DNA from: an uncultured Chloroflexia bacterium
Lineage (GTDB): Bacteria; Chloroflexota; Dehalococcoidia; GIF9; UBA5629
Assembly: GCA_963754385.1 (NCBI GenBank)
Contig: CAVWGE010000001.1
Coordinates: forward strand, 441,633-505,632
Reading direction: 5' to 3'
Length of the DNA: 64,000 bases
The translations under genes were made by a program, and so were the position numbers. This document shows positions 1 to 64,000 of the stretch, piece by piece; positions within the stretch are counted from its first letter, which is position 1; every line of letters begins with the position of its first letter. The notes beneath the pieces were generated by a model. The model was not told where the DNA came from and made no database searches. It saw only the letters and a program-made list of their open reading frames with translations.

Positions 1-630
1 CAGTGGCTTAAAGCTGTCTTTGCGCGTTTGTAGATAGCGCTCGAGCCACTGGGCTGCTGTGTCTGATAAAAAGACAACCCTTAGTTTATCTCCCTTACCT
101 CTGACGCCAAATTCTTTACGGTCCAGGTTTATCTGGTCACGGTTCAGCCGTACTAACTCTGAAACTCTGAGCCCGGTGCTAAACAGTGTTTCCAAGATTG
201 CCTTATCCCTGAGTCCTACCTCATCTGATATTTTGGGGCTGTTCAGCAGCCTTTCTACTTGCTCCGAGTTCAGAAAAGCGACTGAACGTTGACTTTGCTT
301 CGGCAGTTCGATTTTGTCCGGGGATAGGGTAGCAATATCCCGCTGAACCAGTAGATATCGAAGAAAAGCCCTCAAGGCGATAATATGGTAGGTCTGAGTG
401 ACACGTTTTAATAATGTTCCATCCGGATTGCATAGATGAGCCAGGTACAACCGGTATCTTCTAATAAGCTCTGATGTTATGTCATCAGGTCCTGTTGCCT
501 TGGAGTTTGCCTTGAGCCAGTCGAGGAAACGGTTTAGATAATGCCTGTATTCACGAATAGTAAGAGGTGACCGGCCTTTCTCGACCTCCATATATTCCAG
601 GAAATCATCGATGAGCGGTTCTAAGCTCAT
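1..630 (-). CDS. Tyrosine recombinase, XerC/XerD (phage-integrase) family; N-terminal 210 codons only, C-terminus lies beyond the left edge
   Basis: Absent from the ORF track because it runs off the window. My translation from ATG 630-628 is open to position 1: MSLEPLIDDFLEYMEVEKGRSPLTIREYRHYLNRFLDWL...LFSTGLRVSELVRLNRDQINLD...GKGDKLRVVFLS. This is a SAM-like N-domain plus the box-I arginine region typical of Xer/integrase proteins. Confidence 0.8.
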   Translation of the reverse strand, partial: MSLEPLIDDFLEYMEVEKGRSPLTIREYRHYLNRFLDWLKANSKATGPDDITSELIRRYRLYLAHLCNPDGTLLKRVTQTYHIIALRAFLRYLLVQRDIATLSPDKIELPKQSQRSVAFLNSEQVERLLNSPKISDEVGLRDKAILETLFSTGLRVSELVRLNRDQINLDRKEFGVRGKGDKLRVVFLSDTAAQWLERYLQTRKDSFKPL

Positions 631-699
631 GGCTGGCTCCGTTGGAGTGTTTTGGGCATATCTTCGATTCGCAAAAGTGCCGTTGTACGAATCAGTTTT

Positions 700-729
700 A
701 TGTTAACATTTTTTGTATGTGCTGTCAAT
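700..729 (-). promoter_or_regulatory. Candidate sigma70-type promoter of the recombinase gene
   Basis: Minus strand reads TTGACA (729-724), 18-nt spacer, TAACAT (705-700), about 70 nt upstream of the ATG at 630. Confidence 0.3.
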
Positions 730-792
730 ACGCGCTGTTTCGACGGTGCTGAAGACTCGCTACTGTACAAGGGAGATTTGTATTTTCTTTCC

Positions 793-1962
793 CTAGTTTG
801 CTTTTTCCTGTGTTAAGGCACTATCAGGGCTTCGGATCAAATGGGCAGCTATTTTAGCTAAGAGCTTGTCTAGTCCCCAGCCCTTTAACGCTGAGATGAC
901 TATTGTGGTATCATCCGGTGGTTTCAGAACCTTGGTCAGAGCCAAAGCGTTCATTTCCTCTTGATTCACCGCAATTGAATCCATCTTGTTAAGAGCCGTA
1001 ATCTGAGGCTTGCCGGACAGGTTGAGGTCGGCAAGTATTTTCTCTACTGTCTGGAACTGCTCAGCAGCGTCATGATGAGTTATGTCAACTACGTGCAGGA
1101 GCAGATCGGCTTCGGTTAATTCTTCAAGTGTAGCTCTGAAGGCAGCGACTATGGATGGTGGCAATTTGTGAATGAAGCCAACGGTATCGGTTAGCAGAAA
1201 TTGCTGACCATCGGGCAAAACCAAGCGGCGGGTCACCGGGTCTAGCGTGGAAAAGAGTTTGTCTTCTACCAAGACATCGGCTTGGCTCAAGGCGTTTAGC
1301 AAGGTGCTTTTGCCAGCGTTAGTATAGCCTACCAGGGCGACTACAGGAATACGGCTCCTCCTGCGCTTTTGGCGATAGAGTGCACGATGTCGTCTTACTG
1401 CCTCAATTTGGCTCTGGAGACGGTTGATTCGTTTGCGGATGAGACGTCGGTCTGTCTCCAACTGCGATTCTCCTGGGCCTCTGGTGCCAATGCCACCGCC
1501 TAGGCGTTCAAGATGGCTCCATTGTCCGGCGAGGCGTGGCAGGAGATACTGGTGCTGAGCCAGTTCTACCTGTAGCTGACCTTCACGGGTGTGGGCTCGC
1601 CTGGCAAAAATGTCCAATATCAGTGCTGTACGGTCGATAACCTTGACTTCCAGGGCTTCTTCTAGATTTCTCTGCTGCCGAGGTGACAGCTCATCATTGA
1701 AGATGACCACGCTGTATGGGGATTGCTCCCTGAACTTGATTAACTCTTCTAACTTTCCCTTGCCTAAATAATAAGTCGGAGAAGGTCTTCCCAGTTTCTG
1801 GGTTAGTCTGCCAACTACTTCGACACCGGCTGTCTTCGCCAGGTAAGATAATTCCTCTAGAGAACTGTCAATCGACCAACTGTCGGCAGAGGCTTTGCTA
1901 TCAACTCCAACCAGACAAGACCTCTCCTTTTCAGCTTTAGTTTTAAGTAAGGTTTGTCGCAT
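793..1962 (-). CDS. hflX: GTPase HflX
   Basis: 389 aa. P-loop GYTNAGKSTLLNAL, G3 LTDTVGFIHKLP, then AFRATLEE, and an HflX-type N-terminal domain (RTALILDIFARRAHTREGQLQVELAQ). Confidence 0.9.
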   Translation of the reverse strand: MRQTLLKTKAEKERSCLVGVDSKASADSWSIDSSLEELSYLAKTAGVEVVGRLTQKLGRPSPTYYLGKGKLEELIKFREQSPYSVVIFNDELSPRQQRNLEEALEVKVIDRTALILDIFARRAHTREGQLQVELAQHQYLLPRLAGQWSHLERLGGGIGTRGPGESQLETDRRLIRKRINRLQSQIEAVRRHRALYRQKRRRSRIPVVALVGYTNAGKSTLLNALSQADVLVEDKLFSTLDPVTRRLVLPDGQQFLLTDTVGFIHKLPPSIVAAFRATLEELTEADLLLHVVDITHHDAAEQFQTVEKILADLNLSGKPQITALNKMDSIAVNQEEMNALALTKVLKPPDDTTIVISALKGWGLDKLLAKIAAHLIRSPDSALTQEKAN

Positions 1963-1973
1963 GGATTAAAACA

Positions 1974-3155
1974 TTATGTTAACTTATTTTTTTTGGTCCT
2001 GTTCCAGTTTAACAATCGGCTTATGCCTTCATCAAGACGGTCATCGGGCAAGGTTAGCGACAAGCGGACATAACCTTCACCAGCATTACCGTAACCGACT
2101 CCTGGGGTTACTGCTACATTAGCCTTGTCCAATAATTCAGCGGTGAACTCTATCGATGTATAGCCATCAGGTATTCTAGCCCAGATGTAGAAGCTGGCTT
2201 TAGGTGACCTGGCTCTCAAGCCTATATCGTTGAGAGCTTTAACCAGTTTATCTCGACGTCGCTGATAAATGGCGTTATGTTCGGCAATGCAGCCCTGAGG
2301 ACCATTTAAAGCTTTGATAGCTGCTTGCTGAATTGCCTGAGGAATACCAGAGTCCAGGTTAGACTTAAACCGAAATAGAGCGTCTATCATCCGGGCATTG
2401 CCCACAGCCATGCCTATTCTCCAGCCCGTCATATTGTAGGTTTTGGACAAAGAATGGAATTCTATGCCTACGTCTTTAGCCTCAGGTGTCTGCAAGAAGC
2501 TTGGTGGTTGATAGCCATCGAAAGCAACCTCCGTATAAGGGGCATCGTGGCATATAGCCAGGTCATGTTTCTTAGCGAAACGCACTGCCTTCTGAAAAAA
2601 GGCGATATCAGCTACTGCCCCGGTGGGATTGTTGGGGTAATTTAGCCATAGGAGTTTAGCCTTCTCAGCTATTTTCTTAGGGATGCTTTCCAGGTCAGGC
2701 AGGAAGTCATTCTTCTCAGTCAGTGGCATGAAGTAAGGCTCGCCGCCAGCCAATAAAGTAGTCATGGAGTAGACCGGGTATCCCGGGTCGGGCACCAGAG
2801 CTACATCGCCAGGGTCAATGAAACAGAAAGAAATATGTCCTACGCCCTCTTTGGAGCCAATTAGCGGCAGCACCTCTTTATTCGGGTCAAGTGCCACTCC
2901 AAAGCGTTTCTGATACCACCGGGTGATAGCCTGGCAAAGCTCAGGCAGTCCTGCAGTTTCCGGATAGCGATGATTAGCCGGGTCACGTGCTGCCTGACAT
3001 AGCTGGTCTATTATGTGTTGAGGCGTTGGCATGTCAGGGTCGCCGATGGCGAAGCTGATTATATCCTCTCCCTTGGCTCGTTTCTCGGCAATCTTTCGAT
3101 TGATTTCTACGAAAAGATATGGTGGTAATTTTTCTAATCGACGTGCCATTTTCAT
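1974..3155 (-). CDS. dapL: Class I/II PLP aminotransferase, probable LL-diaminopimelate aminotransferase
   Basis: 393 aa. N-terminus RLEKLPPYLFVEINRKIAEKRAKGEDIISFAIGDPDMPTP; PLP-lysine region HSLSKTYNMTGWRIG; NYPNNPTG motif. Sits in the same operon as dapF. Substrate assignment is inference. Confidence 0.65.
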   Translation of the reverse strand: MKMARRLEKLPPYLFVEINRKIAEKRAKGEDIISFAIGDPDMPTPQHIIDQLCQAARDPANHRYPETAGLPELCQAITRWYQKRFGVALDPNKEVLPLIGSKEGVGHISFCFIDPGDVALVPDPGYPVYSMTTLLAGGEPYFMPLTEKNDFLPDLESIPKKIAEKAKLLWLNYPNNPTGAVADIAFFQKAVRFAKKHDLAICHDAPYTEVAFDGYQPPSFLQTPEAKDVGIEFHSLSKTYNMTGWRIGMAVGNARMIDALFRFKSNLDSGIPQAIQQAAIKALNGPQGCIAEHNAIYQRRRDKLVKALNDIGLRARSPKASFYIWARIPDGYTSIEFTAELLDKANVAVTPGVGYGNAGEGYVRLSLTLPDDRLDEGISRLLNWNRTKKNKLT

Positions 3156-3186
3156 AGAAAGTCGTTGCCTCCTGACTTTAGCTTGA

Positions 3187-3738
3187 TTAAAATACCTCTA
3201 GGAGCTGTCGTGATACAATTAAGTAAAAATGGTCGCAAGCACTTCTTCTTTGCGGTTTGAAATAATCTTCTGCTTCAAGGAACTTGTGGATTTTAATGCC
3301 AAGCCAGCGATTCCTTGCTAACAGAATTCGCTCAGAGTTAGCAAATCCGCTGAATTGTCGTTTATTGATCTTCTCATCGAAAAACCCTGATAAGCGTTTG
3401 CCTAGTTCACCAGGGGTTGGAAAATGGACAAGCCCACAATATAGACCAGTTTGCTTTACCTGGGTCGCCTCACCTTTTTTTCTTTCCTGACTCTCGAAAA
3501 AACGGACATGTTCTATTGCAACGAAACCGCCGGTTTGCTTATCTTTTATTAGATAGTCTGGTTGCGGTAAGTTACGCTCACCTACATCGGACAGGTCTAC
3601 AATTTCAAATGCGGTTTTCCTTAATCTAGCGAGGCATTCAACGAGATATTTTATATCAAATTTCACTAAATCATCCTCGGCATCAGTGAGTGGTTGTTCT
3701 ACCTGTTCCGAGCAATTTACTACCTTCATTTCAGCCAC
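3187..3738 (-). CDS. Hypothetical protein (183 aa), no recognisable family
   Basis: Long ORF on the operon strand. Its start overlaps the dapF stop by 13 nt. Visibly more AT-rich than its neighbours. Contains PDYLIKD...VAIEHV, a weak PD-(D/E)xK-like pattern that is not diagnostic. Confidence 0.55.
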   Translation of the reverse strand: MAEMKVVNCSEQVEQPLTDAEDDLVKFDIKYLVECLARLRKTAFEIVDLSDVGERNLPQPDYLIKDKQTGGFVAIEHVRFFESQERKKGEATQVKQTGLYCGLVHFPTPGELGKRLSGFFDEKINKRQFSGFANSERILLARNRWLGIKIHKFLEAEDYFKPQRRSACDHFYLIVSRQLLEVF

Positions 3739-4586
3739 TCTCCGGTAAAAACTTCTTCAACCGGTCCGCTCAGATATACCTCCCCTGCTCCATCCCAGGT
3801 TATGGTTAAGCTGCCACCTGATAACATTATGTCAACTTCATTGTCTGTGTAGCCTTTAAGCCTGGCGATTACAGCTATGGCGCAGGCACCGCTGCCACAG
3901 GATAGAGTTTCACCGGCTCCTCGTTCCCAAACTCTTGCCTCAATTTTGTTTCGATTTAAAACTCCGGCTATCTCGAAATTTATCCTCTCTGGAAACATAG
4001 GATGGTTTTCTACCTGTGGGCCTATCCCAGAAAGATGAAAATCAGCTACAGGCTGGGATAAGAAACTTACGGCATGGGGATTTCCCATTGATACAAAGGA
4101 TAAAGTCAACTCCCTTCTGTCTATGGTCAAAGGATAATCTAAGATAGGTGTTATGTCAACTTCTCCCCTGCCCTTTTGCTGCTTGTCTATTGTGACTGGT
4201 ATATCTTTAGTTCCGAATCGAGGCATGCCCATATTCACTTTAGCCTGTTTAACTTTACCTTGGGATATAGAAGCCTGTATAGTTCTGGTACCACCTATGG
4301 TCTCCACAGTTAAGTTTTGTCCGGCAGTTATTCGTCTGTCAATAACATATTTAGCAAAGCACCTTAAGCCATTGCCGCAGACCTCAGCCTCAGAGCCGTC
4401 GGGGTTGAACATGCGCATTTTTAAATCCGCAGCCTTTGAAGGCATCACCAGGAGCAGCCCATCGGCGCCTATGCCGTGGTGGCGGTGACACATATCTCGT
4501 GCCAACTTTGGCCAGTCACGTTCCATATTTCGGGTATCTAGCAAGATAAAGTCGTTCCCTGTAGCCTGCAATTTAGTGAAGTTCAT
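3726..4586 (-). CDS. dapF: Diaminopimelate epimerase
   Basis: 286 aa. TGNDFILLD, MRMFNPDGSEAEVCGNGLRC and the second catalytic-Cys region ETLSCGSGACA. Confidence 0.9.
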   Translation of the reverse strand: MNFTKLQATGNDFILLDTRNMERDWPKLARDMCHRHHGIGADGLLLVMPSKAADLKMRMFNPDGSEAEVCGNGLRCFAKYVIDRRITAGQNLTVETIGGTRTIQASISQGKVKQAKVNMGMPRFGTKDIPVTIDKQQKGRGEVDITPILDYPLTIDRRELTLSFVSMGNPHAVSFLSQPVADFHLSGIGPQVENHPMFPERINFEIAGVLNRNKIEARVWERGAGETLSCGSGACAIAVIARLKGYTDNEVDIMLSGGSLTITWDGAGEVYLSGPVEEVFTGEWLK

Positions 4587-5523
4587 GATTAACCTGCTTG
4601 TAGTTGAGATCAGCCAGAGAAGATTCTATTAAGTCAATGGTTTCTTTCTGTATGTCGTCATATTCGTTGAACCAGTGAATTCTGGCATCGTTCAGGTGAA
4701 ACCAGGCATATTGATGGCGGGCAAAGCGATGTGTCTCATATTTCATTTGCTGAATAGCTGTGGTCAAATCCAACTTTTCCTGAAAAACCTTGCCTATCTG
4801 TTTATACCCTATGCCAGACATGGAAGGCAAATCCAGACTGTAGCCCTTTATCGTCAAATGCTTCACTTCATCTACTAGCCCTTGTTTTATCATCTCATCT
4901 ACCCGGGAGTCAATTCTACGATATAAATTATCTCTCTGCATAGTCAAGCCGATAATTAAAACAGGGTATGATGGTGGTTGCTTCTGCCATAGTTGGGAAA
5001 CTGGTTGTCCTGTTATGTGGCATATCTCCAGAGCTCTGATGATGCGTCGCAGGTTGGTGGGCATAATCCTTGTGGCAGCTGCCGGGTCTATTTTCTGCAA
5101 TTCTTGATACAAAGTGTAGCCACCTTCTTTTTTGGCTCTTGCCTCAAGGCTATATCTGAGTTCGGCATCGGGAGCCACCGGTGGTATTTTCCAGCCTTCT
5201 ATTACCGACCAAACATAGAGGCCGCTGCCACCGACTAAGAAAGGGAGTTTATGCCGTTTCTGAGTATCTTCAAGTGCCTCAAAAGCCAGTTTTTGGTAAA
5301 TAGCCAAGCTGAATGTCTCATCGGGGTTAATCAGGTCAATAAGGTGATGTCTAATCAGAGACAACTCAGCATGACTGGGCTTGGCCGTGCCGATGTCCAT
5401 GTAGCGATAAACTTGTCGGCTGTCAGCATTTATTATCTCGCCATTGAAATCTTTGGCCAAGCGCAAAGCAAGCTGGCTTTTGCCTACTGCTGTTGGACCG
5501 ATAACAGCAACGAGGCACTTCAT
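4573..5523 (-). CDS. miaA: tRNA dimethylallyltransferase
   Basis: 316 aa. P-loop VIGPTAVGKSQLALRLA, then INADSRQVYRYMDIGTAKP and HHLIDL. Confidence 0.9.
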   Translation of the reverse strand: MKCLVAVIGPTAVGKSQLALRLAKDFNGEIINADSRQVYRYMDIGTAKPSHAELSLIRHHLIDLINPDETFSLAIYQKLAFEALEDTQKRHKLPFLVGGSGLYVWSVIEGWKIPPVAPDAELRYSLEARAKKEGGYTLYQELQKIDPAAATRIMPTNLRRIIRALEICHITGQPVSQLWQKQPPSYPVLIIGLTMQRDNLYRRIDSRVDEMIKQGLVDEVKHLTIKGYSLDLPSMSGIGYKQIGKVFQEKLDLTTAIQQMKYETHRFARHQYAWFHLNDARIHWFNEYDDIQKETIDLIESSLADLNYKQVNHELH

Positions 5524-6284
5524 TGGGTTGATTTGAGACTGGCTGTCTGCCTGATGATGCTCACAAACTCGTCGGCTTTAAGGCTAGCGCCACCTACCAG
5601 AGCACCATCGATATCAGCTTCGGTGATAAATTCAGCGACGTTGTTGCTGGTGACACTGCCACCGTACAGTATGCGTATTGCTTTGGCTATTTCTTTATTC
5701 CAGCTATTAGCCAGGATGCTGCGAATAAGGCTGATTGTGGCATTGGCTTGTTTGCCTGTGGCTGCCCTGCCGGTGCCAATAGCCCAGATCGGCTCATAGG
5801 CGATAACCAGTTGGCTTGTAGGATTTATCCCTCCTAAACCTGCGTTTACCTGCCTGGTGATTTTATGCTCTGTTTTGCCAGCTTCGTTATCTTCCAGAGT
5901 TTCTCCGACACATAGAATAGGCTTAACCCCAGATTCTAAAGCTTTTTTTACCTTTTTGTTGATAATCTCATCTGTCTCGGCAAAATACTGCCTGCGTTCT
6001 GAATGCCCGAGGATGACAAAATCACACAGGTCAACCAGCATAAGAGGTGATATTTCGCCGGTGTAGGCACCTTTGTCTTCAAAGTGCATGTTCTGAGCGC
6101 CGAGCATAATAGATGTACCTTTAATTAGCTCTTTTATAGCAGCCAGAGAGATGAAGGGTGGACATAGTACTTTTTCTACACTGTCTATACTATTCAGTTC
6201 AGCCAGCATAGCCCTGACGAGATTTTCAGCCTCTTCAAGCCTGGTGTTCATTTTCCAGTTGCCAGCGATTAAAGGTCTTCGCAT
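5520..6284 (-). CDS. tpiA: Triosephosphate isomerase
   Basis: 254 aa. IAGNWKMN, ILGHSERR, AYEPIWAIGTG, ILYGGSV. Confidence 0.92.
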   Translation of the reverse strand: MRRPLIAGNWKMNTRLEEAENLVRAMLAELNSIDSVEKVLCPPFISLAAIKELIKGTSIMLGAQNMHFEDKGAYTGEISPLMLVDLCDFVILGHSERRQYFAETDEIINKKVKKALESGVKPILCVGETLEDNEAGKTEHKITRQVNAGLGGINPTSQLVIAYEPIWAIGTGRAATGKQANATISLIRSILANSWNKEIAKAIRILYGGSVTSNNVAEFITEADIDGALVGGASLKADEFVSIIRQTASLKSTQ

Positions 6285-6286
6285 GA

Positions 6287-7492
6287 TTAGGCTCCAAACT
6301 TAGTTAATTTTAGAGCATTAGCCATAGCTAAAGGCATGATATCTGCAGCGGGGAGTCTACCCAGTCCTCCAGAGATACAGGCTGATTCAGAGAATTCCTT
6401 AACTTTGTCATGCCGACACCACTGGGAATATAGCAAGACAGGTACTGGATGCCAGCTATGCCCTTTTAGCAAAGCCGGAGTTGAATGGTCACCGGTAACG
6501 ATGATAACCTCGGGTTTTAGATTCAGTAATTGAGGCAAAGCCGAATCAACCTGTTCGATAACCTTGACTTTCCTCTCAAAATCTCCATCCTCACCGGCGC
6601 TGTCTGCATGTTTGACGTGAACATAGAAGAAATCGTGTTTGGCGTAGCAATCGTTCAGAATCTTAAGTTCCTCCTGGATGCCACTATCAGCGTTGAATAT
6701 TTTCATTCCTACCAGCTTAGCCAGCCCTTTATACATGGGGTAACCGGCTATAGCTGCTGGTGTCAGCTTATATATGTCATTCATTGATGGGATATGTGGT
6801 AGTTTGGAAAACCCGCGAAGCAGAATCATGTTAGCCGGGTGATGTTTGGCTAGAACTCCTTTAGATTTGTTAATAAAGTCATTTACAGTATCAGCAGTGT
6901 GTTTGGCTGTTATTTTCGTGTACTTAGCCGGGTATGGAACTACTCCTGTCTTTTGGGGGTCGGTATCGCTAATCTCAGCAGCTAATCCTTCGCCACGTAG
7001 AACAAACGAAAACCGATGTTCTTTGACCGGCAAGACAAAGCTCTCGACTCCTTGCAATTTGATCCGGCTCAGCAGCGTACATAGTTCGGTGCATTTATCC
7101 GTGGCAATGCGGCCAGCTCTGCGGTCGGTGATAAGCCCTTTGCCATCAACCGTACAGAAATTACCTCGAGCCGCGACGTCGTTCTTTTTGAGTTCAAAAC
7201 CGATTCCTAATGCTTCTAGAACTCCTCGCCCAATGGTGAACCTGAGAGGGTCATAACCAAATAGTGCCAGGTGACCTGGTCCACTCCCCGGAGTAATCCC
7301 CGGGCTTACCGGGTCAATAAGTCCGCATATCCCTTTCTTAGCTAGTTGGTCGAGATAAGGGGTGTGAGCTGTCTCCAGTTCTGTCTTGCCAGTCTTAACA
7401 TCAGGTAATCCGCCTAAACCGTCGATGACCAACATCACTATCTTAGATGGCGAGACTACGCTGATTTGCTTTATTTCTTCCAGAGGAATCAT
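6287..7492 (-). CDS. apgM: Cofactor-independent phosphoglycerate mutase, archaeal ApgM type
   Basis: 401 aa. VMLVIDGLGGLPD...TELETAHTPYLDQLAKKGICG and VTGDHSTP metalloenzyme motif. Lies between tpiA and pgk. Confidence 0.8.
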   Translation of the reverse strand: MIPLEEIKQISVVSPSKIVMLVIDGLGGLPDVKTGKTELETAHTPYLDQLAKKGICGLIDPVSPGITPGSGPGHLALFGYDPLRFTIGRGVLEALGIGFELKKNDVAARGNFCTVDGKGLITDRRAGRIATDKCTELCTLLSRIKLQGVESFVLPVKEHRFSFVLRGEGLAAEISDTDPQKTGVVPYPAKYTKITAKHTADTVNDFINKSKGVLAKHHPANMILLRGFSKLPHIPSMNDIYKLTPAAIAGYPMYKGLAKLVGMKIFNADSGIQEELKILNDCYAKHDFFYVHVKHADSAGEDGDFERKVKVIEQVDSALPQLLNLKPEVIIVTGDHSTPALLKGHSWHPVPVLLYSQWCRHDKVKEFSESACISGGLGRLPAADIMPLAMANALKLTKFGA

Positions 7493-8682
7493 TTCTCTTT
7501 ATCCAGCAACACAGATACACCAGGCAGCGTTTTCCCTTCGAGGAAATTTAAGCTGGCACCACCGCCTGTGGATACATGAGTCATTTTATGCGCCAGGTTC
7601 ATCTCTTCAACGATTTCAGCTGTTGAGCCACCACCAACAATGGTCTTTGCTTTTATGCTGGCCAGTAGTTCAACCATGGCCTTGGTTCCCTGTGCAAATT
7701 GAGGTATCTCATAAACTCCCACAGGGCCGTTCCAAAAAACTGTTTTACATTGTCTAATCTGTTGAGAGAAGAGTTCAATGGTTTTCGGGCCGATATCGAC
7801 GATGTTTTTATTCGCTGGTATGTCGGTTATTGCTACGATCTCGCCTGTAGCTTCTAAGGTGATGCTATCGGCTACCATAACATCTATAGGCAGGAATAAG
7901 GATACACCTTTTCGCTTGATGGCTTCCATCAACTCGTGGGCTAAGCCTTGCTTGTCGCTCTCTACTAAAGAGAGGCCTACTTTGTAGCCCTTAGCTTTCA
8001 GGAAAGTGGCTGACATGGCACCGCCGATGAGCAGCAAGTCAACTTTGTCTGAGATGTTTTGAATCAAGCCTATCTTGTCGCTGACCTTGGCGCCTCCCAA
8101 CAGAGCACCGAATGGATGTTCAGGACTAGTTAGAAGGCTGCCCAGAGCTTTCAATTCTTTTTCCATCAACAAGCCAGCGACTGCTGGCAGGTATTTAGCT
8201 ATTCCTACTGTTGAGGCGTGAGCTCGGTGTGCCGTGCCGAAAGCATCGTCTACATAGATGTCAGCCAGCTTGGCTAAGGCTTGGGCAAAAGAAGGGTCAT
8301 TGGCTTCCTCCTCGGCATGAAAGCGTATGTTCTCCAGAAGCAGAATATCACCTTCCTTAAGGGTATTTACGGCTTTTTCAACATCAGCGCCTATGCAATC
8401 GGAAGCAGTTGATACTGGCAACTTTGTGATTTGAGAAAGCCGTTTTGCTATGGGAGCCATTCGTAACCCCTCGACCACCTTGCCATCCGGGCGTCCCAGG
8501 TGAGAACACAGGATAATTTTCGCCCTACGGGCAGCCAGGTATTTTATGGTAGGCAGAGCCGCCCGAATACGGCTGTCATCGGTAATGGCACCGGTCTTCA
8601 TATCCAGCGGCACATTGAAATCAACTCTAACTAGAACTCTCTTTCCCTCGACTTCTATGTCGCGAATAGTCTTTTTAGCCAA
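7489..8682 (-). CDS. pgk: Phosphoglycerate kinase
   Basis: 397 aa. RVDFNVP, CSHLGRP, FWNGPVGVYE, STGGGASL. Confidence 0.95.
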   Translation of the reverse strand: MAKKTIRDIEVEGKRVLVRVDFNVPLDMKTGAITDDSRIRAALPTIKYLAARRAKIILCSHLGRPDGKVVEGLRMAPIAKRLSQITKLPVSTASDCIGADVEKAVNTLKEGDILLLENIRFHAEEEANDPSFAQALAKLADIYVDDAFGTAHRAHASTVGIAKYLPAVAGLLMEKELKALGSLLTSPEHPFGALLGGAKVSDKIGLIQNISDKVDLLLIGGAMSATFLKAKGYKVGLSLVESDKQGLAHELMEAIKRKGVSLFLPIDVMVADSITLEATGEIVAITDIPANKNIVDIGPKTIELFSQQIRQCKTVFWNGPVGVYEIPQFAQGTKAMVELLASIKAKTIVGGGSTAEIVEEMNLAHKMTHVSTGGGASLNFLEGKTLPGVSVLLDKEK

Positions 8683-9466
8683 CCTGTTTCCTTGATATGG
8701 TTTGTTCTAGCTTTCTCTTTATATTCTCGGCTTCGGCTACTGCTGCTGGAGCTGTTTCGAATACGCTTTTCCCCAGGCGGTCAGCTTCAGCGATTTCAGA
8801 GTGATAATTGATAAAACCTAATACCTCAAAATCAGGCAGGTTGTCGATAATAAACTTACGTTCATCGTCGTCGTGCGTTTTTGAGCCAACGATATAGCAT
8901 TTTTTAACGCCCAAATCTTTGGCTAAATCCCGAATGGCCCGAGCTGTCTGAAAACTTCGCTGCCCCGGTTCAACTACTATGATGAAAGCATTTACACTTT
9001 TAGCCGTCCCGCGTCCCAGGTTCTCTACGCCGGCATCCATATCCATGATAACCACTTCAGACCTGCTTAAAACCAGATGGCTGACCAAGCTCTTGAGCAG
9101 CGCTCCTTCTGGACAGAGGCACCCACTGCCTCCCTTTTTTACCGTTCCCATGACTAGTAGCTTTATGCCGTCTTTTTGAATTGAAAACCGCTCGGGAATA
9201 TCGTCAACTTTGGGATTAAGCTTGAAAAATGTGCCGAAGCTGCTTGGTTTAGCTCCGGTGCGTTCTTGTATCAGGTCTTGGAGTTCGGCGATTGGAGTTA
9301 TGCGTCGGGCTTCGTCATCATCGATGCCCAAAGCTGTAGCTAAGTTAGCATCGGGATTAGCATCAATGGCTATGACCTTGTTGCCTTCAGTGGAATATAT
9401 CCAGGCCAGAAGGCTTGTCAACGTAGTTTTGCCTACACCACCTTTACCAGTAATAGCTAGTTTCAT
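8675..9466 (-). CDS. CooC/AcsF-family (MinD/ParA-fold) ATPase, putative metal-centre maturation factor
   Basis: 263 aa. Deviant Walker A ITGKGGVGKTT plus a GSGCLCPEG Cys-x-Cys motif like the CooC nickel site. First gene of the glycolytic operon. Confidence 0.65.
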   Translation of the reverse strand: MKLAITGKGGVGKTTLTSLLAWIYSTEGNKVIAIDANPDANLATALGIDDDEARRITPIAELQDLIQERTGAKPSSFGTFFKLNPKVDDIPERFSIQKDGIKLLVMGTVKKGGSGCLCPEGALLKSLVSHLVLSRSEVVIMDMDAGVENLGRGTAKSVNAFIIVVEPGQRSFQTARAIRDLAKDLGVKKCYIVGSKTHDDDERKFIIDNLPDFEVLGFINYHSEIAEADRLGKSVFETAPAAVAEAENIKRKLEQTISRKQVG

Positions 9467-9616
9467 ATCCTATTACCAGGTTCTGAAGAAGACGGTTTTG
9501 CCGGTGGATTATCCCCAATCTTGGGATTATCATTTTCGTAGCAAATCTAGGTGGAGTATATCTGATGCTGAGGACAAAATCAAGGGGGTTTTTATCAAAT
9601 CTAGTTCCCAAGTTAA

Positions 9617-10498
9617 TTGAAGCAATGCTATAATAACACGGTGCGCCTTGCTATTATAGGGCTTGGTCTTATTGGTGGCTCTATAGGTTTGGCTTTGAAA
9701 CAAGCCAGTTGGCGGCAGGCTGAAATAGTTGGCTACGCCCACCGTCATAAAACAGGCTCTTTAGCATTGAAATTAGGCGCTGTCGATAGGGTTGAATCAG
9801 ACCTCTGTGAAACAGTCAAAGGTGCTGACATTGTTATTATTGCTACGCCAGTTCTGACCATAAAGGGCATTTTTTTGCAAATAGCTCCTGGCTTATCAGG
9901 TGGTTCCGTTGTTACCGATACTGCAAGTACTAAATTACAGGTCATGCGATGGGCAGAAGAGTTGTTGCCGCAAGGTATAGATTTCGTTGGTGGTCATCCC
10001 ATGGCAGGTAAAGAAATATCAGGAATCAGTGCTGCCACAGCCGACCTGTTTCGCAATTGCACTTACTGCCTAACGCCAGCACCACAGGCCAGGTCGGCAG
10101 CAGTGCGGACTGTGAAGGAAATGGTAAAGAAACTGGGAGCTATTCCCCTAACCATCGGTGCTCAGGAACATGACAGCTTAGTAGCTGGTGTTAGTCATCT
10201 ACCATTATTACTGTCGGTGGCTCTAGTCTCAGCGACTACTAAAAATCCCTCTTGGCGGCAGATGTCACGCATAGCAGCCAGTGGTTATCGTGACCTTACT
10301 CGTTTGGCCTCAGGTAATCCGGAGGTTAATGCACATATTTGCCTCAGTAATCAGGCTGCTATTGTCTCTTGGATCGATGTGTTCAGCGAGGAGCTACAAA
10401 GGCTGCGTAAGCTGGTGGCTGACGGGAGTAATGAAATAGAAAAGACTCTGGCTCTTGCTAATGAGGCGAGGCAGAAATGGCTGAAAAGGCGCTGTTAA
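9617..10498 (+). CDS. tyrA: Prephenate dehydrogenase
   Basis: 293 aa. Rossmann motif LAIIGLGLIGGS, then GGHPMAG and SHLP. Overlaps aroA. An alternative GTG start at 9641 is possible. Confidence 0.85.
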   Translation: MKQCYNNTVRLAIIGLGLIGGSIGLALKQASWRQAEIVGYAHRHKTGSLALKLGAVDRVESDLCETVKGADIVIIATPVLTIKGIFLQIAPGLSGGSVVTDTASTKLQVMRWAEELLPQGIDFVGGHPMAGKEISGISAATADLFRNCTYCLTPAPQARSAAVRTVKEMVKKLGAIPLTIGAQEHDSLVAGVSHLPLLLSVALVSATTKNPSWRQMSRIAASGYRDLTRLASGNPEVNAHICLSNQAAIVSWIDVFSEELQRLRKLVADGSNEIEKTLALANEARQKWLKRRC

Positions 10499-11787
10499 GA
10501 AGAATCTCATCCCCCAAGCAGTTGGTCGGAGAAGTCACTGTGCCCGGTGATAAATCTATTTCACACCGTGCTCTCATCCTCAGCAGTTTGGCGTTAGGTA
10601 GCAGTAAAATCAGTAATATTTCGCCCGGGAGAGATTGTCAATCAACTATAAATTGTTTGAAGGCCCTCGGTGTAAGGTTTGCAAGACAAGAAAACGAACC
10701 GATGGCTATACTCATTCACGGTGTTGGTAACACAAGCTTAACCGAAGCTAAAGATATTCTCAATGTTGGGAATAGTGCTACAACTATGCGCCTTCTCAGT
10801 GGTGTACTTGCTGTCCAACCCTTCCTTTCCATATTTACTGGTGATAGTTCTATTCGTTCTCGGCCTATGAAGCGGTTGATTGAGCCACTTCTTTTGATGG
10901 GTGCTGAAATATATGGGCGTGGCGAGGATTCTTTTGCTCCTTTGGTTATCAGGGGTAAGAGACTCTACGGTGTTACCTACTCCTTACCAATACCCAGCGC
11001 TCAGATTAAATCTGCAATTTTGCTGGCAGGCCTCTTTGCTGGCGGGAGCACTGCTATAGAGGAGTCTCAGCATTCTCGTGACCACACCGAGCGGCTGCTC
11101 AAACGGATGGGTGCTAAACTCGAAAGTGACGATTCTCATATTTTCTTGACACCGTTAACAGCTCCCTTAACTTCAGTTGATCTTTGTGTGCCTGGTGACA
11201 TCAGTTCAGCAGCTTACTGGCTGGTTGCCGGAGCCATACATCCAAATGCTAAGATTAAAATAGCAAACTGCGGCATTAATCCGACACGGGCTGGGATTAT
11301 AGATGTACTTTTAGCTATGGGGGCCAAACTTAAAATAGAGAATCAACGATTGGAAGGCAATGAGCCACTTGCTGACCTGTATGTAGAATCCAGTCGATTG
11401 AAGGCTGTTGAAATCAGCGGGTATATAATTCCTCGTTTAATCGATGAGATACCGCTTTTGGCTGTGGCAGCCTGTGTAGCTCAAGGCGATACGTTAATCA
11501 GGGGGGCTGGTGAGTTGCGGGTCAAAGAATCTGATAGAATTAAGACTACAGCCCAAGAGCTTTCCCGCCTGGGTGCCAATATAGAAGAATTATCCGATGG
11601 TATGGTTATTCATGGTGGTAGACTATTGCTAGGCGCAGAGGTTAGAAGCCATTTTGACCATAGGCTGGCAATGAGTTTGGCAGTAGCTGGTCTGGTAGCT
11701 AAGGGAAGCACCTTGATTCATAATACTCGTGTTGTAGAAATATCCTATCCTGATTTTTGGGAAGAGATGGAAAATCTTGCCAGATAG
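10477..11787 (+). CDS. aroA: 3-phosphoshikimate 1-carboxyvinyltransferase (EPSP synthase)
   Basis: 436 aa. VPGDKSISHRALIL, GNSATTMRLL, RVKESDRI, DHRLAMS. Confidence 0.92.
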   Translation: MAEKALLRRISSPKQLVGEVTVPGDKSISHRALILSSLALGSSKISNISPGRDCQSTINCLKALGVRFARQENEPMAILIHGVGNTSLTEAKDILNVGNSATTMRLLSGVLAVQPFLSIFTGDSSIRSRPMKRLIEPLLLMGAEIYGRGEDSFAPLVIRGKRLYGVTYSLPIPSAQIKSAILLAGLFAGGSTAIEESQHSRDHTERLLKRMGAKLESDDSHIFLTPLTAPLTSVDLCVPGDISSAAYWLVAGAIHPNAKIKIANCGINPTRAGIIDVLLAMGAKLKIENQRLEGNEPLADLYVESSRLKAVEISGYIIPRLIDEIPLLAVAACVAQGDTLIRGAGELRVKESDRIKTTAQELSRLGANIEELSDGMVIHGGRLLLGAEVRSHFDHRLAMSLAVAGLVAKGSTLIHNTRVVEISYPDFWEEMENLAR

Positions 11788-11811
11788 TAAGAGAGCTTCA
11801 AGGAGGTTGTG

Positions 11812-12093
11812 ATGAGTGCAGAGCTGGTTCATATAGGTTTTGATAATATTATCGCCATGAGCCGGGTGATTGTTATGCTGTCGCCCACTCAGCAGCCGAC
11901 GAAACGTCTCATTCAGGAGGCTAGAAATAAAGGCATGCTAATTGATGCTACCCACGCCAGAAAGGCTAAAGCAGCTGTAGTTATGGATACAGGGCACATA
12001 GTGTTAGCTGCTATTTCCGCAGAGACTATTGCCAGAAGGCTAGATGCCAGTCGGGGAGAAGCTAGTTTTAAATCAGGAGGTGATGAGGAATAA
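11812..12093 (+). CDS. remA: RemA/YlzA-like DUF370 protein
   Basis: LVHIGFDNIIAMSRVIVMLSP...KRLIQEARNKGMLIDATHARK...IARRL. Sits directly upstream of gmk, as in Firmicutes. I prefer ATG 11812 (5 nt after GGAGG) over the track start GTG 11809. Confidence 0.8.
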   Translation: MSAELVHIGFDNIIAMSRVIVMLSPTQQPTKRLIQEARNKGMLIDATHARKAKAAVVMDTGHIVLAAISAETIARRLDASRGEASFKSGGDEE

Positions 12094-12095
12094 AA

Positions 12096-12719
12096 GTGAC
12101 TCATGACAAGTTAAATGCAACTCCATCTGCAAATCCCCTTCTTATTGTTATCTCGGGTTTCTCTGGTGTTGGCAAGGATGCTGCATTAGGTAAGATGAAA
12201 AAGGCGGGTTTACCTTTCCACTATGTTGTGACGACTACGACTCGCCCGAAGCGTCCCGGAGAGAAGGACGGTGTTGACTATCATTTCTTGCCCGAAGACA
12301 AATTCCGCCAAATGATTATGACGAATCAGTTTTTGGAATGGGCAAAGGTTTATGGTAATTACTATGGCGTGCCTAAGCAAGAAATAGAGGAGGCATTAAA
12401 AAAGGGACAGGACACTATTGTAAAGGTGGATGTTCAGGGGGCAGCTACCCTCAAACGGATTTTACCGGATGCAGTATTTATCTTCCTTATGGCTCCATCG
12501 ACAGAAGAATTGGCTAACCGTTTGAAACAGCGGCACGGCTTGCACTCAGCAGATTTAGACTTGCGATTAAGCAAAGCCCGGGAGGAGATAGAAAGCTTAC
12601 CCCTATTCGATTACGTCGTGGTAAGCCATACAGACAACATAGACCTCACTGTTACCCAGATAAATGCTATAGTCACTGCTGAGAAAAGCCGGTTAAAACC
12701 AAGAGTGGTAAGGTTATAG
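12096..12719 (+). CDS. gmk: Guanylate kinase
   Basis: 207 aa. ISGFSGVGKD P-loop, TTRPKRPGEKDGVDYHF, EWAKVYGNYYG. GTG start. Confidence 0.9.
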   Translation: MTHDKLNATPSANPLLIVISGFSGVGKDAALGKMKKAGLPFHYVVTTTTRPKRPGEKDGVDYHFLPEDKFRQMIMTNQFLEWAKVYGNYYGVPKQEIEEALKKGQDTIVKVDVQGAATLKRILPDAVFIFLMAPSTEELANRLKQRHGLHSADLDLRLSKAREEIESLPLFDYVVVSHTDNIDLTVTQINAIVTAEKSRLKPRVVRL

Positions 12720-12862
12720 GACTGCCTAGTACAGTTCAGTGTTTTTTGTTGTAGCTGATGAAGATAGCCTTCGATCTATCAGTCTTAAGGTCAATGAGCT
12801 TCTGAAGTGAGGTATTTGCTTGACTTGGTTACCTCATACGTAATAGTTGTGCCATTTTGTCC

Positions 12863-13342
12863 TTAGATTAAGTCTAGGCTTTTAAGAATCTTGTTTTCTC
12901 TGGCTTTCATCTGTTGTTCCTCTTCAGGAAGCTCATCGTCGCAACCTAAGAGATGAAGAATCCCATGAACAATTAACAATGCTAGTTCTCGTACTATATC
13001 ATGGCCTTGCTCTTGCGCTTGCCTGACTGCCTGAGGATATGAAATCACCACTTCACCCAGATGACGGACCCCGTCCGGAGGGCCTACAAAGCGGAGTTCG
13101 GATTCTTGACTCGTGCCGGGAACCATATGGAAAGCGAGTACGTCGGTAGGTTGGTCCTCACCTCGATAGGTTTTATTTAGCTTTTGAATTGTTTTGCTAT
13201 CGGTGATGACCAATCCCATCTCCACTGGTGAGCAAATGCCTTCGGCTTCAAGGGTTCTTATGGCTATTCTTTGAAGCCAGCTTTCCTCCAGGGGGATTTT
13301 CAGCCTCTGTTTTACAGAGATGTTGATTTCTAGCTCAGCCAT
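12863..13342 (-). CDS. ybeY: rRNA maturation endoribonuclease YbeY
   Basis: 159 aa. Metal-binding HGILHLLGCDD motif. Confidence 0.9.
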   Translation of the reverse strand: MAELEINISVKQRLKIPLEESWLQRIAIRTLEAEGICSPVEMGLVITDSKTIQKLNKTYRGEDQPTDVLAFHMVPGTSQESELRFVGPPDGVRHLGEVVISYPQAVRQAQEQGHDIVRELALLIVHGILHLLGCDDELPEEEQQMKARENKILKSLDLI

Positions 13343-13469
13343 GGCTTGTTCCTACCGAGGCATCATATCAAAATAGCTCGTTGCAATAAAGGCCCACGAG
13401 CCTTTTAATTTGGTTGAAAGCAATAAAAAGACTATGATATATTGAACTTGGGAATTTCTCTGTGTAACT

Positions 13470-13561
13470 GGAGGGATCGCATAGTGGTCTAGTGCGGCCG
13501 CCTGCTAAGCGGTTGCTCCGAGAAATCGGGGTCATGGGTTCGAATCCCATTCCCTCCGCCA
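13470..13561 (+). tRNA. tRNA-Ser (anticodon GCT), CCA encoded
   Basis: Hand-folded. Acceptor GGAGGGA/TCCCTCC; anticodon stem GCCGC/GCGGT with loop CTGCTAA; long variable arm; T-arm ATGGG-TTCGAAT-CCCAT; 3' GCCA. Confidence 0.9.
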
Positions 13562-13640
13562 TTCCAGATGTAGAATCTCAATTCCATTAAGCCAAGTTCA
13601 AGTCTTATTTAAGGAAACCTCGAAAAATCAGGAATTAGGT

Positions 13641-14948
13641 ATGCACAAGTATTACATTTGGACAATAGGTTGCCAGATGAACAAAGCTGAATCACAACGA
13701 GTGGCTGATTATCTAGAGCTATTTGGCTATCAGTCTACTCCTGTGCTGCAGAAAGCTGACTTAGTTTTGCTTAATACCTGTGTGGTACGGCAGAGCGCTG
13801 AAGGCAAAGTCATTGGTATGCTTGGCTACTTGAAGGGCATTAAGAACAGCAAACCAGATTTGTCTATTTTAGTCACCGGCTGCTTTGTTGATTCTGATGT
13901 TAAGCAACTTCATAAGAGCTTTCCGCATGTTGACCTGTTCTTTAAACCTGGTGATTACGACGTATTGCTCAACTGGACTGAAAAGCAACGTATTAGTGTA
14001 CATGGGTACAAAATAGGCTTGCCTTTAACCAAGAGCGTAGCAGTCAGTGCTTTTGTCCCTATTATTCAAGGGTGCAACAATTTCTGTTCCTATTGCATTG
14101 TCCCCTACCGGCGGGGGAGAGAAAAGAGTCGGGTTGTAGATGAAATAGTTTGTGAAGTAAGCACGCTAGTGAAGCATGGAGCGAAAGAAGTCACCTTATT
14201 GGGCCAAAATGTGAATTCCTATGGGCATGACCTCCCAACACAGCCTAGCCTTAGCGACCTGCTCACCGAGTTAAACAATATTAACGGGCTGTCCAGGATA
14301 CGTTTTCTAACAAATCATCCCAAGGACATGAGGCAAGAGCTTATTAAAGCAGTCGCCTCTCTAGATAAGGTCTGCGAGCATATATGCCTTCCTCTCCAGG
14401 CAGGAGACAGTGATGTGCTCAAAGCTATGCGGCGAGGTTATACAGTAGAACAATATCGCCACCTTGTTGATGACGTTCGCAATTATATCCATGAGGTGGC
14501 GCTTAGCACCGATGTCATCGTTGGCTTTCCCGGTGAAAGTGAGGAGCAATTTGAGCGTACTTTGGCTGTACTTGAAGAAGTGAGGTTCGATACTGTCCAT
14601 GTTGCTGTTTACTCTACACGTCCTGGCACCATCGCCTCAAGGGAATATGAGGACGATGTTCCGCCTGAGATTAAGAAGGGACGCCTTGACAGAGTTGAAA
14701 CACTTCAAGCCGAGATAGCAGGTGAAATTAACTCTCGGCTTATAGATAAAGCAGTGGAGGTGTTGATAGAGGGCAAAAAAGGCGGAAAATGGTATGGGCG
14801 CACCCAGAGCAACAAACTGGTTTTCTTTGAAAGTGGCGGTAATTGCCTGGGGCAGTTGATAGATGTTACTATAACTAAGGCCAGCCCATGGGCATTACAA
14901 GGTGAAATCGCAATTAGTGATAATAGCTTGGAAGAGCCAAAAAGATGA
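13641..14948 (+). CDS. miaB: tRNA (i6A37) methylthiotransferase MiaB
   Basis: 435 aa. N-terminal UPF0004 cysteines (WTIGCQMN, NTCVVR, GC), radical-SAM CNNFCSYCIVP, C-terminal TRAM domain. Confidence 0.9.
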   Translation: MHKYYIWTIGCQMNKAESQRVADYLELFGYQSTPVLQKADLVLLNTCVVRQSAEGKVIGMLGYLKGIKNSKPDLSILVTGCFVDSDVKQLHKSFPHVDLFFKPGDYDVLLNWTEKQRISVHGYKIGLPLTKSVAVSAFVPIIQGCNNFCSYCIVPYRRGREKSRVVDEIVCEVSTLVKHGAKEVTLLGQNVNSYGHDLPTQPSLSDLLTELNNINGLSRIRFLTNHPKDMRQELIKAVASLDKVCEHICLPLQAGDSDVLKAMRRGYTVEQYRHLVDDVRNYIHEVALSTDVIVGFPGESEEQFERTLAVLEEVRFDTVHVAVYSTRPGTIASREYEDDVPPEIKKGRLDRVETLQAEIAGEINSRLIDKAVEVLIEGKKGGKWYGRTQSNKLVFFESGGNCLGQLIDVTITKASPWALQGEIAISDNSLEEPKR

Positions 14949-16489
14949 GCTGTTATGATTACGTCATAATTGGCAGTGGCATTGCTGGACTTTATACTGC
15001 CTTGCTAGCCAAAGAAGCGGGTAGTGTTCTACTTCTGACTAAAGGTAGCATCGAAGATTGCAATACCAGGCATGCGCAAGGCGGAATTGCTGCTCCGATA
15101 GGCAAAAATGATTCTCCGGAGCTTCATTTCCAGGACACAATGAATGCCGGTGACGGCTTATGTGACCCTGAAGCAGTGCGCATTCTGGTTAATGAGGCAC
15201 CTGACCGCATTGCTGACCTTATAAAATTCGGTGTTCCATTTGACACAGTGAATGGAGAAGTTGCTCTAACCAGAGAAGCTGCTCATAGTGTCCCTCGCAT
15301 TCTTCACGCTGGTGGTGATGCTACAGGTGAGCACATTGAAGTTACTCTTAGTCGGCGGGTGCGCATGTCGTCGATAAAAGTCCTTGAATACTGTTTAGCT
15401 ACTCAAGTTCTGATAGATAATGGCAGGGTTAAGGGTGTGCGAGCCCTCGATTCTCGTACTGGTCTGGTTGAAGAGTATGAATGTCGTTTTATTATTCTAG
15501 CTACGGGTGGTGCCGGGCGACTGTTTAAGTACACTACCAACTCTGATGTAGCCACTGGTGATGGTATAGCGCTGTCTTTTCAAGCCGGTGCCGAAATCAC
15601 CGATATGGAGTTCTTCCAGTTTCATCCGACTGCTGTTCGCCTCCCTGGCATTCCAACGTTCCTCATCAGTGAAGCTGTACGTGGAGAAGGAGGCATCTTA
15701 CGCAATGTAGAAGGCTATCGCTTTATGCCCGATTATACGCCTGAAGCTGAGCTAGCACCCAGGGATGTAGTAGCCAGGAGCATTCTCTATGAGGTGAGAA
15801 AGACTGGGAGCGACCGGGTATTTTTGGACGTAACTCATATACCTGCTCGCCGAACTACCACGCGTTTCCCGCATATTTACCGATTCTGTCTTGAGCATGG
15901 GCTAGATATCACTAAAGGTCTTATCCCGGTAGCTCCGGCTGCGCATTACTTAATGGGTGGGATTAAAGTCAATATCTGGGGTGAGACCAACATCGCTGGC
16001 TTGTTCGCTGCTGGTGAAACTGCTTGCACTGGTGTCCATGGTGCCAATAGGCTGGCCTCGAACTCATTGCTTGAAGTCGTGGTCTTCAGTAAACGGATTA
16101 TTGAAAGGACTCAGGATGGGGATAAGGTTATCCCGACATTGTCAGCTACTCAAACTGGCTGCTATTATCTGGAAGAGCGAAAGAAACTAAAGGCTGTACC
16201 GCAGCTTAACTTGCCAAACCTCCAATCTCTTCTCTGGGATAAGGTAGGTATCATTCGTTCTGGCGAAGGTTTGTCTAAGGCTGCGGATATCTTAGCTACC
16301 TGGCATTGTTCGCTATCTCAGCCAACAGACCGACCTTCTTACGAGTTGAATAACATGATATTGAATGCTCGCCTTATGGCTGAAGCTGCCTTGCTTCGTC
16401 AGGAAAGTAGGGGTGCTCATTTCCGTACTGATTTTCCTAAACCTTCAACAGACTGGCAAAAGCACATCGTTTTCAAGACATCTAACTAA
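14945..16489 (+). CDS. nadB: L-aspartate oxidase
   Basis: 514 aa. FAD motif VIIGSGIAGL, then HAQGGIAA, MEFFQFHPT, and RGEGG, SRGAHFR. Confidence 0.9.
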   Translation: MSCYDYVIIGSGIAGLYTALLAKEAGSVLLLTKGSIEDCNTRHAQGGIAAPIGKNDSPELHFQDTMNAGDGLCDPEAVRILVNEAPDRIADLIKFGVPFDTVNGEVALTREAAHSVPRILHAGGDATGEHIEVTLSRRVRMSSIKVLEYCLATQVLIDNGRVKGVRALDSRTGLVEEYECRFIILATGGAGRLFKYTTNSDVATGDGIALSFQAGAEITDMEFFQFHPTAVRLPGIPTFLISEAVRGEGGILRNVEGYRFMPDYTPEAELAPRDVVARSILYEVRKTGSDRVFLDVTHIPARRTTTRFPHIYRFCLEHGLDITKGLIPVAPAAHYLMGGIKVNIWGETNIAGLFAAGETACTGVHGANRLASNSLLEVVVFSKRIIERTQDGDKVIPTLSATQTGCYYLEERKKLKAVPQLNLPNLQSLLWDKVGIIRSGEGLSKAADILATWHCSLSQPTDRPSYELNNMILNARLMAEAALLRQESRGAHFRTDFPKPSTDWQKHIVFKTSN

Positions 16490-16566
16490 GCGCGAGAAGA
16501 CAAGCCGTACCCGCGTGAAACATAAAACATCTTTGTTACCAGCTCAAATTTGTCGGAGGGAGGCTT

Positions 16567-16944
16567 ATGGAAAAGATAATTCATGATGTAGATGTTCTTA
16601 TGAAAGGTGGACCTTATTCCCATGTTGTGGAAGCAGGAGGCTTTCTGTTTGTGTCTGGCATAGTTCCTACAGACCCAGAAAAGAAATTAGCCATAACTGA
16701 CGATGTAAAAGCGGCTACTGAACTGGTTCTCACCAACATAAAGAAAGCATTAGAGTCGGTAGGCAGTGGACTCGATAAAATTGTTAAAGCGACTGTTTTC
16801 CTGCGGGATATGGCGGACTTCAATGGCATGAACGAGGTTTATAGGGCCTTTTTTCCTGAAAATCCTCCAGCACGCTCCTGTGTAGCTGTAAGGGAAATTC
16901 CTGGCAATTATCCCCTAGAGATAGAAGTTATCGCCATAAAGTGA
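16567..16944 (+). CDS. ridA: RidA/YjgF-family reactive-intermediate deaminase
   Basis: 125 aa. GPYSHVVEAGGFLFVSGIVP...ATVFLRDMADFNGMNEVYRAFF...PARSCVAV...LEIEVIA. Confidence 0.85.
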   Translation: MEKIIHDVDVLMKGGPYSHVVEAGGFLFVSGIVPTDPEKKLAITDDVKAATELVLTNIKKALESVGSGLDKIVKATVFLRDMADFNGMNEVYRAFFPENPPARSCVAVREIPGNYPLEIEVIAIK

Positions 16945-16975
16945 GCCATTCGGGCAAGGTAACAAAACAGGTAAC

Positions 16976-16991
16976 ATGAAAGAATAATGCA
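16976..16991. repeat. Left (sub)terminal inverted repeat of the IS
   Basis: ATGAAAGAATAATGCA, the exact reverse complement of 18277-18292. Confidence 0.8.
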
Positions 16992-17054
16992 CCTCCGGAA
17001 ACTATGGTGTACAGTTTAGATTGAACAACCAAATATATAAAAAGGAGGTGCTGA

Positions 17055-18134
17055 ATGAAGTATATTGGTTTGGACTGTCACAAGCAATACGATTTCGCCA
17101 CATTGATTGACTCGGAGACAGGAGAAATAAGGTCGAAAAAATTGGCTCACAGAAAGGAGGTGTTTAAAGCGTTTATTGGTGGCAAAAGTGATAGCAAGAT
17201 GGTGATAGAGTCATGCTGGAATTGGTCCAAGACCTATGAGCTGGCCAAGGATCTGGTTGATGAGGTCATACTGGCCCATCCTCTTAAGATAAAGGCTATT
17301 GCCTCCGCAAAAATTAAGACCGATGCTATTGACTCTCGAACGCTGGCTCAACTATTAAAGGCTGATCTTATTCCCCAGGCTCATTTAAGGGAAGCAGACA
17401 ACCGGATCAAACAAAAAGTAATCAGACACAGGGCGTTCATGGTGGCAATGCGGACCAGGGTAAAAAATAAAGTGAACGATCTGGTAAGCAACCGCCTGCT
17501 ATCACCGACTCTTGAAGAATCAAAGCCTAAGAATCTGTTCTCAAAGAGAGGAAAAGGTGAAAACGGCGTGGCATGGCTTAAATCATTGGAATGGTCCGTA
17601 GAGGAAGATAAAAGAATATTTGAATCAGCTATGAGACTTATAGAGCACCTTAGCCATGAGATATCAGCTAGTAACCAGATGGTTGAGGAGATATACAAGA
17701 AAGACAAGGATGCCCAGCTGCTTTCCACCATTCCCGGAATAGGGAAAACCCTCTCGGTACTCATCAGCACCGAGATAGATGGCATTGGTCGCTTTAAATC
17801 AGCATCCAGGTTATCTTCTTATGCCGGTCTGGTACCTTCTACTCATTCTTCAGGAGGAAAGACATACCATGGGAAGATGATCTTGGAAGGAAATCGGTGG
17901 TTAAGGTGGGCATTGATTGAGGCTGTAGTGCCAGCATCTTATGCTGATGCTGGAATAAAACAACGGTTGGAAGCCCTCAGGAAAATTAAGAATGCAAATG
18001 TAGCCAAGACGATAATGGCCAGGCGGCTAATGAAAGTGGTGTACCATGTGCTTAAAGAAGGTAGACCTTATGTACCATCTGAGCTAATTGATTCAAGCCG
18101 GAGCCGCCTTTCAATTGCCTTAGCGAGCTCTTAG
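17055..18134 (+). CDS. IS110-family (DEDD) transposase
   Basis: 359 aa. N-terminus MKYIGLDCHKQYDF. C-terminal region IPGIGKTLSVLISTEIDGIGRFKSASRLSSYAGLVPSTHSSGGKTYHGKM is typical of the family. RBS AAGGAGG upstream. Confidence 0.9.
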   Translation: MKYIGLDCHKQYDFATLIDSETGEIRSKKLAHRKEVFKAFIGGKSDSKMVIESCWNWSKTYELAKDLVDEVILAHPLKIKAIASAKIKTDAIDSRTLAQLLKADLIPQAHLREADNRIKQKVIRHRAFMVAMRTRVKNKVNDLVSNRLLSPTLEESKPKNLFSKRGKGENGVAWLKSLEWSVEEDKRIFESAMRLIEHLSHEISASNQMVEEIYKKDKDAQLLSTIPGIGKTLSVLISTEIDGIGRFKSASRLSSYAGLVPSTHSSGGKTYHGKMILEGNRWLRWALIEAVVPASYADAGIKQRLEALRKIKNANVAKTIMARRLMKVVYHVLKEGRPYVPSELIDSSRSRLSIALASS

Positions 18135-18276
18135 GAGCCGCGCTCCTGAAACAGGTTAAGGGGCTCCGGATCTGACGTTACAGTGTGCACCTAAAATGGT
18201 GGCACGAATAGGAGGCTGAGCAAGGTCTTAACCGGGTAGGATATTGAGAATATTTGAATGAGCAAATAACAAGACT

Positions 18277-18292
18277 TGCATTATTCTTTCAT
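18277..18292. repeat. Right (sub)terminal inverted repeat of the IS
   Basis: TGCATTATTCTTTCAT, the exact reverse complement of 16976-16991. Confidence 0.8.
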
Positions 18293-18602
18293 AGGAGGCT
18301 ATTGTGCAATGTTAAGATGAAACACATAGTAATAAAATGGGGGGATGCCACTTGCCCGATTTTAGTCAGGGCTACCCTTACGGGAGGGGTGGAGGAAGCA
18401 ATTTAAGCTGCTAGGCAGAAAAAGTTAAAACGTCCTATAGCACCCTGATTTCCCCTGGCAGAGCCCACCCTGTCTGGTGGTAGTTCTCTATCTAGAAACG
18501 AACCTCTCTCCGAAAAGCTTCTTTTTGTTATTGACTAAACCCAAAATTCATTTCCTGCTCCCATGACGTTTTCCATGATGTATATTTTTCTGTATTCGCA
18601 TA

Positions 18603-19382
18603 CTATTTTCCTAGCACTATGCCTGCAGGATCTATTTCCTCTCGCAATATTCTCAATTCCTCACCAGTAGGTTCAGGGCTTGTTTCAATCTTGTCTGGTA
18701 GCATAATTTCGAATTGACTATTCTCCATCACCTCATCAACGCTGACTCCAGGATGTAACGAGATTAACTTGAGCCTTTTCGTTCTCTCGTCGAAGCCGTA
18801 GATACCTAACTGCGTGATGACCCTGTAAGGGCCTGTGCCTTTAGGTAATCCGGCTTTCTCTCTGGCATTTGGTCCATCAAGGAACCCCGGTGTCGTCAAG
18901 AAATCAAGCTTATTCACGAATGTCCTCTTTGACTGTTTGGCAATGATGATAATGAGCCTCTGCGCGAAAGAAGCTACGTCATTGGCACCACCGCTGCCAG
19001 GCAAGCGGCTCTTGGGCAGGTCATGCTCACCTATAACCGTGGTGTTGATGTTGCCAAACATATCCATCTGAGCCGCACCCAGGAATCCAAAATCGATATA
19101 TCCTGCTTGTGAAAGTGACATAGCATCGTGCATGCTAGAGGCAGCCACAGCTTTATGAAAGGTCCTGGATTCACCTACCGAAATAGGTAATTCAGGCAGC
19201 AAAGGTCCTAACCCTCCGGCTTCAAATACTATAACTAGTTTAGGAGCATGTGTTTTTTGAGCTAACATGGAAGCTATTATGGGAAATCCTGTACCCACAA
19301 AGACAGTTTTCTTATCTTCTAATAAACTTGCGCCAGTAAAGGCTAAGAACTCTCTAACGTTATATTTACCTTCTCTGAGCAT
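18603..19382 (-). CDS. Family-I CoA-transferase, subunit B (GctB-like)
   Basis: 259 aa. VIVFEAGGLG region around the catalytic-Glu position of beta subunits, and PGSGGANDVA. Immediately downstream of the A subunit. Confidence 0.8.
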   Translation of the reverse strand: MLREGKYNVREFLAFTGASLLEDKKTVFVGTGFPIIASMLAQKTHAPKLVIVFEAGGLGPLLPELPISVGESRTFHKAVAASSMHDAMSLSQAGYIDFGFLGAAQMDMFGNINTTVIGEHDLPKSRLPGSGGANDVASFAQRLIIIIAKQSKRTFVNKLDFLTTPGFLDGPNAREKAGLPKGTGPYRVITQLGIYGFDERTKRLKLISLHPGVSVDEVMENSQFEIMLPDKIETSPEPTGEELRILREEIDPAGIVLGK

Positions 19383-19422
19383 ATTTTTAAATTCTTCCTT
19401 TATCGGGAATTCTTGACTCTAT

Positions 19423-20433
19423 CTATTTCCGCCACGGAGCGACCATTGGCTCTCTAAGAAATTCTCTCCTTTTCAGGTAGTTCAACTTTCTTATGCCGCC
19501 ACAAAGCTCGAGATAATCATCGAAAGAGTCGACGCCGAACACGAATTTGCTTAAATATTCATCCACACCTTCCTGAGTTTTGGAGAGACTCAGCCACTCA
19601 GCTATATGCTCCTCATCGTAATAGTACATACCAGGCATTTCACAAGGATGTGAGCCATAGGGAACTTTGACCACAGCGTCTACTACAAGAAAGGGTATGA
19701 CTGTTTTCCACGGCTCTCTTTTAACTACTTCATTTTCAATAATTTCCTCGGTGGTTATTATTAACCTTCGCGCACATCTGGAAAGTTCGAAATCTTCCAC
19801 AAGGATGGCATCTATTTGGGCGTTACCATAGATGTCGCAGCGGTGTACGTGAATAAAGGCTACGTCCGGATAAGCCGCAGGAATTAAATTGATTGGTTTA
19901 CCACTGAATGGGTCTTTGACCACCTTGCAAGAGCTATAACTGCCGGTGTCAGTACCCAGCAGATTGCGACTCGGTATAAACGGTATACCCATCATAGCCG
20001 CCAGGAATCGCCATTGATATCCGGCATTGCTGGTTTCGGCAACTACTTTACATTGCCCGCTTTCTACCATTCTTCTGGAGGCTGGAGATAGCCCTCTGAG
20101 CTCGTGCCCGAAGGAATAGGCTACCTCTGCCCTGTTTACACAGCCGGCACCTACCAGAACGTCAAGATCGTGAACAGCTGTTTTACCGGCCATGACCAGG
20201 TTGCGTTTCTTCTGCCTGATAATCTCATAGACAATAGCCATAGACACCCTGATATGTCCAAAACCGCCGCTGGCGATGAAATCTCCATCACGAACAAATC
20301 TCGATACTGCCTCCCTAGCCGACATTGTTTTGTCCTTCAGCTCGCGAGACTTGTTCTTAAGCACCCAATCCCTGGCCTCGTCAGGGTCATGCCAGCCTAG
20401 TAGCTGTCCGCTGCCGTACTTTAATACTTCCAT
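19423..20433 (-). CDS. Family-I CoA-transferase, subunit A (GctA-like)
   Basis: 336 aa. FIASGGFGHIRVSMAIVYEIIRQ and large-subunit architecture. Paired with the B subunit. Substrate unknown. Confidence 0.8.
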   Translation of the reverse strand: MEVLKYGSGQLLGWHDPDEARDWVLKNKSRELKDKTMSAREAVSRFVRDGDFIASGGFGHIRVSMAIVYEIIRQKKRNLVMAGKTAVHDLDVLVGAGCVNRAEVAYSFGHELRGLSPASRRMVESGQCKVVAETSNAGYQWRFLAAMMGIPFIPSRNLLGTDTGSYSSCKVVKDPFSGKPINLIPAAYPDVAFIHVHRCDIYGNAQIDAILVEDFELSRCARRLIITTEEIIENEVVKREPWKTVIPFLVVDAVVKVPYGSHPCEMPGMYYYDEEHIAEWLSLSKTQEGVDEYLSKFVFGVDSFDDYLELCGGIRKLNYLKRREFLREPMVAPWRK

Positions 20434-20571
20434 CTACCTACCTCCTTTGCACAAAGTAGTAAGACTAACTCAAAGAATCAGTATTGCAGATGAGGTGATT
20501 ATGCTTACGCACTAATTGCAAATTGCGTTGTTTAAATCCTTAATATGTTGTCTTTGATTCATTAGATATGC

Positions 20572-20820
20572 CTAGGCCTGCACGCAATGATAAGAAACCT
20601 CTTCATCTTTCATAGCCTTGACAACTGTCTGTGCCACGTCATTTGGTTTGATGAACTATGCTTTAAATATCTTCTTCTCCTCCGACTTGATACCTTTGAC
20701 TTTTAATACCATTGGCTTCTTTCAGGTCGTCTGCCACGTAACGAGAGTGCAAAGAGTGCATGTGAGATTCGTGTACACATAACCGGGCAGAGTACCGAAT
20801 CCCCCGACCGTTTATAAGGT
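20572..20820 (-). pseudogene. Remnant of a short-chain dehydrogenase/reductase (C-terminal half, decayed)
   Basis: One minus-strand frame reads ...TVGGFGTLPGYVYTNLT...(TGA)...(TAG)FIKPNDVAQTVVKAMKDEEVSYHCVQA(stop). It resembles the SDR GIRVN-x-x-PG-x-V-x-T and PEDVA C-terminal motifs. It is interrupted by three in-frame stops (TAA, TGA, TAG) and lacks the Rossmann N-terminus. Confidence 0.4.
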
Positions 20821-20904
20821 GAAGGTATCAAATAAAGGCCTTCTAAGAAACCCACAACTGTAAATTTTGACGTACTGATGATAGCGAACTGTGGGGCATT
20901 GACC

Positions 20905-20990
20905 GGAACTCAATAATTTTATGGGTTTAGTGCTATTTAAACAATACTGGAAAACAATGATTTGGTCGTTGTCCTAGTCATTGTACTGGC
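20905..20990. repeat. Left arm of a long imperfect inverted repeat flanking the LuxR gene
   Basis: Its reverse complement aligns by hand with 22571-22667. The 27-bp perfect core AAACAATACTGGAAAACAATGATTTGG (20939-20965) matches CCAAATCATTGTTTTCCAGTATTGTTT (22600-22626). Confidence 0.8.
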
Positions 20991-21216
20991 GGGCGCATAA
21001 AAACAAACTGGCGGTAGGATGTCTTCGAGGAAAAACGGGGGCTTTAATGCTAAACAGGAGAACTTAGGCAATGGATAGAATATCTACGAGCGAAGGAAAT
21101 TGAATGAAGCGTAAGGCGATTGACAAGATATTAACCAGGGGAATATACTATCGTATGAAAGGGGGCCTCCACCATACTTTGGATCGTACGTACCGATACT
21201 TTCATAATAAAAAATC

Positions 21217-22344
21217 ATGATCAGCTTACAAAATAACCATTTATTAGATATTTCAAATTTAATAACTAATGCATCGGATAACTCATCTCTTCGTGAATTG
21301 AGGCTAAATGTTCTTAAGCTTATTCTACCGATATTTCAAGCGGATGGCGCATCGTTTTTTCTTACAGATAGGGAACGAAGATACCTTGATATTCCAGACG
21401 GCATTATACATGAATTAGACAGCAATCTGGCGCCGTATCAACAATATTATCAAAAATATGATCCATTTAGAGAAGTGATTTATTCAACGAATCTAACGTG
21501 TGCAACAGATAAAATGTTTGCTGATAAGTGGTGGGAAAATAGTATGTATTACAACGATTTCCTTAGACCGAAACAATTATCTCACGAAATGATTATCTGT
21601 ATTCGTTCAGAAAATAGTTTATATGGGAAAATAGGCATCTTCAGACAGATCGGTAGACCTTGTTTTAATGACCATGATAGAGCAATAGCATTAGTCTTAG
21701 CGAAGCATCTTAAATATGTAGTCGAAAACATAAATCTGTCTCGGGTATGTGAGGACAAGATAAACACATACAGAGAATTTGATGACTACCCTCTGATGGG
21801 AATAATAGTTTTAGATTTTGACATTAAACCAGTTTATCATAATGAAATGGCTAAAAAGATATGTTGGGCGATAAAGAAAGAAGGAGATATCGAACATAAT
21901 AGCCTCGGGCAAGGGAGTATATCAATACCATACCAAGTCATCCGAAATTGTCAGGATCTAAAATCTCACTTTAAATTTGGTGAAATTGGTGCTCCTTTCT
22001 GCGTAAGTAACATATACGTGAATCAAGGCAGAGAATATAAATTTAGATCCTTTTTGAATGCGCGGACTTCATATAGTAAAGAGATTCCTTCCTTTATCAT
22101 CTTAATAGAAGACTGTGCAGAACTGCGGCAGATAAAAGAAAGAACTGCAAAGTTCAAATATAAACTATCAAAGAGGGAACTGGAAATTTGCAGCCTAGTA
22201 AGGGACGGCCTAACTAATAAAGAAATCTCCACTGAACTCTTTCTTAGCCTATGTACTGTAGAAACTCATTTAAGAAACATTTTTGAAAAGACAAAGGCGA
22301 ATAACCGAGCAGAACTAATTAAGTTATTAGATTGTTGTTATTAA
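21217..22344 (+). CDS. LuxR/FixJ-type HTH transcriptional regulator with a roughly 300-aa N-terminal domain of unknown type
   Basis: 375 aa. C-terminal LSKRELEICSLVRDGLTNKEISTELFLSLCTVETHLRNIFEKTKANNRAELI. Very AT-rich: I counted 28 G+C in its first 100 nt. Confidence 0.85.
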   Translation: MISLQNNHLLDISNLITNASDNSSLRELRLNVLKLILPIFQADGASFFLTDRERRYLDIPDGIIHELDSNLAPYQQYYQKYDPFREVIYSTNLTCATDKMFADKWWENSMYYNDFLRPKQLSHEMIICIRSENSLYGKIGIFRQIGRPCFNDHDRAIALVLAKHLKYVVENINLSRVCEDKINTYREFDDYPLMGIIVLDFDIKPVYHNEMAKKICWAIKKEGDIEHNSLGQGSISIPYQVIRNCQDLKSHFKFGEIGAPFCVSNIYVNQGREYKFRSFLNARTSYSKEIPSFIILIEDCAELRQIKERTAKFKYKLSKRELEICSLVRDGLTNKEISTELFLSLCTVETHLRNIFEKTKANNRAELIKLLDCCY

Positions 22345-22570
22345 ACATTTAGTTGGGTAGTGCTCCTATATTCGCGCAAAACGATAGTGTAAGTGACCCC
22401 ACACCCCTACTTAAGAGATACCGCCCTATCTCATAGCCTCCCAACATCTGGTCAATGGCTTGCTTCAACGTTCTGCTTGACGGTGTTCTTCTTGTGGCGC
22501 GAGTTCTTCTTAGTCCCTTCAAGGCCCTTGGCTTTTTATTAAAGGTATCTTACGCCAATCTTTTTCATAC

Positions 22571-22667
22571 GCCAGCTATGGCATAACCAGGACAATAGCC
22601 CAAATCATTGTTTTCCAGTATTGTTTGAATGGTGCTGAAGCTATAAAATCATATATTATTAAGGTCC
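22571..22667. repeat. Right arm of the inverted repeat flanking the LuxR gene
   Basis: See the left arm. The 27-bp perfect core lies at 22600-22626. The flanks are diverged and contain two indels. Confidence 0.8.
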
Positions 22668-22734
22668 ACTGAAGTCTCAATTCGTTGCCATAATTATACA
22701 GGTATATACTCGCGTGGCTAATAGAATAAAGTGC

Positions 22735-22804
22735 CATGACAGTTCTTTCTTTATAAAAATAGAAAATTATGTTAGAGGAGGGCAAAATTGTCTTTAAGAA
22801 AAAG
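22735..22804 (+). repeat. Copy 1 of a roughly 70-bp direct repeat (promoter/operator-like module)
   Basis: CATGACAGTTCTTTCTTTATAAAAATAGAAAATTATGTTAGAGGAGGGCAAAATTGTCTTTAAGAAAAAG. About 60 of 70 positions are identical to 23793-23861 by hand alignment, including the 21-nt perfect block GCAAAATTGTCTTTAAGAAAA. Ends 50 nt upstream of the ATG at 22854. Confidence 0.75.
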
Positions 22805-22853
22805 TCTGTATAAAGTCTGAATTAAAAACAAAAAGGACGAAGGAGCAATAGCA

Positions 22854-23657
22854 ATGATTAAGTGTGTTTTTGTAATGGACTTGCCAAGTATGAATGAACT
22901 ACCAGAGATGGAGAGGTGGTACATTCGTTACCATGCTCCTGAGGCGATAAACATGCTCGGGCCATGGATGACGCGCTATCGAAGCTACCGTGCTGTTCCT
23001 CCACCACCCGGAGCTGAACACTACGGCTATTATAATTATCGTGTTAGCGAGCTTTGGTTTCGTAACATAACAGAACTACCTCCCGTAGTCGGCATGGGAA
23101 CCGACTTGAGAGGTCAATTCTTTGAGCTCACATGGCCACAGTGGATGAAAGGAGCGGCCAGCACTGAGCTTTACGCCCCCAAGTGGGCTGGGCAACCTGA
23201 AGGACCACACCCATGGGCTCAGGTCTTCGTTCCGGCCGCAGCTACCGAGGACTTTCTAGGTCACTTTACAGTGGATGAGAAAGCTATCTTGCGCTGGTAT
23301 ATCACCTTCAAATACCCGGACGGTGTCCCAGTCGAAGAAGGGGAAAAGTGGTTTCTCAACGTTCACTCCAAGGAGGTCATGAAGCAACCAGGCCTTATCC
23401 GGTATTTTAGCCACCGTGCAATCGAAGTACCAGGAATCCCTAACCAATACCCCTGGCACCGGGTTACCGAGCAATGGTACGAGAACTTCGATGGATGGCG
23501 CAAGTCAGTCATCGATTCGCCTCCCAAATATACCAAACCACCCTGGGCGAAGTATGATAAGTATCCCTTCCTCCATCCCTACGTTGACTTTCTGAGCACT
23601 TTTCTTCTGGAACGGCCAACTGATGACTTCTTAAGAGACTGGCGTTCGTATCCATAA
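22854..23657 (+). CDS. Hypothetical protein with two EthD-like (dimeric alpha/beta-barrel-like) repeats
   Basis: 267 aa. Internal repeat signature: MIKCVFVMDLP...EMERWYIRYHAPEA (N-terminal half) against ILRWYITFKYPDGVPVEEGEKWFLNVHSKEV...PGLIRYF (C-terminal half). RBS AAGGAG upstream. The fold assignment is inference. Confidence 0.55.
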   Translation: MIKCVFVMDLPSMNELPEMERWYIRYHAPEAINMLGPWMTRYRSYRAVPPPPGAEHYGYYNYRVSELWFRNITELPPVVGMGTDLRGQFFELTWPQWMKGAASTELYAPKWAGQPEGPHPWAQVFVPAAATEDFLGHFTVDEKAILRWYITFKYPDGVPVEEGEKWFLNVHSKEVMKQPGLIRYFSHRAIEVPGIPNQYPWHRVTEQWYENFDGWRKSVIDSPPKYTKPPWAKYDKYPFLHPYVDFLSTFLLERPTDDFLRDWRSYP

Positions 23658-23714
23658 TAAATCACTGGAAAACCAGGAAGCCTCGATTTTTAATAAACAA
23701 AGAGCGAGGAAAGC

Positions 23715-23800
23715 ATGATTAAAAGTGTTTTTAGTGTTCAAGCTTGGAACTCCAAATGACCTGCCTGCATTGGAGAGGGGTATATCTGGTATCATGATAG
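23715..23800 (+). pseudogene. Truncated, frameshifted 5' fragment of a paralogue of the 22854 gene
   Basis: ATGATTAAAAGTGTTTTTAGTG... aligns with ATGATTAAGTGTGTTTTTGTAATG... (MIKSVFSV against MIKCVFVM). After a frameshift it aligns again: LPALERG-YIWYH against LPEMERWYIRYH. It has its own GAGGA RBS and stops being alignable where direct-repeat copy 2 begins. Confidence 0.55.
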
Positions 23801-23861
23801 TTTTTTCGTTATAAAATAGAAATATGTGTTAGAGGAGTGCAAAATTGTCTTTAAGAAAAGG
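23793..23861 (+). repeat. Copy 2 of the roughly 70-bp direct repeat
   Basis: CATGATAGTTTTTTCGTTATAAAATAGAAATATGTGTTAGAGGAGTGCAAAATTGTCTTTAAGAAAAGG. Ends 113 nt upstream of the BKACE ATG. Confidence 0.75.
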
Positions 23862-23973
23862 TTAAAGAATCATGTATCGCAAATTGGCTTTCAAGTCATT
23901 TTGGGTGAACTTAGTGATGCCATATTTTGGGATGTTATCTCATGGAGAATAATCTATAAAGGAGGATTAGGAG

Positions 23974-25020
23974 ATGGCTAAAGACAAAGTTAACTGGGAT
24001 TATATTGAGGAATGGAAAAGGAAGGAAGAGGGAGACTTTAAGACCATCGGGTTTCCTTTCGGCCTTCCAGAATTCATGGATCCTTTTGGAACAAAGTATG
24101 GGCTGGGTGTGGAGATACAGCCTGCCTGGAAGGTACCTAGAAAAGTTTTCATTTGCCAGGCTATAGTTGGCGCATTCATAAGTAAAAGAGCTAATCCAAA
24201 CCAGCCAATCGAGCCAAAGGAAATCAGAGACCAAGCACTAGCTTGCCTTGAGGCCGGAGCGCCCAATGTACATGTCCATGTAAGGGACAAAGACGGATAT
24301 AATGTGTTAGATCCGGAACTCTTTCACTTCGTTATTGACCCCATCCGCGAGAAGTATCCTGACAGGATTGTGTGCGCATGCTTAGTTGCGGACCGACCCG
24401 GGCAATGGGCCAAGCTAATACAGGTCCTGAAAGATGGCCTCGTTGACCAAACACCCATCAACTGTTTTGCTGTTTATTTAGGAGATACTGCTGTATTGAA
24501 GCCGCCTCATGTCATGATAGAGAAGACCAGGCTCTGCCAGGAACACGGGGTCAAGCCGCAACTCGCAGTATATTCAGACGGGGATATTGATAATGCGGAT
24601 CGATATCTTATCAAAACGGGACTCCTCAAAAAACCATATTACTGGATTATTCTTCCAGCGCTTCCCGGCTGTTCTCCTATGCACAGTCCCAAGGCTATGG
24701 TTGAGGGGTTGATGCATTATGTTAACCGTATCAAGGAGATCGATGAGGATTCTGAGATTGTAGTATGTGCAGCAGGAAGAGCTTCGAGCTATCTTGCTAC
24801 GTTTGCTCTCTTACTCGGACTCGACATACGAGTTGGAATGGAAGACACGGTGTGGATGTGGCCGCACCGAAACGAGTTAATAAAAAACAATGTCGAAATC
24901 TTTAAGATGTTCAAACAGCTGATTGAGCTTCTTGGACGCGAAATCATAAGTCCCAACGAGTTCCGGAAAAAGGTGGGAATGAGGATGCCGGGTAAACAGG
25001 CAGTAAAATCCGAGGTATGA
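23974..25020 (+). CDS. Beta-keto acid cleavage enzyme (BKACE/DUF849; 3-keto-5-aminohexanoate cleavage enzyme family)
   Basis: 348 aa. APNVHVHVRDKDG (His-x-His metal ligands) and DIRVGMEDT (Glu ligand) match the Kce-type TIM-barrel pattern. Substrate unknown. Confidence 0.75.
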   Translation: MAKDKVNWDYIEEWKRKEEGDFKTIGFPFGLPEFMDPFGTKYGLGVEIQPAWKVPRKVFICQAIVGAFISKRANPNQPIEPKEIRDQALACLEAGAPNVHVHVRDKDGYNVLDPELFHFVIDPIREKYPDRIVCACLVADRPGQWAKLIQVLKDGLVDQTPINCFAVYLGDTAVLKPPHVMIEKTRLCQEHGVKPQLAVYSDGDIDNADRYLIKTGLLKKPYYWIILPALPGCSPMHSPKAMVEGLMHYVNRIKEIDEDSEIVVCAAGRASSYLATFALLLGLDIRVGMEDTVWMWPHRNELIKNNVEIFKMFKQLIELLGREIISPNEFRKKVGMRMPGKQAVKSEV

Positions 25021-25362
25021 AAGCTTAGAGGCATTCTTTATGCAGTATAAGCATGAACAACGAGCTTCTTAGCACAAATAGTATCCGAGTAGAATAGAAG
25101 TTACAGAGAGAGCACCAACAGAGAACAATCCACAAGGATTTCGGCATCAAAAGTATGGAGAAATGCCAACAAATACTAAAAGGGCAGAGCAGCGAAACGG
25201 ATAGTTACAGAGTTAAAATTGGAGTGAAGTCCTGAAATTTGACACTCTAGGTTAGGAAGACTAGTAGTGCCCCAAGGGAGGTGCAGCATGTTCACCTTAG
25301 ATTAATTTTAGGCGATATGTCGAGTTACATAAACATTATTCATGCTCAAAAGGAGGTAAAGA

Positions 25363-26544
25363 ATGAGACACGTAAAATATGCAGGATTAGTTATGGCAGT
25401 TGTCATTGTCATAATGGTACTTAGCCTAGCCCTGTCCTGTGCGCCGGCTGCGCCAAAACAACCCATAAAGATAGGGCTACTTTTTGATTATTCTGGCATG
25501 GGCGCGGCAGATATACCCTTCCACGAAGACGGAGCAAGACTCAAGCTCGACGAGGTTGGTTGGCAGATTGAAGGGAGGAAGATAGAATTGATACCTGCAG
25601 ACAACGGAGGTGACCCAGTAAAAGGTGTAGAAGCAGTGAAAAAACTGGTAGAAGTAGACAAAGTGGATGTCATTATAGGACCGGTTTGGGGTCACGTTGC
25701 TTTGGCGATAGCACCTGTTTTGGCACAGTCGAGAACACCCAACATCATTCCTTCGGGACAGACTATGGGTGTAATACAGGCCGGTGCTGGTAATGAGTTC
25801 CTGCTACGAGGAACATTTTCTGGGAACGCCTACTATTCAGGCGTCTATGCCTATGAAGACCGGGGTTATCGGACGGCTGTGGTTATGTATGACGATTTTG
25901 TAACCGGAGAAATGTTTGTCACAGGTTTCACAAAGCCCTTTGAAGAGAGGGGTGGGACTGTCGTTCAGACAGTGAAGCCACCTTTAGGTACTTTCGACTT
26001 CGCGCCATATTTAACTGGTATAAAGACAGCCGATGTACTTGCCATGTGGCTCCAACCCCCCGAACTCCCTCCATTTTACAAGCAATATAATGAATTCGGG
26101 CTGAAGATGCCAATAATATATACGAGCGACACGGCGGAAAACGAGCTATGGACAGCAGTTGGTGATTATTGTATAGGTACCATCGCTCAGCATGAATATT
26201 CTCCGTTCATTGATACTAACACCAACAAACAATTTGTGGAGCTGGCAAAGAAAAAGACTGGTGGAATGCCCCCGGTTATGTCCTTTCAGGAGGCGGGTTA
26301 TACAGCTGTAACTGTTTTCTTAGAAGCAGTAAAGGCTACAAAAGGTGATACGACACATGATAAAATCATCGAGGCACTGAAAAAGGTTAGTGTCGATACT
26401 CCTGAGGGGAAGATTTCCTTTACCAATGAAGGAATGGGGGTTGGAAACGAACTAATTGTGAAAATAGCCAAAAAAGACGGTAGGTATGAGAAGGAGATTC
26501 TCAAAACATACGACCAAGTAGTACGCAAAGCACCTTGGGAATAG
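25363..26544 (+). CDS. ABC transporter substrate-binding protein, LivK/type-1 PBP family; signal peptide with Cys (probable lipoprotein)
   Basis: 393 aa. N-terminus MRHVKYAGLVMAVVIVIMVLSLALSCAPAAP, then IKIGLLFDYSGMGA. Followed by LivHMGF-like genes. Confidence 0.85.
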   Translation: MRHVKYAGLVMAVVIVIMVLSLALSCAPAAPKQPIKIGLLFDYSGMGAADIPFHEDGARLKLDEVGWQIEGRKIELIPADNGGDPVKGVEAVKKLVEVDKVDVIIGPVWGHVALAIAPVLAQSRTPNIIPSGQTMGVIQAGAGNEFLLRGTFSGNAYYSGVYAYEDRGYRTAVVMYDDFVTGEMFVTGFTKPFEERGGTVVQTVKPPLGTFDFAPYLTGIKTADVLAMWLQPPELPPFYKQYNEFGLKMPIIYTSDTAENELWTAVGDYCIGTIAQHEYSPFIDTNTNKQFVELAKKKTGGMPPVMSFQEAGYTAVTVFLEAVKATKGDTTHDKIIEALKKVSVDTPEGKISFTNEGMGVGNELIVKIAKKDGRYEKEILKTYDQVVRKAPWE

Positions 26545-26614
26545 TCGGCCTTGAGCACAATGGAACCTCACCTGGTAGGGCTAGTTTTCAGCCCTGCCAG
26601 GTGAGGCATGCGTT

Positions 26615-27472
26615 ATGGAAACAATTTTGCTAAATGTTTTGAATGGCATTACATTTGGCATTATGCTATTTCTTATCGCCAGTGGCCTCGCAGTTATATA
26701 TGGTTTCATGGGGGTTCTCAACCTTGCTCACGGGGTATTTTATATACTCGGGGCATATTTTGGATTAGCTGCGCTAGTTTATGGTGTTCCCTTTGTCTGG
26801 GCAGCTTTGGGTGGTGGAATTGCAGTTGGACTAGTTGGCTTAGTAGTAGAACTGGTATTCTTAAAGCGCCTACATAAACAGCTTAATGAGCAGGTGTTGC
26901 TGACTTTAGGGTTCGTCTACATATTCGCTAATTTGGCTAGGTGGATCTGGGGACCATATGCTAGGGTCATTGATGCGCCCGCTATTGTAGCTGGTTCTAT
27001 CAGTATTGGTAGTGCTTCCTTCCCTGTTTATCGTCTAGTGATGATTGCTGCCGGCCTAGCTCTAGCCGCGGGTTTATGGTTGTTCACTGGGAAGACTCGA
27101 ACCGGTTCCATTATTCGAGCTGGGATGGATGATAAGGAAATGACGGCTGGGTTGGGTGTGAACTATGGTCTGGTTTCCAGTGCCGTTTTCTTCACAGGTA
27201 CATTTGTGGGCGGGGTTGCCGGCTTTATAGGGCTACCAATCATCCCAGTATACCCTGGTATGGTCTTTGACATTTTACTTTTGGCACTGATTGTTATCGT
27301 TGTTGGTGGAGTCGGACGTATTGAAGGTACCCTATTAGGCGCTGTGGTGATAGGTCTCATCGATTCTCTTGGAAGAGCCTACTTCCCTGATTTCGCCTAC
27401 TTTACCATGTATTTAGCTATGATACTCATATTGTTGCTCAAACCCAGCGGTCTGTTAGGGAGGGGAAAATAA
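26615..27472 (+). CDS. Branched-chain-amino-acid-type ABC permease (LivH-like)
   Basis: 285 aa polytopic membrane protein. GVLNLAHG motif and operon context. Confidence 0.85.
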   Translation: METILLNVLNGITFGIMLFLIASGLAVIYGFMGVLNLAHGVFYILGAYFGLAALVYGVPFVWAALGGGIAVGLVGLVVELVFLKRLHKQLNEQVLLTLGFVYIFANLARWIWGPYARVIDAPAIVAGSISIGSASFPVYRLVMIAAGLALAAGLWLFTGKTRTGSIIRAGMDDKEMTAGLGVNYGLVSSAVFFTGTFVGGVAGFIGLPIIPVYPGMVFDILLLALIVIVVGGVGRIEGTLLGAVVIGLIDSLGRAYFPDFAYFTMYLAMILILLLKPSGLLGRGK

Positions 27473-27477
27473 AAAAG

Positions 27478-28485
27478 ATGGGAGAGGCGAACGACAACAC
27501 TGCAAAACGGGCATGGCTGACAGGGCGACTCAATCGCATTGCGTACATTATTATCGGACTGTTCTTTGTAATATTACCTTTATTTATGCCCCACTATCTT
27601 CAAGGTATTATGACCAAAGCCATTATCTTTGCAGTCTTTGCTATGAGCCTAAACCTGCTCATTGGATATGCAGGCCTTTTCTCACTAGGACATGCCGCCT
27701 ACTTTGGTGTAGCAGCTTACACTAGTAGTATACTAACGGTGCGCTATGGTGTTGAGAGCTTCTGGCTGGCTGCCCCAGCTGGCATTTTGATGGCAGTGCT
27801 TGTTGCTGGCGCGTTTGGTTTCATTGCGCTTCGACTATCTGGTGTATACTTCTTACTGATTACTCTTGCTCTTGGTCAATTGCTTTATAGTGTTGCCTTG
27901 AAGTGGCAAACAATGACCGGAGGTACTAATGGCCTTATAAGTGTGGGCTATCCGGATCTGGGCTTGCCATGGATTACAATGAATGACCTGTCTTTTTATT
28001 ACTTGGCTTTTGCCATTCTTGTTATCAGCCTTTTCTTGTTATATCGGTTGATTGAGTCTCCATTTGGAGTTGCTCTACAAGGTATCCGCGAAAGTGAAAC
28101 TCGAATGCGCAGCCTAGGCTATAATACTTGGCTGTACAAATATATCGCCTTTGTTATTGCCGGACTGTTTGCCGGGGTGGCTGGCATACTATTTGGATAT
28201 TATAGTACTGTTCTAGTTCCTACAGATATGGGTGTCCTCACTTCTACTCTGGTATTGCTTATGGTAATAATAGGGGGTAGTCGAGTTTTTTGGGGACCGG
28301 TCACTGGAGCTATATTGATAACATTCATAGTACATTATTCGAGCATTTACACTCCTGAACGCTGGCCTCTAATTCTAGGTTCTCTCTTTGTTTTAGCTGT
28401 TATGTTTCTTCGAGGCGGGATTAGCAAATATCTACTGAAACTATGGAAGAGGTTAGAGTACCGCTATGGAAGCATTAAGAGTTGA
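27478..28485 (+). CDS. Branched-chain-amino-acid-type ABC permease (LivM-like)
   Basis: 335 aa. GYAGLFSLGHAAYFGVAAY motif. Confidence 0.85.
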   Translation: MGEANDNTAKRAWLTGRLNRIAYIIIGLFFVILPLFMPHYLQGIMTKAIIFAVFAMSLNLLIGYAGLFSLGHAAYFGVAAYTSSILTVRYGVESFWLAAPAGILMAVLVAGAFGFIALRLSGVYFLLITLALGQLLYSVALKWQTMTGGTNGLISVGYPDLGLPWITMNDLSFYYLAFAILVISLFLLYRLIESPFGVALQGIRESETRMRSLGYNTWLYKYIAFVIAGLFAGVAGILFGYYSTVLVPTDMGVLTSTLVLLMVIIGGSRVFWGPVTGAILITFIVHYSSIYTPERWPLILGSLFVLAVMFLRGGISKYLLKLWKRLEYRYGSIKS

Positions 28486-29218
28486 AGGTTTATGCAAAAA
28501 CTACGGTGGAGTTCGCGCACTAACAAACATCTGTTTCAGTATTAAAGTTGGAGAACGTCTGGCAATTATTGGACCTAATGGAGCAGGGAAAACAACCCTT
28601 TTTAACATCCTCGATGGTCAGTTAAGTGCTGATGATGGCCAGTTTTCTTTCTTCGGGCAAGACATTAGTTTTCTGCCCACATACGTCCGTACCCGTCTTG
28701 GCCTGGTTCGCTCTTTCCAATTAACGACCCTTTTTCCCAATCTCACAGTTCTTAATAATACTATGCTGGCTATTCACGGTATCTTGCCATCACGTTTTGA
28801 AATGTTTCGCCCAATTATTTCATATAAAGATCTTTACGATAAGGCTCACGAACTGCTTGACTCGATGGACTTATGGCGAAGAAGAGACGAGCTAGTCGAA
28901 GCAATATCTTATGGAGAGCAACGTAAGTTAGAAATTGCTCTATGTCTGGCTGCAAAACCCAAACTATTGCTGCTCGATGAACCCAGTTGTGGGTTAACCA
29001 CTGACGAAAGCAAGGATATTAGCACTCGTATCCGTGACTTGGGAACTGATATTACAGTAATTCTCATCGCTCACGACATAGACTTAGTGTTTGATGTTGC
29101 TGAGCGAATTATTGTCCTCCACCATGGCGAAATCGTAGCCGATGGAACATGTGATGAAATCCAGTGTAACTCATTGGTTAAAGAAATATATATGGGAAGT
29201 GAGGCAACTGTGGAATAA
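28466..29218 (+). CDS. ABC transporter ATP-binding protein (LivG-like)
   Basis: 250 aa. Walker A GPNGAGKTT, signature YGEQRKLEIA, Walker B LLLLDEP. Confidence 0.9.
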   Translation: MEALRVEGLCKNYGGVRALTNICFSIKVGERLAIIGPNGAGKTTLFNILDGQLSADDGQFSFFGQDISFLPTYVRTRLGLVRSFQLTTLFPNLTVLNNTMLAIHGILPSRFEMFRPIISYKDLYDKAHELLDSMDLWRRRDELVEAISYGEQRKLEIALCLAAKPKLLLLDEPSCGLTTDESKDISTRIRDLGTDITVILIAHDIDLVFDVAERIIVLHHGEIVADGTCDEIQCNSLVKEIYMGSEATVE

Positions 29219-29922
29219 TGTTAAAGCTGGTTGATATCCATACTTATTATGGGGAAAGCTACGTCCTTCAGGGTGTTTCACTGGAGGTCAAGGAGGGTTC
29301 TGTAGTAGGTCTCTTGGGACGTAATGGCATGGGTAAAACAACCACAATCAGGTCCATAATGAGCTTCACTCCGCCACGCCGGGGTGCAATATATTTCAAG
29401 GGAGAGAATATCGCTGGAATGCAACCGCACCGGATTGCCCAAATGGGCATTGGTCTAATTCCGCAGGGAAGGCGTATTTTCCCATCGTTGAGTGTTGAAG
29501 AAAACCTTATCATGGCAGCACGCGGAGGAGACAAAATTGGTGCTTGGACATTAGACCGAATGTATTCCCTTTTCCCAATACTCAAGGAACGAGCTAGGTA
29601 CAAGGGCAATCTCCTAAGTGGTGGTGAACAGCAGATGCTGACTATCGGCCGAGCCTTAATGACTAATCCAGAATTGCTTTTGATGGATGAGCCTTCAGAG
29701 GGACTAGCTCCTATAATCGTTCAACAAGTTGGCAGGATTATTAGTCAACTCAAAGAGAGCGGCCTTTCTATTTTATTGGTAGAGCAGAACCTCCCCATGG
29801 TTGTTGGGCTAGCCGACTACGTGTATATTATAAGTAAAGGCGCATTAGTGTACCAGTCTACAGTGGAAGAATTAAGAGATAATGAAGAAGTTAAAGCCAA
29901 ATACCTTGGTGTAACTGGCTGA
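29218..29922 (+). CDS. ABC transporter ATP-binding protein (LivF-like)
   Basis: 234 aa. GRNGMGKTT, LSGGEQQML, LLLMDEPSEGLAP. Confidence 0.9.
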   Translation: MLKLVDIHTYYGESYVLQGVSLEVKEGSVVGLLGRNGMGKTTTIRSIMSFTPPRRGAIYFKGENIAGMQPHRIAQMGIGLIPQGRRIFPSLSVEENLIMAARGGDKIGAWTLDRMYSLFPILKERARYKGNLLSGGEQQMLTIGRALMTNPELLLMDEPSEGLAPIIVQQVGRIISQLKESGLSILLVEQNLPMVVGLADYVYIISKGALVYQSTVEELRDNEEVKAKYLGVTG

Positions 29923-30191
29923 GAGAGCCGGTTATAGGCACTCATCTGTACCGGCCATAACATGCTTAAGCTATTCGGAATATGGAAATATGGATTACTC
30001 AAACAGGTACTTTAGACTAAAGGTTAATTTAATAAAGCAGCATGGCTCAAAAAAGCCTTGGATTCAAAGCTAAAGGGAGGACAAAATAAAACATGGTTAA
30101 AACATAAGTTTAGGGTCAGTATCTTTAGTAGCACAAAGCCAAATGTTGACTCAAACCAGGAGCACGAATAAACAGCAAAGGAGGTGTAAAT

Positions 30192-31616
30192 ATGGCGGTA
30201 GATTTAAGTGTTGAGATCAAAACTAACAGGGGGTCACTGGTCTTAAGGAATCCTCTCCTCCCAGGCTCTTCGGAGGTAGCAGGGGACGAAATCACTATTA
30301 GAAGGTGCATTGAGAATGGTGTTGGGGGAATCGTAACAAAGTCAGTCGGCCACCTGTCTTCACCCGGTCCGGCCGTAGTCACAAGCAAACCATGGGCATT
30401 TCCTCTTGATAGATTTGGGCGTCAATATAGAGGGGCCTGGTTAATGCAGGCGGGGTATTTTGCGGAGGAAGAAAACTTTGAAAAAATAATTGAGAAAGCT
30501 GTACCCAAATGGTATAAGATATGCCACGATGCGGGAGTACCATTGATAAACAGCATACTCGAACTTGGCTGGGGAATGGAGACTCATGATATAGCAGAAT
30601 TGTGGGCACGAATAGCGAAGATGTTGGGTGAGGCTGGTTCCGATGCTATTGAATTGGATGCATCTTGCCCAGCGTCAAAAGTAGTCTATGGTAAGGGGGA
30701 TCAGCCCATTCTTGCCTCAGAGGAGCTATGGGCAGATGAAAAATTTGCCCGCAGGATTATTAATAGAGTGATGAATGTTACAAGGGTGCCAATTGGAGCA
30801 AAAATGTCTCTCTACCATAACCCGGTGGCTCTCCACGCGAAAGCTTGGGCAGATGAAGGCCTTAACTTTCTTTCCGGCCATAATGTATTGCCATCTGCAG
30901 GCGTGTTTATAGATGTAGAAAGGGAAGAGGTTTATGGTACGCCGGGAGAATCTATGTATGCCGCTGGTCCGACCATGGTACCGTTAAGCCTGAATAGGCT
31001 GTCATATGTTTTAAGAGTAGTTGACATACCTGTAATAGGAAGTGCAGGTATTTTTAAGGCGAGCGATGTAATTCAATATTTGTTGTTGGGATGTACTGCG
31101 GTTCAGGTAACTAGTGCAGCTTATTACAAAGGTCACAAAGTATACAAGGAATTACTTGAGGGCTTAGAGGATTGGATGAAGAGACATGGCTACACAAGGA
31201 TAGACCAATTCCGAGGGAAGCTGCTAGAGGAGGCATCATGTCTCCGGTCTGAGTGGGAAGAGAAGTACGGTTATAAGATGCAGCCTTATGAGAAGGGCAA
31301 GGAATTTAAGTATCTACTTACGGGCGGCAGAAGTCCGTCTCCTGTAGTTCCAAGGTTTGATACGGAGAAATGCACTTTGTGTGGTGCATGCGATGATACA
31401 TGTCTGTATGGAGTAATTAAGCTTGATAAAGAAAGGGAAACATTGAACATAAACGACAACCTTTGTATGGGTTGCGGCATGTGCATTGGGATATGTCCGA
31501 ATAATCCCGGTGCACTTTGGCTAGAAGATAAGAGAACAGGGGAAGTGGTATGGGATGGGGTAGGGATGGTAAAGAGCTTTAAGAAGAAGGAAGTTGGGGG
31601 GTATTCATTGGCTTAG
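30192..31616 (+). CDS. Dihydroorotate/dihydropyrimidine-dehydrogenase-like TIM-barrel flavoprotein fused to a 2x[4Fe-4S] ferredoxin domain
   Basis: 474 aa. LRNPLLPGSS...GGIVTKS, IELDASCP, IPVIGSAGI...LLGCTAVQVTSA (DHOD-family pattern). C-terminal CTLCGACDDTC and CMGCGMCIGICP. Physiological substrate unknown. Confidence 0.65.
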   Translation: MAVDLSVEIKTNRGSLVLRNPLLPGSSEVAGDEITIRRCIENGVGGIVTKSVGHLSSPGPAVVTSKPWAFPLDRFGRQYRGAWLMQAGYFAEEENFEKIIEKAVPKWYKICHDAGVPLINSILELGWGMETHDIAELWARIAKMLGEAGSDAIELDASCPASKVVYGKGDQPILASEELWADEKFARRIINRVMNVTRVPIGAKMSLYHNPVALHAKAWADEGLNFLSGHNVLPSAGVFIDVEREEVYGTPGESMYAAGPTMVPLSLNRLSYVLRVVDIPVIGSAGIFKASDVIQYLLLGCTAVQVTSAAYYKGHKVYKELLEGLEDWMKRHGYTRIDQFRGKLLEEASCLRSEWEEKYGYKMQPYEKGKEFKYLLTGGRSPSPVVPRFDTEKCTLCGACDDTCLYGVIKLDKERETLNINDNLCMGCGMCIGICPNNPGALWLEDKRTGEVVWDGVGMVKSFKKKEVGGYSLA

Positions 31617-31878
31617 GTTTTGCTCAACAATAATTTTCTTATTATTAGGCTTTTCTAAAGGGATAAAGACGAGGCAGAGGTAGCCTGCCCCCCAACAATT
31701 ATGCCAATTGTCAAGCCCTGCTGGATTCCACTTTTTGAGTCCCTGTTCAATAAACGTGCTGAACAATAGTCAGTTTTGTTCAGGCTTGTAGCTGAGCCGC
31801 TATTTAGTTACAAAGAACTTATTTTCAACAAGCCCCGGCAATTCATTATCTTTTTACGTCTAAATCCCCTTAAATGGC

Positions 31879-31942
31879 TTGACAAATGACTAAAAAGTGT
31901 GTACACTTGTTTGTAGAACATTGGTTTGTAAAACATGTGTTT
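31879..31942 (+). promoter_or_regulatory. Candidate lexA promoter with two Cheo-box-like LexA operators
   Basis: TTGACA (31879-31884), 17-nt spacer, TACACT (31902-31907). Then GAACATTGGTTT (31916-31927, 7/8 match to GAAC-N4-GTTC) and AAACATGTGTTT (31931-31942, 6/8), ending 20 nt before the lexA ATG. Confidence 0.45.
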
Positions 31943-31962
31943 AAAGACATAAGGGAATTCGG

Positions 31963-32589
31963 ATGAGAAAACCCGGAGTAAGTGAAACAAGGCAGCGGAT
32001 ATGGAAGTTTATCCGTGAATTTTTTGAAGACAGAGGTTATGCACCTACGGTTAGAGATATCCTGAAGGGGTGCAATATAAGCTCAACGGCAGTCGTTCAA
32101 CATCATCTGAATATACTGGAGAGAGAGGGTCACATTCATCGGGATCCAGAAGTTTTCAGAAGCATACAGCTACTTGATAGAAAGAATACTGTTAGAGTGC
32201 CGCTCTTAGGCTACATTGCCGCAGGCGAACCAATCCCCGTGCCAGATTCTGAGACATGGAAAAACGAGGCTGTAGAAACGTTAGAGCTAACTGCGGAGCT
32301 TGTTCAAGGAAAGGAAGTCTATGCCTTACGAGTGAAAGGGCTTTCTATGATTGACGCTCTGATTGATGACGGCGACGTTGTTTTGATGGAGCTGGCGAAT
32401 ACTGCCGATGATGGAGATATGGTTGCTGTCTGGCTAAAAGACAAACAGGAGGTAACTCTGAAGAGGCTCTTTAGGGAGCAACAGATGATTCGCCTTCAGC
32501 CGTCTAACTCTCAGATGGAACCACTCTATGTAAATCCCGAGAATATGGAGGTTCAGGGAAAGGTTGTCGGGGTTATCAGAAAGCTATGA
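31963..32589 (+). CDS. lexA: SOS repressor LexA
   Basis: 208 aa. Winged-helix N-domain (RQRIWKFIREFFEDRGYAPTVRDILKGCNISSTAVVQHHLNILEREGHI), S24 peptidase Ser (LRVKGLSMIDA) and Lys (VTLKRL). Confidence 0.9.
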   Translation: MRKPGVSETRQRIWKFIREFFEDRGYAPTVRDILKGCNISSTAVVQHHLNILEREGHIHRDPEVFRSIQLLDRKNTVRVPLLGYIAAGEPIPVPDSETWKNEAVETLELTAELVQGKEVYALRVKGLSMIDALIDDGDVVLMELANTADDGDMVAVWLKDKQEVTLKRLFREQQMIRLQPSNSQMEPLYVNPENMEVQGKVVGVIRKL

Positions 32590-32644
32590 GGAGAGAATAA
32601 GAGGCGATGGTTGCCTTTATTCAAATAAATTGCGGAGGTTAGAA

Positions 32645-32899
32645 ATGGCTAAACTGCTTGAAAAACCAGAAGAGCTAAGAGTAACTGCTAATATTGAGGG
32701 CACACCACTAACCGTTACCAGAAATGGCAAGGCAGAGCGTGTGACCAGAATATATCAGCAGTGGCAGGTATCGGAACAGCTCTTTGAACAGGAGATTCTA
32801 AAGAGTTACTTTAGGGTTAGGACAAGTAAAGGCGTTATTTGCGATATTTATCGCGATACTTCGTCCAATTCCTGGTATTTGGGCCGAGTTCATGATTAG
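32645..32899 (+). CDS. Small hypothetical protein (84 aa) downstream of lexA
   Basis: ATG 32645 preceded by GGAGG. MAKLLEKPEELRVTANIEGTPLTVTRNGKAERVTRIYQQWQVSEQLFEQEILKSYFRVRTSKGVICDIYRDTSSNSWYLGRVHD. The track ORF (from 32564) overlaps lexA and is probably over-extended. Confidence 0.55.
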   Translation: MAKLLEKPEELRVTANIEGTPLTVTRNGKAERVTRIYQQWQVSEQLFEQEILKSYFRVRTSKGVICDIYRDTSSNSWYLGRVHD

Positions 32900-32983
32900 A
32901 GCTTGAATTTGCGAATAAAAGCTAGCATTTTTTCTAAACCGTAAGTTGATGCTATTGATTAAAGGGAGGAGAATTATTCAGCG

Positions 32984-33256
32984 ATGCAGGCAGTAAGAGA
33001 CACAGTCCAATGTTCGAGATGTGGTTGTATTGCTTTACCTGATGCCACAAAATGCCCGAAATGCGGTGCCTCATATAATGGCAATGGGGCAAAAGAGGCA
33101 GTTAGTGCTATTAGCTATCTTTCAAGCCCGTTGATGGAGGATGCCGATACTAAAGTAGTGCGGGCTTACTATCAGCTAACGTGCAGCCGTCATGGCAAGA
33201 TATATGTCAAAGCCACAGTAATTGGCTCTCCTATCAAATGTCCCTTCTGCAAGTAG
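32984..33256 (+). CDS. Small double zinc-ribbon protein (90 aa), function unknown
   Basis: CSRCG...CPKCG near the N-terminus and C...CPFCK at the C-terminus. RBS AGGGAGGAG upstream. Confidence 0.55.
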   Translation: MQAVRDTVQCSRCGCIALPDATKCPKCGASYNGNGAKEAVSAISYLSSPLMEDADTKVVRAYYQLTCSRHGKIYVKATVIGSPIKCPFCK

Positions 33257-33331
33257 GTGTGGGTGCAGCATAGAAAAACCCCCAAGGCACGCCTTAAGGT
33301 ATTATGCTTTGCTAAGTTGGTTAATTTGCGG

Positions 33332-33350
33332 TATCCCGCTAAGCGGGATA
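33332..33350. terminator. Strong hairpin between the zinc-ribbon gene and tRNA-Pro (possible bidirectional terminator)
   Basis: TATCCCGC-TAA-GCGGGATA, a perfect 8-bp stem. No clear U-tract on either strand, so the terminator role is tentative. Confidence 0.35.
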
Positions 33351-33357
33351 TGGGAAA

Positions 33358-33430
33358 TCGGGGTGAGAGGATTTGAACCTCCGACCTCATGGTCCCAAAC
33401 CATGCGCGCTAGCCACTGCGCTACACCCCG
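33358..33430 (-). tRNA. tRNA-Pro (anticodon TGG), CCA not encoded
   Basis: Hand-folded on the minus strand: CGGGGTG-TA-GCGC-AGTGGCTA-GCGC-G-CATGG-TTTGGGA-CCATG-AGGTC-GGAGG-TTCAAAT-CCTCT-CACCCCG-A. Confidence 0.9.
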
Positions 33431-33498
33431 CAGCGAAAAGTATAGTTTAACTAGTTTGATATAGTCAAGGAATTAGTGCAGGCTTTTAATTGCTATGG

Positions 33499-34218
33499 CT
33501 ATTTGCAGGTGGGGCAGATATCGAAGAAATCATCAGGTAGATTCCACTTTTTTCTGATGTATTCTAATTGCTTTTCCGGTGCCCAATAATTCCCGCAGAC
33601 TTTACACTTCTTGAGCTTGAATTCTACTTTCCAGTTGTATATTATTCTGGTGTCTCCTTTGTCCTCCATTTTTATGGCGCCGGTTGGGCATATGTAGTAA
33701 CAAGAACCACAGCCAATGCAAGCTGTGGCTGGCTCAAGGAAAGGAGAAGCAGGCTCTTTGGTTATGCCTCGATTGACCAAGCTAATAGCGCTTACACCAA
33801 CAACTTGCTCGCAGGCTCTGACACACAAGCCGCACACAATACAGTCATTGTCTTCTAGATATTCAGGTTTGAATGATGGCTGCTCAATACCCATCTGCAA
33901 AGCTAATTCTTTTATCACCTTGTTCTTAGAGCACCGTGCCAGAAGCAACTCCAATAGCATCTTGCGATTACTTATAACCCTGGGCGAGCCGGTTTTAACC
34001 TCCAAACCTTCTTCTACCGGGTAAAGGCAAGAGGTGACTATTTTCGTCCGCTTCCCCTTTGAAATCTCCACGATACACAGCCTGCAGGCGCCGTATGGCT
34101 CTATAGCTTCATGGTGGCACAAGGTGGGTATATCAATGCCGTTTTCTCTGGCTACCTGAAGTATCGTCTGCCCTTCTTCAGCCTTAAGTTCACGGCCATC
34201 AATATTGAGAGTTATCAT
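33499..34218 (-). CDS. Fe-S subunit: [2Fe-2S] ferredoxin domain plus 2x[4Fe-4S], like the N-terminus of NuoG/HydA, with no catalytic domain
   Basis: 239 aa. MITLNIDGRELKAEEGQTILQ...IPTLCHH...GACRLCIVE, CIVCGLCVRAC, CIGCGSCYYICP. C-terminal CKVCG...CPTCK ribbon. No H-cluster or molybdopterin domain. Confidence 0.8.
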   Translation of the reverse strand: MITLNIDGRELKAEEGQTILQVARENGIDIPTLCHHEAIEPYGACRLCIVEISKGKRTKIVTSCLYPVEEGLEVKTGSPRVISNRKMLLELLLARCSKNKVIKELALQMGIEQPSFKPEYLEDNDCIVCGLCVRACEQVVGVSAISLVNRGITKEPASPFLEPATACIGCGSCYYICPTGAIKMEDKGDTRIIYNWKVEFKLKKCKVCGNYWAPEKQLEYIRKKWNLPDDFFDICPTCK

Positions 34219-34219
34219 C

Positions 34220-36097
34220 TTATTCTTTACCTACAGCTCCTAATTTACAGACGTCGTAACAGGCTCCACACTTGATGCACTTCGACTCGTCTAGAACAAC
34301 CGGTTTCTTTTTACCCATAGAGGTTATAGCTTCTTGGGGGCAAGCTTTAACGCAGAGCCCACAGCCAGGGCATTTTTCTTCTATTATGTAGTAATGAATT
34401 AAAGCCTTACATACTCCGGCTGGGCATCTCTTTTCTTTTATGTGTGCTTCATACTCGTCTTTGAAATAGCGAATAGTAGTTAAAACGGGATTTGGTGCTG
34501 TGCTGCCCAGGGCACAGAGAGAACTATCTATTAGGGTGGCTGAAAGCCGCTCTAGAAGGTCGATGTCTTCTTCGGTGCCCTTCCCTTCGGTGATATCATC
34601 CAGAATTTGCCGCATTCGCTTTACTCCCTCTCGACATGGCACACACTTACCACAAGACTCTTCTTCGAGGAAGGTGAGGAAGTATTTGGCGATATCTACC
34701 ATGCATGTAGTTTCATCCATGACAATCATGCCGCCTGAGCCCATCATCGAGCCAGCTTTAGTCAACTCGTCGAAGTCTACCGGCAAATCAAGTAAACTTT
34801 CAGGAAGACAGCCACCCGAAGGGCCACCGGTTTGTACCGCCTTGAATTTCTTACCTTCCCGGATACCGCCACCGATATCATAGATGATTTCCCTTAAGGT
34901 TATCCCCATTGGTACTTCTACCAAGCCCGTATTGTTGATCTTGCCTACCAGGGAGAATATCTTTGTTCCTTTACTGCCGTCGGTACCTAAGGTGCGGTAC
35001 CAATCAGCGCCTTTGTTTATTATTAGGGGCACATTAGACCATGTTTCTACATTGTTTAAGTCACTGGGCCTGTCCCACAGGCCTTTTTCTACCGTGTGAA
35101 CATATTTAGCTCTTGGTTCTCCGACCTTGCCTTCGAGCGATGCCATCAGTGCCGTGGACTCACCGCAAACGAAAGCACCTCCACCTCTATTTATGCGGAC
35201 ATTAAAATCGAAACCTGAGCCTAAAATGTTATCTCCGAGCAGCCCTAACTGCTGTGCTTGGTTTAGAGCAATTGTTATGTTAGCCAACGCTAGAGGATAT
35301 TCATTACGAACATAAACATATCCTTGGTGAGCTCCGATGGCATAAGCACCAATGATCAAGCCTTCGAGGACACTGTGTGGGTTGCCTGAAAGTAAACCCT
35401 CGTTAGCGTAAGCTCCGGGGTCACCCTCATCAGCATTTACAATGACGTACTTTATATCTCCTGGAGCATGACGGCAGGATTCCCATTTTATCCCCGTAGG
35501 GAAGCCCGCACCACCTCGCCCCCTTAAGCCAGAGCGTTTGATTTCCTCTATTATCTGCTCCGGAGCCATCTCGAGGAGGACTTTAGCCAGAGCTGTGTAG
35601 CCACCGATGGCAATATAATCCTCTATCTTAATTGGGTTTATTTCGGTGTTATTGCCGAGGATGTTCCGGTTTTGCTTCCGGTAAAAGGGAATCTCATTTC
35701 TATGTATGACTTTGTTGCCGGTTATAGGGTCGGTATGAAGCAACCTGTCAATAATGTTGCCTTTACTGATTGTCTCACTTATTATCTCAGGTACGTCTTC
35801 CAGCTTTATTTGTTGGTAGAAAATATCACCGGGTTGAATAACTGCGATCGGTCCTTTCTCACAAAGTCCGTGACAACCTGTGATTCTCAGCTCCGCCTTC
35901 TTTTGCAGGCCTTGTTTTGAAAGTTCTTGCTTAAATGCTTCTATGATCTGGGCACAGCCGTAGGGATGGCAAGCTGTGCCATTGCAGACAGCAATCAACG
36001 GTTTGCCTGGTTCTGTTGCATTTATTAGCTCTTTTTGTAGAGCCTCCAGGTCTTGTTTTGAACGGAGCTTATCTGGCATTTCGTTTGCTGCACTCAC
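34220..36097 (-). CDS. NuoF/HydB-like NAD(H)- and FMN-binding flavoprotein with extra Fe-S domains
   Basis: 625 aa. N-terminal thioredoxin-like 2Fe-2S (CNGTACH...GCHGLCEKGP), GLRGRGGAGFPTG, ESCGKCVPCREG, and a C-terminal 2x[4Fe-4S] (CPGCGLCVKACP, CIKCGACYDVC). Confidence 0.85.
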   Translation of the reverse strand: MSAANEMPDKLRSKQDLEALQKELINATEPGKPLIAVCNGTACHPYGCAQIIEAFKQELSKQGLQKKAELRITGCHGLCEKGPIAVIQPGDIFYQQIKLEDVPEIISETISKGNIIDRLLHTDPITGNKVIHRNEIPFYRKQNRNILGNNTEINPIKIEDYIAIGGYTALAKVLLEMAPEQIIEEIKRSGLRGRGGAGFPTGIKWESCRHAPGDIKYVIVNADEGDPGAYANEGLLSGNPHSVLEGLIIGAYAIGAHQGYVYVRNEYPLALANITIALNQAQQLGLLGDNILGSGFDFNVRINRGGGAFVCGESTALMASLEGKVGEPRAKYVHTVEKGLWDRPSDLNNVETWSNVPLIINKGADWYRTLGTDGSKGTKIFSLVGKINNTGLVEVPMGITLREIIYDIGGGIREGKKFKAVQTGGPSGGCLPESLLDLPVDFDELTKAGSMMGSGGMIVMDETTCMVDIAKYFLTFLEEESCGKCVPCREGVKRMRQILDDITEGKGTEEDIDLLERLSATLIDSSLCALGSTAPNPVLTTIRYFKDEYEAHIKEKRCPAGVCKALIHYYIIEEKCPGCGLCVKACPQEAITSMGKKKPVVLDESKCIKCGACYDVCKLGAVGKE

Positions 36098-36543
36098 TCA
36101 AATTTGGTTAATAAACTATCTACTTTATCTGTGCTCATATGCCCGAAGTATTCCCCATCAACTTTCGCAGCCGGTCCCACGGCACAACATCCCATGCAGT
36201 TGACTGTCTCCAGCGTGAATTTCCGGTCTTTAGTGGTTTCTCCACGCTTTATGGACAAACATCGTTCGATAGTTTCCAAAACCCTGATAGCACCTCTAAC
36301 ATGGCAGGCAGTGCCCAGGCAGACGTTGATTAGATGTTTCCCCCTGGGTTCGAGGCTGAAGGCTCTGAAAAACGTAGCCACGTCGTACACCCGACTTGCG
36401 GGCATAGCCATGTTTTCGCTTACCTGAATCAGAGCTTCCTTGGGGAGGTAATAGTATTCAGCCTGTATATCCTGAAGTATGGAAACTAGCTGTCCTTTGT
36501 CCCCATTGTATTTGTTTATAATGGCGGCAACTTTTTTATCCAT
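36094..36543 (-). CDS. NuoE/HydC-like thioredoxin-fold [2Fe-2S] subunit
   Basis: 149 aa. LPKEAL..., VCLGTACHVRG, VNCMGCCAVGP. Confidence 0.85.
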   Translation of the reverse strand: MDKKVAAIINKYNGDKGQLVSILQDIQAEYYYLPKEALIQVSENMAMPASRVYDVATFFRAFSLEPRGKHLINVCLGTACHVRGAIRVLETIERCLSIKRGETTKDRKFTLETVNCMGCCAVGPAAKVDGEYFGHMSTDKVDSLLTKFE

Positions 36544-36545
36544 TG

Positions 36546-37475
36546 TCAGTAATTATTGCGGGTAGCTTTTTCCTTGAGTTTGGAATATTCATCGGTCACC
36601 CTCGCCTGAATCTGGGCTACTATCTCTTTGGTAAGGTGCCGGAACCTTCCTTGTAGCTTGAAGTAATCCTCTACGGGTCGTAGCTGGGGAAAATCTAGAT
36701 TCAGAGTGTATTTACCCTGTTCTATTTCATACAGAGGGAAAATGCCCGTTTGCACAGCTAGTCGCCCTGCCCTTATCGCTAAATCTGGAGGGAGTCTCCA
36801 GCCAGTAGGACAAACCGACAATACATGAATGTACGATGGCCCTTCGACTTTCATGGCTTTACTGACTTTGTTCATAAGGTCGAAGGGATAACTATGGCAG
36901 GCAGTAGCCACATAGGGTATGTCATGAGCGGCAGCAATAGCTGGCATGTTCTTCTTCCAGCTAGTCTGTCCAATGCTGACCTTGCCTGCAGGTGAGGTGG
37001 TGGTGGAAGCGCCAAAAGGTGTAGCACTTGAACGCTGAATGCCAGTATTCATGTAGGCTTCATTATCAAAGCAGATGTATATAAAATCATGGCCCCTTTC
37101 CAGAGCGCCAGATAGGGCTTGGAGGCCGATATCGGCAGTGCCGCCATCTCCGGCCATGGCCACAGCTTTTGTTTTTCTGGAATATTTCCCTTTGCGACTC
37201 AGAACTTTTATTCCGGCTTCTATTCCTGAAGCCACAGCAGCGGTATTCTCAAAGAGAGTGTGAATCCAGGGGACCTCCCAGGAGGTATAAGGGAGTTGGG
37301 AGGAGACTATTTCCATGCAGCCGGTGGCATTGGCGATGATTACATTTCTACCTAAAGCTTTACACACAAGCCTCACAGCCAGGGCTTCACCACAGCCCAT
37401 ACAAGCTCGATGTCCCGGAGCAAAATATTCCTTAGTTGTCACTAGCCGTGGGACATATATAGCTAAGTTTTCCAC
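36546..37475 (-). CDS. porB: 2-oxoacid:ferredoxin oxidoreductase, beta (TPP-binding) subunit, pyruvate type
   Basis: 309 aa. CMGCGE..., [12 protein letters not shown] motif, [10 protein letters not shown]. Substrate specificity not provable from sequence alone. Confidence 0.8.
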
Positions 37476-38650
37476 TATTCCCTTACTCCAATCATTTCAA
37501 TCTCGCCGAGTTTCCCCTTCTTTGCCTTGTCTAATCCACGATGAATCAGTTCCTCGAAGGCTTCGGCAGAAATCTCTCTACCGCCCAGGCTGCCTACAAA
37601 GCTGACCACTTTTGGCCTAGCTCTTAATGGATAGAGTGCTGCCTGGATTTCAGAACAGACTGGAGCTGAGCCACCAAAAGACATGGCGCGGTCGAGGACG
37701 ATGAGTACCTTAGCTTTGCTTACAGCCTTGCGGAGTTCGTCAAATGGGAAAGGACGCCATAAACGCAATCTTATCAGGCCGACATTTTGACCTTCCGCTT
37801 GCATCTTATCTATAGTCATCATTGCTGTTTCGCTGAAGCTCCCCATACACATTAATAAGGTGTCGGCACCTTCTGTTTTGTAGCTTTCTACCGGTGAATA
37901 GTGGCGACCTGAAATCTCACCGAACTCCTGCCAGGTCTGAAGAATCACTTTTTGGGAAGCTTTTAAGGCGACTTCTTGGGCCTTTTTAGCCTCGGTGTAG
38001 ATGAAGGGAGGGCCGAAGGCACCCATGGTTACTGGCTTGTCTGGGTTGAGGGGATAAGGGTGGCAATATTCAGGAAGAAATTTATCTACCACAGCTTGCT
38101 CTAGAAATTCGACAGATTCGATTGTGTGTGAAATGTAAAATCCATCGATGTGGACTATTGCCGGGAGCATGACGCTTGAGTCTTCAGCAATACGGAAAGC
38201 ACACAATGTCAAATCAAAGGCTTGTTGCGCGTTTTCTGCGAATATCTGTATCCAGCCACAATCGCGGATTGCCATTGCATCAGAATGGTCTGTCCAGATG
38301 CTTAAGGGAGCAGAAAGTGCCCTGTTAGCCACCGTCATAACTATCGGCAGGCGCAGCGATGCGGCAACATAGAGTACCTCGTGCATGAGTTCCAACCCCT
38401 GACTGGCGGTAGCGGTGTAAGTCCTGGCACCTACGGCTGAAGTGCCCAGACAAGCGCTCATAGCTGAATGCTCTGATTCTACTGGTATATATTCGGCATC
38501 TAACTCACCGTTAGCTACAAACTCAGCTAGTCGCTCGACAATGTGAGTCTGAGGTGTAATGGGATAGGCAGCTACAGCTTCGATGCGGGCCAGTTTGGCA
38601 GCCTCAGCTATGGCAAAGGAACCTTCTATACCTATTCGTTTTTCTGCCAT
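37475..38650 (-). CDS. porA: 2-oxoacid:ferredoxin oxidoreductase, alpha subunit
   Basis: 391 aa. [25 protein letters not shown]. Confidence 0.8.
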
Positions 38651-38652
38651 CT

Positions 38653-39540
38653 TTATCCTTCCTCAACCATCTTTATAGCTTCTGTCCAGCACTCGCGGGC
38701 GCAAATGCCGCATCCCTTGCAATAAAACAAGTTGGCGTCAAAGTAACCGTCTTCTCTCTCTCTAATGCATCCTTCTGGGCAAAAGAGATAACAAATTCCA
38801 CACTTGATGCATTTCTCATGATTCCATACAGGGCGCTCTGATCTCCAGTCCCCGGTGTTATATTGCTTAGCGCTTCCCGCTTCAATAACAACACAGCCAG
38901 GCAGCAGTTCTCGCCATGAGGGCAATACTTCTGCTTGAAATACCTGGCGTGGTTTCTGAACGATACCGCTGGGCTCGGCAATTTCAGTTTCTTCATAGGC
39001 TCTGTGACAAGCATCGATATTACCCTTAGCTCTGGCACCAAAACGCTCCTTTAGATGCTCTGTCAGAGATTCTAGCTCGATTATACCTGTAGCCTTTACC
39101 AGCGCTCCAAGCATAGTTGTATTGACAATTGGAACCCCGATCATCTCACGGGCAATTGAAGTTGCATTGACTACTGCCAGTCTCCATGGGCCGCTTAATT
39201 CTGATTTTATGTCAACTAATGCCTTCGGCGTATTTATTACCAGCGTACCATCTTTCTTAAGACCTGAGGTGACGTCGGTAATAGAAAGTAAGCCTGGGTC
39301 CAGGATTACAACAATATCTGGATTTGTTACTGCGACTCTGGCTCGGATCGGGCTGACATTGCTTATACGGTTGAAAACAAGCACCGGTGCTCCCCTTCTT
39401 TCCGGACCAAAGCTGGGGAACGCCTGAGCAAATTTCCCTTCCTCGATAGCTGCTGTTGCCAGCAATTCAGCTGATGTTACTGCTCCTTGCCCACCTCTAC
39501 CGTGCCAGCGAATCTCGATTATATCGTCTTTTACTTTCAA
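38653..39540 (-). CDS. 2-oxoacid:ferredoxin oxidoreductase, fused gamma-delta subunit
   Basis: 295 aa. Gamma part HGRGGQGAVT. The delta part carries two ferredoxin motifs, CIKCGICYLFCPEGCI and CKGCGICARECWTEAI. Confidence 0.8.
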   Translation of the reverse strand: MKVKDDIIEIRWHGRGGQGAVTSAELLATAAIEEGKFAQAFPSFGPERRGAPVLVFNRISNVSPIRARVAVTNPDIVVILDPGLLSITDVTSGLKKDGTLVINTPKALVDIKSELSGPWRLAVVNATSIAREMIGVPIVNTTMLGALVKATGIIELESLTEHLKERFGARAKGNIDACHRAYEETEIAEPSGIVQKPRQVFQAEVLPSWRELLPGCVVIEAGSAKQYNTGDWRSERPVWNHEKCIKCGICYLFCPEGCIREREDGYFDANLFYCKGCGICARECWTEAIKMVEEG

Positions 39541-39560
39541 CTTGTTATATTTCCTCGAAG

Positions 39561-39632
39561 CGCCCCTGGAGGGACTTGAACCCTCGCACCCGGCTCCGGA
39601 GGCCGGTGCTCTATCCCCTGAGCTACAGGGGC
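39561..39632 (-). tRNA. tRNA-Arg (anticodon CCG), CCA not encoded
   Basis: Minus strand: GCCCCTG-TA-GCTC-AGGGGATA-GAGC-A-CCGGC-CTCCGGA-GCCGG-GTGCG-AGGGT...TTCAAGT...CAGGGGC-G. Lies 20 nt upstream of the POR operon start. Confidence 0.9.
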
Positions 39633-39692
39633 TTTGGTAATTTTACCTATTTTTGTTTTATTTGACAAACTTACCGAAGGCAAACTAAAGGG

Positions 39693-40967
39693 TCATTCAT
39701 CTTCCATGACCGGTTTTGATTGCTTCTTGAAAAATGGCTTGAGTATTGTCGGCGTTATGAGTGTTGTAACCACACTGACCGCAACTGCGGCACCAAATAG
39801 GTCTCGACTTATAGCTCCAGCCAAGAGTCCTGCGCCAGCAATTATCAAACCTACCTCTCCTCTCGGCACCATCCCTATACCGACTATCATGCTCTCGGTA
39901 TGGGACATTTTGCCAGCAAATCGAGCCGGGATATAACAACCAATAGCCTTCCCCAGCACAGCCACCACTATCAGGACAATTGCTATTATAGCTCCACTCC
40001 AGAGCAGTCGCATGTCGACTTGCATGCCCAGGTAACAGAAGAAAAAAGGCGCCAGAAAGAGCATTATCGGTCTGGTTTTATCCAAAATGTCCTCTCTTTC
40101 ACCAGTGGCTGCGAACATAAGTCCGGCTACATAAGCGCCGACCACGGGATGCAATCCAACCAACGTAAGCAGGTAAGCTATGATAAAGCCGATGATAAGT
40201 GCAAAAATGGGTATTGTCCCCGATTTTCTGAATGGATTTAGAAGAAACCGCGATATATATTTGTTGAACCTGACGCCGATAATTAGTAGAGCAAACCAAA
40301 CAGCGAAGCCGATGGCGCCGATTTTTAGGGCATCTAGACAAACATGGGCTACATTTATCTCTCCGCCAAATTTTGCTGCAGAGCCTATGCCAACGACAAT
40401 TGATAGAATAACTATGCCGATTATATCGTCAATCACGGCGCCGACCAGTATGATAGTCCCTGCCTGTGTCTGGAGCTTGCCCATCTCCATCAGTATCCTC
40501 ACTGTAAGTCCAATGCTGGTAGCTGTCAGAACAGCTCCCATGAACAGCCAGCCGGCTATTCCCATTTCAGGAGCCAGCCACATCGTGATGAAATATCCGA
40601 AGACAAAGGGAAGGATAACTCCACCCACAGCTACCAGAGTGCCGCTTTTTCCCTGTTTTAAAAAAGCCCCGACATTAGTTTCGACACCAGCAACAAAAAG
40701 CAGTACAACGACGGCGATTTCTGAGACAACCTCCATTACGTTGAACTCGTGGAGCCCGAAAGCGCCTTGAATAGTGGCAAAATGCAGGATTATCGGGTCG
40801 TGAATAAGGCCTCCTAAGGCGAATGGGGAAATAATAATTCCAGCCACCAGTTCACCTAAAACCGGTGGCTGTTTCAGATAGCGCTCGAATAACTCGCCGC
40901 CTATCCTGGCTGCCAGCAGAATCAAGCCAAAGGTCAGTATGAATTTAAAATATATCTCGATTTCCAT
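39693..40967 (-). CDS. Monovalent cation:proton antiporter (CPA2/Kef-NapA type Na+/H+ exchanger family)
   Basis: 424 aa, about 12 predicted TM segments. ARIGGELFERYLKQPPVLGELVAGIIISP N-terminus is typical of the family. Confidence 0.8.
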   Translation of the reverse strand: MEIEIYFKFILTFGLILLAARIGGELFERYLKQPPVLGELVAGIIISPFALGGLIHDPIILHFATIQGAFGLHEFNVMEVVSEIAVVVLLFVAGVETNVGAFLKQGKSGTLVAVGGVILPFVFGYFITMWLAPEMGIAGWLFMGAVLTATSIGLTVRILMEMGKLQTQAGTIILVGAVIDDIIGIVILSIVVGIGSAAKFGGEINVAHVCLDALKIGAIGFAVWFALLIIGVRFNKYISRFLLNPFRKSGTIPIFALIIGFIIAYLLTLVGLHPVVGAYVAGLMFAATGEREDILDKTRPIMLFLAPFFFCYLGMQVDMRLLWSGAIIAIVLIVVAVLGKAIGCYIPARFAGKMSHTESMIVGIGMVPRGEVGLIIAGAGLLAGAISRDLFGAAVAVSVVTTLITPTILKPFFKKQSKPVMEDE

Positions 40968-41217
40968 CTATGAAAGCCACCTAGTCAAAGGCACAAATCA
41001 TGTAATGTCTACCACCTCTGGATTATAGGCGAGAATGAACTCAACTGATTATAAGGACTGTTATCGTGGATGGTCAAGTGTCAACCGGTGGGCTCTGGAG
41101 CCAAGGCTTTGGGTCTTAACCTTGACCTAATGAGCTTGTAGATTTCGGCGGCAATGAAAATAGTCGAGGCTGAGAGTATGGCTATTATCCAGTCTGTTAG
41201 ACCTATGGATCAAGCTT

Positions 41218-42369
41218 CTAGGAGAGCGGAGCTATGCCCATACCTGCCATAATTGCCAGCATTACTGCTGCTGCCATAACCGAACCTATCTGACCACCGG
41301 TATTAGCACCTACTGCATGAAATAACAAAAAGGTCCTTGGATTTGCTTTTTGACCTTCTTTTTGTACTACTCTTGCCGACATTGGGAAAGCAGAGGTGCC
41401 AGCCGCACCGAGTAAAGGATTTATTTTCCCCTTGGTTATTACGTACATTAACTTACCAAGTAAAACTCCAGCCACGGTATCAAGCGAAATTGCTATCAAT
41501 CCCAGAATAAACACAAGTATAGTTTGCCAGCGAAGGAAATTGCCACCTATCATGGAGGCGCCGATACAAAGTCCCAAGAGAAGGGTTACTATGTTGGACA
41601 TGGCGTTTTCAGAAACATCGGTGAGCCTTTTAACTACACCAGATTCCCTGAGAAAATTTCCTAGCATCAGCATACCCATTAATGGTGCCCCCATCGGTGC
41701 TATAAGTATAGTGAGTATACCAGTCACTACCGGGAAAAGAATCTTAACCCTTTGCGAAACCTTTTTCTCCCCATATTCCATTACTACCCTACGTTCTTTC
41801 TTGGTGGTTAAGGCTCTCATAATGGGAGGCTGAATGATCGGCACTAGCGACATATAGGAGTAAGCCGCAACGGATATTGCAGGCAATAATTCACGTGCAT
41901 ACTTGGTGGCCACATATATAGCGGTAGGACCATCGCAGGCTCCTATTATTGATATCGAAACAGCTTCCTGGGGAACGAATCCTAGAGAGAGGGCTAAAAG
42001 AAGGGTCAGGAATATACCAAATTGCCCAGCCGCCCCGAAGAGGAGAACGGTAGGATTTGCCAGCATGGGACCGAAATCGATCATGGCGCCAAGACCGAGG
42101 AAAAGGAGAACCGGGAATAACTCAGTAAGTATGCCAGATGTATAGAGTAGGTTTATTACACCACCCTCATCCTGTGCTGATAATCCCGCCAGAGGAAGAT
42201 TCCCCAGGATTATACCAAAACCAATAGGCAGTAACAGTAGAGGTTCAAAGCCTTTGGCGACGCCAAGGTAGAGAAGAGCCAAGCCCAGCAGGGTCATTAT
42301 GCCAGTTTGCCAAGTTAGGTTAGCAAAACCCTGTACCAAGCTAGACAGGGCTGAAACTAAAACATCCAT
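41218..42369 (-). CDS. Na+-translocating decarboxylase, beta subunit (OadB/GcdB/MmdB family)
   Basis: 383 aa polytopic protein. LLLPIGFGIILGNLP, LFLGLGAMIDFGPMLANP, GAAGTSAFPMSARV. Confidence 0.85.
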   Translation of the reverse strand: MDVLVSALSSLVQGFANLTWQTGIMTLLGLALLYLGVAKGFEPLLLLPIGFGIILGNLPLAGLSAQDEGGVINLLYTSGILTELFPVLLFLGLGAMIDFGPMLANPTVLLFGAAGQFGIFLTLLLALSLGFVPQEAVSISIIGACDGPTAIYVATKYARELLPAISVAAYSYMSLVPIIQPPIMRALTTKKERRVVMEYGEKKVSQRVKILFPVVTGILTILIAPMGAPLMGMLMLGNFLRESGVVKRLTDVSENAMSNIVTLLLGLCIGASMIGGNFLRWQTILVFILGLIAISLDTVAGVLLGKLMYVITKGKINPLLGAAGTSAFPMSARVVQKEGQKANPRTFLLFHAVGANTGGQIGSVMAAAVMLAIMAGMGIAPLS

Positions 42370-42409
42370 GGAGACCCCCTTTGTTGATATATTTCAGTGC
42401 CACTCCAGT

Positions 42410-42553
42410 CTAGTCCTTGCTTTTCTCCGCTTCCTCTTTGAAAGGAAACAACCTGATTAAGAGGCGAATAACTAGCGTCAACAAATACAGCGTAATAAAG
42501 GTGACACCCATACCCATCACGGTCATTGTCAAACCAAACGCTAAATTCTGCAT
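42410..42553 (-). CDS. Small single-TM protein, OadG-like gamma subunit candidate (47 aa)
   Basis: Not in the ORF track. Minus-strand ATG at 42553-42551 is preceded by GGAGGGGAAAGGAGCA. MQNLAFGLTMTVMGMGVTFITLYLLTLVIRLLIRLFPFKEEAEKSKD. Lies immediately upstream of the beta subunit. Confidence 0.55.
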   Translation of the reverse strand: MQNLAFGLTMTVMGMGVTFITLYLLTLVIRLLIRLFPFKEEAEKSKD

Positions 42554-42619
42554 TGCTCCTTTCCCCTCCTTCTTGATTGAATTCCAGCAGGCTTTTCAGT
42601 TCGGGTATAAAAGGAAAGA

Positions 42620-43420
42620 TTACATTTTACTTTCAGTCTCTTTTGTGTCATGGTTCTTTACCGGCTTTACTTTTATAGGTGTAGACGGGTTATTCGCTGG
42701 CCCCGTCACATTTCCAGCAGCTAATGACTTTGCTTTCCGCTGGTTAATCCAGACAAAGAGAGCAGGGACAGCGAGCCCAATCAATATAGATACAGTTAAA
42801 ATGATAACTGTCGGTACTGGGAATTTAGACTCAATTAACCTGTCTTCAAATATCATTCTGGTTCCGGTAAAACTGATAACCGCAGCACCTAAATAGACCA
42901 GCCACTTAAATTTGTCAATTAGCAGTGATATCGCTCCACCAGTAGTCATGAGCAGTGGCATGCTTAGGAGCAGCCCGGCGATAAGCAGCACAATGTGGCC
43001 ATGGGCTGTCCCAGCTACCGCAATTACATTATCTAGGCTCATCATAAAGTCAGCAGTCAGAATTAAAATTATGGCCTGGCGAAAGTTCTGAGCTTCCTTT
43101 GCTTCCCTCTCTTCTTCAGTTCCACCAACATCTGTCTTCAAAAGCCTCCATGCTACCCAAAAGAGTACACAACCACCTACAGCTGAGAGCAGTGGTATCT
43201 GCATCAACAAAGTGGCAATTGTGGTTAGAATTATGCGTAGTAGTATGGCTAATCCGCCTCCTATTATGATTGCCCATTTTCTCCTTTGTCTGGGAAGAGA
43301 GGCGGCTGCCATACCTATAACAATGGCGTTATCCCCACTCAGGGCTAAGTCAATAAGAGTGATGGATAGGAAGCGGACTACAAAGTCCCAGCTCCAACTG
43401 AAATCTATCGGGCCTGGCAT
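42620..43420 (-). CDS. TerC/YjbE-family integral membrane protein
   Basis: 266 aa. LALSGDNAIVIGMAA and MSLDNVIAVAG duplicated motifs. Confidence 0.85.
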   Translation of the reverse strand: MPGPIDFSWSWDFVVRFLSITLIDLALSGDNAIVIGMAAASLPRQRRKWAIIIGGGLAILLRIILTTIATLLMQIPLLSAVGGCVLFWVAWRLLKTDVGGTEEEREAKEAQNFRQAIILILTADFMMSLDNVIAVAGTAHGHIVLLIAGLLLSMPLLMTTGGAISLLIDKFKWLVYLGAAVISFTGTRMIFEDRLIESKFPVPTVIILTVSILIGLAVPALFVWINQRKAKSLAAGNVTGPANNPSTPIKVKPVKNHDTKETESKM

Positions 43421-43499
43421 TATATCTTCTTCTTGATATATGATTGCTGGTTATCGTCAAAATCCATACTTTTACTGCAAAATTCAGGGATAGGAATTT

Positions 43500-44375
43500 T
43501 TACTGCTCACCGTGTGCTCGAATCAATAAAACCGGCACCTCTGAAACATGTACTACCTTGTCTGCTACGCTACCCAGAACAAATCGCCCCACACCGGTCC
43601 GACCATGCGTTGACATGGCAATTAAGTCTATGTCATTTTCCTTAGCATAATCAAGGATGGTATCTGCAGGCATACCTGTAATTAAATCATATTTGAAGTC
43701 TAACTTTTCTCTCTCTAATTCGGCAGCCACACTGGTAATATATTCGCGGCCTTGTTTCCGCAGTATCTCGATAAGCTGCTCCTCAAAACTAATAGCATAA
43801 TGCGAGACTCCGGTGAGTTTATCGGGGGATAAGATTACATGTAGCAAGAATAGTTTGGCCTTTGTCCTCCTCACTAATTCTTTAGCCCATGGCAACACCG
43901 CTTCACCCAGTGTTGAGCCATCCAGAGGAACTAATATTCTTCTGAAAATCAGTTTTTCTGTCGATTTTGCTTCATGCCGCTTTTCTGAAACAAGTAAAAG
44001 TGGCTTGGTTGCCCCCCTTAGAACTTTTTCGGCCACACTACCTAAAATCCACCGGCTGATACCAGAACGGCCATGAGTAGCCATCCCTATCAAACTTGTC
44101 TCGCTGTTATTGGCATAGTTAAGAATTTCCTCTGCAGTGTTTCCATGGAGAAAAACTATTTTCGATTGCAATCCCTTACTGTTCAATTGATTAACTACAT
44201 CATTTAAATAGTTCTTGAAAAGACGTTCAGAAGTGTGCTCGTGTTCGGAGTAGACACCTACAATATCCAACTTAGAATGAAGCCTTCGAGCTAGTTCTTC
44301 ACCATATGGCAAAACCATTTCCGAATCTTCGGAGCCATCTAAGGAAATAAGGACTTTCTCATACATTTCGGCCAT
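43500..44375 (-). CDS. Tandem-domain universal stress protein (UspA family)
   Basis: 291 aa. Two USP repeats, each ending in G(M/A)THGRSG.../GSVA(E/D)KV...P(L/V)LL(V/I). Confidence 0.85.
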   Translation of the reverse strand: MAEMYEKVLISLDGSEDSEMVLPYGEELARRLHSKLDIVGVYSEHEHTSERLFKNYLNDVVNQLNSKGLQSKIVFLHGNTAEEILNYANNSETSLIGMATHGRSGISRWILGSVAEKVLRGATKPLLLVSEKRHEAKSTEKLIFRRILVPLDGSTLGEAVLPWAKELVRRTKAKLFLLHVILSPDKLTGVSHYAISFEEQLIEILRKQGREYITSVAAELEREKLDFKYDLITGMPADTILDYAKENDIDLIAMSTHGRTGVGRFVLGSVADKVVHVSEVPVLLIRAHGEQ

Positions 44376-44547
44376 TCTTAATCTCTATTCAACTCCCTGA
44401 CCCTTTTCAGTTTCTGTATCTCAGATTTTGGCACACGATTCGTCTCGAAATGACACCCCCTGCATTTCCAAAACAGAGATTATATCATAGGATATTCTTG
44501 TTGTAAATGCGGACTTCAGGCCGTGGTAAAGCCACACAGTTATAATT

Positions 44548-44575
44548 TTGCCTTCGAATGCAGGAGTTGTATAAT
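44548..44575 (+). promoter_or_regulatory. Candidate promoter of the tandem tRNA-Ser genes
   Basis: TTGCCT (44548-44553), 16-nt spacer, TATAAT (44570-44575). The tRNA starts at 44590. Confidence 0.45.
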
Positions 44576-44589
44576 GTCTCAACAGGTAC

Positions 44590-44676
44590 GGAGAGGTGTC
44601 CGAGTGGTTTATGGTGCCGCTCTCGAAAAGCGGTGGGCGATGAGCCTCGTGGGTTCGAATCCCACCCTCTCCGCCA
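44590..44676 (+). tRNA. tRNA-Ser (anticodon CGA), CCA encoded
   Basis: GGAGAGG acceptor, anticodon stem-loop CCGCT-CTCGAAA-AGCGG, long variable arm, T-arm GTGGG-TTCGAAT-CCCAC, 3' GCCA. Confidence 0.9.
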
Positions 44677-44682
44677 GGCTCT

Positions 44683-44771
<89 letters not shown>

Positions 44772-44852
44772 TTTTAAACATCTACATTTTTCACCATTAG
44801 CTCAATCATTTTTGTTTGACCTTTCTGCCTATGCTACAATGTTTCAACTCAG

Positions 44853-45974
44853 ATGGCGAGTGCAGATGAGCTGAAATATTGGGTAGGCTTCTCCAAGATG
44901 CCTGGCGTAGGTCGGGTGAAAATCTCCCAGCTATTGGAGCACTTCACCACCATGGAGCATGCCTGGAAAGCCTCGGCTGGCGAGCTGAAAAAAGCTGGGC
45001 TTGATTCAAAAACTGTTGATACTGTCGTGAATTTGAGGCCCAGGATTTCTTTAGATGCCGAAATCGACGGATTGAAGCAGCATAAAGTGAAAGTTCTCAC
45101 CTGTGATTCACCTGCTTACCCCCAGAGGCTGAAGGAAATTTATGATTATCCACCGGTGCTTTATGTCAGGGGCAACTTATTGCCCGAAGATGAATGTTGT
45201 ATAGCTGTAGTCGGTACCCGTCGGGCTACCGTCTACGGGCGACAAGTCACTGAGGAGATTGTGAGCGACCTGGCTCGAAATAAAATCACTATTGTCAGTG
45301 GTCTGGCTAAAGGCATTGACTCTATAGCTCATCGTGCTGCGATTGAAGCCGGCGGCAGGACTATTGCTGTCTTCGCTTGCGGACTTGATATCGTTTACCC
45401 GGCGGAGAATGCCAAGCTGGCTCGTGAGGTTATGGAGCATGGTGCTTTGCTAAGCGAATATCCTTTGGGTACTCGACCTAAAGCTGATAATTTTCCCAGG
45501 CGCAACCGGATTATGAGTGGGGTGAGCCTTGGTGTTTTGGTAGTGGAGGCCGGTGAAAGCAGCGGAGCCTTAATTACGGCTAATCAAGCGGTGGAGCAGA
45601 ACCGAGAGGTCTTCGCCATCCCGGGCAGTATTCTATCTCCAGCCAGCAGAGGGACGAATCACCTTATTCAGGAGGGGGCAAAACTGGTACGGAACTATGT
45701 CGACGTTCTAGAGGAGTTGAATTTAGCTATAATGGCACAACAACTGGAGATGAAGGAGCTTCTGCCTGCCGATGAAACTGAATCATTGTTGCTGAAACAA
45801 TTAAGCCATGAGCCGACTCATATTGATGAACTCTGCCGCAATAGCGGCTTAGAGGCGGCTCTGGTTAGCAGCACTCTAACTATGATGGAGCTTAAAGGGA
45901 TGGTGAAGCATGTCGGCGGCATGAACTATGCGCTGCTCAAAGAAATGAAAGAGGAATATCAAACGGCAAGGTAA
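44853..45974 (+). CDS. dprA: DNA-processing protein DprA/Smf
   Basis: 373 aa. VVGTRRATVYG, SGLAKGIDSIAHRAAIEAGGRTIAV, FPRRNRIMSG. Confidence 0.9.
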   Translation: MASADELKYWVGFSKMPGVGRVKISQLLEHFTTMEHAWKASAGELKKAGLDSKTVDTVVNLRPRISLDAEIDGLKQHKVKVLTCDSPAYPQRLKEIYDYPPVLYVRGNLLPEDECCIAVVGTRRATVYGRQVTEEIVSDLARNKITIVSGLAKGIDSIAHRAAIEAGGRTIAVFACGLDIVYPAENAKLAREVMEHGALLSEYPLGTRPKADNFPRRNRIMSGVSLGVLVVEAGESSGALITANQAVEQNREVFAIPGSILSPASRGTNHLIQEGAKLVRNYVDVLEELNLAIMAQQLEMKELLPADETESLLLKQLSHEPTHIDELCRNSGLEAALVSSTLTMMELKGMVKHVGGMNYALLKEMKEEYQTAR

Positions 45975-45982
45975 TTATAGCA

Positions 45983-48109
45983 GTGAAACTTGTTATTGTT
46001 GAATCACCAGCCAAAGCGAGGACTATAAGCAGGATCTTAGGCACAGATTATGCCATTAAGGCTACCTTGGGGCATGTGCGTGACCTACCCAGAAGCGAAT
46101 TGGGTATAGATATAACTAATGACTTCGCTCCCCGATATGTCACTATCAAGCAGAGAAAAAAGGTGCTCGGTGAGTTAAAGAAGTCGGCTGAAGATGCTTC
46201 AGCGGTTTATCTAGCTACTGACCCTGACCGCGAGGGTGAGGCAATTTCCTGGCATCTGGTCGAGGCCATTAAACTAGGTAAGAGCAAACTGCCTATCCAC
46301 AGGGTTGTCTTTCACGAGATAACCAAGGAGGCGGTAGAAAAGGCTTTCCATCATCCTCGCTCTATTGATATGAATTTAGTCGATGCCCAACAGGCACGCC
46401 GTCTCTTAGACAGACTGGTCGGCTACAAACTGAGCCCATTGCTGTGGCGGAAGGTGCAAAGAGGTCTTTCTGCAGGCAGGGTTCAATCAGCGGCCTTGAG
46501 AATAATCGTTGACAGGGAGCGGGAGATACAGAATTTCGTTCGCACAGAGTACTGGACTATTGAAGCTGAATTGGCTAAGAAATTGCCGGAAGCTCAGAAG
46601 GTCGGTTTCAGAGCATTACTTATAAGTCTGGCTGACGGTACAAAGTTGGAGATACCCAATCAACAGGAAGCCGCTAGGATTGAAGAAGAACTGAGGAAGG
46701 CTGATTATGCGGTTAAGAAAGTAACAATAAAAGAGGTAGCTCGTCAACCGGCGCCGCCATTTATCACCAGTACCCTGCAACAGGAAGCCTGGCGCAAACT
46801 GCGGTTCACTGCTCAGCGCACTATGGTTATCGCCCAACAGCTTTACGAAGGTATACCTTTGGGCGAAGAGGGTTCGGTAGGGCTGATTACCTATATGCGC
46901 ACCGATTCCACTCATGTAGCTGCCGGCGCTATAGCAGAGACCAGAGATTTTATAACTAACAAGTATGGAGCTCGTTTTGTGCCTCCGCATCCGCGTTCTT
47001 TTGTTAAGAGGAGCAAATGGGCACAAGAGGCGCACGAAGCTATTAGACCAACAAAAATTCACCGGGAACCTGACCAACTCCGCTCTTACCTCAAGCCGGA
47101 GCAACTTAAGCTATATGAGCTTATCTGGAAACGGATGGTGGCAAGCCAGATGGCAGCAGCCTCTCTGGATACCACCACTGTAGAAATAAACGCAAAATGG
47201 CCCGAACCCCAAAAGGGATATCTGCTTAGAGCAACCAGTTCTGTGGTCAAGTTTCCAGGATTCATAACTTTGTATAGTGAGGGGAAAGATGAGGACGGAG
47301 AAGAAGAGAAGGCAATCGCCCTACCTGAATTGAAAGTTGGCGATAAATTAGTGTTAGTGGCGCTTTTCCCGGAGCAGCGTTTTACTCAACCATCGCCTCG
47401 CTATACTGAGGCTACGTTGATAAAGGCGCTGGAACAAAGAGGAATCGGACGTCCAAGCACTTATGCTCCGATTATATCTACTATCCAGGAAAGAGGTTAT
47501 GTATATAAAGAAAATGGTAAGCTTTGTCCTGACGAAATAGGCTTAGTTGTGAATGATATCTTGGCCCAGCACTTCCCCAAAATTGTCGACCTGGATTTCA
47601 CTGCTCAGCTTGAGGAAGAGCTGGATGAGATTGCTCGAGGTGAAAAGAGATGGGTGCCTGTCCTAAAAGACTTCTATACGCCTTTCGAGGAGACATTGAG
47701 CCAAGCTGCTGATAGGATAGAAAGGGTTAATCTTGCTAAGCCAACGGAAGAAATCTGTCCTGATTGTGGACGTCCCATGGTATTGAAGACAGGGCGTTTT
47801 GGTAAGTTTTTGTCCTGCAGCGGCTATCCTGATTGCAAAAAGACAATGACCTTCGTTGTCAAAACTGGTGTTTCTTGCCCGCAGTGTGGAAAAGAGTTAA
47901 TTGAGAGGACAACCAAGAAAAGGCGTGTTTTTTATGGTTGCAGCGGTTTTCCACAATGTAAATTTGCGGTTAACCGTAAGCCAGTTCCACAACCCTGTCC
48001 TCAGTGTGGCAAACTGCTAATTGTGTATCGAGAGGGATGGGTGAAATGTACCGCTTGCGAATACAAGAGTAAATTGGATGAATTAGAAAAAATAGGAGCG
48101 GCATCATGA
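45983..48109 (+). CDS. topA: DNA topoisomerase I
   Basis: 708 aa, GTG start. Toprim LVIVESPAKA, DPDREGEAISWH, YMRTDS catalytic-Tyr region, three C-terminal C4 zinc ribbons. Confidence 0.95.
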   Translation: MKLVIVESPAKARTISRILGTDYAIKATLGHVRDLPRSELGIDITNDFAPRYVTIKQRKKVLGELKKSAEDASAVYLATDPDREGEAISWHLVEAIKLGKSKLPIHRVVFHEITKEAVEKAFHHPRSIDMNLVDAQQARRLLDRLVGYKLSPLLWRKVQRGLSAGRVQSAALRIIVDREREIQNFVRTEYWTIEAELAKKLPEAQKVGFRALLISLADGTKLEIPNQQEAARIEEELRKADYAVKKVTIKEVARQPAPPFITSTLQQEAWRKLRFTAQRTMVIAQQLYEGIPLGEEGSVGLITYMRTDSTHVAAGAIAETRDFITNKYGARFVPPHPRSFVKRSKWAQEAHEAIRPTKIHREPDQLRSYLKPEQLKLYELIWKRMVASQMAAASLDTTTVEINAKWPEPQKGYLLRATSSVVKFPGFITLYSEGKDEDGEEEKAIALPELKVGDKLVLVALFPEQRFTQPSPRYTEATLIKALEQRGIGRPSTYAPIISTIQERGYVYKENGKLCPDEIGLVVNDILAQHFPKIVDLDFTAQLEEELDEIARGEKRWVPVLKDFYTPFEETLSQAADRIERVNLAKPTEEICPDCGRPMVLKTGRFGKFLSCSGYPDCKKTMTFVVKTGVSCPQCGKELIERTTKKRRVFYGCSGFPQCKFAVNRKPVPQPCPQCGKLLIVYREGWVKCTACEYKSKLDELEKIGAAS

Positions 48110-48546
48110 AAATCATGGTTATAAACGGACCTAACCTTAACATGTTGGGTAAGCGGAATAAAGCTATTTACGGGGATAAAACATTGGCGGAGCTTGATGC
48201 CCTTTTAAAGAAGGAAGGCGAAAGCCTAGGTGCAGAGATAGTTAGTTTTCAGTCCAACAGTGAGGGAGCACTTATTGACTTTATCCAGAAGCATTCTGCG
48301 GAAACCAGCGGTATAATCATAAATCCCGGAGCACTTACCCATTACGGTCTTTCCTTACGGGATGCTCTGTATGATAGTGGGTTGCCAGTCATTGAGGTTC
48401 ATCTATCTAATATTTATGGACGTGAGGAGTGGCGAGCCAAGTCGGTGATTGCTCCTATCGCTAAGGGGCAAATCAGCGGTTTGGGTTGGCAGGGGTATAT
48501 TGCGGCGTTGCGAACTTTACTTGGAGAACTGAAGAAAGAGACGTAA
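48106..48546 (+). CDS. aroQ: 3-dehydroquinate dehydratase, type II
   Basis: 146 aa. INGPNLNMLGKR, IINPGALTHY, EVHLSNI. Confidence 0.9.
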   Translation: MKIMVINGPNLNMLGKRNKAIYGDKTLAELDALLKKEGESLGAEIVSFQSNSEGALIDFIQKHSAETSGIIINPGALTHYGLSLRDALYDSGLPVIEVHLSNIYGREEWRAKSVIAPIAKGQISGLGWQGYIAALRTLLGELKKET

Positions 48547-48548
48547 GA

Positions 48549-49625
48549 GTGAACCGGCTGCAAAGACTGAGACAGAGTTTAACACAACAGGAATTAGATG
48601 TCCTCATAGTTTCTCAGCCGGAGAACAGGCGTTATCTTTCCGGTTTCACTGGTTCAGCAGGCTGGCTGCTGATTTCAGCCAGTGATGCTTTTCTAGCCGT
48701 TGATTTTCGCTATGTAGAGCAAGCCAAGAAAGAGGCATCGGGTTTTGATGTCGTTCACGTTAAGGGCGACTTAGCAAATTGGTTACCCAAATTGGCCTCA
48801 GATTTAGGATTCAAAAAAGTAGGCTTTGAAGTTGACCATGTCTCCCTTGCCATTTATCAGCAGCTGTGCAAAGCGGTAGGCGACGGCCACTATCAAACCC
48901 GGCTTATTCCGACCAACGGTCTCGTGGAGTCCGTCCGCGCTGTGAAAGAGCCTGAAGAGATAAGGCTCATAGCTGAAGCAGTTGGATTAGCTGATGCTGC
49001 TTTTGCCCACGCTAAATCGATTGTCCGTCCTGGGGTAAGTGAAAAGGAAATAGCCTGGGAATTAGAGAGGTTCCTCCGAGAAAGGGGCAGTGAACCCATG
49101 CCCTTCGACATTATTGTGGCTTCTGGGTCTAACGCGGCTTTGCCCCATGCCAAGCCTTCTGAGAGAGTTATTCTTGAGAATGAGCCTGTAGTCATTGACT
49201 TGGGAGCCCGGGTGAATGGTTACTGCAGTGACTTAAGCCGCACCTTTTTCTTAGGTCGTGAAGACGAGACTTTTTCTAAAATTTATGATATTGTTTTGGG
49301 TGCACAACTAACCGCTTTGGCTGCAATTATGGCTGGTATGAGTGGTGACCAAGCTGACCAATTAGCAAGAACGGTTGTGGAACAGGCAGGCTACAGCGAT
49401 GCCTTTGGTCATGGCTTAGGACATGGTATTGGATTAGAGGCTCATGAATCACCACGGCTTGGGCCTAGTTCTTCAGACCTGCTAATTGATGGCATGGTTT
49501 TTACTATAGAGCCTGGAATTTATATCCCCGGTTGGGGTGGAGTTAGAGTTGAAGATACAGTTGTAATGGAGAACGGTAAAATCAAAGCCCTTACCAGGGC
49601 GGATAAGATAGAAAACATCTGTTAG
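48549..49625 (+). CDS. pepP: Xaa-Pro aminopeptidase (M24B)
   Basis: I prefer GTG 48549 (VNRLQRLRQSLTQQELDVLIVSQPENRRYLSGFTGSAG) over the track start, which overlaps aroQ. Metal ligands DLGARVNGYCSD, HGLGHGIGLEAHE, EPGIY, VRVED. Confidence 0.85.
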   Translation: MNRLQRLRQSLTQQELDVLIVSQPENRRYLSGFTGSAGWLLISASDAFLAVDFRYVEQAKKEASGFDVVHVKGDLANWLPKLASDLGFKKVGFEVDHVSLAIYQQLCKAVGDGHYQTRLIPTNGLVESVRAVKEPEEIRLIAEAVGLADAAFAHAKSIVRPGVSEKEIAWELERFLRERGSEPMPFDIIVASGSNAALPHAKPSERVILENEPVVIDLGARVNGYCSDLSRTFFLGREDETFSKIYDIVLGAQLTALAAIMAGMSGDQADQLARTVVEQAGYSDAFGHGLGHGIGLEAHESPRLGPSSSDLLIDGMVFTIEPGIYIPGWGGVRVEDTVVMENGKIKALTRADKIENIC

Positions 49626-49640
49626 GAGGGCAGTCACCTT

Positions 49641-50201
49641 ATGATAGACGCCGGAGAGTTAAAAAGAGGGATAACTATTGAACTGGATGGGCAGTTGTAT
49701 CAGGTTCTTGATTTTCAGCATATTAAGATGGGACGTGGTTCAGCACAGGTTCGGCTGAAGCTCCGTGATGTTCGCGCTGGCCATAACACTGAACGCTCTT
49801 TCCAGGCCAGTGAGACATTTACCAGGGCTGTTCTTGAGCGCCGCCCTGTACAGTACCTTTATAATGATGGCAGCCTCTACCATTTTATGGATACTAAGAC
49901 TTTTGAGCAGACAGCTATTGATAAATCAATGCTTGGTGAGGCGCTGAACTATTTGAAAGACGGGGCAAACCTGGAAATATTGACACATAAAGGCAAATCC
50001 GTGGGGATACAATTGCCTGTTTCAGTGGAGCTTAAGGTCGTGGAAACAGGTCCCGGCTTCAAGGGCGATACCGCTTCTGCCGGCAGCAAACCAGCCGAAA
50101 TGGAGACAGGCATTACTATTAAGGTGCCCTTTTTCATAAATACCGGAGACATTATCAAGGTAGATACCCGCAGCGGAGAATATCTGGAGAGGGTGAGCTG
50201 A
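49641..50201 (+). CDS. efp: Elongation factor P
   Basis: 186 aa. LKRGITIELDGQLYQVLDFQHIKMGRGSAQVRLKLRD, KPAEMETG, VPFFINTGD. Confidence 0.95.
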   Translation: MIDAGELKRGITIELDGQLYQVLDFQHIKMGRGSAQVRLKLRDVRAGHNTERSFQASETFTRAVLERRPVQYLYNDGSLYHFMDTKTFEQTAIDKSMLGEALNYLKDGANLEILTHKGKSVGIQLPVSVELKVVETGPGFKGDTASAGSKPAEMETGITIKVPFFINTGDIIKVDTRSGEYLERVS

Positions 50202-50205
50202 ATCT

Positions 50206-50853
50206 TTGATAAAAGCTGATCTTCATATTCATACCGCTTATTCTATGGATTGTACCATGTCCCTGGAGAAGATAATCGCACGCTGCCTTGAAGTTGGCAT
50301 TAACTGCCTGGCGGTAGCTGACCATAACGCTATTGCCGGAGCTCTAAAGATGAAGGAAATAGCGCCCTTCACTATTATCGTCAGCGAGGAAATTCTGACT
50401 TTGGACGGTGAGATCATCGGGATGTTTCTTAGCCAGGAGATCCCTAGCAAATTGTCCATAGAAGAAACCATAGCTCGAATCAAAGCTCAAGGTGGGCTGG
50501 TATGCATTCCACATCCGTGTGACAGGTTACGTTTCTCGGTTTTTAGAGACCAGGTTTTCGAGCATATAATGCCGGAAGTTGATATCATCGAGGTATTCAA
50601 TGCTCGCAGCCTTTCACCAGGTAGTTCGGCCAGAGCGCGGCAGCTGGCACAGAAATACGGCAAGCTTGCCAGCGCCGGTAGCGATGCTCATACACCTTCC
50701 GAGATAGGCAATGCCTGCGTTGAGATGCACGAATTCAGTGGTAAAGACGAATTTCTGGCTTCCCTGGCTGAGGGGAAGATTTGCGGCAATAAGTCAAAAC
50801 CGACTGTTCATTTCTCTAGCATTTGGGCTAGGTTTAAGAAACGCTTATCCTAG
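50206..50853 (+). CDS. PHP-domain metal-dependent phosphoesterase
   Basis: 215 aa, TTG start. ADLHIHTAYSMDC, AVADHN, IPHP, GSDAH. Confidence 0.75.
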   Translation: MIKADLHIHTAYSMDCTMSLEKIIARCLEVGINCLAVADHNAIAGALKMKEIAPFTIIVSEEILTLDGEIIGMFLSQEIPSKLSIEETIARIKAQGGLVCIPHPCDRLRFSVFRDQVFEHIMPEVDIIEVFNARSLSPGSSARARQLAQKYGKLASAGSDAHTPSEIGNACVEMHEFSGKDEFLASLAEGKICGNKSKPTVHFSSIWARFKKRLS

Positions 50854-50864
50854 GAGAAATTCCC

Positions 50865-51683
50865 TTGTTGACCATCGGTTGGTTTTCCACCGGCAGGGAT
50901 GAGGCAGCAGGACAGCTTCTGCAGGTTGTGTTCCACAAAGTTCAAACCGGTGAAATTGAGGGCACGATCGCCTTTGTCTTCAGCAATCGAGAGCCCGGCG
51001 AAGCGAAACAGAGCGACTTATTCTTTGAATTGGTTCGAAGCTATCATATCCCGCTGATTTGCTTCTCATCTAAGAAATTTGAGGCTACGCAGGATATAGC
51101 GGACAAAGCAGATGGTGAAATTTTATCAAAATGGCGCCTCGAATATGACACAGAGGTTATGAAAAGGCTGCAGGGCTTCAAACAAGATTTATGCGTACTT
51201 GCCGGCTATATGCTTATCGTCGGGAAAGATATGTGCCAGAGGTATGATATGATTAACCTGCATCCGGCGGCTCCAGGAGGTCCTAAAGGCAGCTGGCAGG
51301 AAGTAATCTGGGCGCTGATGGAGGATAAGGCCGCAGAATCCGGGGTTATGATGCATCTGGTAACGCCGGAACTGGACAGGGGACCGGTAATAACTTATTG
51401 TACCTTTCCCATTAGGGGCGAGCATTTTGATAAACATTGGCGGGAGATCGATGGTTACCCTGTAGCTGAGATAAAGAAGCAAAAAGGTGAGAACAATGCA
51501 CTTTTTAAGCTCATCCGCCAGCATGGGCTAGTCAGAGAATTCCCGCTTATAGTATCGACCTTGATAGCCTTCAGTCGAAGTGAGGTTAAGATAGAGGCTG
51601 GCGCGATATTTGACCGCTATGGAAAACCTATATCAGGGTATGACCTGACTGATGAAGTAGATAGAGCAGCGGAGTTGAGATGA
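50865..51683 (+). CDS. Formyltransferase-fold protein (PurN-like N-terminal domain with an extended C-terminus)
   Basis: 272 aa. INLHPAAPGG (Asn-x-His) and VTPELDRGPVI (Asp), equivalent to PurN catalytic positions. The rest is atypical. Confidence 0.6.
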   Translation: MLTIGWFSTGRDEAAGQLLQVVFHKVQTGEIEGTIAFVFSNREPGEAKQSDLFFELVRSYHIPLICFSSKKFEATQDIADKADGEILSKWRLEYDTEVMKRLQGFKQDLCVLAGYMLIVGKDMCQRYDMINLHPAAPGGPKGSWQEVIWALMEDKAAESGVMMHLVTPELDRGPVITYCTFPIRGEHFDKHWREIDGYPVAEIKKQKGENNALFKLIRQHGLVREFPLIVSTLIAFSRSEVKIEAGAIFDRYGKPISGYDLTDEVDRAAELR

Positions 51684-52666
51684 GTGTAATCTGTTTTGAC
51701 CTCGAAGGTCCGTTAGCTACTCAGGACAACGCCTATGAGCTTATGAAGCTTTTCCCGGGTGGGGGCAAGCTTTTCGAGACCATCAGTCGGTATGATGATT
51801 TATTAACCCTAGAAGGTAAAACAGGCTACGAGCCCGGTGATACTTTGGCTCTTATCGCACCGTTCTTGGTCTACCACAAGATAAAGGAGAGAGACATTTC
51901 CTCACTGGCGAAGAAGGCAACCTTAACTGGCGGAGCTGCGGCACTGGTCTCTCGTCTCGGTGCACATGGTTGGAACGTATTTTGCATCAGCACCAGCTAT
52001 GAGCAGTACGCTTCGCACATAGCACACAAGTTAAATATTTTTTCCCAAAATGTTGCCTGTACCTCCTTCCCGTTAGATAAAATTTCCCGGATGTTGAATA
52101 AAGATGATTTACGCCCCTTGGAAACAATAGAGGGAAACATCTTGAGCGCTCTGTTAGTTGACAACGATTGGATTAAGAAACAACTTGGCCGTTTTTACTG
52201 GGAAGAATTGCCTAAGACAAATTTAGGTTCGCTTCTGAAAGAGGTGAGACCCGTGGGAGGGCAACGTAAGGTGGAAGCGCTAAAACATTTTGCTCAAGCA
52301 AAAGGTCAACCTTTGTCAAACTGGGTAGCGGTGGGTGATAGTATTACCGACTTCAAGATGCTTGAGGCTGTTAACCAGGCTGGGGGTCTGGCTATTGCCT
52401 TCAATGCTAATGAGTATGCACTGCCCTATGCTACTATAGGCCTGGCATCCACACATATTTATGACCTGTTGCCTGTTCTGGAAAGTTGGAAGAAAGGCAA
52501 ACGCTCAGCGGTGGAAAAGCTGGTCAAGGGGAAAGAAAAAGCTGGCGGAAAGGGTGATAGAGAGCACTTTCACTGGCTGGCTGGGATTGAGGATATTGCA
52601 GCTCCTCTCGAAATCCACAAGAGAATTCGCCGCGTTGTTCGAGAGGAGGCAGCGGCACTAGGCTGA
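51680..52666 (+). CDS. HAD-superfamily-like protein of unknown function
   Basis: 328 aa. N-terminal CFDLEGP (motif I with Glu in place of the second Asp) and VGDSITDFKML (motif IV-like). Overlaps the upstream gene by 4 nt. Confidence 0.45.
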   Translation: MSVICFDLEGPLATQDNAYELMKLFPGGGKLFETISRYDDLLTLEGKTGYEPGDTLALIAPFLVYHKIKERDISSLAKKATLTGGAAALVSRLGAHGWNVFCISTSYEQYASHIAHKLNIFSQNVACTSFPLDKISRMLNKDDLRPLETIEGNILSALLVDNDWIKKQLGRFYWEELPKTNLGSLLKEVRPVGGQRKVEALKHFAQAKGQPLSNWVAVGDSITDFKMLEAVNQAGGLAIAFNANEYALPYATIGLASTHIYDLLPVLESWKKGKRSAVEKLVKGKEKAGGKGDREHFHWLAGIEDIAAPLEIHKRIRRVVREEAAALG

Positions 52667-52673
52667 GTTCACC

Positions 52674-53642
52674 ATGGCTGTACTTGATATAGTTGGCTTT
52701 GGAGCGATGAACATCGACCACCTGTACAAGGTCGATGAGATTGTTGCTGATGGGGAACAGTCGGTAAATGGTTTTGAATCTCTCCCTGGTGGCTCGGCAG
52801 CTAATACTATTTACGGATTGGCTAAACTGGGCGTTAAAGCAGGATTTGTTGGGGCTATTGGCATTGACGACGATGGTGAGGAGCTTATCAAAGATTTCAA
52901 GAATGTTGCTGTAGATACCAGTCAGATTCGAATCAAACAGGAGGTAAAGACCGGCTCAACAATCTGCCTCAGTGATAGGCTGGGGGGACGGGCCATATAT
53001 GTATCCCCCGGAGCTAATAACCTGCTCGGTCCCGAGGATATAGATTTAGCCTATTTAAGCCAATCTCAGATGGTCCATCTGTCCTCCTTTGTTGATGACA
53101 GGCAGTTTAACCTACAAGTTAGCGTTACTGAAAAACTGTCAATTTCCGTAACGGTAAGCCTGTCTCCCGGAATGCTCTATGTTGCTAGAGGTCTGAAAGC
53201 CTTGGTTCCCTTGCTGAAGAGGGCTCATATCGTCTTTATGAACCGTGAGGAAATCGAGCGATTGACAGGCGATGGTTTCAAGTCCGGAGCTCGGGGAATT
53301 GCGAAATCGGGCTGCCGGATTGTTGTTGTAACCCTGGGCAAGGGTCTGGATAAAGGCAAAGCTGGGATGGTTACGGCCTATATTTATGACGGGAAGCAAG
53401 AATATGAGGTTGAGTCTGAAGAGGTAACCTCGAAATTGCCGTTGGAAAGCACCGGTGCCGGAGATGCTTTCGCTGCCGGATTTCTTTTCGGTTTTCTCAG
53501 AGGCAAGAAGCTTGAAGAATGCGGACTGCTTGGCGATATAATGGCCAGCTTTGGCATCAGGGCAATTGGAGCTCGAAAAGGACTGCCAACCTTAGCTCAG
53601 CTATCTCAGAAATATCTTCAACGTTCAGGCAACCCGCTCTAG
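52674..53642 (+). CDS. PfkB-family carbohydrate/nucleoside kinase
   Basis: 322 aa. PGGSAANT and TGAGDAFAAGFL motifs. Confidence 0.8.
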   Translation: MAVLDIVGFGAMNIDHLYKVDEIVADGEQSVNGFESLPGGSAANTIYGLAKLGVKAGFVGAIGIDDDGEELIKDFKNVAVDTSQIRIKQEVKTGSTICLSDRLGGRAIYVSPGANNLLGPEDIDLAYLSQSQMVHLSSFVDDRQFNLQVSVTEKLSISVTVSLSPGMLYVARGLKALVPLLKRAHIVFMNREEIERLTGDGFKSGARGIAKSGCRIVVVTLGKGLDKGKAGMVTAYIYDGKQEYEVESEEVTSKLPLESTGAGDAFAAGFLFGFLRGKKLEECGLLGDIMASFGIRAIGARKGLPTLAQLSQKYLQRSGNPL

Positions 53643-53646
53643 GTGT

Positions 53647-54291
53647 TCACGCCTTTTCCTTTTCTTTCTCTTTCGGTTTCTTGACGGCTGGTCCGCTCAA
53701 AATCTGGTCAACTAAACCGTATTCCACAGCGTGCTCGGCACTGAGAAACAAATCCCGGTCGATGTCTTTGATAATTTTTTCCAGTGGCTGGCCTGTATGC
53801 TTGGCTAATATCTCTGAGATTAAACTGTCCAGACGTTGAAACTCTTGGGCGGCTATTTTGATATCGGTTATCTGACCTTGAGTACCAGCTCTTCCTTGAT
53901 GCATATGTATAGTTGAGCTAGGCAGCGCATAACGTTTGCCTTTGGCTCCGGCACAAAGAATAACTGTTCCCATGCTATATGTTGCCCCGACAGCTATTGT
54001 AGACACTTCTGGGCGAATTAGTTGCATGGTGTCATAAATTGCCAGCCCGGCAGTTACTACCCCGCCCGGAGAATGGATATACAGGTTTATGTCCTTGTCC
54101 GGGTCCTCGTGCTCCAGATAAAGAAGTTGGGCGACAATGATATTGGCTACCTGGTCGTCAATTTCTGTACCCAAGAAGATAATGCGTTCTCTCAATAGCA
54201 GTGAGTAGATATCAAACAGTCGCTCTCCCCTGGGGCTGCTTTCGATAACAGTCGGAATTATTCTTTGATACCTTTGGTCTGAATTTTTCAT
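53647..54291 (-). CDS. clpP: ATP-dependent Clp protease proteolytic subunit
   Basis: 214 aa. INSPGG-like [17 protein letters not shown] active-site Ser, MHQ. Has a C-terminal [11 protein letters not shown] tail. Confidence 0.95.
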
Positions 54292-55598
54292 TTTGTCTTC
54301 CCCTTTCTAGACTTAGTAACTTGTTTTTGCTCTGTAGCTATCTGAACTAACCGCTCAACGGCTTTTCGACCCAACAGAAATTGCTTGATAGACTCACGGG
54401 CTTGTGGCAGGCTGAAAAATTTCTTCATCTCATCAGCCTGTTTATCTGCGTCTTTTACCATCTTCTCTATTTCAGCATCTATTTCTGAATCGTCCACTTC
54501 TATCTTCTCTGCCTCAGTTATTTTACCCAGAACCAGAGACCGAATAACACGCCGATTTGCCATAGGGCGTAGTTCTTCTCGGTGGTCGTCCATTGTCTTA
54601 TTCAGTGTTTTCAAATAATTCTCCAGGCCCGTGATACCTTCGGTAAATTGCCTCGCCTCGTCGCTGAGCAAGCGGTCGATTTCTCTCTCCGCCAGCACCA
54701 GCGGATATTCCACTTCACTGAGTTCGACAACAGCATCGACGGCCTTCTGCTCCAGTTCCAAACGGGCTCTTTCCTCAGCCCTGGCTTTCAGATTAGATGC
54801 TATTTGCTCTCGCAGTGAAGCTAAGTCCTCCTTGCCTAGGCTTTTGGCGAATTCATCGTCAACCTCAGGTAGCTTTTTTTCTTTTACCTCCGTAGCCGTA
54901 ATCTTAAAGGCATGTTCTTTTCCCGCCAGCTCCTTCATTTCATAGTCTGGTGGATAGGACAGGACGAAGCTTTTTTCTTCGCCTTTGCTCATGCCTTCCA
55001 GCTTTTCAGCGAATCCGGGAAGAGGCAGCCGGGCTTCTCTGGTGACCTCATAGACAATATCCTTGCGGATGGGGAATGGTTCCCCGTCCCTGGTGCCTTC
55101 AACGTCTATGGTGACAATGTCGTCGAACTGTACCGGACGGTCTACCGGTGACAGTATAGCCTGCTGATGTCGTAGTTGTTCGATGGTTGCCTCGATATCT
55201 TCTTCCTTGATTTCAACCGGCTCAGATTCAACCTTTATCTGTTTATAATCTCCGAGCTTGATTGTAGGCTTAAGCGGCACAACGGCCTTAAAAATCAATG
55301 GCTCAGTCTTGATAAGCTCGAACTGGGGTTGAGCAATGGCATCTATCTCCTGACTTTCCAGAGCCTCTTTGTAGGTTGCCGGTATCAGGTCTTCGAGGGC
55401 TTCCTGGAACAGGGTATCTTTGCCGATGTGACGTTCCAGTATATCCCTGGGCGCCTTCCCCTTACGAAAGCCGGGGATGGAGACCCTTCTAACCAGGCGG
55501 CTGTAAGCTTTGTCGAGGTATTTATCTACCTCGGCAGCCTCCATCTCAATATTGAGCGTTACCTGGCTCTTTTCAACTGGCTCTGTAGATACCTTCAT
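54288..55598 (-). CDS. tig: Trigger factor
   Basis: 436 aa. [11 protein letters not shown] ribosome-binding motif, central FKBP-type PPIase region. Upstream of clpP. Confidence 0.9.
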
Positions 55599-55646
55599 TT
55601 TCTTAACTCATGTATATTATAAACAATTTATGGTACTGCCTTCAGT

Positions 55647-57458
55647 TTAACCTCGGGTAGTCTCCTCGTCTGTAAGCTTCAGATGTAGCTCATTGAGCTG
55701 GGTTTGAGAGACCGGCGACGGTGAATCGCTCATCACATCGATGGCGCTCTGATTTTTGGGAAAGGCAATTACCTCTCTGATGTTATCTGTCCCTGCCAGC
55801 AGCATCACCACGCGGTCAATGCCGGGTGCAATGCCGCCGTGAGGCGGTGCTCCATAATCGAAGGCTTCCAGCATATGCCCGAACCTGGCTTCTATTTCCT
55901 CATCTTTGTAGCCCAGCAAGCGAAATATCTTTTGCTGTAGCTCGCGGGTGTGAATTCTGATGCTGCCGCTGGACAGCTCGTAGCCGTTACACACGATGTC
56001 GTAGTGGCGTGCCCGCACCTTGGCCGGGTCTGTATCGAGCAGCGGCATATCCTCTTCACGAGGCGAAGTAAAGGGATGATGCATCGGCTCCCACAGCTTT
56101 GTTTCCTCATTCCAGTCCAGCAGCGGAAAGTCAATCACGAAAAAGAAAACCAGATGATTCGGGTCGATTAAGCCGAGGCGGTGCCCCATCTCCCGCCGCA
56201 GCTCATCCAGCACCTTATTCACCATCTTGGCTTCGCCGGCCACGATCAGTATCAGGTCGCCCGGCTTGGCTTCGAATTTACTGACTATCTCTTTTAACTG
56301 CTCTGCGGTCAGATATTTGGCAGCTACCGATTTGACTTTGTCGGGGGTCAGTTGTTCTAGGGTTTCAAAGCTGCCTGAGGGTAAGGCTAATGTTATCAGG
56401 CCTTTGGCTCCGCATGACTTTGCCAGTTCAGTCAGCTCTTCCGACTGTTTATGTGAATAGTCGGCGCAGCCGGGCAGGCATATACCCTTGACCTTGCCGC
56501 CGCCCTGTATAGTAGAGTGGAAAACGGCGAACTCGGATTCGGCGACAATTTTAGACAGGTCTCTTAGCTCCAGCCCAAAGCGTATGTCCGGCTTATCCGT
56601 GCCGTACCTCTCCATTGTTTCGGCGAAAGAAAGTCTGGGGAACGGCTTCAGCATCTTCATTTCCGGCTTAACCGTCTCCACCAGCGAGATGAACATCTCT
56701 TCCAGAAGGTTGAGTATGTCTTCCTCGTCGATGAAGCTCATTTCCATATCGAGCTGTGTAAACTCGGGCTGGCGGTCGGCGCGTAAGTCCTCATCGCGGA
56801 AACAGCGGGCTATCTGGTAATATTTCTCGAAGCCGGCCACCATAAGTAGCTGCTTGAGCTGCTGGGGTGACTGAGGCAGCGCATAGAACTTGCCCGGATG
56901 TATGCGGCTGGGCACAAGATAGTCACGTGCTCCCTCCGGGGTGCTCTTGAATAATATAGGCGTCTCAATTTCGACAAAGCCCTTGGCATCGAGAAAGTCG
57001 CGCATAAATTTCTCCACCTTATGGCGGAGTATCATGTTGTCCTTCAATCTGGGGCGCCTGAGATAGAGATAGCGATACTTAAGATACAGGTTCTCGTCGA
57101 CCTCCACGTCCTCGTTTATATAGAACGGCGGCGTTTTGGCTGTGTTTAGAATCTGTATATCGTTGGCAATGACTTCTATTTTGCCTGTGGGCAGCTTCAA
57201 GTTCTCGGTACCGGAAGGGCGTTCTGCCACCTTGCCGGTGATTTTAGCCACATATTCGCTGCGTAGCTCGTTGGCTGTTTCGTGTGCCTTCTTTGATATT
57301 TCAGGGTTAAAGACCACCTGAGCTATGCCTTCTCTATCTCTCAGGTCGATGAATATCAGTCCGCCGTGGTCACGCCGCCGGTGCACCCACCCCGCCAAAG
57401 TTACTTCTTTTCCAACGTGCTTATCTCTCAGTTCTCCGCAGCTATGGCTCTTGAGCAA
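55647..57458 (-). CDS. aspS: Aspartate-tRNA ligase (bacterial type)
   Basis: 603 aa, TTG start. GWVHRRRDHGGLIFIDLRD, FRDEDLRADRQPEFTQLD, GGIAPGIDR. Confidence 0.95.
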   Translation of the reverse strand: MLKSHSCGELRDKHVGKEVTLAGWVHRRRDHGGLIFIDLRDREGIAQVVFNPEISKKAHETANELRSEYVAKITGKVAERPSGTENLKLPTGKIEVIANDIQILNTAKTPPFYINEDVEVDENLYLKYRYLYLRRPRLKDNMILRHKVEKFMRDFLDAKGFVEIETPILFKSTPEGARDYLVPSRIHPGKFYALPQSPQQLKQLLMVAGFEKYYQIARCFRDEDLRADRQPEFTQLDMEMSFIDEEDILNLLEEMFISLVETVKPEMKMLKPFPRLSFAETMERYGTDKPDIRFGLELRDLSKIVAESEFAVFHSTIQGGGKVKGICLPGCADYSHKQSEELTELAKSCGAKGLITLALPSGSFETLEQLTPDKVKSVAAKYLTAEQLKEIVSKFEAKPGDLILIVAGEAKMVNKVLDELRREMGHRLGLIDPNHLVFFFVIDFPLLDWNEETKLWEPMHHPFTSPREEDMPLLDTDPAKVRARHYDIVCNGYELSSGSIRIHTRELQQKIFRLLGYKDEEIEARFGHMLEAFDYGAPPHGGIAPGIDRVVMLLAGTDNIREVIAFPKNQSAIDVMSDSPSPVSQTQLNELHLKLTDEETTRG

Positions 57459-57482
57459 GTAGACCTCCCGATGTGTCTGAGA

Positions 57483-57511
57483 ATTATAGCTTAAGGCAGC
57501 TTCTTGTTCAA
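57483..57511 (-). promoter_or_regulatory. Candidate aspS promoter
   Basis: Minus strand: TTGAAC (57511-57506), 17-nt spacer, TATAAT (57488-57483). GGGAGG RBS lies before the TTG start. Confidence 0.45.
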
Positions 57512-57620
57512 TTTAATAATCACAGAAACTGCTTCTAGGCTTGTAGCTCAACAAGTGATAGAATTACTAGAGGCGCCTCATAATCGCTATAGAAATAAAT
57601 AATATTAGTAGCTTTAGAAA

Positions 57621-58496
57621 TTGAAGGCAAAAAGGATAGCACTAAAGGCATTACCCTACATAATAGCTTTTATACTGTCGTTCCTATTGTTTCTTATTGC
57701 CATCAGACTCGATGATAATCTGAAAAATCTGTTCTTAAATGTTGCTGCCACCTTCTTCGTAATACCGCTAATATACCTCTTCTACCAAACAATACTAAAT
57801 TTCTCTCAGAAAAGATTAAACAGGGAATTATATGACTATGCAAAGATGCAAATTGACAGAGAAATTTTATCAGTGACTTATCAGCTTCAAAAAATGGTAT
57901 ACGCGTTGGAAGAAAAAGATTTGTCACAGAGTGGAATATCTAAGTTTCTCTCCCTGAATCAAGATAATATCATAGAATTACTAAAAAGGAATGAATATCT
58001 CGGTTTTCAAATTTTTAAACATTGGGAAGTTGCTGAAAAAGGTCTACATGAAATTATCAGAGACCCATATATTTTAAACAGGCTCGAAAGTGAACAAACA
58101 ATATCGCTAATAGAGATAATGAAGGAATTGAGATATATGGAAAGCATTCAAAAAATTGATGATTTGTACATTTGGATTGATAAGGTTGTCAAATCGTACA
58201 AAATCGCTAGTGGCCTTGAAATTAGCTATAAAAATATCAATTTCCCTGATCGATATTTGTTGTTTAAAAAGATAGATGAGAATAAGTCAGTCGTAATGGA
58301 TTTTGGTGATTTTCACCTTTATAACGTGGAGAGCCTTTTAAGCGTTTTTAGAATAAACGAGAAATACCTTGATCTTTATTGTTACGCCATTTTTGATTTA
58401 ATTAAAGACATCAACACATGGCTTGATTTAACAGGCAGGGAATTCTTGATTGACACAAAGCAATTTCGCCCGGCACTTAAAAATATGAAATATTGA
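57621..58496 (+). CDS. Hypothetical membrane-anchored protein (2 N-terminal TM helices plus a soluble domain of about 220 aa)
   Basis: 291 aa, TTG start, no clear RBS. Strongly AT-rich: 31-36 G+C per 100 nt in two stretches I counted, while the flanking aspS is clearly GC-richer. No recognisable motif. Confidence 0.55.
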   Translation: MKAKRIALKALPYIIAFILSFLLFLIAIRLDDNLKNLFLNVAATFFVIPLIYLFYQTILNFSQKRLNRELYDYAKMQIDREILSVTYQLQKMVYALEEKDLSQSGISKFLSLNQDNIIELLKRNEYLGFQIFKHWEVAEKGLHEIIRDPYILNRLESEQTISLIEIMKELRYMESIQKIDDLYIWIDKVVKSYKIASGLEISYKNINFPDRYLLFKKIDENKSVVMDFGDFHLYNVESLLSVFRINEKYLDLYCYAIFDLIKDINTWLDLTGREFLIDTKQFRPALKNMKY

Positions 58497-58537
58497 CCTA
58501 CTCTATCTTAAAATTGATATTAGTTGAACTTTCACGC

Positions 58538-58611
58538 CTAAAGAACGGCGTCGTTACGGTGTTGCGGTGAATTCAGCCACTTTTGTTTCTGAGCAAGCCT
58601 GACTTCCTCGT
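58538..58611 (-). pseudogene. Orphan copy of the tgt 3' end (last 24 codons plus stop)
   Basis: Minus strand reads [23 protein letters not shown](stop), against [24 protein letters not shown](stop) in the real tgt end. The DNA core of about 51 bp (near 58561-58611) has 6 mismatches to 60317-60367. Confidence 0.65.
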
Positions 58612-58625
58612 GGTGGCAGCCAGCA

Positions 58626-60176
58626 TTACCGCAACACGTCAGATTTCGCCACTTCGGACTTCATCAGCTCCAGGTCGGTTTGAGTGACAAAGCCGTCCCT
58701 GAACATCTTGTCGGCAGCCGCGTTGAATTTGGCCACGTAACCATCGTGGTTGCCGTACAACTGCTTAAGCTGTGCCTCATCGAAGGGGACCATATTGCCC
58801 AGTATGACACACCAGGGTGAGCAACTCACACACAAGGCCATGGGTTCGCAGGCAGGGCAAGGAATACTCATTGGCTTATATGTCTTAATGGGCACGTCAA
58901 CATATGGGGACCTGAGACCACCTTTGGCATTACCGAACTCATCCCTTACGATGACGCCATTGTCCACCTGTATGCGGTCGGCCTTCGGTGGCAGTATCCC
59001 TTCCCGTACCCATTGCTCGAGGTTGGCAAGACAGCCATCGAACATAAAATGTTCCGGAATGTCACTGAAGGTACCGTCGCAACACCACGGGCAGGCGCCA
59101 CCGAGAACTTGAGCCTGCTGCGAGCGTGGCGCACCCCAGTCAATGCCGTATTTGTTGAAATGACAGGCACCCGCTATCTCGTAGCGCCGGAACAGGTCAG
59201 GAGAGGTATCGCTGTCCGGACGTCGCGTTGGGATCCCGTTGAAGTCCGGGCTCGGAATTGCAATCTCGGTTTCAGTCAGCATGTGAACCACTGGCACGAC
59301 AGATGGCTGGATAACCCGGCGAGGGTCTGTAGGTTCAAAACCTCCTAAGCCAAGGTCAGACACATCGGCAAGAAAATCGTCATTGATGTAGACGGGTCCG
59401 CCGGCAGCGGCAGGTAGATAGCCATCGTAGATGGGTTTGCCATTGCCGAGCTTGGCATTCGGGTGGAAAAAGTTGATGTAGGTAATCATCATGGCGCCAG
59501 TCTGGGAATAGCCGTGTCCATAGACATAGTCAACCTTGAATTTGCGTAGTGGATTTGATTTATCCTTGCTCCTCAGTAGAGCGCCTACCTGGGTGAAGAT
59601 GTCCCAGGCCTGCGCGCGCTCTTTCTCAAAGGACAAGGACTTATACCGTTCCGAGTTGAACTTCTTAAGTGCGTTTATCGTGACACCTCTGCAGGTGATT
59701 CCCAACCAGGCATCGCCATTGCGCATTATGTGCTGGTGAAAGCATGTCCAGCCAGTGGCCAGGTCGTAGCCAGCACTCGGGTTTAGCCATTCTACGATTA
59801 CGTTGCCGCTGAAATTTTTGGGGTTGGCTGGGCGACGCACCAGCATGCGAGTAGTGTAGGGCAGGTCAGGCGTCCTGACCTTGACGCCGAAATTGCTAGT
59901 ATCGTCCGAAGCCACCAGCTCGTATTCATTTGCTTTCCCACTTATGAAATACTCTTCCTCGACATAGCCCTGTGACTCGAAGTCAGTGCCGCCTGAGGGA
60001 TTAAACGGGCGTGAAATAGTGGTTACCGAGATGGGGCCGGTCACAGTAGGTAGCGGCACGGTTGGTTCACTCTCCGGGGTAGCACAAGACAACGTGCTGA
60101 AACATAGAGCCAGAACAAGGGCAATAGCCATAGTAAAACTAATTACTTTTGCCTTTTTCACTATACACCTCCTCAT
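58626..60176 (-). CDS. Secreted (signal peptide, possible lipoprotein) protein of unknown function, possibly alpha/beta-hydrolase-like
   Basis: 516 aa. The likely true start is GTG 60161, 7 nt after GGAGG: VKKAKVISFTMAIALVLALCFSTLSCATPE. Contains YTTRMLVRRPANPKNFSGNVIVEWLN and GHGYSQTG. Cys-rich C-terminal part. Family assignment is tentative. Confidence 0.55.
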   Translation of the reverse strand: MRRCIVKKAKVISFTMAIALVLALCFSTLSCATPESEPTVPLPTVTGPISVTTISRPFNPSGGTDFESQGYVEEEYFISGKANEYELVASDDTSNFGVKVRTPDLPYTTRMLVRRPANPKNFSGNVIVEWLNPSAGYDLATGWTCFHQHIMRNGDAWLGITCRGVTINALKKFNSERYKSLSFEKERAQAWDIFTQVGALLRSKDKSNPLRKFKVDYVYGHGYSQTGAMMITYINFFHPNAKLGNGKPIYDGYLPAAAGGPVYINDDFLADVSDLGLGGFEPTDPRRVIQPSVVPVVHMLTETEIAIPSPDFNGIPTRRPDSDTSPDLFRRYEIAGACHFNKYGIDWGAPRSQQAQVLGGACPWCCDGTFSDIPEHFMFDGCLANLEQWVREGILPPKADRIQVDNGVIVRDEFGNAKGGLRSPYVDVPIKTYKPMSIPCPACEPMALCVSCSPWCVILGNMVPFDEAQLKQLYGNHDGYVAKFNAAADKMFRDGFVTQTDLELMKSEVAKSDVLR

Positions 60177-60203
60177 TTCTTAAATTCCCTGAGCGTTGTG
60201 AAC

Positions 60204-60232
60204 AATTTAACCTTAACAAACCCTATTGTCAA
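60204..60232 (-). promoter_or_regulatory. Candidate promoter of the secreted-protein gene
   Basis: Minus strand: TTGACA (60232-60227), 17-nt spacer, TAAATT (60209-60204). Confidence 0.4.
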
Positions 60233-60291
60233 TAGTTTTTAGTTGTTTTGAGAAAATATCACCCGCGGACAGACGAAGACCTGTTCTAGGA

Positions 60292-61479
<1,188 letters not shown>

Positions 61480-61524
61480 TCAAGCTCCTTGACTTTCCGG
61501 CTTGCTTTTGCCCCCGCCAGTAAC

Positions 61525-62400
61525 CTAAGTGCCGGATGTAAGCCAAATATCCAGGGACATAGTCAGGAAAATGATACCTAGATAGGGGAAGGCTGATAGC
61601 TTGTAAACCCTCCAGGCAGCTATCGACGTCCTTGAGAACAGCAAGCGGGCATTGGCATAAACCATCAAGATACCGAGTATGTTAGCCACAATCAGATAAA
61701 GCAGGTGAAAATCGGCGGCCAGGTAAATGAGCACGGAGACAAGGTAGAGAAAGATGGATATGCCGAAAAGTATTTTCACCACATCTTTGACCTGCCAGCT
61801 CAGCGGAAAGTAATTCAAACCGGCGCCTCTATAATCTTCCCGGTTAGCAAGCATTACAGTCCAGACGTGGATGGGAATCCAGATAGCGACGAGACTGCAC
61901 AGGAGAAGAATCCTGGTATCGAATACCGGACTTACGGCAAACCAGCCGATAAGCACCGGGGTACAGCCGGCGACTATGCCGAGAAAAGTACATGAGATTG
62001 TCTTACGCCATACCGACGAGGCTATGACGCCGATTAGCCCGAACAGGAAACAGAGAGGGTTCAGCAACCAGGCTAAGGCTAACCCCATAAGTATAAGCCC
62101 GATGATAAGGGGCAGGACTTTCTGCGGAGGGTCGATTCGCCTCGAAGGCAAAGCTCGATTGGACGTCCTCGTCATCCGGGCGTCAACATCACGGTCGAGA
62201 TAGTTGGTAAGTCCATTGGAGCCGGCACTGCCTAAAAAGATGGCGATTAAGGTGATAAAAAAGACTTTGATTGATGGATAGCCTACGGCGGCAATAATCG
62301 CCGAGCAGATGCCGATAAAGGTGAGCAGGCTGGTCTCTACAGGTTTCAGTACGCTGATATAATCCAGGAATGCCACCCGCTTGCTCAGAGCGATTCTCAA
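61525..62400 (-). CDS. UbiA-superfamily prenyltransferase, heme O synthase (CtaB/CyoE)-like
   Basis: 291 aa, about 8-9 TM segments. YISVLKPVETSLL, NYLDRDVDARMTRTSNRALPSRRI (Asp-rich motif plus R-T-x-x-R, as in protoheme farnesyltransferases). Substrate is inference. Confidence 0.7.
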   Translation of the reverse strand: MRIALSKRVAFLDYISVLKPVETSLLTFIGICSAIIAAVGYPSIKVFFITLIAIFLGSAGSNGLTNYLDRDVDARMTRTSNRALPSRRIDPPQKVLPLIIGLILMGLALAWLLNPLCFLFGLIGVIASSVWRKTISCTFLGIVAGCTPVLIGWFAVSPVFDTRILLLCSLVAIWIPIHVWTVMLANREDYRGAGLNYFPLSWQVKDVVKILFGISIFLYLVSVLIYLAADFHLLYLIVANILGILMVYANARLLFSRTSIAAWRVYKLSAFPYLGIIFLTMSLDIWLTSGT

Positions 62401-64000
62401 GGCTTTACCACCTCTTTAAGGACGCTCAAAACCTCTTTTACCGGGACATTACTGCGTATTATTGCTTTACCGATGTCTTCGAGCAATACCCACCGGATTG
62501 CCTTGCCCCGAACTTTCTTGTCCAGCTTCATGGCTGCAAGCACATCAGTCAGAGGCACACCGGAGCAGTCTGTAGGCAAGCCGAACTTCTGCAAGAGAGA
62601 TTTCTGGCGTTCAACGGCATCTTGTGGCAGAAGCTTTAATCGATGGCTAAGCTTAGTTGTCCCCATCATTCCAATAGCCACTGCCTCACCGTGGAGAAAA
62701 CGTTCATATTCGCTGGCGGCTTCGATTCCATGGGCTATAGTGTGCCCGTAGTTGAGTATGATGCGCTTTCCGGTTTCCTTCTCATCCTCTGAGACAACCC
62801 GGCATTTAATGGCGGCGCTTCGAGCAATGACTTTGGATGTAATGTCCGGTTTTAAATTAATTAAATCTTTAGCTTTGTCTTCGAGAAGTTGCAGAAAACC
62901 GGCATCCAAAATCAGACCATGCTTGATAACCTCGGCCCATCCCGAGGCAAGCTCACGCTGAGGCAAGGTAGTTAAAGTCTTGACGTCAGCCATGACAAGA
63001 CGAGGCTGGTAGAAAGCGCCGATTAGATTTTTACCTTGTGGATGGTCAACGGCTACCTTGCCGCCGATGCTGGCATCTGTCATGGCTATCAGGCTGGTAG
63101 GCACTTGCAGCCAGGGTAAGCCTCTTAAAAAAGTGGCGGCAACAAAGCCACCCAGGTCACCGATCATGCCGCCGCCTAAAGCGACTATGATGTCATTTCT
63201 CTCTACCCGGTGCTCAATGAGGAAGTCATAAATCTTGACAGCCTGCGCAATGTTCTTTGAAGTTTCACCGGGCGGCACTACGCAGCAATTGACGGCAAAG
63301 CCCGCTTTCTCCAGCGTTTTCTTAACCTGGGCGCCGTAGATGGAAAAAACGATTTCATCGCTGATTATGTTAGCTGTGCCCGATAAGCCGGCCAGTTTCA
63401 TTCTTTCTCCAAGCTTGTCCAGTATCCCCCAGCCTACAAATACAGGATAGCTGGTCGTCTCTGTCTCTACCATACAGGCAAGGTCGGCTCCAGCGGATTG
63501 CTTGCTGCTGTGCCGTTTATCTACATACTGCCAGCCTTTTATCACCTCCCGGCTCACTTCTTCGAGGGTTAGGTTGTCGGTGTGAACCGTCCAGTCAGCG
63601 ATAGCATAATGGGGCTGGCGTTTAGCTTTAAGCTGTTTGATGCGCTCCAGAGGATTATCCCCGGCGAGCAAGGGACGGACTACAGGGTTAGCAGAGTAGA
63701 GGGTATCGTGGAGCAGTCGCTGGTATATGGTCTCCGGTTTGGCTTCCATGCAAACAACCACGCCGGTTTCGAGAAGCAGCTTCTGATTTCGAGGGTCGAT
63801 GATAGCCCCACCACCGGTAGCAATGACAACCTTTTCTTCGTGGCAGGCCTGCCTCAATATTTTGCGTTCCAGCTGCCGGAATTTGTCCTCGCCATCCTGT
63901 TTGAAGATTTCGTGTATGGTCTTACCGCTGAGCTTAACTATCTCGTCATCGGTGTCTACGAGTGTCCAATTCAGGCGCTCAGCTACTTTCTGGGCGATGA
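62397..64000 (-). CDS. aroKB: Bifunctional shikimate kinase / 3-dehydroquinate synthase (AroK-AroB fusion); N-terminus beyond the right edge
   Basis: Reading frame is open to the window edge. Upstream of the track ORF I read ...IAQKVAERLNWTLVDTDDEIVKLSGKTIHEIFKQDGEDKFRQLERKIL (shikimate kinase). The downstream part has LGGGMIGDLGGFVAATFLRGLPWLQVPTSL...DASIGGK and NYGHTIAHGIE (DHQ synthase). Confidence 0.85.
   Translation of the reverse strand, partial: IAQKVAERLNWTLVDTDDEIVKLSGKTIHEIFKQDGEDKFRQLERKILRQACHEEKVVIATGGGAIIDPRNQKLLLETGVVVCMEAKPETIYQRLLHDTLYSANPVVRPLLAGDNPLERIKQLKAKRQPHYAIADWTVHTDNLTLEEVSREVIKGWQYVDKRHSSKQSAGADLACMVETETTSYPVFVGWGILDKLGERMKLAGLSGTANIISDEIVFSIYGAQVKKTLEKAGFAVNCCVVPPGETSKNIAQAVKIYDFLIEHRVERNDIIVALGGGMIGDLGGFVAATFLRGLPWLQVPTSLIAMTDASIGGKVAVDHPQGKNLIGAFYQPRLVMADVKTLTTLPQRELASGWAEVIKHGLILDAGFLQLLEDKAKDLINLKPDITSKVIARSAAIKCRVVSEDEKETGKRIILNYGHTIAHGIEAASEYERFLHGEAVAIGMMGTTKLSHRLKLLPQDAVERQKSLLQKFGLPTDCSGVPLTDVLAAMKLDKKVRGKAIRWVLLEDIGKAIIRSNVPVKEVLSVLKEVVKP

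Follow-up and report, generated by a model that had tools for sequence, protein, structure and literature searches.

A real accessory island of 14.9 kb lies in the 64,000-nucleotide stretch of DNA analysed here (the window), whose source is an uncultured Dehalococcoidia/Chloroflexota bacterium of the non-dechlorinating type. The island, acquired between ridA and lexA, consists of a single IS110 element plus a catabolic module of 13.5 kb. The module is a conserved, freely rearranging and mobile gene set that may serve the anaerobic catabolism of flavonoid-type polyphenols, with non-orthologous enzymes at the reductase and C-C-cleavage steps, the favoured reading, although its chances are no better than about even. 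If true, an uncultured sediment Chloroflexi bacterium degrades flavonoid-type plant phenolics without oxygen, two unusual enzymes replacing the textbook ones. The features of the island, in window coordinates, are:

16943-31821, no strand: accessory island, 14,879 bp, in place of the 142-bp ridA-lexA spacer of sister genomes
16966 to about 18305, plus: IS110-family element, the only IS, at the left island edge (transposase ORF 17055-18134)
18603-19382, minus: CoA-transferase beta subunit, GctB-like (PF01144)
19423-20433, minus: CoA-transferase alpha subunit, GctA-like (PF01144, 117 bits)
20913-21013 and 22553-22652, no strand: left and right arms of a ~100-nt inverted repeat around the LuxR gene
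21217-22344, plus: LuxR/GerE-type regulator with a 300-aa N-terminal domain (PF00196)
22735-22805, plus: 71-nt direct repeat, copy 1, upstream of the chalcone isomerase gene
22854-23657, plus: bacterial-type chalcone isomerase (CHI) homologue, 267 aa, two-domain (PF18232)
23719-23778, plus: 5'-end remnant of a further CHI paralogue (tblastn with residues 2-21 of CHI1 from contig L080)
23793-23862, plus: 71-nt direct repeat, copy 2, upstream of the BKACE-like gene
23974-25020, plus: divergent DUF849/BKACE-like Zn enzyme, 348 aa, with a 55-aa N-terminal extension (PF05853)
25363-29922, plus: Liv/HAAT-type ABC importer LivKHMGF, comprising a binding lipoprotein, two permeases and two ATPases (Pfam, NCBIfam)
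30192-31616, plus: class-1 DHOD/DPD-like flavoprotein with a fused 2x[4Fe-4S] domain (DHOD-FeS), 474 aa (PF01180 and Fer4 families)

A sister contig, 93% identical to the window in DNA, has the order miaB-nadB-ridA-lexA with only 142 bp and no genes between the last two. By blastn, the matches of L082 and L083 to the window run at 93% nucleotide identity up to position 16942 and resume at 31822; with ridA directly before lexA, this places the island at 16943-31821. A third contig (L084; NadB 90% identical in amino acids) likewise lacks the block, and none of the three has genes between ridA and lexA. The rearranged accessory island proposed in the first-pass annotation between miaB-nadB-ridA and lexA is thus upheld by an empty site in its relatives. 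Its compositional patchiness was also confirmed, with GC contents of 0.344 for the LuxR gene and 0.504 for the CHI gene against 0.44-0.47 elsewhere, and Pfam/NCBIfam profile searches left most gene calls standing (IS110, the CoA-transferase pair, LuxR, BKACE/DUF849, Liv ABC and DHOD-FeS).

Other parts of that description require revision. The IS110 transposase is secure (NF033542, 183.9 bits against a cut-off of 140), and the ends of the element are set by an 88%-identical copy in L103, which lies 2.4 kb from a DHOD-FeS/DUF849 pair. No second IS110 copy occurs within the 64-kb window; with only one IS present, at its left edge, the island is not IS-bounded as had been stated. Repeats, a gene fragment and a pseudogene had been taken as signs of rearrangement, and of these the repeats and one fragment remain. 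The inverted repeat is conserved in L086 only, and the direct-repeat copies, 87% identical to one another, are seen in the window and L086 only. The fragment is the CHI relic (70% identity to L080 CHI1 residues 2-21, E=0.007), legible as a frame-shifted 'MIKSVF...NDLPALER'. The supposed decayed SDR gene was not recovered by tblastn, by an SDR HMM on the six-frame translation (best i-E 2.7, negative score) or by a six-frame Pfam scan of the two large gaps.

The set of LuxR, CHI, BKACE-like enzyme, Liv-type ABC importer, DHOD-FeS and GctAB-type CoA-transferase recurs on at least five other metagenomic contigs (L086, L087, L088, L081 and L080). Common to these and the window are CHI, a member of the same DUF849 clade and the Liv importer, with or without DHOD-FeS, the CoA-transferase and LuxR, in four gene orders and at protein identities of 64-96%. 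Given this recurrence, the genes form one functional module. The earlier view that the genes belong together, which their never being co-located elsewhere was to have overturned, therefore holds. Mobility is also apparent from L086, which carries a 94%-identical copy of the module beside a right flank different from that of the window, from the IS3-type (rve) genes next to the module in L087 and L088, and from the IS110 copy near the DHOD-FeS/DUF849 pair of L103.

It is the 267-aa protein that ties the set to a named pathway, that of anaerobic flavonoid degradation; this connection was missed by the first-pass annotation, which described a tandem EthD-like protein. That description applies at the level of the fold only; sequence and predicted structure place the protein in the bacterial chalcone isomerase family. 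It matches the Eubacterium ramulus enzyme CHIera (3ZPH/4D06) over its full length (E=1.9e-25), and its AF2 model (pLDDT 84) superimposes on CHIera with Foldseek TM scores of 0.78-0.82. The catalytic residues are kept, His27 and Tyr42 corresponding to His33 and Tyr48 of CHIera, the markers used for CHI activity (PMC8361940). The residues that bind the A ring in CHIera are changed (Gln69 to Arg, Thr71 to Ser, Gln101 to Pro), so the true substrate may be something other than a classical flavanone. Across 79 GTDB loci, the most frequent CHI neighbours are PhlG/Phy-like hydrolases (22), SDRs (15), FLR-like FMN_red proteins (12) and OYE with Pyr_redox (6), while two loci (L062 and L038) hold the full PGR-DPGC-TfD-TAL set of the phloroglucinol/flavonoid pathway framework (PMC10470551, PMC7862272). 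Relatives of the island CHI at 40-71% identity adjoin canonical flavonoid/phloroglucinol genes, namely those for phloretin hydrolase, flavone reductase, OYE reductase and PGR/DPGC/TfD/TAL. Homologues in L107 (57%) and L076 (71%, a truncated match) lie within CHI-S15-FLR-PhlG clusters, and L002 (CHI 55%) carries a homologous Liv ABC system together with PhlG-CHI-FLR.

The DUF849 protein had been presented as a BKACE with intact ligand motifs, cleaving beta-keto acids with acetyl-CoA and fed by the CoA-transferase. The family (PF05853, 168.8 bits) and both motifs, HVHVRD and VGMEDT, stand, with Zn ligands H100, H102 and E290 kept. However, the proposed chemistry had been drawn from the metal ligands only, and it is weakened by typing of the active site against characterised BKACEs. 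The catalytic base Glu is replaced by Ala198, its neighbouring Glu by Gln, Glu14 of Kce by Phe68 and the STGG motif by CLVADRPG. This base is E171 of BKACE15, equivalent to Kce E143, and the E171L variant is inactive (PMC11961710). All 15 sequences checked from the clade have Ala at the position (14 of them are 69-96% identical to that of the window, and that of L103 is 43% identical), and the ~25-35 nearest representatives have a residue other than Glu there. The clade is small and separate, with about 25-35 representatives among 1.84 billion. Absence of the Glu throughout the clade marks a conserved trait rather than decay and makes acetyl-CoA Claisen chemistry doubtful.

Of the remaining enzymes, DHOD-FeS keeps Cys159, Lys204 and Asn231 (DHODA Cys130, Lys164 and Asn193) and eight invariant cluster Cys residues, while the orotate-binding Asn127 and Asn132 have become Asp156 and Ala161. 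Its subfamily counts only 21 clusters at 48% identity or above. The GctB-like subunit matches 1POI_B (E=2.1e-49), its Glu54 lining up with the VES-motif glutamate of GctB; the GctA-like subunit lies with the module in L086 and L088, and near CHI also in L030, L048 and L054. The N-terminal domain of the LuxR protein has no match in Pfam or the PDB, and its homologues adjoin CHI in L086 (95%), L087 and L088 (41-42%). Among the six best PDB matches of the Liv binding protein, five (4ey3, 4f06, 4evs, 4evq and 4zpj) outrank Leu/Ile/Val and urea binders. The first four are presumably aromatic-acid binders; the ligand of 4zpj is not known. For a HAAT-type binding protein, a flavonoid aglycone would be an unusual ligand, which counts against a flavonoid substrate.

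From these assignments we infer a substrate class, an order of steps and a reaction for each enzyme. A flavonoid-type phenolic would be imported and its O-heterocycle opened by CHI (flavanone to chalcone, by reverse Michael addition). The DHOD-like Fe-S flavoprotein would then reduce the conjugated C=C bond in place of an OYE-type enoate reductase or WrbA-like flavone reductase. The DUF849 Zn enzyme would split the resulting beta-dicarbonyl other than by canonical acetyl-CoA Claisen exchange, and may thereby stand in for the missing phloretin hydrolase, while the CoA-transferase would activate an acid product. Genes for phloretin hydrolase, FLR, OYE reductase, PGR, cyclase and 3HCDH are absent from the island and the whole 64 kb, and the pathway is thus complete only if two enzymes perform jobs never shown for their families. 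Phloretin hydrolase (Phy) is present in none of six module loci compared with 22 of 79 other CHI loci, a difference that does not reach statistical significance (simple binomial, about p=0.14). L030 and L048 carry Phy alongside a canonical BKACE and a GctAB-like CoA-transferase, so BKACE-type genes need not replace it.

The IS, the repeats, the gene relic and the low-GC regulator gene could suggest a mosaic of unrelated genes gathered by IS activity, without shared function. Nevertheless, at least five independent contigs combine the same six functions, in different gene orders and with proteins 64-96% identical, which indicates selection for co-location; the mosaic is effectively refuted and very improbable. 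A non-flavonoid substrate is rather unlikely. Here the CHI-fold protein would be a generic cofactor-free isomerase, and the compound degraded would be some other aromatic acid with an O-heterocycle or a beta-dicarbonyl group; candidates include a chromanone, a coumarin, a pyrone and a humic or polyketide fragment of resorcylate type. The remaining enzymes would reduce, cleave and CoA-activate the product of the isomerase. This reading would suit the altered A-ring contacts, a binding protein resembling carboxylate-binding aromatic-acid receptors and a GctAB-type transferase that points to a (di)carboxylic acid. DHOD-FeS relatives in L104 and L105 also pair with SnoaL-type isomerases and not with CHI, and DUF849-clade members occur without CHI beside SDRs, thiolase/ECH genes or OYE reductase (L089, L092, L095, L096 and L098). 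However, the CHI homologue retains its catalytic His and Tyr, its nearest relatives (55-71%) lie in canonical Phy/FLR clusters, and L080, the 69% relative with a DUF849-clade member, encodes in addition an FLR-like FMN_red protein and two paralogues of CHI.

It is also unlikely that the BKACE-like protein is a working acetyl-CoA-dependent beta-keto-acid cleavage enzyme, with the CoA-transferase recycling acetoacetate and another residue as base, such as Asp202 or Asp204 in the conserved YSDGD. As a triacetate acetoacetate-lyase, for instance, it would act on 3,5-dioxohexanoate derived from phloroglucinol, or on a substituted analogue of it. The family score and intact Zn ligands are consistent with this, as is Phe68 at the position of Kce Glu14, which binds the substrate amino group; it is aromatic like Trp16 of CsTAL. 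L088 has the order CHI-DUF849-CoATa-CoATb on one strand, a true BKACE and a homologous CoA-transferase (44-51% identity) stand together beside Phy-CHI in the canonical flavonoid clusters of L030 and L048, and an acetoacetate CoA-transferase forms part of the TAL pathway (PMC10470551). Against it are the clade-wide loss of the base, whose substitution abolishes BKACE15 activity, the replaced STGG motif, scores far under every NCBIfam equivalog cut-off and an identity of only 29% to the BKACEs of TAL type in L062 and L038. Moreover, neither module nor window encodes PGR, DPGC or TfD as a source of triacetate.

The putative flavonoid module is best compared with the flavone-flavanone genes of E. 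ramulus and Flavonifractor plautii (FLR, CHI, enoate reductase/Fcr and phloretin hydrolase). It shares with them a full-length, two-domain CHI with the His33/Tyr48 equivalents and an ene-reductase-type flavoprotein, and relatives of its CHI in other loci have Phy, FLR and Fcr homologues as neighbours. Unlike that system, the island lacks Phy (PhlG family), WrbA-like FLR and an OYE-type reductase; its reductase is a DHOD/DPD-like FMN protein with 2x[4Fe-4S], the module CHI always stands beside a Glu-less DUF849 enzyme, an ABC importer and GctAB-type CoA-transferase are included, and the host belongs to the Dehalococcoidia rather than the gut Firmicutes. The Clostridium scatologenes phloroglucinol cluster (PGR, DPGC, TfD and TAL with acetoacetate CoA-transferase; PMC10470551) likewise combines a BKACE-family gene with a family-I CoA-transferase in a polyphenol context, and its TAL also has an aromatic residue for the amino-binding Glu of Kce (Trp, against Phe in the island). 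The island is without PGR, cyclase-family DPGC and 3HCDH-type TfD, however, and its BKACE-like protein, which shares only about 29% identity with enzymes of the TAL type, does not have the catalytic Glu found in them.

As in canonical BKACEs (Kce, 2Y7D; BKACE15, 8RIO/8RIP/9HNF), the DUF849 domain is a TIM barrel with a His-His-Glu zinc site, from which the island protein departs in its Ala, Gln and CLVADRPG substitutions, its 55-aa N-terminal extension and its small, separate clade. DHOD-FeS differs from the NAD-dependent dihydropyrimidine dehydrogenase PreA in its score (126.9 against an NCBIfam cut-off of 335) and in having no PreT partner, its relatives adjoining NuoE/NuoF/Fer2 electron-input modules instead; two substrate-binding Asn residues of the SCPN loop of PreA/class-1 DHOD are also replaced. 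Still, it retains the FMN barrel of these enzymes with the catalytic Cys and FMN-binding Lys, and its C-terminal 2x[4Fe-4S] domain matches those of PreA and DPD domain V.

The accessory block between ridA and lexA is a genomic island, sitting at a conserved site that is empty in close relatives. NadB homologues assign the window to an uncultured Chloroflexota/Dehalococcoidia bacterium. Its nearest contigs, L082 and L083 (NadB 96% identical in amino acids, DNA 93% identical), carry the gene order miaB-nadB-ridA-lexA-84aa-90aa-HydC-NuoF with 142 bp between the window's divergence points, and a third sister contig, L084 (NadB 90%), is likewise without the block. Homology of the window to L082 and L083 stops at 16942 and restarts at 31822; the island therefore spans 16943-31821 (14,879 bp) and reaches a little beyond both ends of the 16976-31616 of the first-pass annotation, whose account of the gene content proved largely right by Pfam and NCBIfam.

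Features of the island and its surroundings (Pfam/NCBIfam unless stated)
13470-13558, plus strand: tRNA gene flanking the wider region (Rfam, 57.9 bits)
Left flank: ybeY, miaB, nadB, ridA
16966 to about 18305: IS110 element, ends set by an 88%-identical copy in contig L103
17055-18134: IS110 transposase (NF033542, 183.9 bits against a cut-off of 140)
18603-19382 and 19423-20433, minus strand: two CoA_trans subunits
21217-22344: GerE/LuxR regulator
22854-23657: 267-aa protein (CHI)
23974-25020: BKACE/DUF849 protein
25363-29922: Liv-type ABC system, five genes
30192-31616: DHO_dh domain fused to two 4Fe-4S motifs (DHOD-FeS)
Right flank: lexA, two small ORFs, HydC/NuoF-like genes
33358-33430, minus strand: tRNA gene flanking the wider region (Rfam, 70.6 bits)

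The description of this island as IS-bounded was not borne out, as it holds one IS110 element only; self-blastn of the 64 kb gave no second copy, and a search for long terminal repeats of the island found none. An Rfam scan of 12-36 kb returned the two tRNA genes and nothing else, and neither of them lies at an island junction; insertion was therefore not targeted to a tRNA. Folding of the 3' non-coding end of the IS as a possible guide RNA gave z = -1.3. GC content is uneven, at 0.344 in the LuxR gene (10 points below its neighbours), 0.39-0.41 in the gaps beside it, 0.504 in the CHI gene and 0.44-0.475 in the rest, flanks included.

Three observations support mobility of the module. The island copy in the metagenomic contig L086 (94% identical) follows the window to a point 40 bp short of the right end, and from there L086 runs into unrelated membrane-protein genes in place of lexA (L086:11719-12993 against window 31783-31822). 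IS3-type genes adjoin the module in two further contigs, L087 and L088. The IS110 element and the DHOD-FeS/DUF849 pair are also found in company in a second genome, with no CHI beside them: in L103 a DHOD-FeS gene (79% amino-acid identity to the window's) and a gene for a 314-aa DUF849 protein lacking the catalytic Glu (43%; both within 10001-12635) lie 2.4 kb downstream of the IS110 copy (6276-7616), and an IS1595 transposase and an integrase are encoded in the same region. At or close to the right junction, the window, L086 and the empty site of L082 share a short CTATTTAG motif, which may be an insertion-site core or a chance match.

The genes form one module. The first-pass annotation had named a complete lack of co-location in other genomes as a refuting outcome, and the check showed the gene set recurring on at least five other metagenomic contigs. 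Contigs that encode the nearest homologues of CHI and the BKACE-like protein have these functions too, in shuffled order.

Gene content of the contigs with related modules
L086 (89-97% amino-acid identity): CoA-transferase, LuxR, CHI, BKACE-like, LivKHMGF, DHOD-FeS
L087: LuxR, CHI, BKACE-like, Liv, CHI relic, DHOD-FeS
L088: DHOD-FeS and Liv on one strand; LuxR, CHI, BKACE-like and both CoA-transferase subunits (a, b) on the other
L081: LivF, DHOD-FeS, BKACE-like, CHI
L080: PAS-LuxR, CHI, SDR, Liv, BKACE-like, CHI, glyoxalase, DUF362, FMN_red

Within the island, the CHI and BKACE-like genes are each preceded by a copy of a 71-nt direct repeat (87%), an inverted repeat of about 100 nt brackets the LuxR gene, and the decayed 5' end of a second CHI paralogue sits between the CHI and BKACE-like genes. 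Outside the window these repeats and the relic were found only in the 94%-identical L086, and they are read as lineage-specific duplications and rearrangement scars. Conserved regulatory sites or operators were rejected as an explanation of the repeats, given this confinement; both repeat families are missing from L087 and L088, and promoter-like matches are no more frequent than expected by chance. A short ORF starts inside each copy of the direct repeat (window 22774-22818, MLEEGKIVFKKKSV* in copy 1; 23826-23981, a GTG-started 51-aa ORF in copy 2), which may encode a leader peptide or derive from duplication of a gene's 5' end. L087 contains another, independent CHI-paralogue relic (11882-12117, minus strand) between LivF and DHOD-FeS, and two intact CHI paralogues are present in each of L080, L001 and L049; two CHI genes were probably present in the ancestral module. 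Of the decayed SDR gene reported earlier, no trace was found by tblastn with module-linked SDRs, by a purpose-built SDR HMM run on six-frame translations or by Pfam on the six-frame-translated gaps.

Judged by sequence and structural model, the 267-aa protein is a bacterial chalcone isomerase homologue, with predicted flavanone/chalcone isomerase activity. It scores 38.3 bits against Pfam PF18232 (Chalcone_N; cut-off 25) and matches the Eubacterium ramulus enzyme (CHIera; 3ZPH/4D06) end to end by phmmer (E = 1.9e-25, residues 6-266 against 12-278). Its AF2 model, built with 30 homologues (pLDDT 84.1, pTM 0.85), has the two ferredoxin-like domains of the family, catalytic and solvent-exposed, and its 16 best Foldseek matches are CHIera without exception (TM 0.78-0.82, E about 1e-19); the fold ranked next has E 6e-5. 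The protein is more than the tandem EthD-like one first described: an EthD protein matches one domain weakly, and the homology to CHIera is full length. His27 and Tyr42 align to the catalytic His33 and carbonyl-binding Tyr48 of CHIera, the markers of activity (residue roles from PMC8361940), and His27 is kept in at least 90% of the 30 homologues. The A-ring contacts Gln69, Thr71 and Gln101 of CHIera are lost, being Arg63, Ser65 and Pro95 here; the contact residues vary also in the distant CHI branches 1-2 (PMC8361940).

The neighbour genes of the CHI family, which include those for phloretin hydrolase (Phy), flavone reductase (FLR) and the phloroglucinol set, embed it firmly in anaerobic flavonoid catabolism. 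A scan of one genome per species gave 137 CHI loci from many phyla; 79 of them were retrieved, their neighbours clustered and representatives annotated. The commonest neighbour is a PhlG/DAPG-hydrolase-like protein of the phloretin hydrolase family (22 loci), followed by SDR (15), a FMN_red protein of about 310 aa (12) of the WrbA-like flavone reductase type (PMC7862272), and then Zn-ADH, glyoxalase and OYE plus Pyr_redox (enoate reductase/Fcr type). At L062 and L038, CHI adjoins 3HCDH, a BKACE in which Trp takes the Kce-Glu14 position, SDR and cyclase, the complete phloroglucinol pathway of PMC10470551. CHI-S15-FMN_red-PhlG clusters occur at L107 (CHI 57% identical to the window's) and L076 (71%, truncated match), and at L002 (CHI 55%) a homologous Liv ABC system is coupled to PhlG-CHI-FMN_red. 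Pairs of molybdopterin oxidoreductase and Fer4_11 genes recur near CHI at 7-8 loci, among them the GTDB loci L076, L041, L015 and L006; these may be pyrogallol-phloroglucinol transhydroxylase-like or benzyl-ether-reductase-like, a further polyphenol link. Neither the island nor the rest of the 64-kb window contains Phy, FLR, OYE reductase, PGR, cyclase or 3HCDH. Among the window's housekeeping genes (topA, dprA, aspS, trigger factor and aroB/aroK) lies one for a 516-aa Abhydrolase_10 (PF20091) protein (58626-60176, minus strand).

The BKACE assignment stood as to family (PF05853 DUF849 TIM-barrel, 168.8 bits) and intact metal-ligand motifs, the zinc ligands H100, H102 and E290 being invariant in the alignment, but the acetyl-CoA Claisen chemistry attributed to the enzyme is doubtful from its active-site residues. 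The catalytic base Glu (E171 of BKACE15, numbering anchored through L011 in the Kce/BKACE15 alignment; E143 of Kce) is Ala198, in KPQLAVY as against FEFECY and PEVEVY, and the E171L variant of BKACE15 is inactive (PMC11961710). Additionally, Gln replaces the preceding Glu and Phe replaces Kce Glu14, another sequence stands in place of the STGG motif, and a 55-aa N-terminal extension is conserved. The same Ala occurs in all 15 clade sequences checked (14 at 69-96% identity and that of L103 at 43%); an exhaustive search of 1.84 billion representatives gave about 25-35 with the non-Glu pattern, and the more distant canonical BKACEs are all Glu-Glu. The Glu-less proteins are a distinct conserved clade, and the window's gene is no pseudogene. 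By NCBIfam the enzyme falls below the curated equivalogs of the Kce, 3-oxoadipate and 3,5-dioxohexanoate types (127.7 against 382, 90.3 against 350 and 88.7 against 430). The DUF849 superfamily includes a hydrolase, cis-epoxysuccinate hydrolase, which is among the PDB matches of the enzyme.

In DHOD-FeS, Cys159, Lys204 and Asn231 align to the catalytic Cys130, FMN-contacting Lys164 and Asn193 of DHODA, while the pyrimidine-binding Asn127 and Asn132 (SCPN loop) are Asp156 and Ala161. The eight cluster cysteines of its two CxxCxxCxxxC motifs (C394/397/400/404 and C425/428/431/435) are invariant. The protein scores under the curated cut-offs (126.9 against 335 for PreA, 100.3 against 269 for PyrD), and it belongs to a very small subfamily, with 21 clusters at 48% identity or more among 5.8 billion sequences before identity drops to 35%. 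More distant relatives adjoin NuoE/NuoF/Fer2 electron-input genes and SnoaL-type proteins, neighbours that would fit a NADH- or ferredoxin-fed C=C reductase paired with an isomerase; at L104 and L105 NuoE/NuoF/Fer2 genes directly follow the DHOD-FeS homologues. In the window, host HydC-like (Fer2_4) and NuoF-like genes (33499-36097, minus strand) lie 2 kb from the island gene. This proximity is probably coincidental because the sister genomes have both genes without the island; their products are a candidate electron-input partner.

The CoA-transferase is of family I, glutaconate CoA-transferase type (alpha and beta subunits, PF01144). Its beta subunit matches GctB (1POI_B) at E = 2.1e-49, with Glu54 aligned to what we take to be the active-site Glu of GctB. 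The best solved relatives of the binding lipoprotein are 4zpj, 4ey3, 4f06, 4evs and 4evq, above Leu/Ile/Val and urea binders; four of these are presumably Rhodopseudomonas palustris benzoate-derivative binding proteins. The N-terminal 300 aa of the LuxR regulator (window 21217-22146), searched for a sensor domain, have no Pfam or PDB relative, and the N-terminal part of the L080 regulator is unrelated, with PAS_4 instead.

The analysis establishes that the block is an island, that the module recurs, and to which families the proteins belong with what active-site residues. On the best-supported reading the island carries a mobile module for the catabolism of flavonoid-type polyphenols, for which we infer the substrate and every reaction. 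A flavonoid-type polyphenol would be imported, its ring opened by CHI and its C=C bond reduced by DHOD-FeS; the Glu-less zinc DUF849 enzyme would then cleave a C-C bond and the acid product would be CoA-activated, the LuxR-type regulator controlling the whole module. Counted against this are the lost A-ring contacts of CHI, the presence of the DUF849 clade without CHI at L089, L092, L095, L096 and L098, and the coexistence of BKACE with Phy at L030 and L048. The same two loci, together with counts too small for significance, led us to reject complementarity of Phy and DUF849 as a sign of functional replacement.

There are two main rivals. The DUF849 enzyme may still be a TAL-like BKACE that uses another base; its zinc site is that of the family, and against this stand Ala198 and the inactivity of the corresponding BKACE15 variant. 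Alternatively, the module's substrate may be some other aromatic acid, O-heterocyclic or beta-dicarbonyl, a reading to be set beside the altered A-ring contacts and the CHI-less loci on one side and the flavonoid setting of the CHI family on the other. Of the flavonoid reading, the fullest version is an undescribed mobile anaerobic route in sediment Dehalococcoidia, in which DHOD-FeS would be a chalcone/flavone ene-reductase and the Glu-less zinc-dependent DUF849 enzyme would replace phloretin hydrolase by CoA-independent (hydrolytic or lyase) C-C cleavage of a beta-triketone. We put it forward tentatively and consider it rather unlikely as stated; if true, such cleavage would add to the BKACE superfamily a type of reaction new to it.

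The active sites of the two small clades, Glu-less DUF849 and DHOD-FeS, argue for chemistry unlike their family names, and both clades are targets for enzymology and annotation markers for polyphenol metabolism in metagenomes. How plant polyphenols are turned over anaerobically in peat and sediments matters to the "enzyme latch" view of carbon storage, and to our knowledge the known anaerobic polyphenol genes come almost all from gut Firmicutes. The island suggests that abundant uncultured Dehalococcoidia consume polyphenols, and it shows a trait that moves from genome to genome as a compact module. The open-access literature gave no paper that ties DUF849/BKACE to flavonoids, reports this gene combination or joins BKACE to phloroglucinol. 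Sediment Chloroflexi were earlier proposed as pyrogallol/phloroglucinol fermenters from transhydroxylase genes (PMC3971608), and the ecological idea is therefore not new. The PGR/DPGC/TfD set was not found in the island, the 64-kb window or the module loci L080-L088, and the island thereby differs from the known phloroglucinol cluster, in which PGR (SDR), DPGC (cyclase, PF04199) and TfD (3HCDH) are co-located with TAL (Zhou et al. 2023).

What the first reader, a model, noticed from the sequence alone, without database searches (positions are those of the whole stretch)
33499..39540. 2-oxoacid:ferredoxin oxidoreductase in a tightly coupled operon with a NuoE/NuoF/NuoG-N-like (HydABC-core-like) flavoprotein module
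Six genes on one strand have 0-3 nt gaps or overlaps. They are the fused POR gamma-delta subunit, alpha, beta, a NuoE-like 2Fe-2S protein, and a 625-aa NuoF/HydB-like NAD(H)/FMN subunit with extra N- and C-terminal Fe-S domains. The sixth is a 239-aa Fe-S protein equivalent to the N-terminus of NuoG/HydA, with no hydrogenase or formate dehydrogenase catalytic domain. So the usual catalytic partner of the HydBC-type module appears to be replaced by the POR. This predicts a complex that links 2-oxoacid oxidation, or reductive carboxylation, directly to NAD(H), possibly by flavin-based electron bifurcation or confurcation with ferredoxin. The operon is flanked by tRNA-Arg (20 nt upstream) and tRNA-Pro (downstream).
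Basis: partly seen in the sequence, partly recalled or inferred. Interest (0 to 1): 0.65.

Follow-up and report, generated by a model that had tools for sequence, protein, structure and literature searches.

The report
Pyruvate oxidoreductase wired to bifurcating flavoprotein
This six-gene operon joins a pyruvate:ferredoxin oxidoreductase to a HydABC-like (Bfu) NAD(H)/ferredoxin flavoprotein module; the gene-cluster type was already predicted in 2022 as "Por-Bfu" from Dehalococcoides, so this is a real new member of a known class that nobody has yet tested biochemically.

Summary
Window 33499-39540 (minus strand) holds six tightly packed genes: fused porCD, porA, porB, then NuoE-like, NuoF/HydB-like and a 239-aa NuoG-N-like Fe-S protein. 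tRNA-Arg(CCG) and tRNA-Pro(UGG) flank them.

Schut et al. 2022 (PMC9304861) described this gene cluster as "Por-Bfu", a predicted Type 2 member of the BfuABC electron-bifurcating family. Their example is the Dehalococcoides mccartyi operon "sandwiched between two tRNA genes".

Sequence-level criteria I tested here were all met:
- All sequence-defined Bfu cofactor ligands are present in BfuB and BfuC.
- BfuA is WorA-like (PDB 9MQX_A, E 7e-52). It lacks the His-ligated cluster and has a C-terminal Zn finger without the WorA adaptor helix.

The window comes from an uncultured sediment/wetland Dehalococcoidia. The same cluster occurs in Dehalococcoidia, Desulfobacterota, SAR324 and UBP1.

- The tRNA flanks persist even where the internal gene order is permuted.
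- In Actinomycetota, an Nfn-type BfuA is fused in frame to PorB, with bfuCB lying between porA and porB. This argues for one physical complex.

The most likely function is reversible pyruvate + CoA oxidation, or pyruvate synthesis, obligatorily coupled to both NAD(H) and ferredoxin. No biochemical or transcript data exist for this organism.

The parts
39640..39668 (-). Promoter-like site (TTGTCA-17-TAAAAT, 10/12), about 8 nt upstream of tRNA-Arg
   Evidence: This is a consensus match only. The scan as a whole found no more sites than shuffled sequence (10 found against 9.3 expected), so it is suggestive by position only.
39560..39632 (-). tRNA-Arg (anticodon CCG), same strand, 19 nt upstream of porCD. 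No terminator-like site lies between them.
   Evidence: The same tRNA flank is conserved in Dehalococcoidia loci L001, L002, L003, L020 and L012.
38653..39540 (-). porCD: fused gamma (res ~7-186) and delta (res ~214-294; 8 Cys for 2x[4Fe-4S] at 244/247/250/254 and 274/277/280/284) subunit of a POR-type 2-oxoacid:ferredoxin oxidoreductase
   Evidence: TIGR02175 at 217 bits, cutoff 81; TIGR02179 at 96 bits, cutoff 60; gamma matches 9bt4_E (2e-48), delta matches 9bt4_G (6e-24), and the fused layout matches oxalate oxidoreductase delta 5c4i_B. Cys positions.
37475..38650 (-). porA: alpha subunit (POR_N and PFOR_II domains)
   Evidence: Best NCBIfam hit is PorA_Arch at 490 bits, below its 550 equivalog cutoff.
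36546..37475 (-). porB: TPP-binding beta subunit; candidate proximal [4Fe-4S] ligands among Cys25/28/53/222
   Evidence: PorB equivalog NF008819 at 426 bits, above the 405 cutoff. Cys positions; assignment of these Cys as cluster ligands is inferred.
36094..36543 (-). bfuC (NuoE/HydC-like): thioredoxin-like [2Fe-2S] cluster C1; candidate ligands Cys75/80/116/120
   Evidence: PF01257, 1e-48; the best PDB matches are bifurcating HydC chains (7t2r_C 1e-44, 8a6t_C 5e-43, 9mqx_C 1.5e-37).
34220..36097 (-). bfuB (NuoF/HydB-like): NAD(H)/FMN subunit. Ligand sets: B5 [2Fe-2S] C38/43/75/79; FMN loop 193-202; B1 C482/485/488/528; B2 (or Zn) site C465/T503/H552/C558/C563; B3/B4 C576/579/582/586 and C607/610/613/617. 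The probable true start is the ATG at 36079.
   Evidence: PDB matches: 7t2r_B 4.5e-243, 9mqx_B 2.4e-234, 8a6t_B 2.5e-226. Non-bifurcating NuoF chains match only residues ~155-557.
33499..34218 (-). bfuA (WorA-type, Type 2): A1 [2Fe-2S] C34/45/48/64; no His-ligated A3; A2/A4 [4Fe-4S] C126/129/132/136 and C167/170/173/177; Zn finger C205/208/235/238. The protein ends 1 aa after the last Cys.
   Evidence: no PF10588 hit; 9mqx_A at 6.8e-52, residues 3-239 aligned to 6-234 of 247..
33358..33430 (-). tRNA-Pro (anticodon UGG), 68 nt downstream of bfuA, with its own promoter-like site at 33439-33468
   Evidence: The flank is conserved in L001, L002, L003, L020 and L012.

Best explanation
The six genes encode one multi-subunit 'Por-Bfu' enzyme of an uncultured Dehalococcoidia bacterium.

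Proposed electron path (inferred):
- The POR part (PorA, PorB and fused PorCD) decarboxylates pyruvate + CoA at TPP. In the reverse direction it carboxylates acetyl-CoA.
- Electrons leave through the PorB [4Fe-4S] and the two [4Fe-4S] clusters of the delta domain.
- They are handed not to free ferredoxin but to the WorA-type BfuA (A4, then A2, then the A1 [2Fe-2S]).
- From there they reach the BfuBC core (B1, FMN, C1, B5, and B2/B3/B4).

The core couples the third substrate obligatorily to both NAD(H) (hydride at FMN) and ferredoxin (via the C-terminal B3/B4 clusters). The overall reaction is: 2 pyruvate + 2 CoA + NAD+ + 2 Fd(ox) <-> 2 acetyl-CoA + 2 CO2 + NADH + 2 Fd(red).

In acetate- and CO2-assimilating, energy-limited Dehalococcoidia the physiologically important direction is probably pyruvate synthesis. 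It would be driven half by NADH and half by reduced ferredoxin.

What is shown: gene content, cofactor ligands, synteny and family membership. What is inferred: the physical complex, the electron path, the stoichiometry, the direction, and pyruvate as the substrate.
For: (1) Domain architecture and tight coupling of the six genes.

(2) BfuB has all features that separate bifurcating BfuB from non-bifurcating NuoF/HoxF.
- It has the N-terminal [2Fe-2S] and the C-terminal 2x[4Fe-4S].
- It has the C465/T503/H552/C558/C563 site, which maps by a constant offset of 27 onto C438/C476/H525/C531/C536 of A. mobile HydB.
- The pattern is the same as in the D. mccartyi Por-BfuB row of Schut's supplement.
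- The best PDB hits for all three Bfu subunits are experimentally bifurcating enzymes.

(3) BfuA is full-length homologous to WorA of the structurally and biochemically characterised bifurcating WorABCSL. In that enzyme electrons enter via A4-A2-A1-B1.

(4) POR + BfuCBA synteny holds in L001-L003, L005-L008, L013, L014, L020, L030, L043, L061, L081 and L082. These span Dehalococcoidia, Desulfobacterota/Syntrophaceae, SAR324 and UBP1.

(5) A conserved BfuA signature is specific to POR-linked loci: 234-243 aa, a Zn finger, and only 1-5 residues after the last Cys. Wor-linked and VorB-linked BfuAs have 16-23 residues there. This agrees with PMC12318220.

(6) Rosetta-stone evidence comes from Actinomycetota loci L058, L083 and L084.
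- bfuC and bfuB lie between porA and porB.
- An Nfn/Stn-type BfuA is fused in frame to PorB.
- The fusion recurs in more than 100 sequence clusters.

(7) Schut et al. report similar expression of all Por-Bfu genes in D. mccartyi 195.

(8) No alternative catalytic partner (hydrogenase, FDH, nuo) is present in the 64-kb window.
Against: - No Por-Bfu has been purified or assayed. Bifurcation is extrapolated from Hyd-, Nfn- and Wor-Bfu.
- Pyruvate/acetyl-CoA + CO2 (E0' about -500 mV, Table 1) is as low as ferredoxin, so bifurcation is not thermodynamically required in the oxidative direction.
- No transcript data could be found for this organism, and promoter and terminator scans are at chance level.
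- The POR delta domain is the normal docking site for free ferredoxin, so a diffusible link is possible.
- BfuA lacks the C-terminal helix that physically couples WorA to its partner, so the docking mode is unknown.
- PorA and PorC score below the POR equivalog cutoffs, so the 2-oxoacid specificity is not settled.
- The nature of the B2 site is, from my own recollection and not checked here, interpreted as a Zn site in other HydABC structures.
Confidence: 0.6

Rival explanations
1. These are two separate enzymes that are merely co-expressed. One is an ordinary ferredoxin-dependent POR. The other is a stand-alone BfuABC that acts as a soluble ferredoxin:NAD+ oxidoreductase. They are linked only through diffusible ferredoxin.
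For: The POR has a complete standard subunit set, including the ferredoxin-docking delta domain. BfuA has no catalytic domain and lacks the WorA adaptor helix. No physical evidence for a complex exists.
Against: - Gene spacing is tight (1-4 nt) and synteny is conserved across several phyla.
- The BfuA subtype is specific to POR-linked loci.
- In Actinomycetota the bfuCB genes are sandwiched between por genes and BfuA is fused in frame to PorB.
- No characterised BfuABC works without a third-substrate module.
Confidence: 0.2
2. It is a single complex that does not bifurcate. It would be an NAD+-dependent pyruvate dehydrogenase-like OFOR in which all electrons go to NAD+. The functional analogue is the NAD+-linked phenylglyoxylate oxidoreductase PadEFGHI.
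For: Pyruvate oxidation can reduce NAD+ exergonically without any coupling (potentials). There is an NCBIfam precedent for an NADH-dependent OFOR: the Pad subunits are detectable hits.
Against: BfuB keeps the full set of extra clusters (B2-B5) that non-bifurcating NuoF/HoxF/FdsB homologues lack. The closest characterised relative, WorABCSL, needs both NAD+ and Fd even though its donor is also very low-potential.
Confidence: 0.1
3. BfuCBA is the missing NADH-input (NuoEFG-like) module of the 11-subunit complex I of Dehalococcoidia. On this view it only sits next to POR by accident.
For: [quoted passage not shown]
Against: - BfuA is only 239 aa. It lacks the His-ligated cluster and the large C-terminal NuoG domain.
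- No nuo genes occur in the window.
- The same POR-Bfu cluster occurs in unrelated phyla.
- The true Nuo-Bfu clusters described by Schut carry the Bfu genes inside the nuo operon and are of Type 3.
Confidence: 0.03
4. The architecture and mechanism are the same, but the substrate is another 2-oxoacid (2-oxoisovalerate, 2-oxobutyrate, an aryl-pyruvate, etc.) rather than pyruvate.
For: PorA (490 bits against a 550 cutoff) and PorC (213 against 270) fall below the POR equivalog cutoffs. VOR, OOR and Pad models also hit strongly. A VorB-type OFOR is also found fused to BfuCBA operons elsewhere.
Against: PorB passes the PorB equivalog cutoff. POR models are the top hit for all subunits. The best solved relatives are POR chains.
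Confidence: 0.12

Closest known systems
Por-Bfu of Dehalococcoides mccartyi 195 (predicted; Schut et al. 2022, PMC9304861)
   Same: - POR genes plus BfuC, BfuB and a short BfuA in one cluster.
- Flanked by two tRNA genes.
- Chloroflexi host.
- Same B1/B2 ligand pattern in BfuB.
- BfuA has a Zn finger but no C-terminal helix.
   Different: - Here the gamma and delta subunits are fused, giving six genes instead of the seven (A-G) described.
- The host is an uncultured sediment/wetland lineage, not a cultured organohalide respirer.
- I could not fetch the D. mccartyi locus for a direct comparison.
WorABCSL, the electron-bifurcating tungsten aldehyde oxidoreductase of Acetomicrobium mobile (PDB 9MQX; PMC12318220)
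   Same: - It is a Type 2 Bfu.
- BfuA is homologous over its full length (6.8e-52) with A1, A2, A4 and a Zn finger but no A3.
- BfuB (2.4e-234) and BfuC (1.5e-37) are close matches.
- Its third substrate is also very low-potential, and it has been shown to need both NAD+ and Fd.
   Different: - The third-substrate module is WorSL (tungstopterin plus polyferredoxin nanowire), not a TPP enzyme.
- WorA has a C-terminal adaptor helix (13 more residues) that is absent here.
Bifurcating HydABC [FeFe]- and HydABCSL [NiFe]-hydrogenases (PDB 7P5H, 8A6T, 7Q4V, 7T2R)
   Same: The BfuBC core, with all cofactor ligands, is conserved. 7t2r_B is the best PDB hit for BfuB (4.5e-243).
   Different: There is no H-cluster domain and no NiFe subunits. 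BfuA is truncated and lacks the His-ligated A3 cluster and A5.
Four-subunit POR (PorABDG) of archaea and Thermotogae (PDB 9BT4, 2RAA), and oxalate oxidoreductase (5C4I)
   Same: The alpha, beta, gamma and delta domains and the TPP and Fe-S sites are shared. The fused gamma-delta layout resembles the OOR delta subunit.
   Different: Those enzymes use free ferredoxin and have no NAD(H) module.
NADH-dependent phenylglyoxylate dehydrogenase PadEFGHI (NCBIfam NF045762-NF045766)
   Same: It is an OFOR that is linked to NAD(H) through an extra flavoprotein subunit.
   Different: From my own recollection, not checked here, the Pad flavoprotein is GltD-like (FAD) rather than NuoF-like (FMN). The Pad models score far below cutoff here. 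The Actinomycetota fused variant (L058, L083, L084) resembles Pad more closely than the window operon does.
NuoEFG N-module of respiratory complex I
   Same: NuoE, NuoF and the N-terminus of NuoG are homologous to BfuC, BfuB and BfuA.
   Different: BfuB has extra N- and C-terminal cluster domains. BfuA lacks most of NuoG. There is no nuo context.

Membership tests
BfuABC electron-bifurcating family (Schut et al. 2022) | BfuB carries the FMN/NADH domain (IPR011538), SLBB (IPR019554), the NuoF 4Fe-4S domain (IPR019575) and a ferredoxin-type 4Fe-4S domain (IPR017896) | tested here: met
   Pfam equivalents PF01512, PF10531, PF10589 and Fer4 families all hit.
BfuABC electron-bifurcating family (Schut et al. 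2022) | BfuB keeps clusters B2-B5, which non-bifurcating homologues lack, including the conserved His of the B2 site | tested here: met
   - B5: C38/43/75/79.
- B2 site: C465/T503/H552/C558/C563.
- B3/B4: eight Cys between 576 and 617.

All are invariant in 10 homologues.
BfuABC electron-bifurcating family (Schut et al. 2022) | BfuC is NuoE-like (IPR002023) with the C1 [2Fe-2S] cluster | tested here: met
   PF01257 at 1e-48. Cys75/80/116/120 are present. It aligns over its full length with 7t2r_C and 8a6t_C.
BfuABC electron-bifurcating family (Schut et al. 2022) | Catalyses tightly coupled reduction or oxidation of NAD(H) and ferredoxin with a third substrate | not testable with these tools
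   This needs an enzyme assay. No Por-Bfu has been characterised.
Type 2 Bfu / WorA-type BfuA | BfuA has A1 [2Fe-2S] plus A2 and A4 [4Fe-4S], but lacks A3 (His-ligated) and A5 | tested here: met
   - There is no PF10588 hit.
- The H...C..C.....C motif is absent; the sequence there is LLARCSKNK.
- Two CxxCxxCxxxC motifs are present.
- The best PDB match is WorA.
Por-Bfu subclass | POR subunit genes are contiguous with bfuCBA on one strand | tested here: met
   The arrangement is conserved in at least 13 other genomes.
Por-Bfu subclass | [quoted passage not shown] | tested here: met
   C205/208/235/238 are present and the protein ends at K239. WorA extends 13 residues further.
Por-Bfu subclass | All genes are co-transcribed | tested here: inconclusive
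   The junctions of 1-4 nt leave no room for internal promoters or terminators. However, no RNA reads for this organism were found. The only published support is for D. mccartyi.
Pyruvate:ferredoxin oxidoreductase (four-subunit POR type of the OFOR superfamily) | Alpha (POR_N, PFOR_II), beta (TPP-binding), gamma (PF01558) and delta (2x[4Fe-4S]) domains are all present | tested here: met
Pyruvate:ferredoxin oxidoreductase (four-subunit POR type of the OFOR superfamily) | Pyruvate specificity (equivalog-level assignment) | tested here: inconclusive
   PorB passes its equivalog cutoff (426 against 405). PorA (490 against 550) and PorC (213 against 270) do not.
[FeFe]-hydrogenase HydA / formate dehydrogenase alpha | An H-cluster domain or a molybdopterin domain is present in the NuoG-like subunit or in a neighbouring gene | tested here: not met
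   BfuA is 239 aa with only Fe-S and Zn motifs. No such genes occur in the window.
Complex I N-module (NuoEFG) | A full-length NuoG and a nuoA-N operon context | tested here: not met
   BfuA covers only the N-terminal ~95 residues of NuoG plus a ferredoxin domain. No nuo genes occur in the 64 kb.

The most novel reading that the evidence does not exclude
Por-Bfu may be a true single complex that acts as a reversible NADH + ferredoxin-confurcating pyruvate synthase. It would halve the reduced-ferredoxin cost of fixing CO2 into pyruvate in energy-starved anaerobes such as the wetland and sediment Dehalococcoidia sampled here.

Coupling of TPP-dependent 2-oxoacid oxidoreductases to the Bfu core may also be a broader, repeatedly evolved design. 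Three forms appear here:
- POR-type with a tail-less Zn-finger BfuA.
- VorB-type with a tailed BfuA.
- An Actinomycetota form in which an Nfn-type BfuA is fused to PorB, possibly adding NADP(H) as a fourth substrate.
Probability: 0.45. Interest if true: 0.6.

Novelty: new member of a known kind. Interest (0 to 1): 0.35.

Why it matters
Suppose Por-Bfu works as predicted. The central acetyl-CoA/pyruvate node of many strict anaerobes (organohalide respirers, syntrophs, subsurface Chloroflexota) would then be tied to both the NAD(H) and ferredoxin pools by electron bifurcation. That changes estimates of the energy cost of carbon assimilation and of redox balancing in these organisms.

It would also be the first TPP enzyme shown to feed a Bfu core.

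For this scan, the point is that the feature is real and correctly read, but it was already published as a prediction. Its remaining value is as a well-defined, still untested target. Fused and permuted variants elsewhere strengthen the case for a physical complex.

Tried and rejected
- Transcript evidence. The RNA-run search found only three small Nanopore metatranscriptomes from a related study. They hold none of the sampled 31-mers, and only one low-identity fragment could be laid on the region. There is no evidence either way.
- Promoter and terminator scan. The counts equal shuffled expectation. Only the positions of two promoter-like sites, just upstream of each tRNA, are suggestive.
- I first thought that a full-length match to the 239-aa BfuA, including the Cys tail, marks OFOR-linked loci only. 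This is rejected. L055 and L066 are Wor-Bfu loci (AFOR genes) with the same BfuA type. What is POR-specific is the missing tail after the Zn finger.
- NJ tree of 81 BfuB sequences. POR-linked BfuBs fall in one region of the tree but are interleaved with other types. The tree is star-like and unsupported, so no claim of monophyly or of multiple origins is made.
- Literature search by D. mccartyi locus tags (DET0724-DET0730) returned nothing in the searchable library.
- Complex I N-module idea. It gets no support from context or from BfuA architecture.
- I did not run structure prediction. The full-length sequence alignments to solved Bfu subunits already settle fold-level membership.

Full report
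**1. What is in the sequence**

On the minus strand of window 33499-39540 there are six open reading frames of 295, 391, 309, 149, 625 and 239 aa. The junctions, in gene order, are a 2-nt gap, a 1-nt overlap, a 2-nt gap, a 4-nt overlap and a 1-nt gap.

ARAGORN places tRNA-Arg(CCG) at 39560-39632, 19 nt upstream of the first gene and on the same strand. It places tRNA-Pro(UGG) at 33358-33430, 68 nt downstream of the last gene.

Pfam and NCBIfam identify the genes as follows.
- Gene 1 is a POR gamma domain fused to a delta-type 2x[4Fe-4S] domain.
- Gene 2 is POR alpha.
- Gene 3 is the TPP-binding beta subunit. It passes the PorB equivalog cutoff (426 against 405 bits).
- Gene 4 is a NuoE-like thioredoxin-fold [2Fe-2S] protein.
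- Gene 5 is a NuoF-like FMN/NADH subunit with an extra N-terminal [2Fe-2S] domain and a C-terminal 2x[4Fe-4S] domain.
- Gene 6 is a [2Fe-2S] + 2x[4Fe-4S] protein that aligns to the N-terminal ~190 residues of HoxU, HydA and NuoG. It has no hydrogenase or molybdopterin domain.

I add three details.
- Nearly all of the 120 closest BfuB homologues listed are 617-619 aa, mostly 619. Translation therefore probably starts at the ATG at 36079 rather than the GTG at 36097.
- The sixth protein lacks the His-ligated [4Fe-4S] of NuoG and HydA. There is no PF10588 hit, and the motif position reads LLARCSKNK.
- The sixth protein ends in a CxxC-X26-CxxC motif (Cys205/208/235/238).

**2. Where it comes from**

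The window has 46.3% G+C. The closest BfuB and BfuA proteins (93-97% identity) come from unnamed metagenome contigs and from MAGs labelled Chloroflexi or Dehalococcoidia, for example "Chloroflexi bacterium RBG_13_50_10". DNA runs that hold the locus are freshwater-sediment, wetland, peat and soil metagenomes.

The rest of the window is ordinary chromosomal housekeeping. It includes HflX, DapF, MiaA, TpiA, PGM, PGK, EPSP synthase, NadB, an IS110 transposase, CoA-transferases, a branched-chain amino-acid ABC transporter and LexA. It also includes a Na+/H+ exchanger, an OAD-beta subunit, TerC, Usp, DprA, TopA and EF-P. There is no hydrogenase, formate dehydrogenase or nuo gene, and no paralogue of the six genes, anywhere in the 64 kb.

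**3. It is already described as a class**

Schut et al. 2022 (PMC9304861) surveyed 1558 HydB homologues and defined the BfuABC family. Among the non-hydrogenase members they list "Por-Bfu":
- It comprises 12 sequences in BfuB clades 35, 44 and 45, from Chloroflexi and Proteobacteria.
- It is uncharacterised and classed as Type 2.
[quoted passage not shown] - The authors propose that it makes pyruvate from NADH and ferredoxin under energy limitation.

A 2025 structure paper on WorABCSL (PMC12318220) adds that the WorA homologue of Por-Bfu has the Zn-finger motif but lacks the C-terminal helix. A full-text search for "Por-Bfu" finds only these two papers. The class is therefore known, but nobody has reported biochemistry.

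**4. Membership tests**

The family definition requires specific domains in BfuB, BfuC and BfuA, and requires BfuB to retain clusters B2-B5, which non-bifurcating NuoF/HoxF/FdsB homologues lack. The window proteins meet all of it.

*BfuB.* The alignment to A. mobile HydB (7T2R_B, E 4.5e-243) has a constant offset of 27 over residues 35-544. The published B2 ligands C438/C476/H525/C531/C536 therefore map to C465/T503/H552/C558/C563. The Thr at the second position is the variant found in about two-thirds of BfuBs. It matches the D. mccartyi Por-BfuB row in Schut's supplement. The other ligand sets are all present and invariant among ten homologues of 74-93% identity:
- B5: C38/43/75/79
- B1: C482/485/488/528
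- B3/B4: C576/579/582/586 and C607/610/613/617

Non-bifurcating NuoF chains match only residues ~155-557, with E about 1e-108.

*BfuC.* It aligns over its full length with the HydC chains of bifurcating enzymes (7t2r_C 1e-44).

*BfuA.* Its best solved relative is WorA of the bifurcating tungsten aldehyde oxidoreductase (9MQX_A, E 6.8e-52). Residues 3-239 align to 6-234 of 247, through both CxxC pairs of the Zn finger. WorA has A1, A2, A4 and the Zn finger but no A3. It passes electrons along A4-A2-A1-B1.

**5. Comparative genomics done here**

A scan of one genome per GTDB species with a BfuB profile returned the 80 closest loci. I searched them with the six window proteins by tblastn.

*POR-linked loci.*
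- Thirteen loci show POR (50-87% identity) directly upstream of bfuC-bfuB-bfuA: L001, L002, L003, L005, L006 (contig end), L007, L008, L013, L014, L020, L030, L043 and L061.
- Their hosts are Dehalococcoidia, Desulfobacterota/Syntrophaceae, SAR324, UBP1 and unclassified MAGs.
- Two long contigs of closer relatives show the same six genes with precomputed Pfam calls (L081, a 1.76-Mb Chloroflexota chromosome, and L082).
- They also share neighbours with the window: the Na+/H+ exchanger in L081 and LexA in L082.

*BfuA signature.*
- All POR-linked BfuAs are 234-243 aa, lack the His-cluster motif, have the Zn finger, and end 1-5 residues after the last Cys.
- Wor-linked BfuAs (L055, L066) have 16-19 residues there.
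- VorB-type-OFOR-linked BfuAs have 20-23 residues there.

*Gamma-delta fusion.*
- The fusion seen in the window occurs in some lineages: L001, L005, L007, L012, L020, L081 and L082.
- It is absent in others: L003, L008, L013, L014, L030, L043 and L061.
- Its layout resembles the delta subunit of oxalate oxidoreductase.

*tRNA flanks.*
- The tRNA-Arg(CCG)/tRNA-Pro(UGG) flanks are conserved in the Dehalococcoidia loci L001, L002, L003 and L020.
- They are also conserved in L012, where the internal order is inverted to bfuCBA-porCDAB.

**6. Evidence on the key open question: one complex or two enzymes**

The tight spacing and multi-phylum synteny favour a complex but do not prove it. A stronger argument emerged from locus L058, an uncultured Thermoleophilia.
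- The gene order there is porC-porD-porA-bfuC-bfuB, followed by one ~1057-aa reading frame.
- The Pfam order in that frame is Fer2_4 / Fer4_20 / Pyr_redox_2 / Fer4_Nqo3 + 2x Fer4 / TPP_enzyme_C.
- The fusion is not an assembly accident. More than 100 distinct 90%-identity clusters at 60-95% identity cover it end to end.
- Two further loci, on contigs of 3.56 Mb and 0.59 Mb, show the same operon (L083, L084).
- Residues 9-697 match the BfuA subunits of three solved complexes whose B and C chains also match the window's BfuB and BfuC: 9BOV_A, 8OH5_C and 9N5U_A. Chain 9N5U_A is named NfnA; from my own recollection the other two are also Nfn/Stn-type transhydrogenases.
- Residues 748-1030 match POR beta (9BT4_C, 1.4e-77).

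So in another phylum the bfuCB genes lie between por genes, and a BfuA is translationally fused to PorB. Schut et al. used the same "sandwiched genes" logic for Codh-Bfu. The fusion adds a Rosetta-stone argument that OFOR and Bfu modules work as one complex. It is indirect evidence for the window operon, whose BfuA is of a different (WorA) type.

**7. Mechanism proposed (inferred)**

- Pyruvate + CoA is oxidised at TPP in PorAB.
- Electrons pass the PorB [4Fe-4S] and the two delta-domain clusters of PorCD.
- They then pass to BfuA (A4, A2, A1), to B1 and FMN of BfuB, and into the BfuBC core.
- At the core, NAD+ takes a hydride at FMN, and ferredoxin is reduced via C1/B2/B3/B4. This follows the models for NiFe-, Nfn- and Wor-Bfu.
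- The overall reaction is 2 pyruvate + 2 CoA + NAD+ + 2 Fd(ox) <-> 2 acetyl-CoA + 2 CO2 + NADH + 2 Fd(red).

With the potentials tabulated by Schut (NAD about -280 mV, Fd about -500 mV, pyruvate couple -500 mV standard), the oxidative direction needs no coupling. This is the same puzzle as for Wor-Bfu, which nevertheless requires both acceptors in vitro.

The following is my own estimate, not a tool result. In the reductive direction the mean donor potential is about -390 mV, roughly 110 mV short of the standard pyruvate couple. That gap closes if [pyruvate][CoA]/([acetyl-CoA][CO2]) is held near 1e-4 to 1e-3, for example with micromolar pyruvate and millimolar CO2. A confurcating pyruvate synthase would then run near equilibrium and use half as much reduced ferredoxin as a classical POR. 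This fits the anabolic role suggested for Dehalococcoides.

**8. Rivals**

- Two co-expressed enzymes linked by free ferredoxin (confidence 0.2).
- A non-bifurcating NAD+-dependent POR complex (0.1).
- A complex I N-module (0.03).
- A different 2-oxoacid as substrate (0.12; not exclusive of the main model).

The evidence for and against each is in the Rival explanations section of this report.

**9. What failed or stayed open**

- No transcript data for this organism could be found.
- Promoter and terminator scans are at chance level.
- The BfuB NJ tree is unresolved.
- The D. mccartyi locus itself could not be fetched.

**10. Verdict**

The window adds a new member with a fused gamma-delta subunit, from an uncultured wetland/sediment Dehalococcoidia. 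Interest is moderate to low for discovery (0.35). The class itself remains an attractive, untested biochemical target.

Noticed in passing
L058:1703-9808; L083:2161-10174; L084:2084-10192 (Actinomycetota/Thermoleophilia MAG contigs): The operon is porC-porD-porA-bfuC-bfuB followed by a ~1057-aa protein. That protein is an Nfn/Stn-type BfuA ([2Fe-2S] plus a GltD-like FAD/NAD(P) domain plus Fe-S) fused in frame to a PorB TPP subunit. The fusion recurs in more than 100 sequence clusters. It suggests a POR-Bfu variant with a possible fourth substrate, NADP(H). I found no description of it in the papers read.
   Followed up: partly
L080:2287-8088; also L038, L056, L059: A second, distant OFOR type sits directly upstream of bfuCBA. 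Its gene order is delta-alpha-beta-gamma, and its alpha subunit passes the NCBIfam VorB subfamily cutoff (511 against 399 bits). The hosts include Thermoanaerobaculia (L056, L059) and unclassified MAGs (L038, L080). In L038, L059 and L080 the BfuA keeps a 20-23-residue tail after the Zn finger, unlike POR-linked BfuAs; in L056 the second CxxC of the finger is missing.
   Followed up: partly
L012:1868-8836 (uncultured Dehalococcoidia): The same tRNA-Arg(CCG) and tRNA-Pro(UGG) flanks are present, but the internal order is inverted (bfuC-bfuB-bfuA-porCD-porA-porB). The BfuA is only 202 aa and has no Zn finger. The tRNA-bounded slot is thus more conserved than the gene order inside it.
   Followed up: partly
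window 39541-39668 (-): A promoter-like site (TTGTCA-17-TAAAAT) lies ~8 nt upstream of tRNA-Arg. Only 19 nt, containing a GAGGA ribosome-binding site, separate the tRNA from the porCD TTG start, and there is no terminator. The tRNA may be the 5' leader of the operon transcript. tRNA-Pro has its own promoter-like site at 33439-33468.
   Followed up: no
window 41218-42369 (-) and 39693-40967 (-): A lone Na+-translocating oxaloacetate-decarboxylase beta-type subunit (PF03977, 8e-142) has no alpha or gamma subunit gene beside it. It lies next to a Na+/H+ exchanger immediately upstream of the operon. The exchanger neighbour is conserved in L081.
   Followed up: no
window 30192-31616 (+): A 474-aa dihydroorotate/dihydropyrimidine-dehydrogenase-like (PreA-like) protein with a C-terminal 2x[4Fe-4S] domain. 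Its function is unclear.
   Followed up: no
window 17055-18134 (+): An IS110-family transposase (DEDD_Tnp_IS110 plus Transposase_20) lies between nadB and a pair of CoA-transferase genes.
   Followed up: no
window 18603-29922: A gene group of two CoA-transferase subunits, a LuxR-type regulator, a chalcone-isomerase-like protein, a beta-keto acid cleavage enzyme (BKACE) and a five-gene branched-chain amino-acid-type ABC transporter. It may be a catabolic island.
   Followed up: no
window 44590-44771 (+); L002:1604-1785: A tandem tRNA-Ser(CGA)/tRNA-Ser(GGA) pair lies about 5 kb from the operon. It is conserved at the equivalent position in L002.
   Followed up: no
L081:9854-15860 and L084:10875-13036: Next to the POR-Bfu clusters of a Chloroflexota chromosome and of an Actinomycetota contig lie genes for trimethylamine-type methyltransferases (MTTB), a corrinoid protein and, in L081 only, a RACo-like activase.
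   Followed up: no
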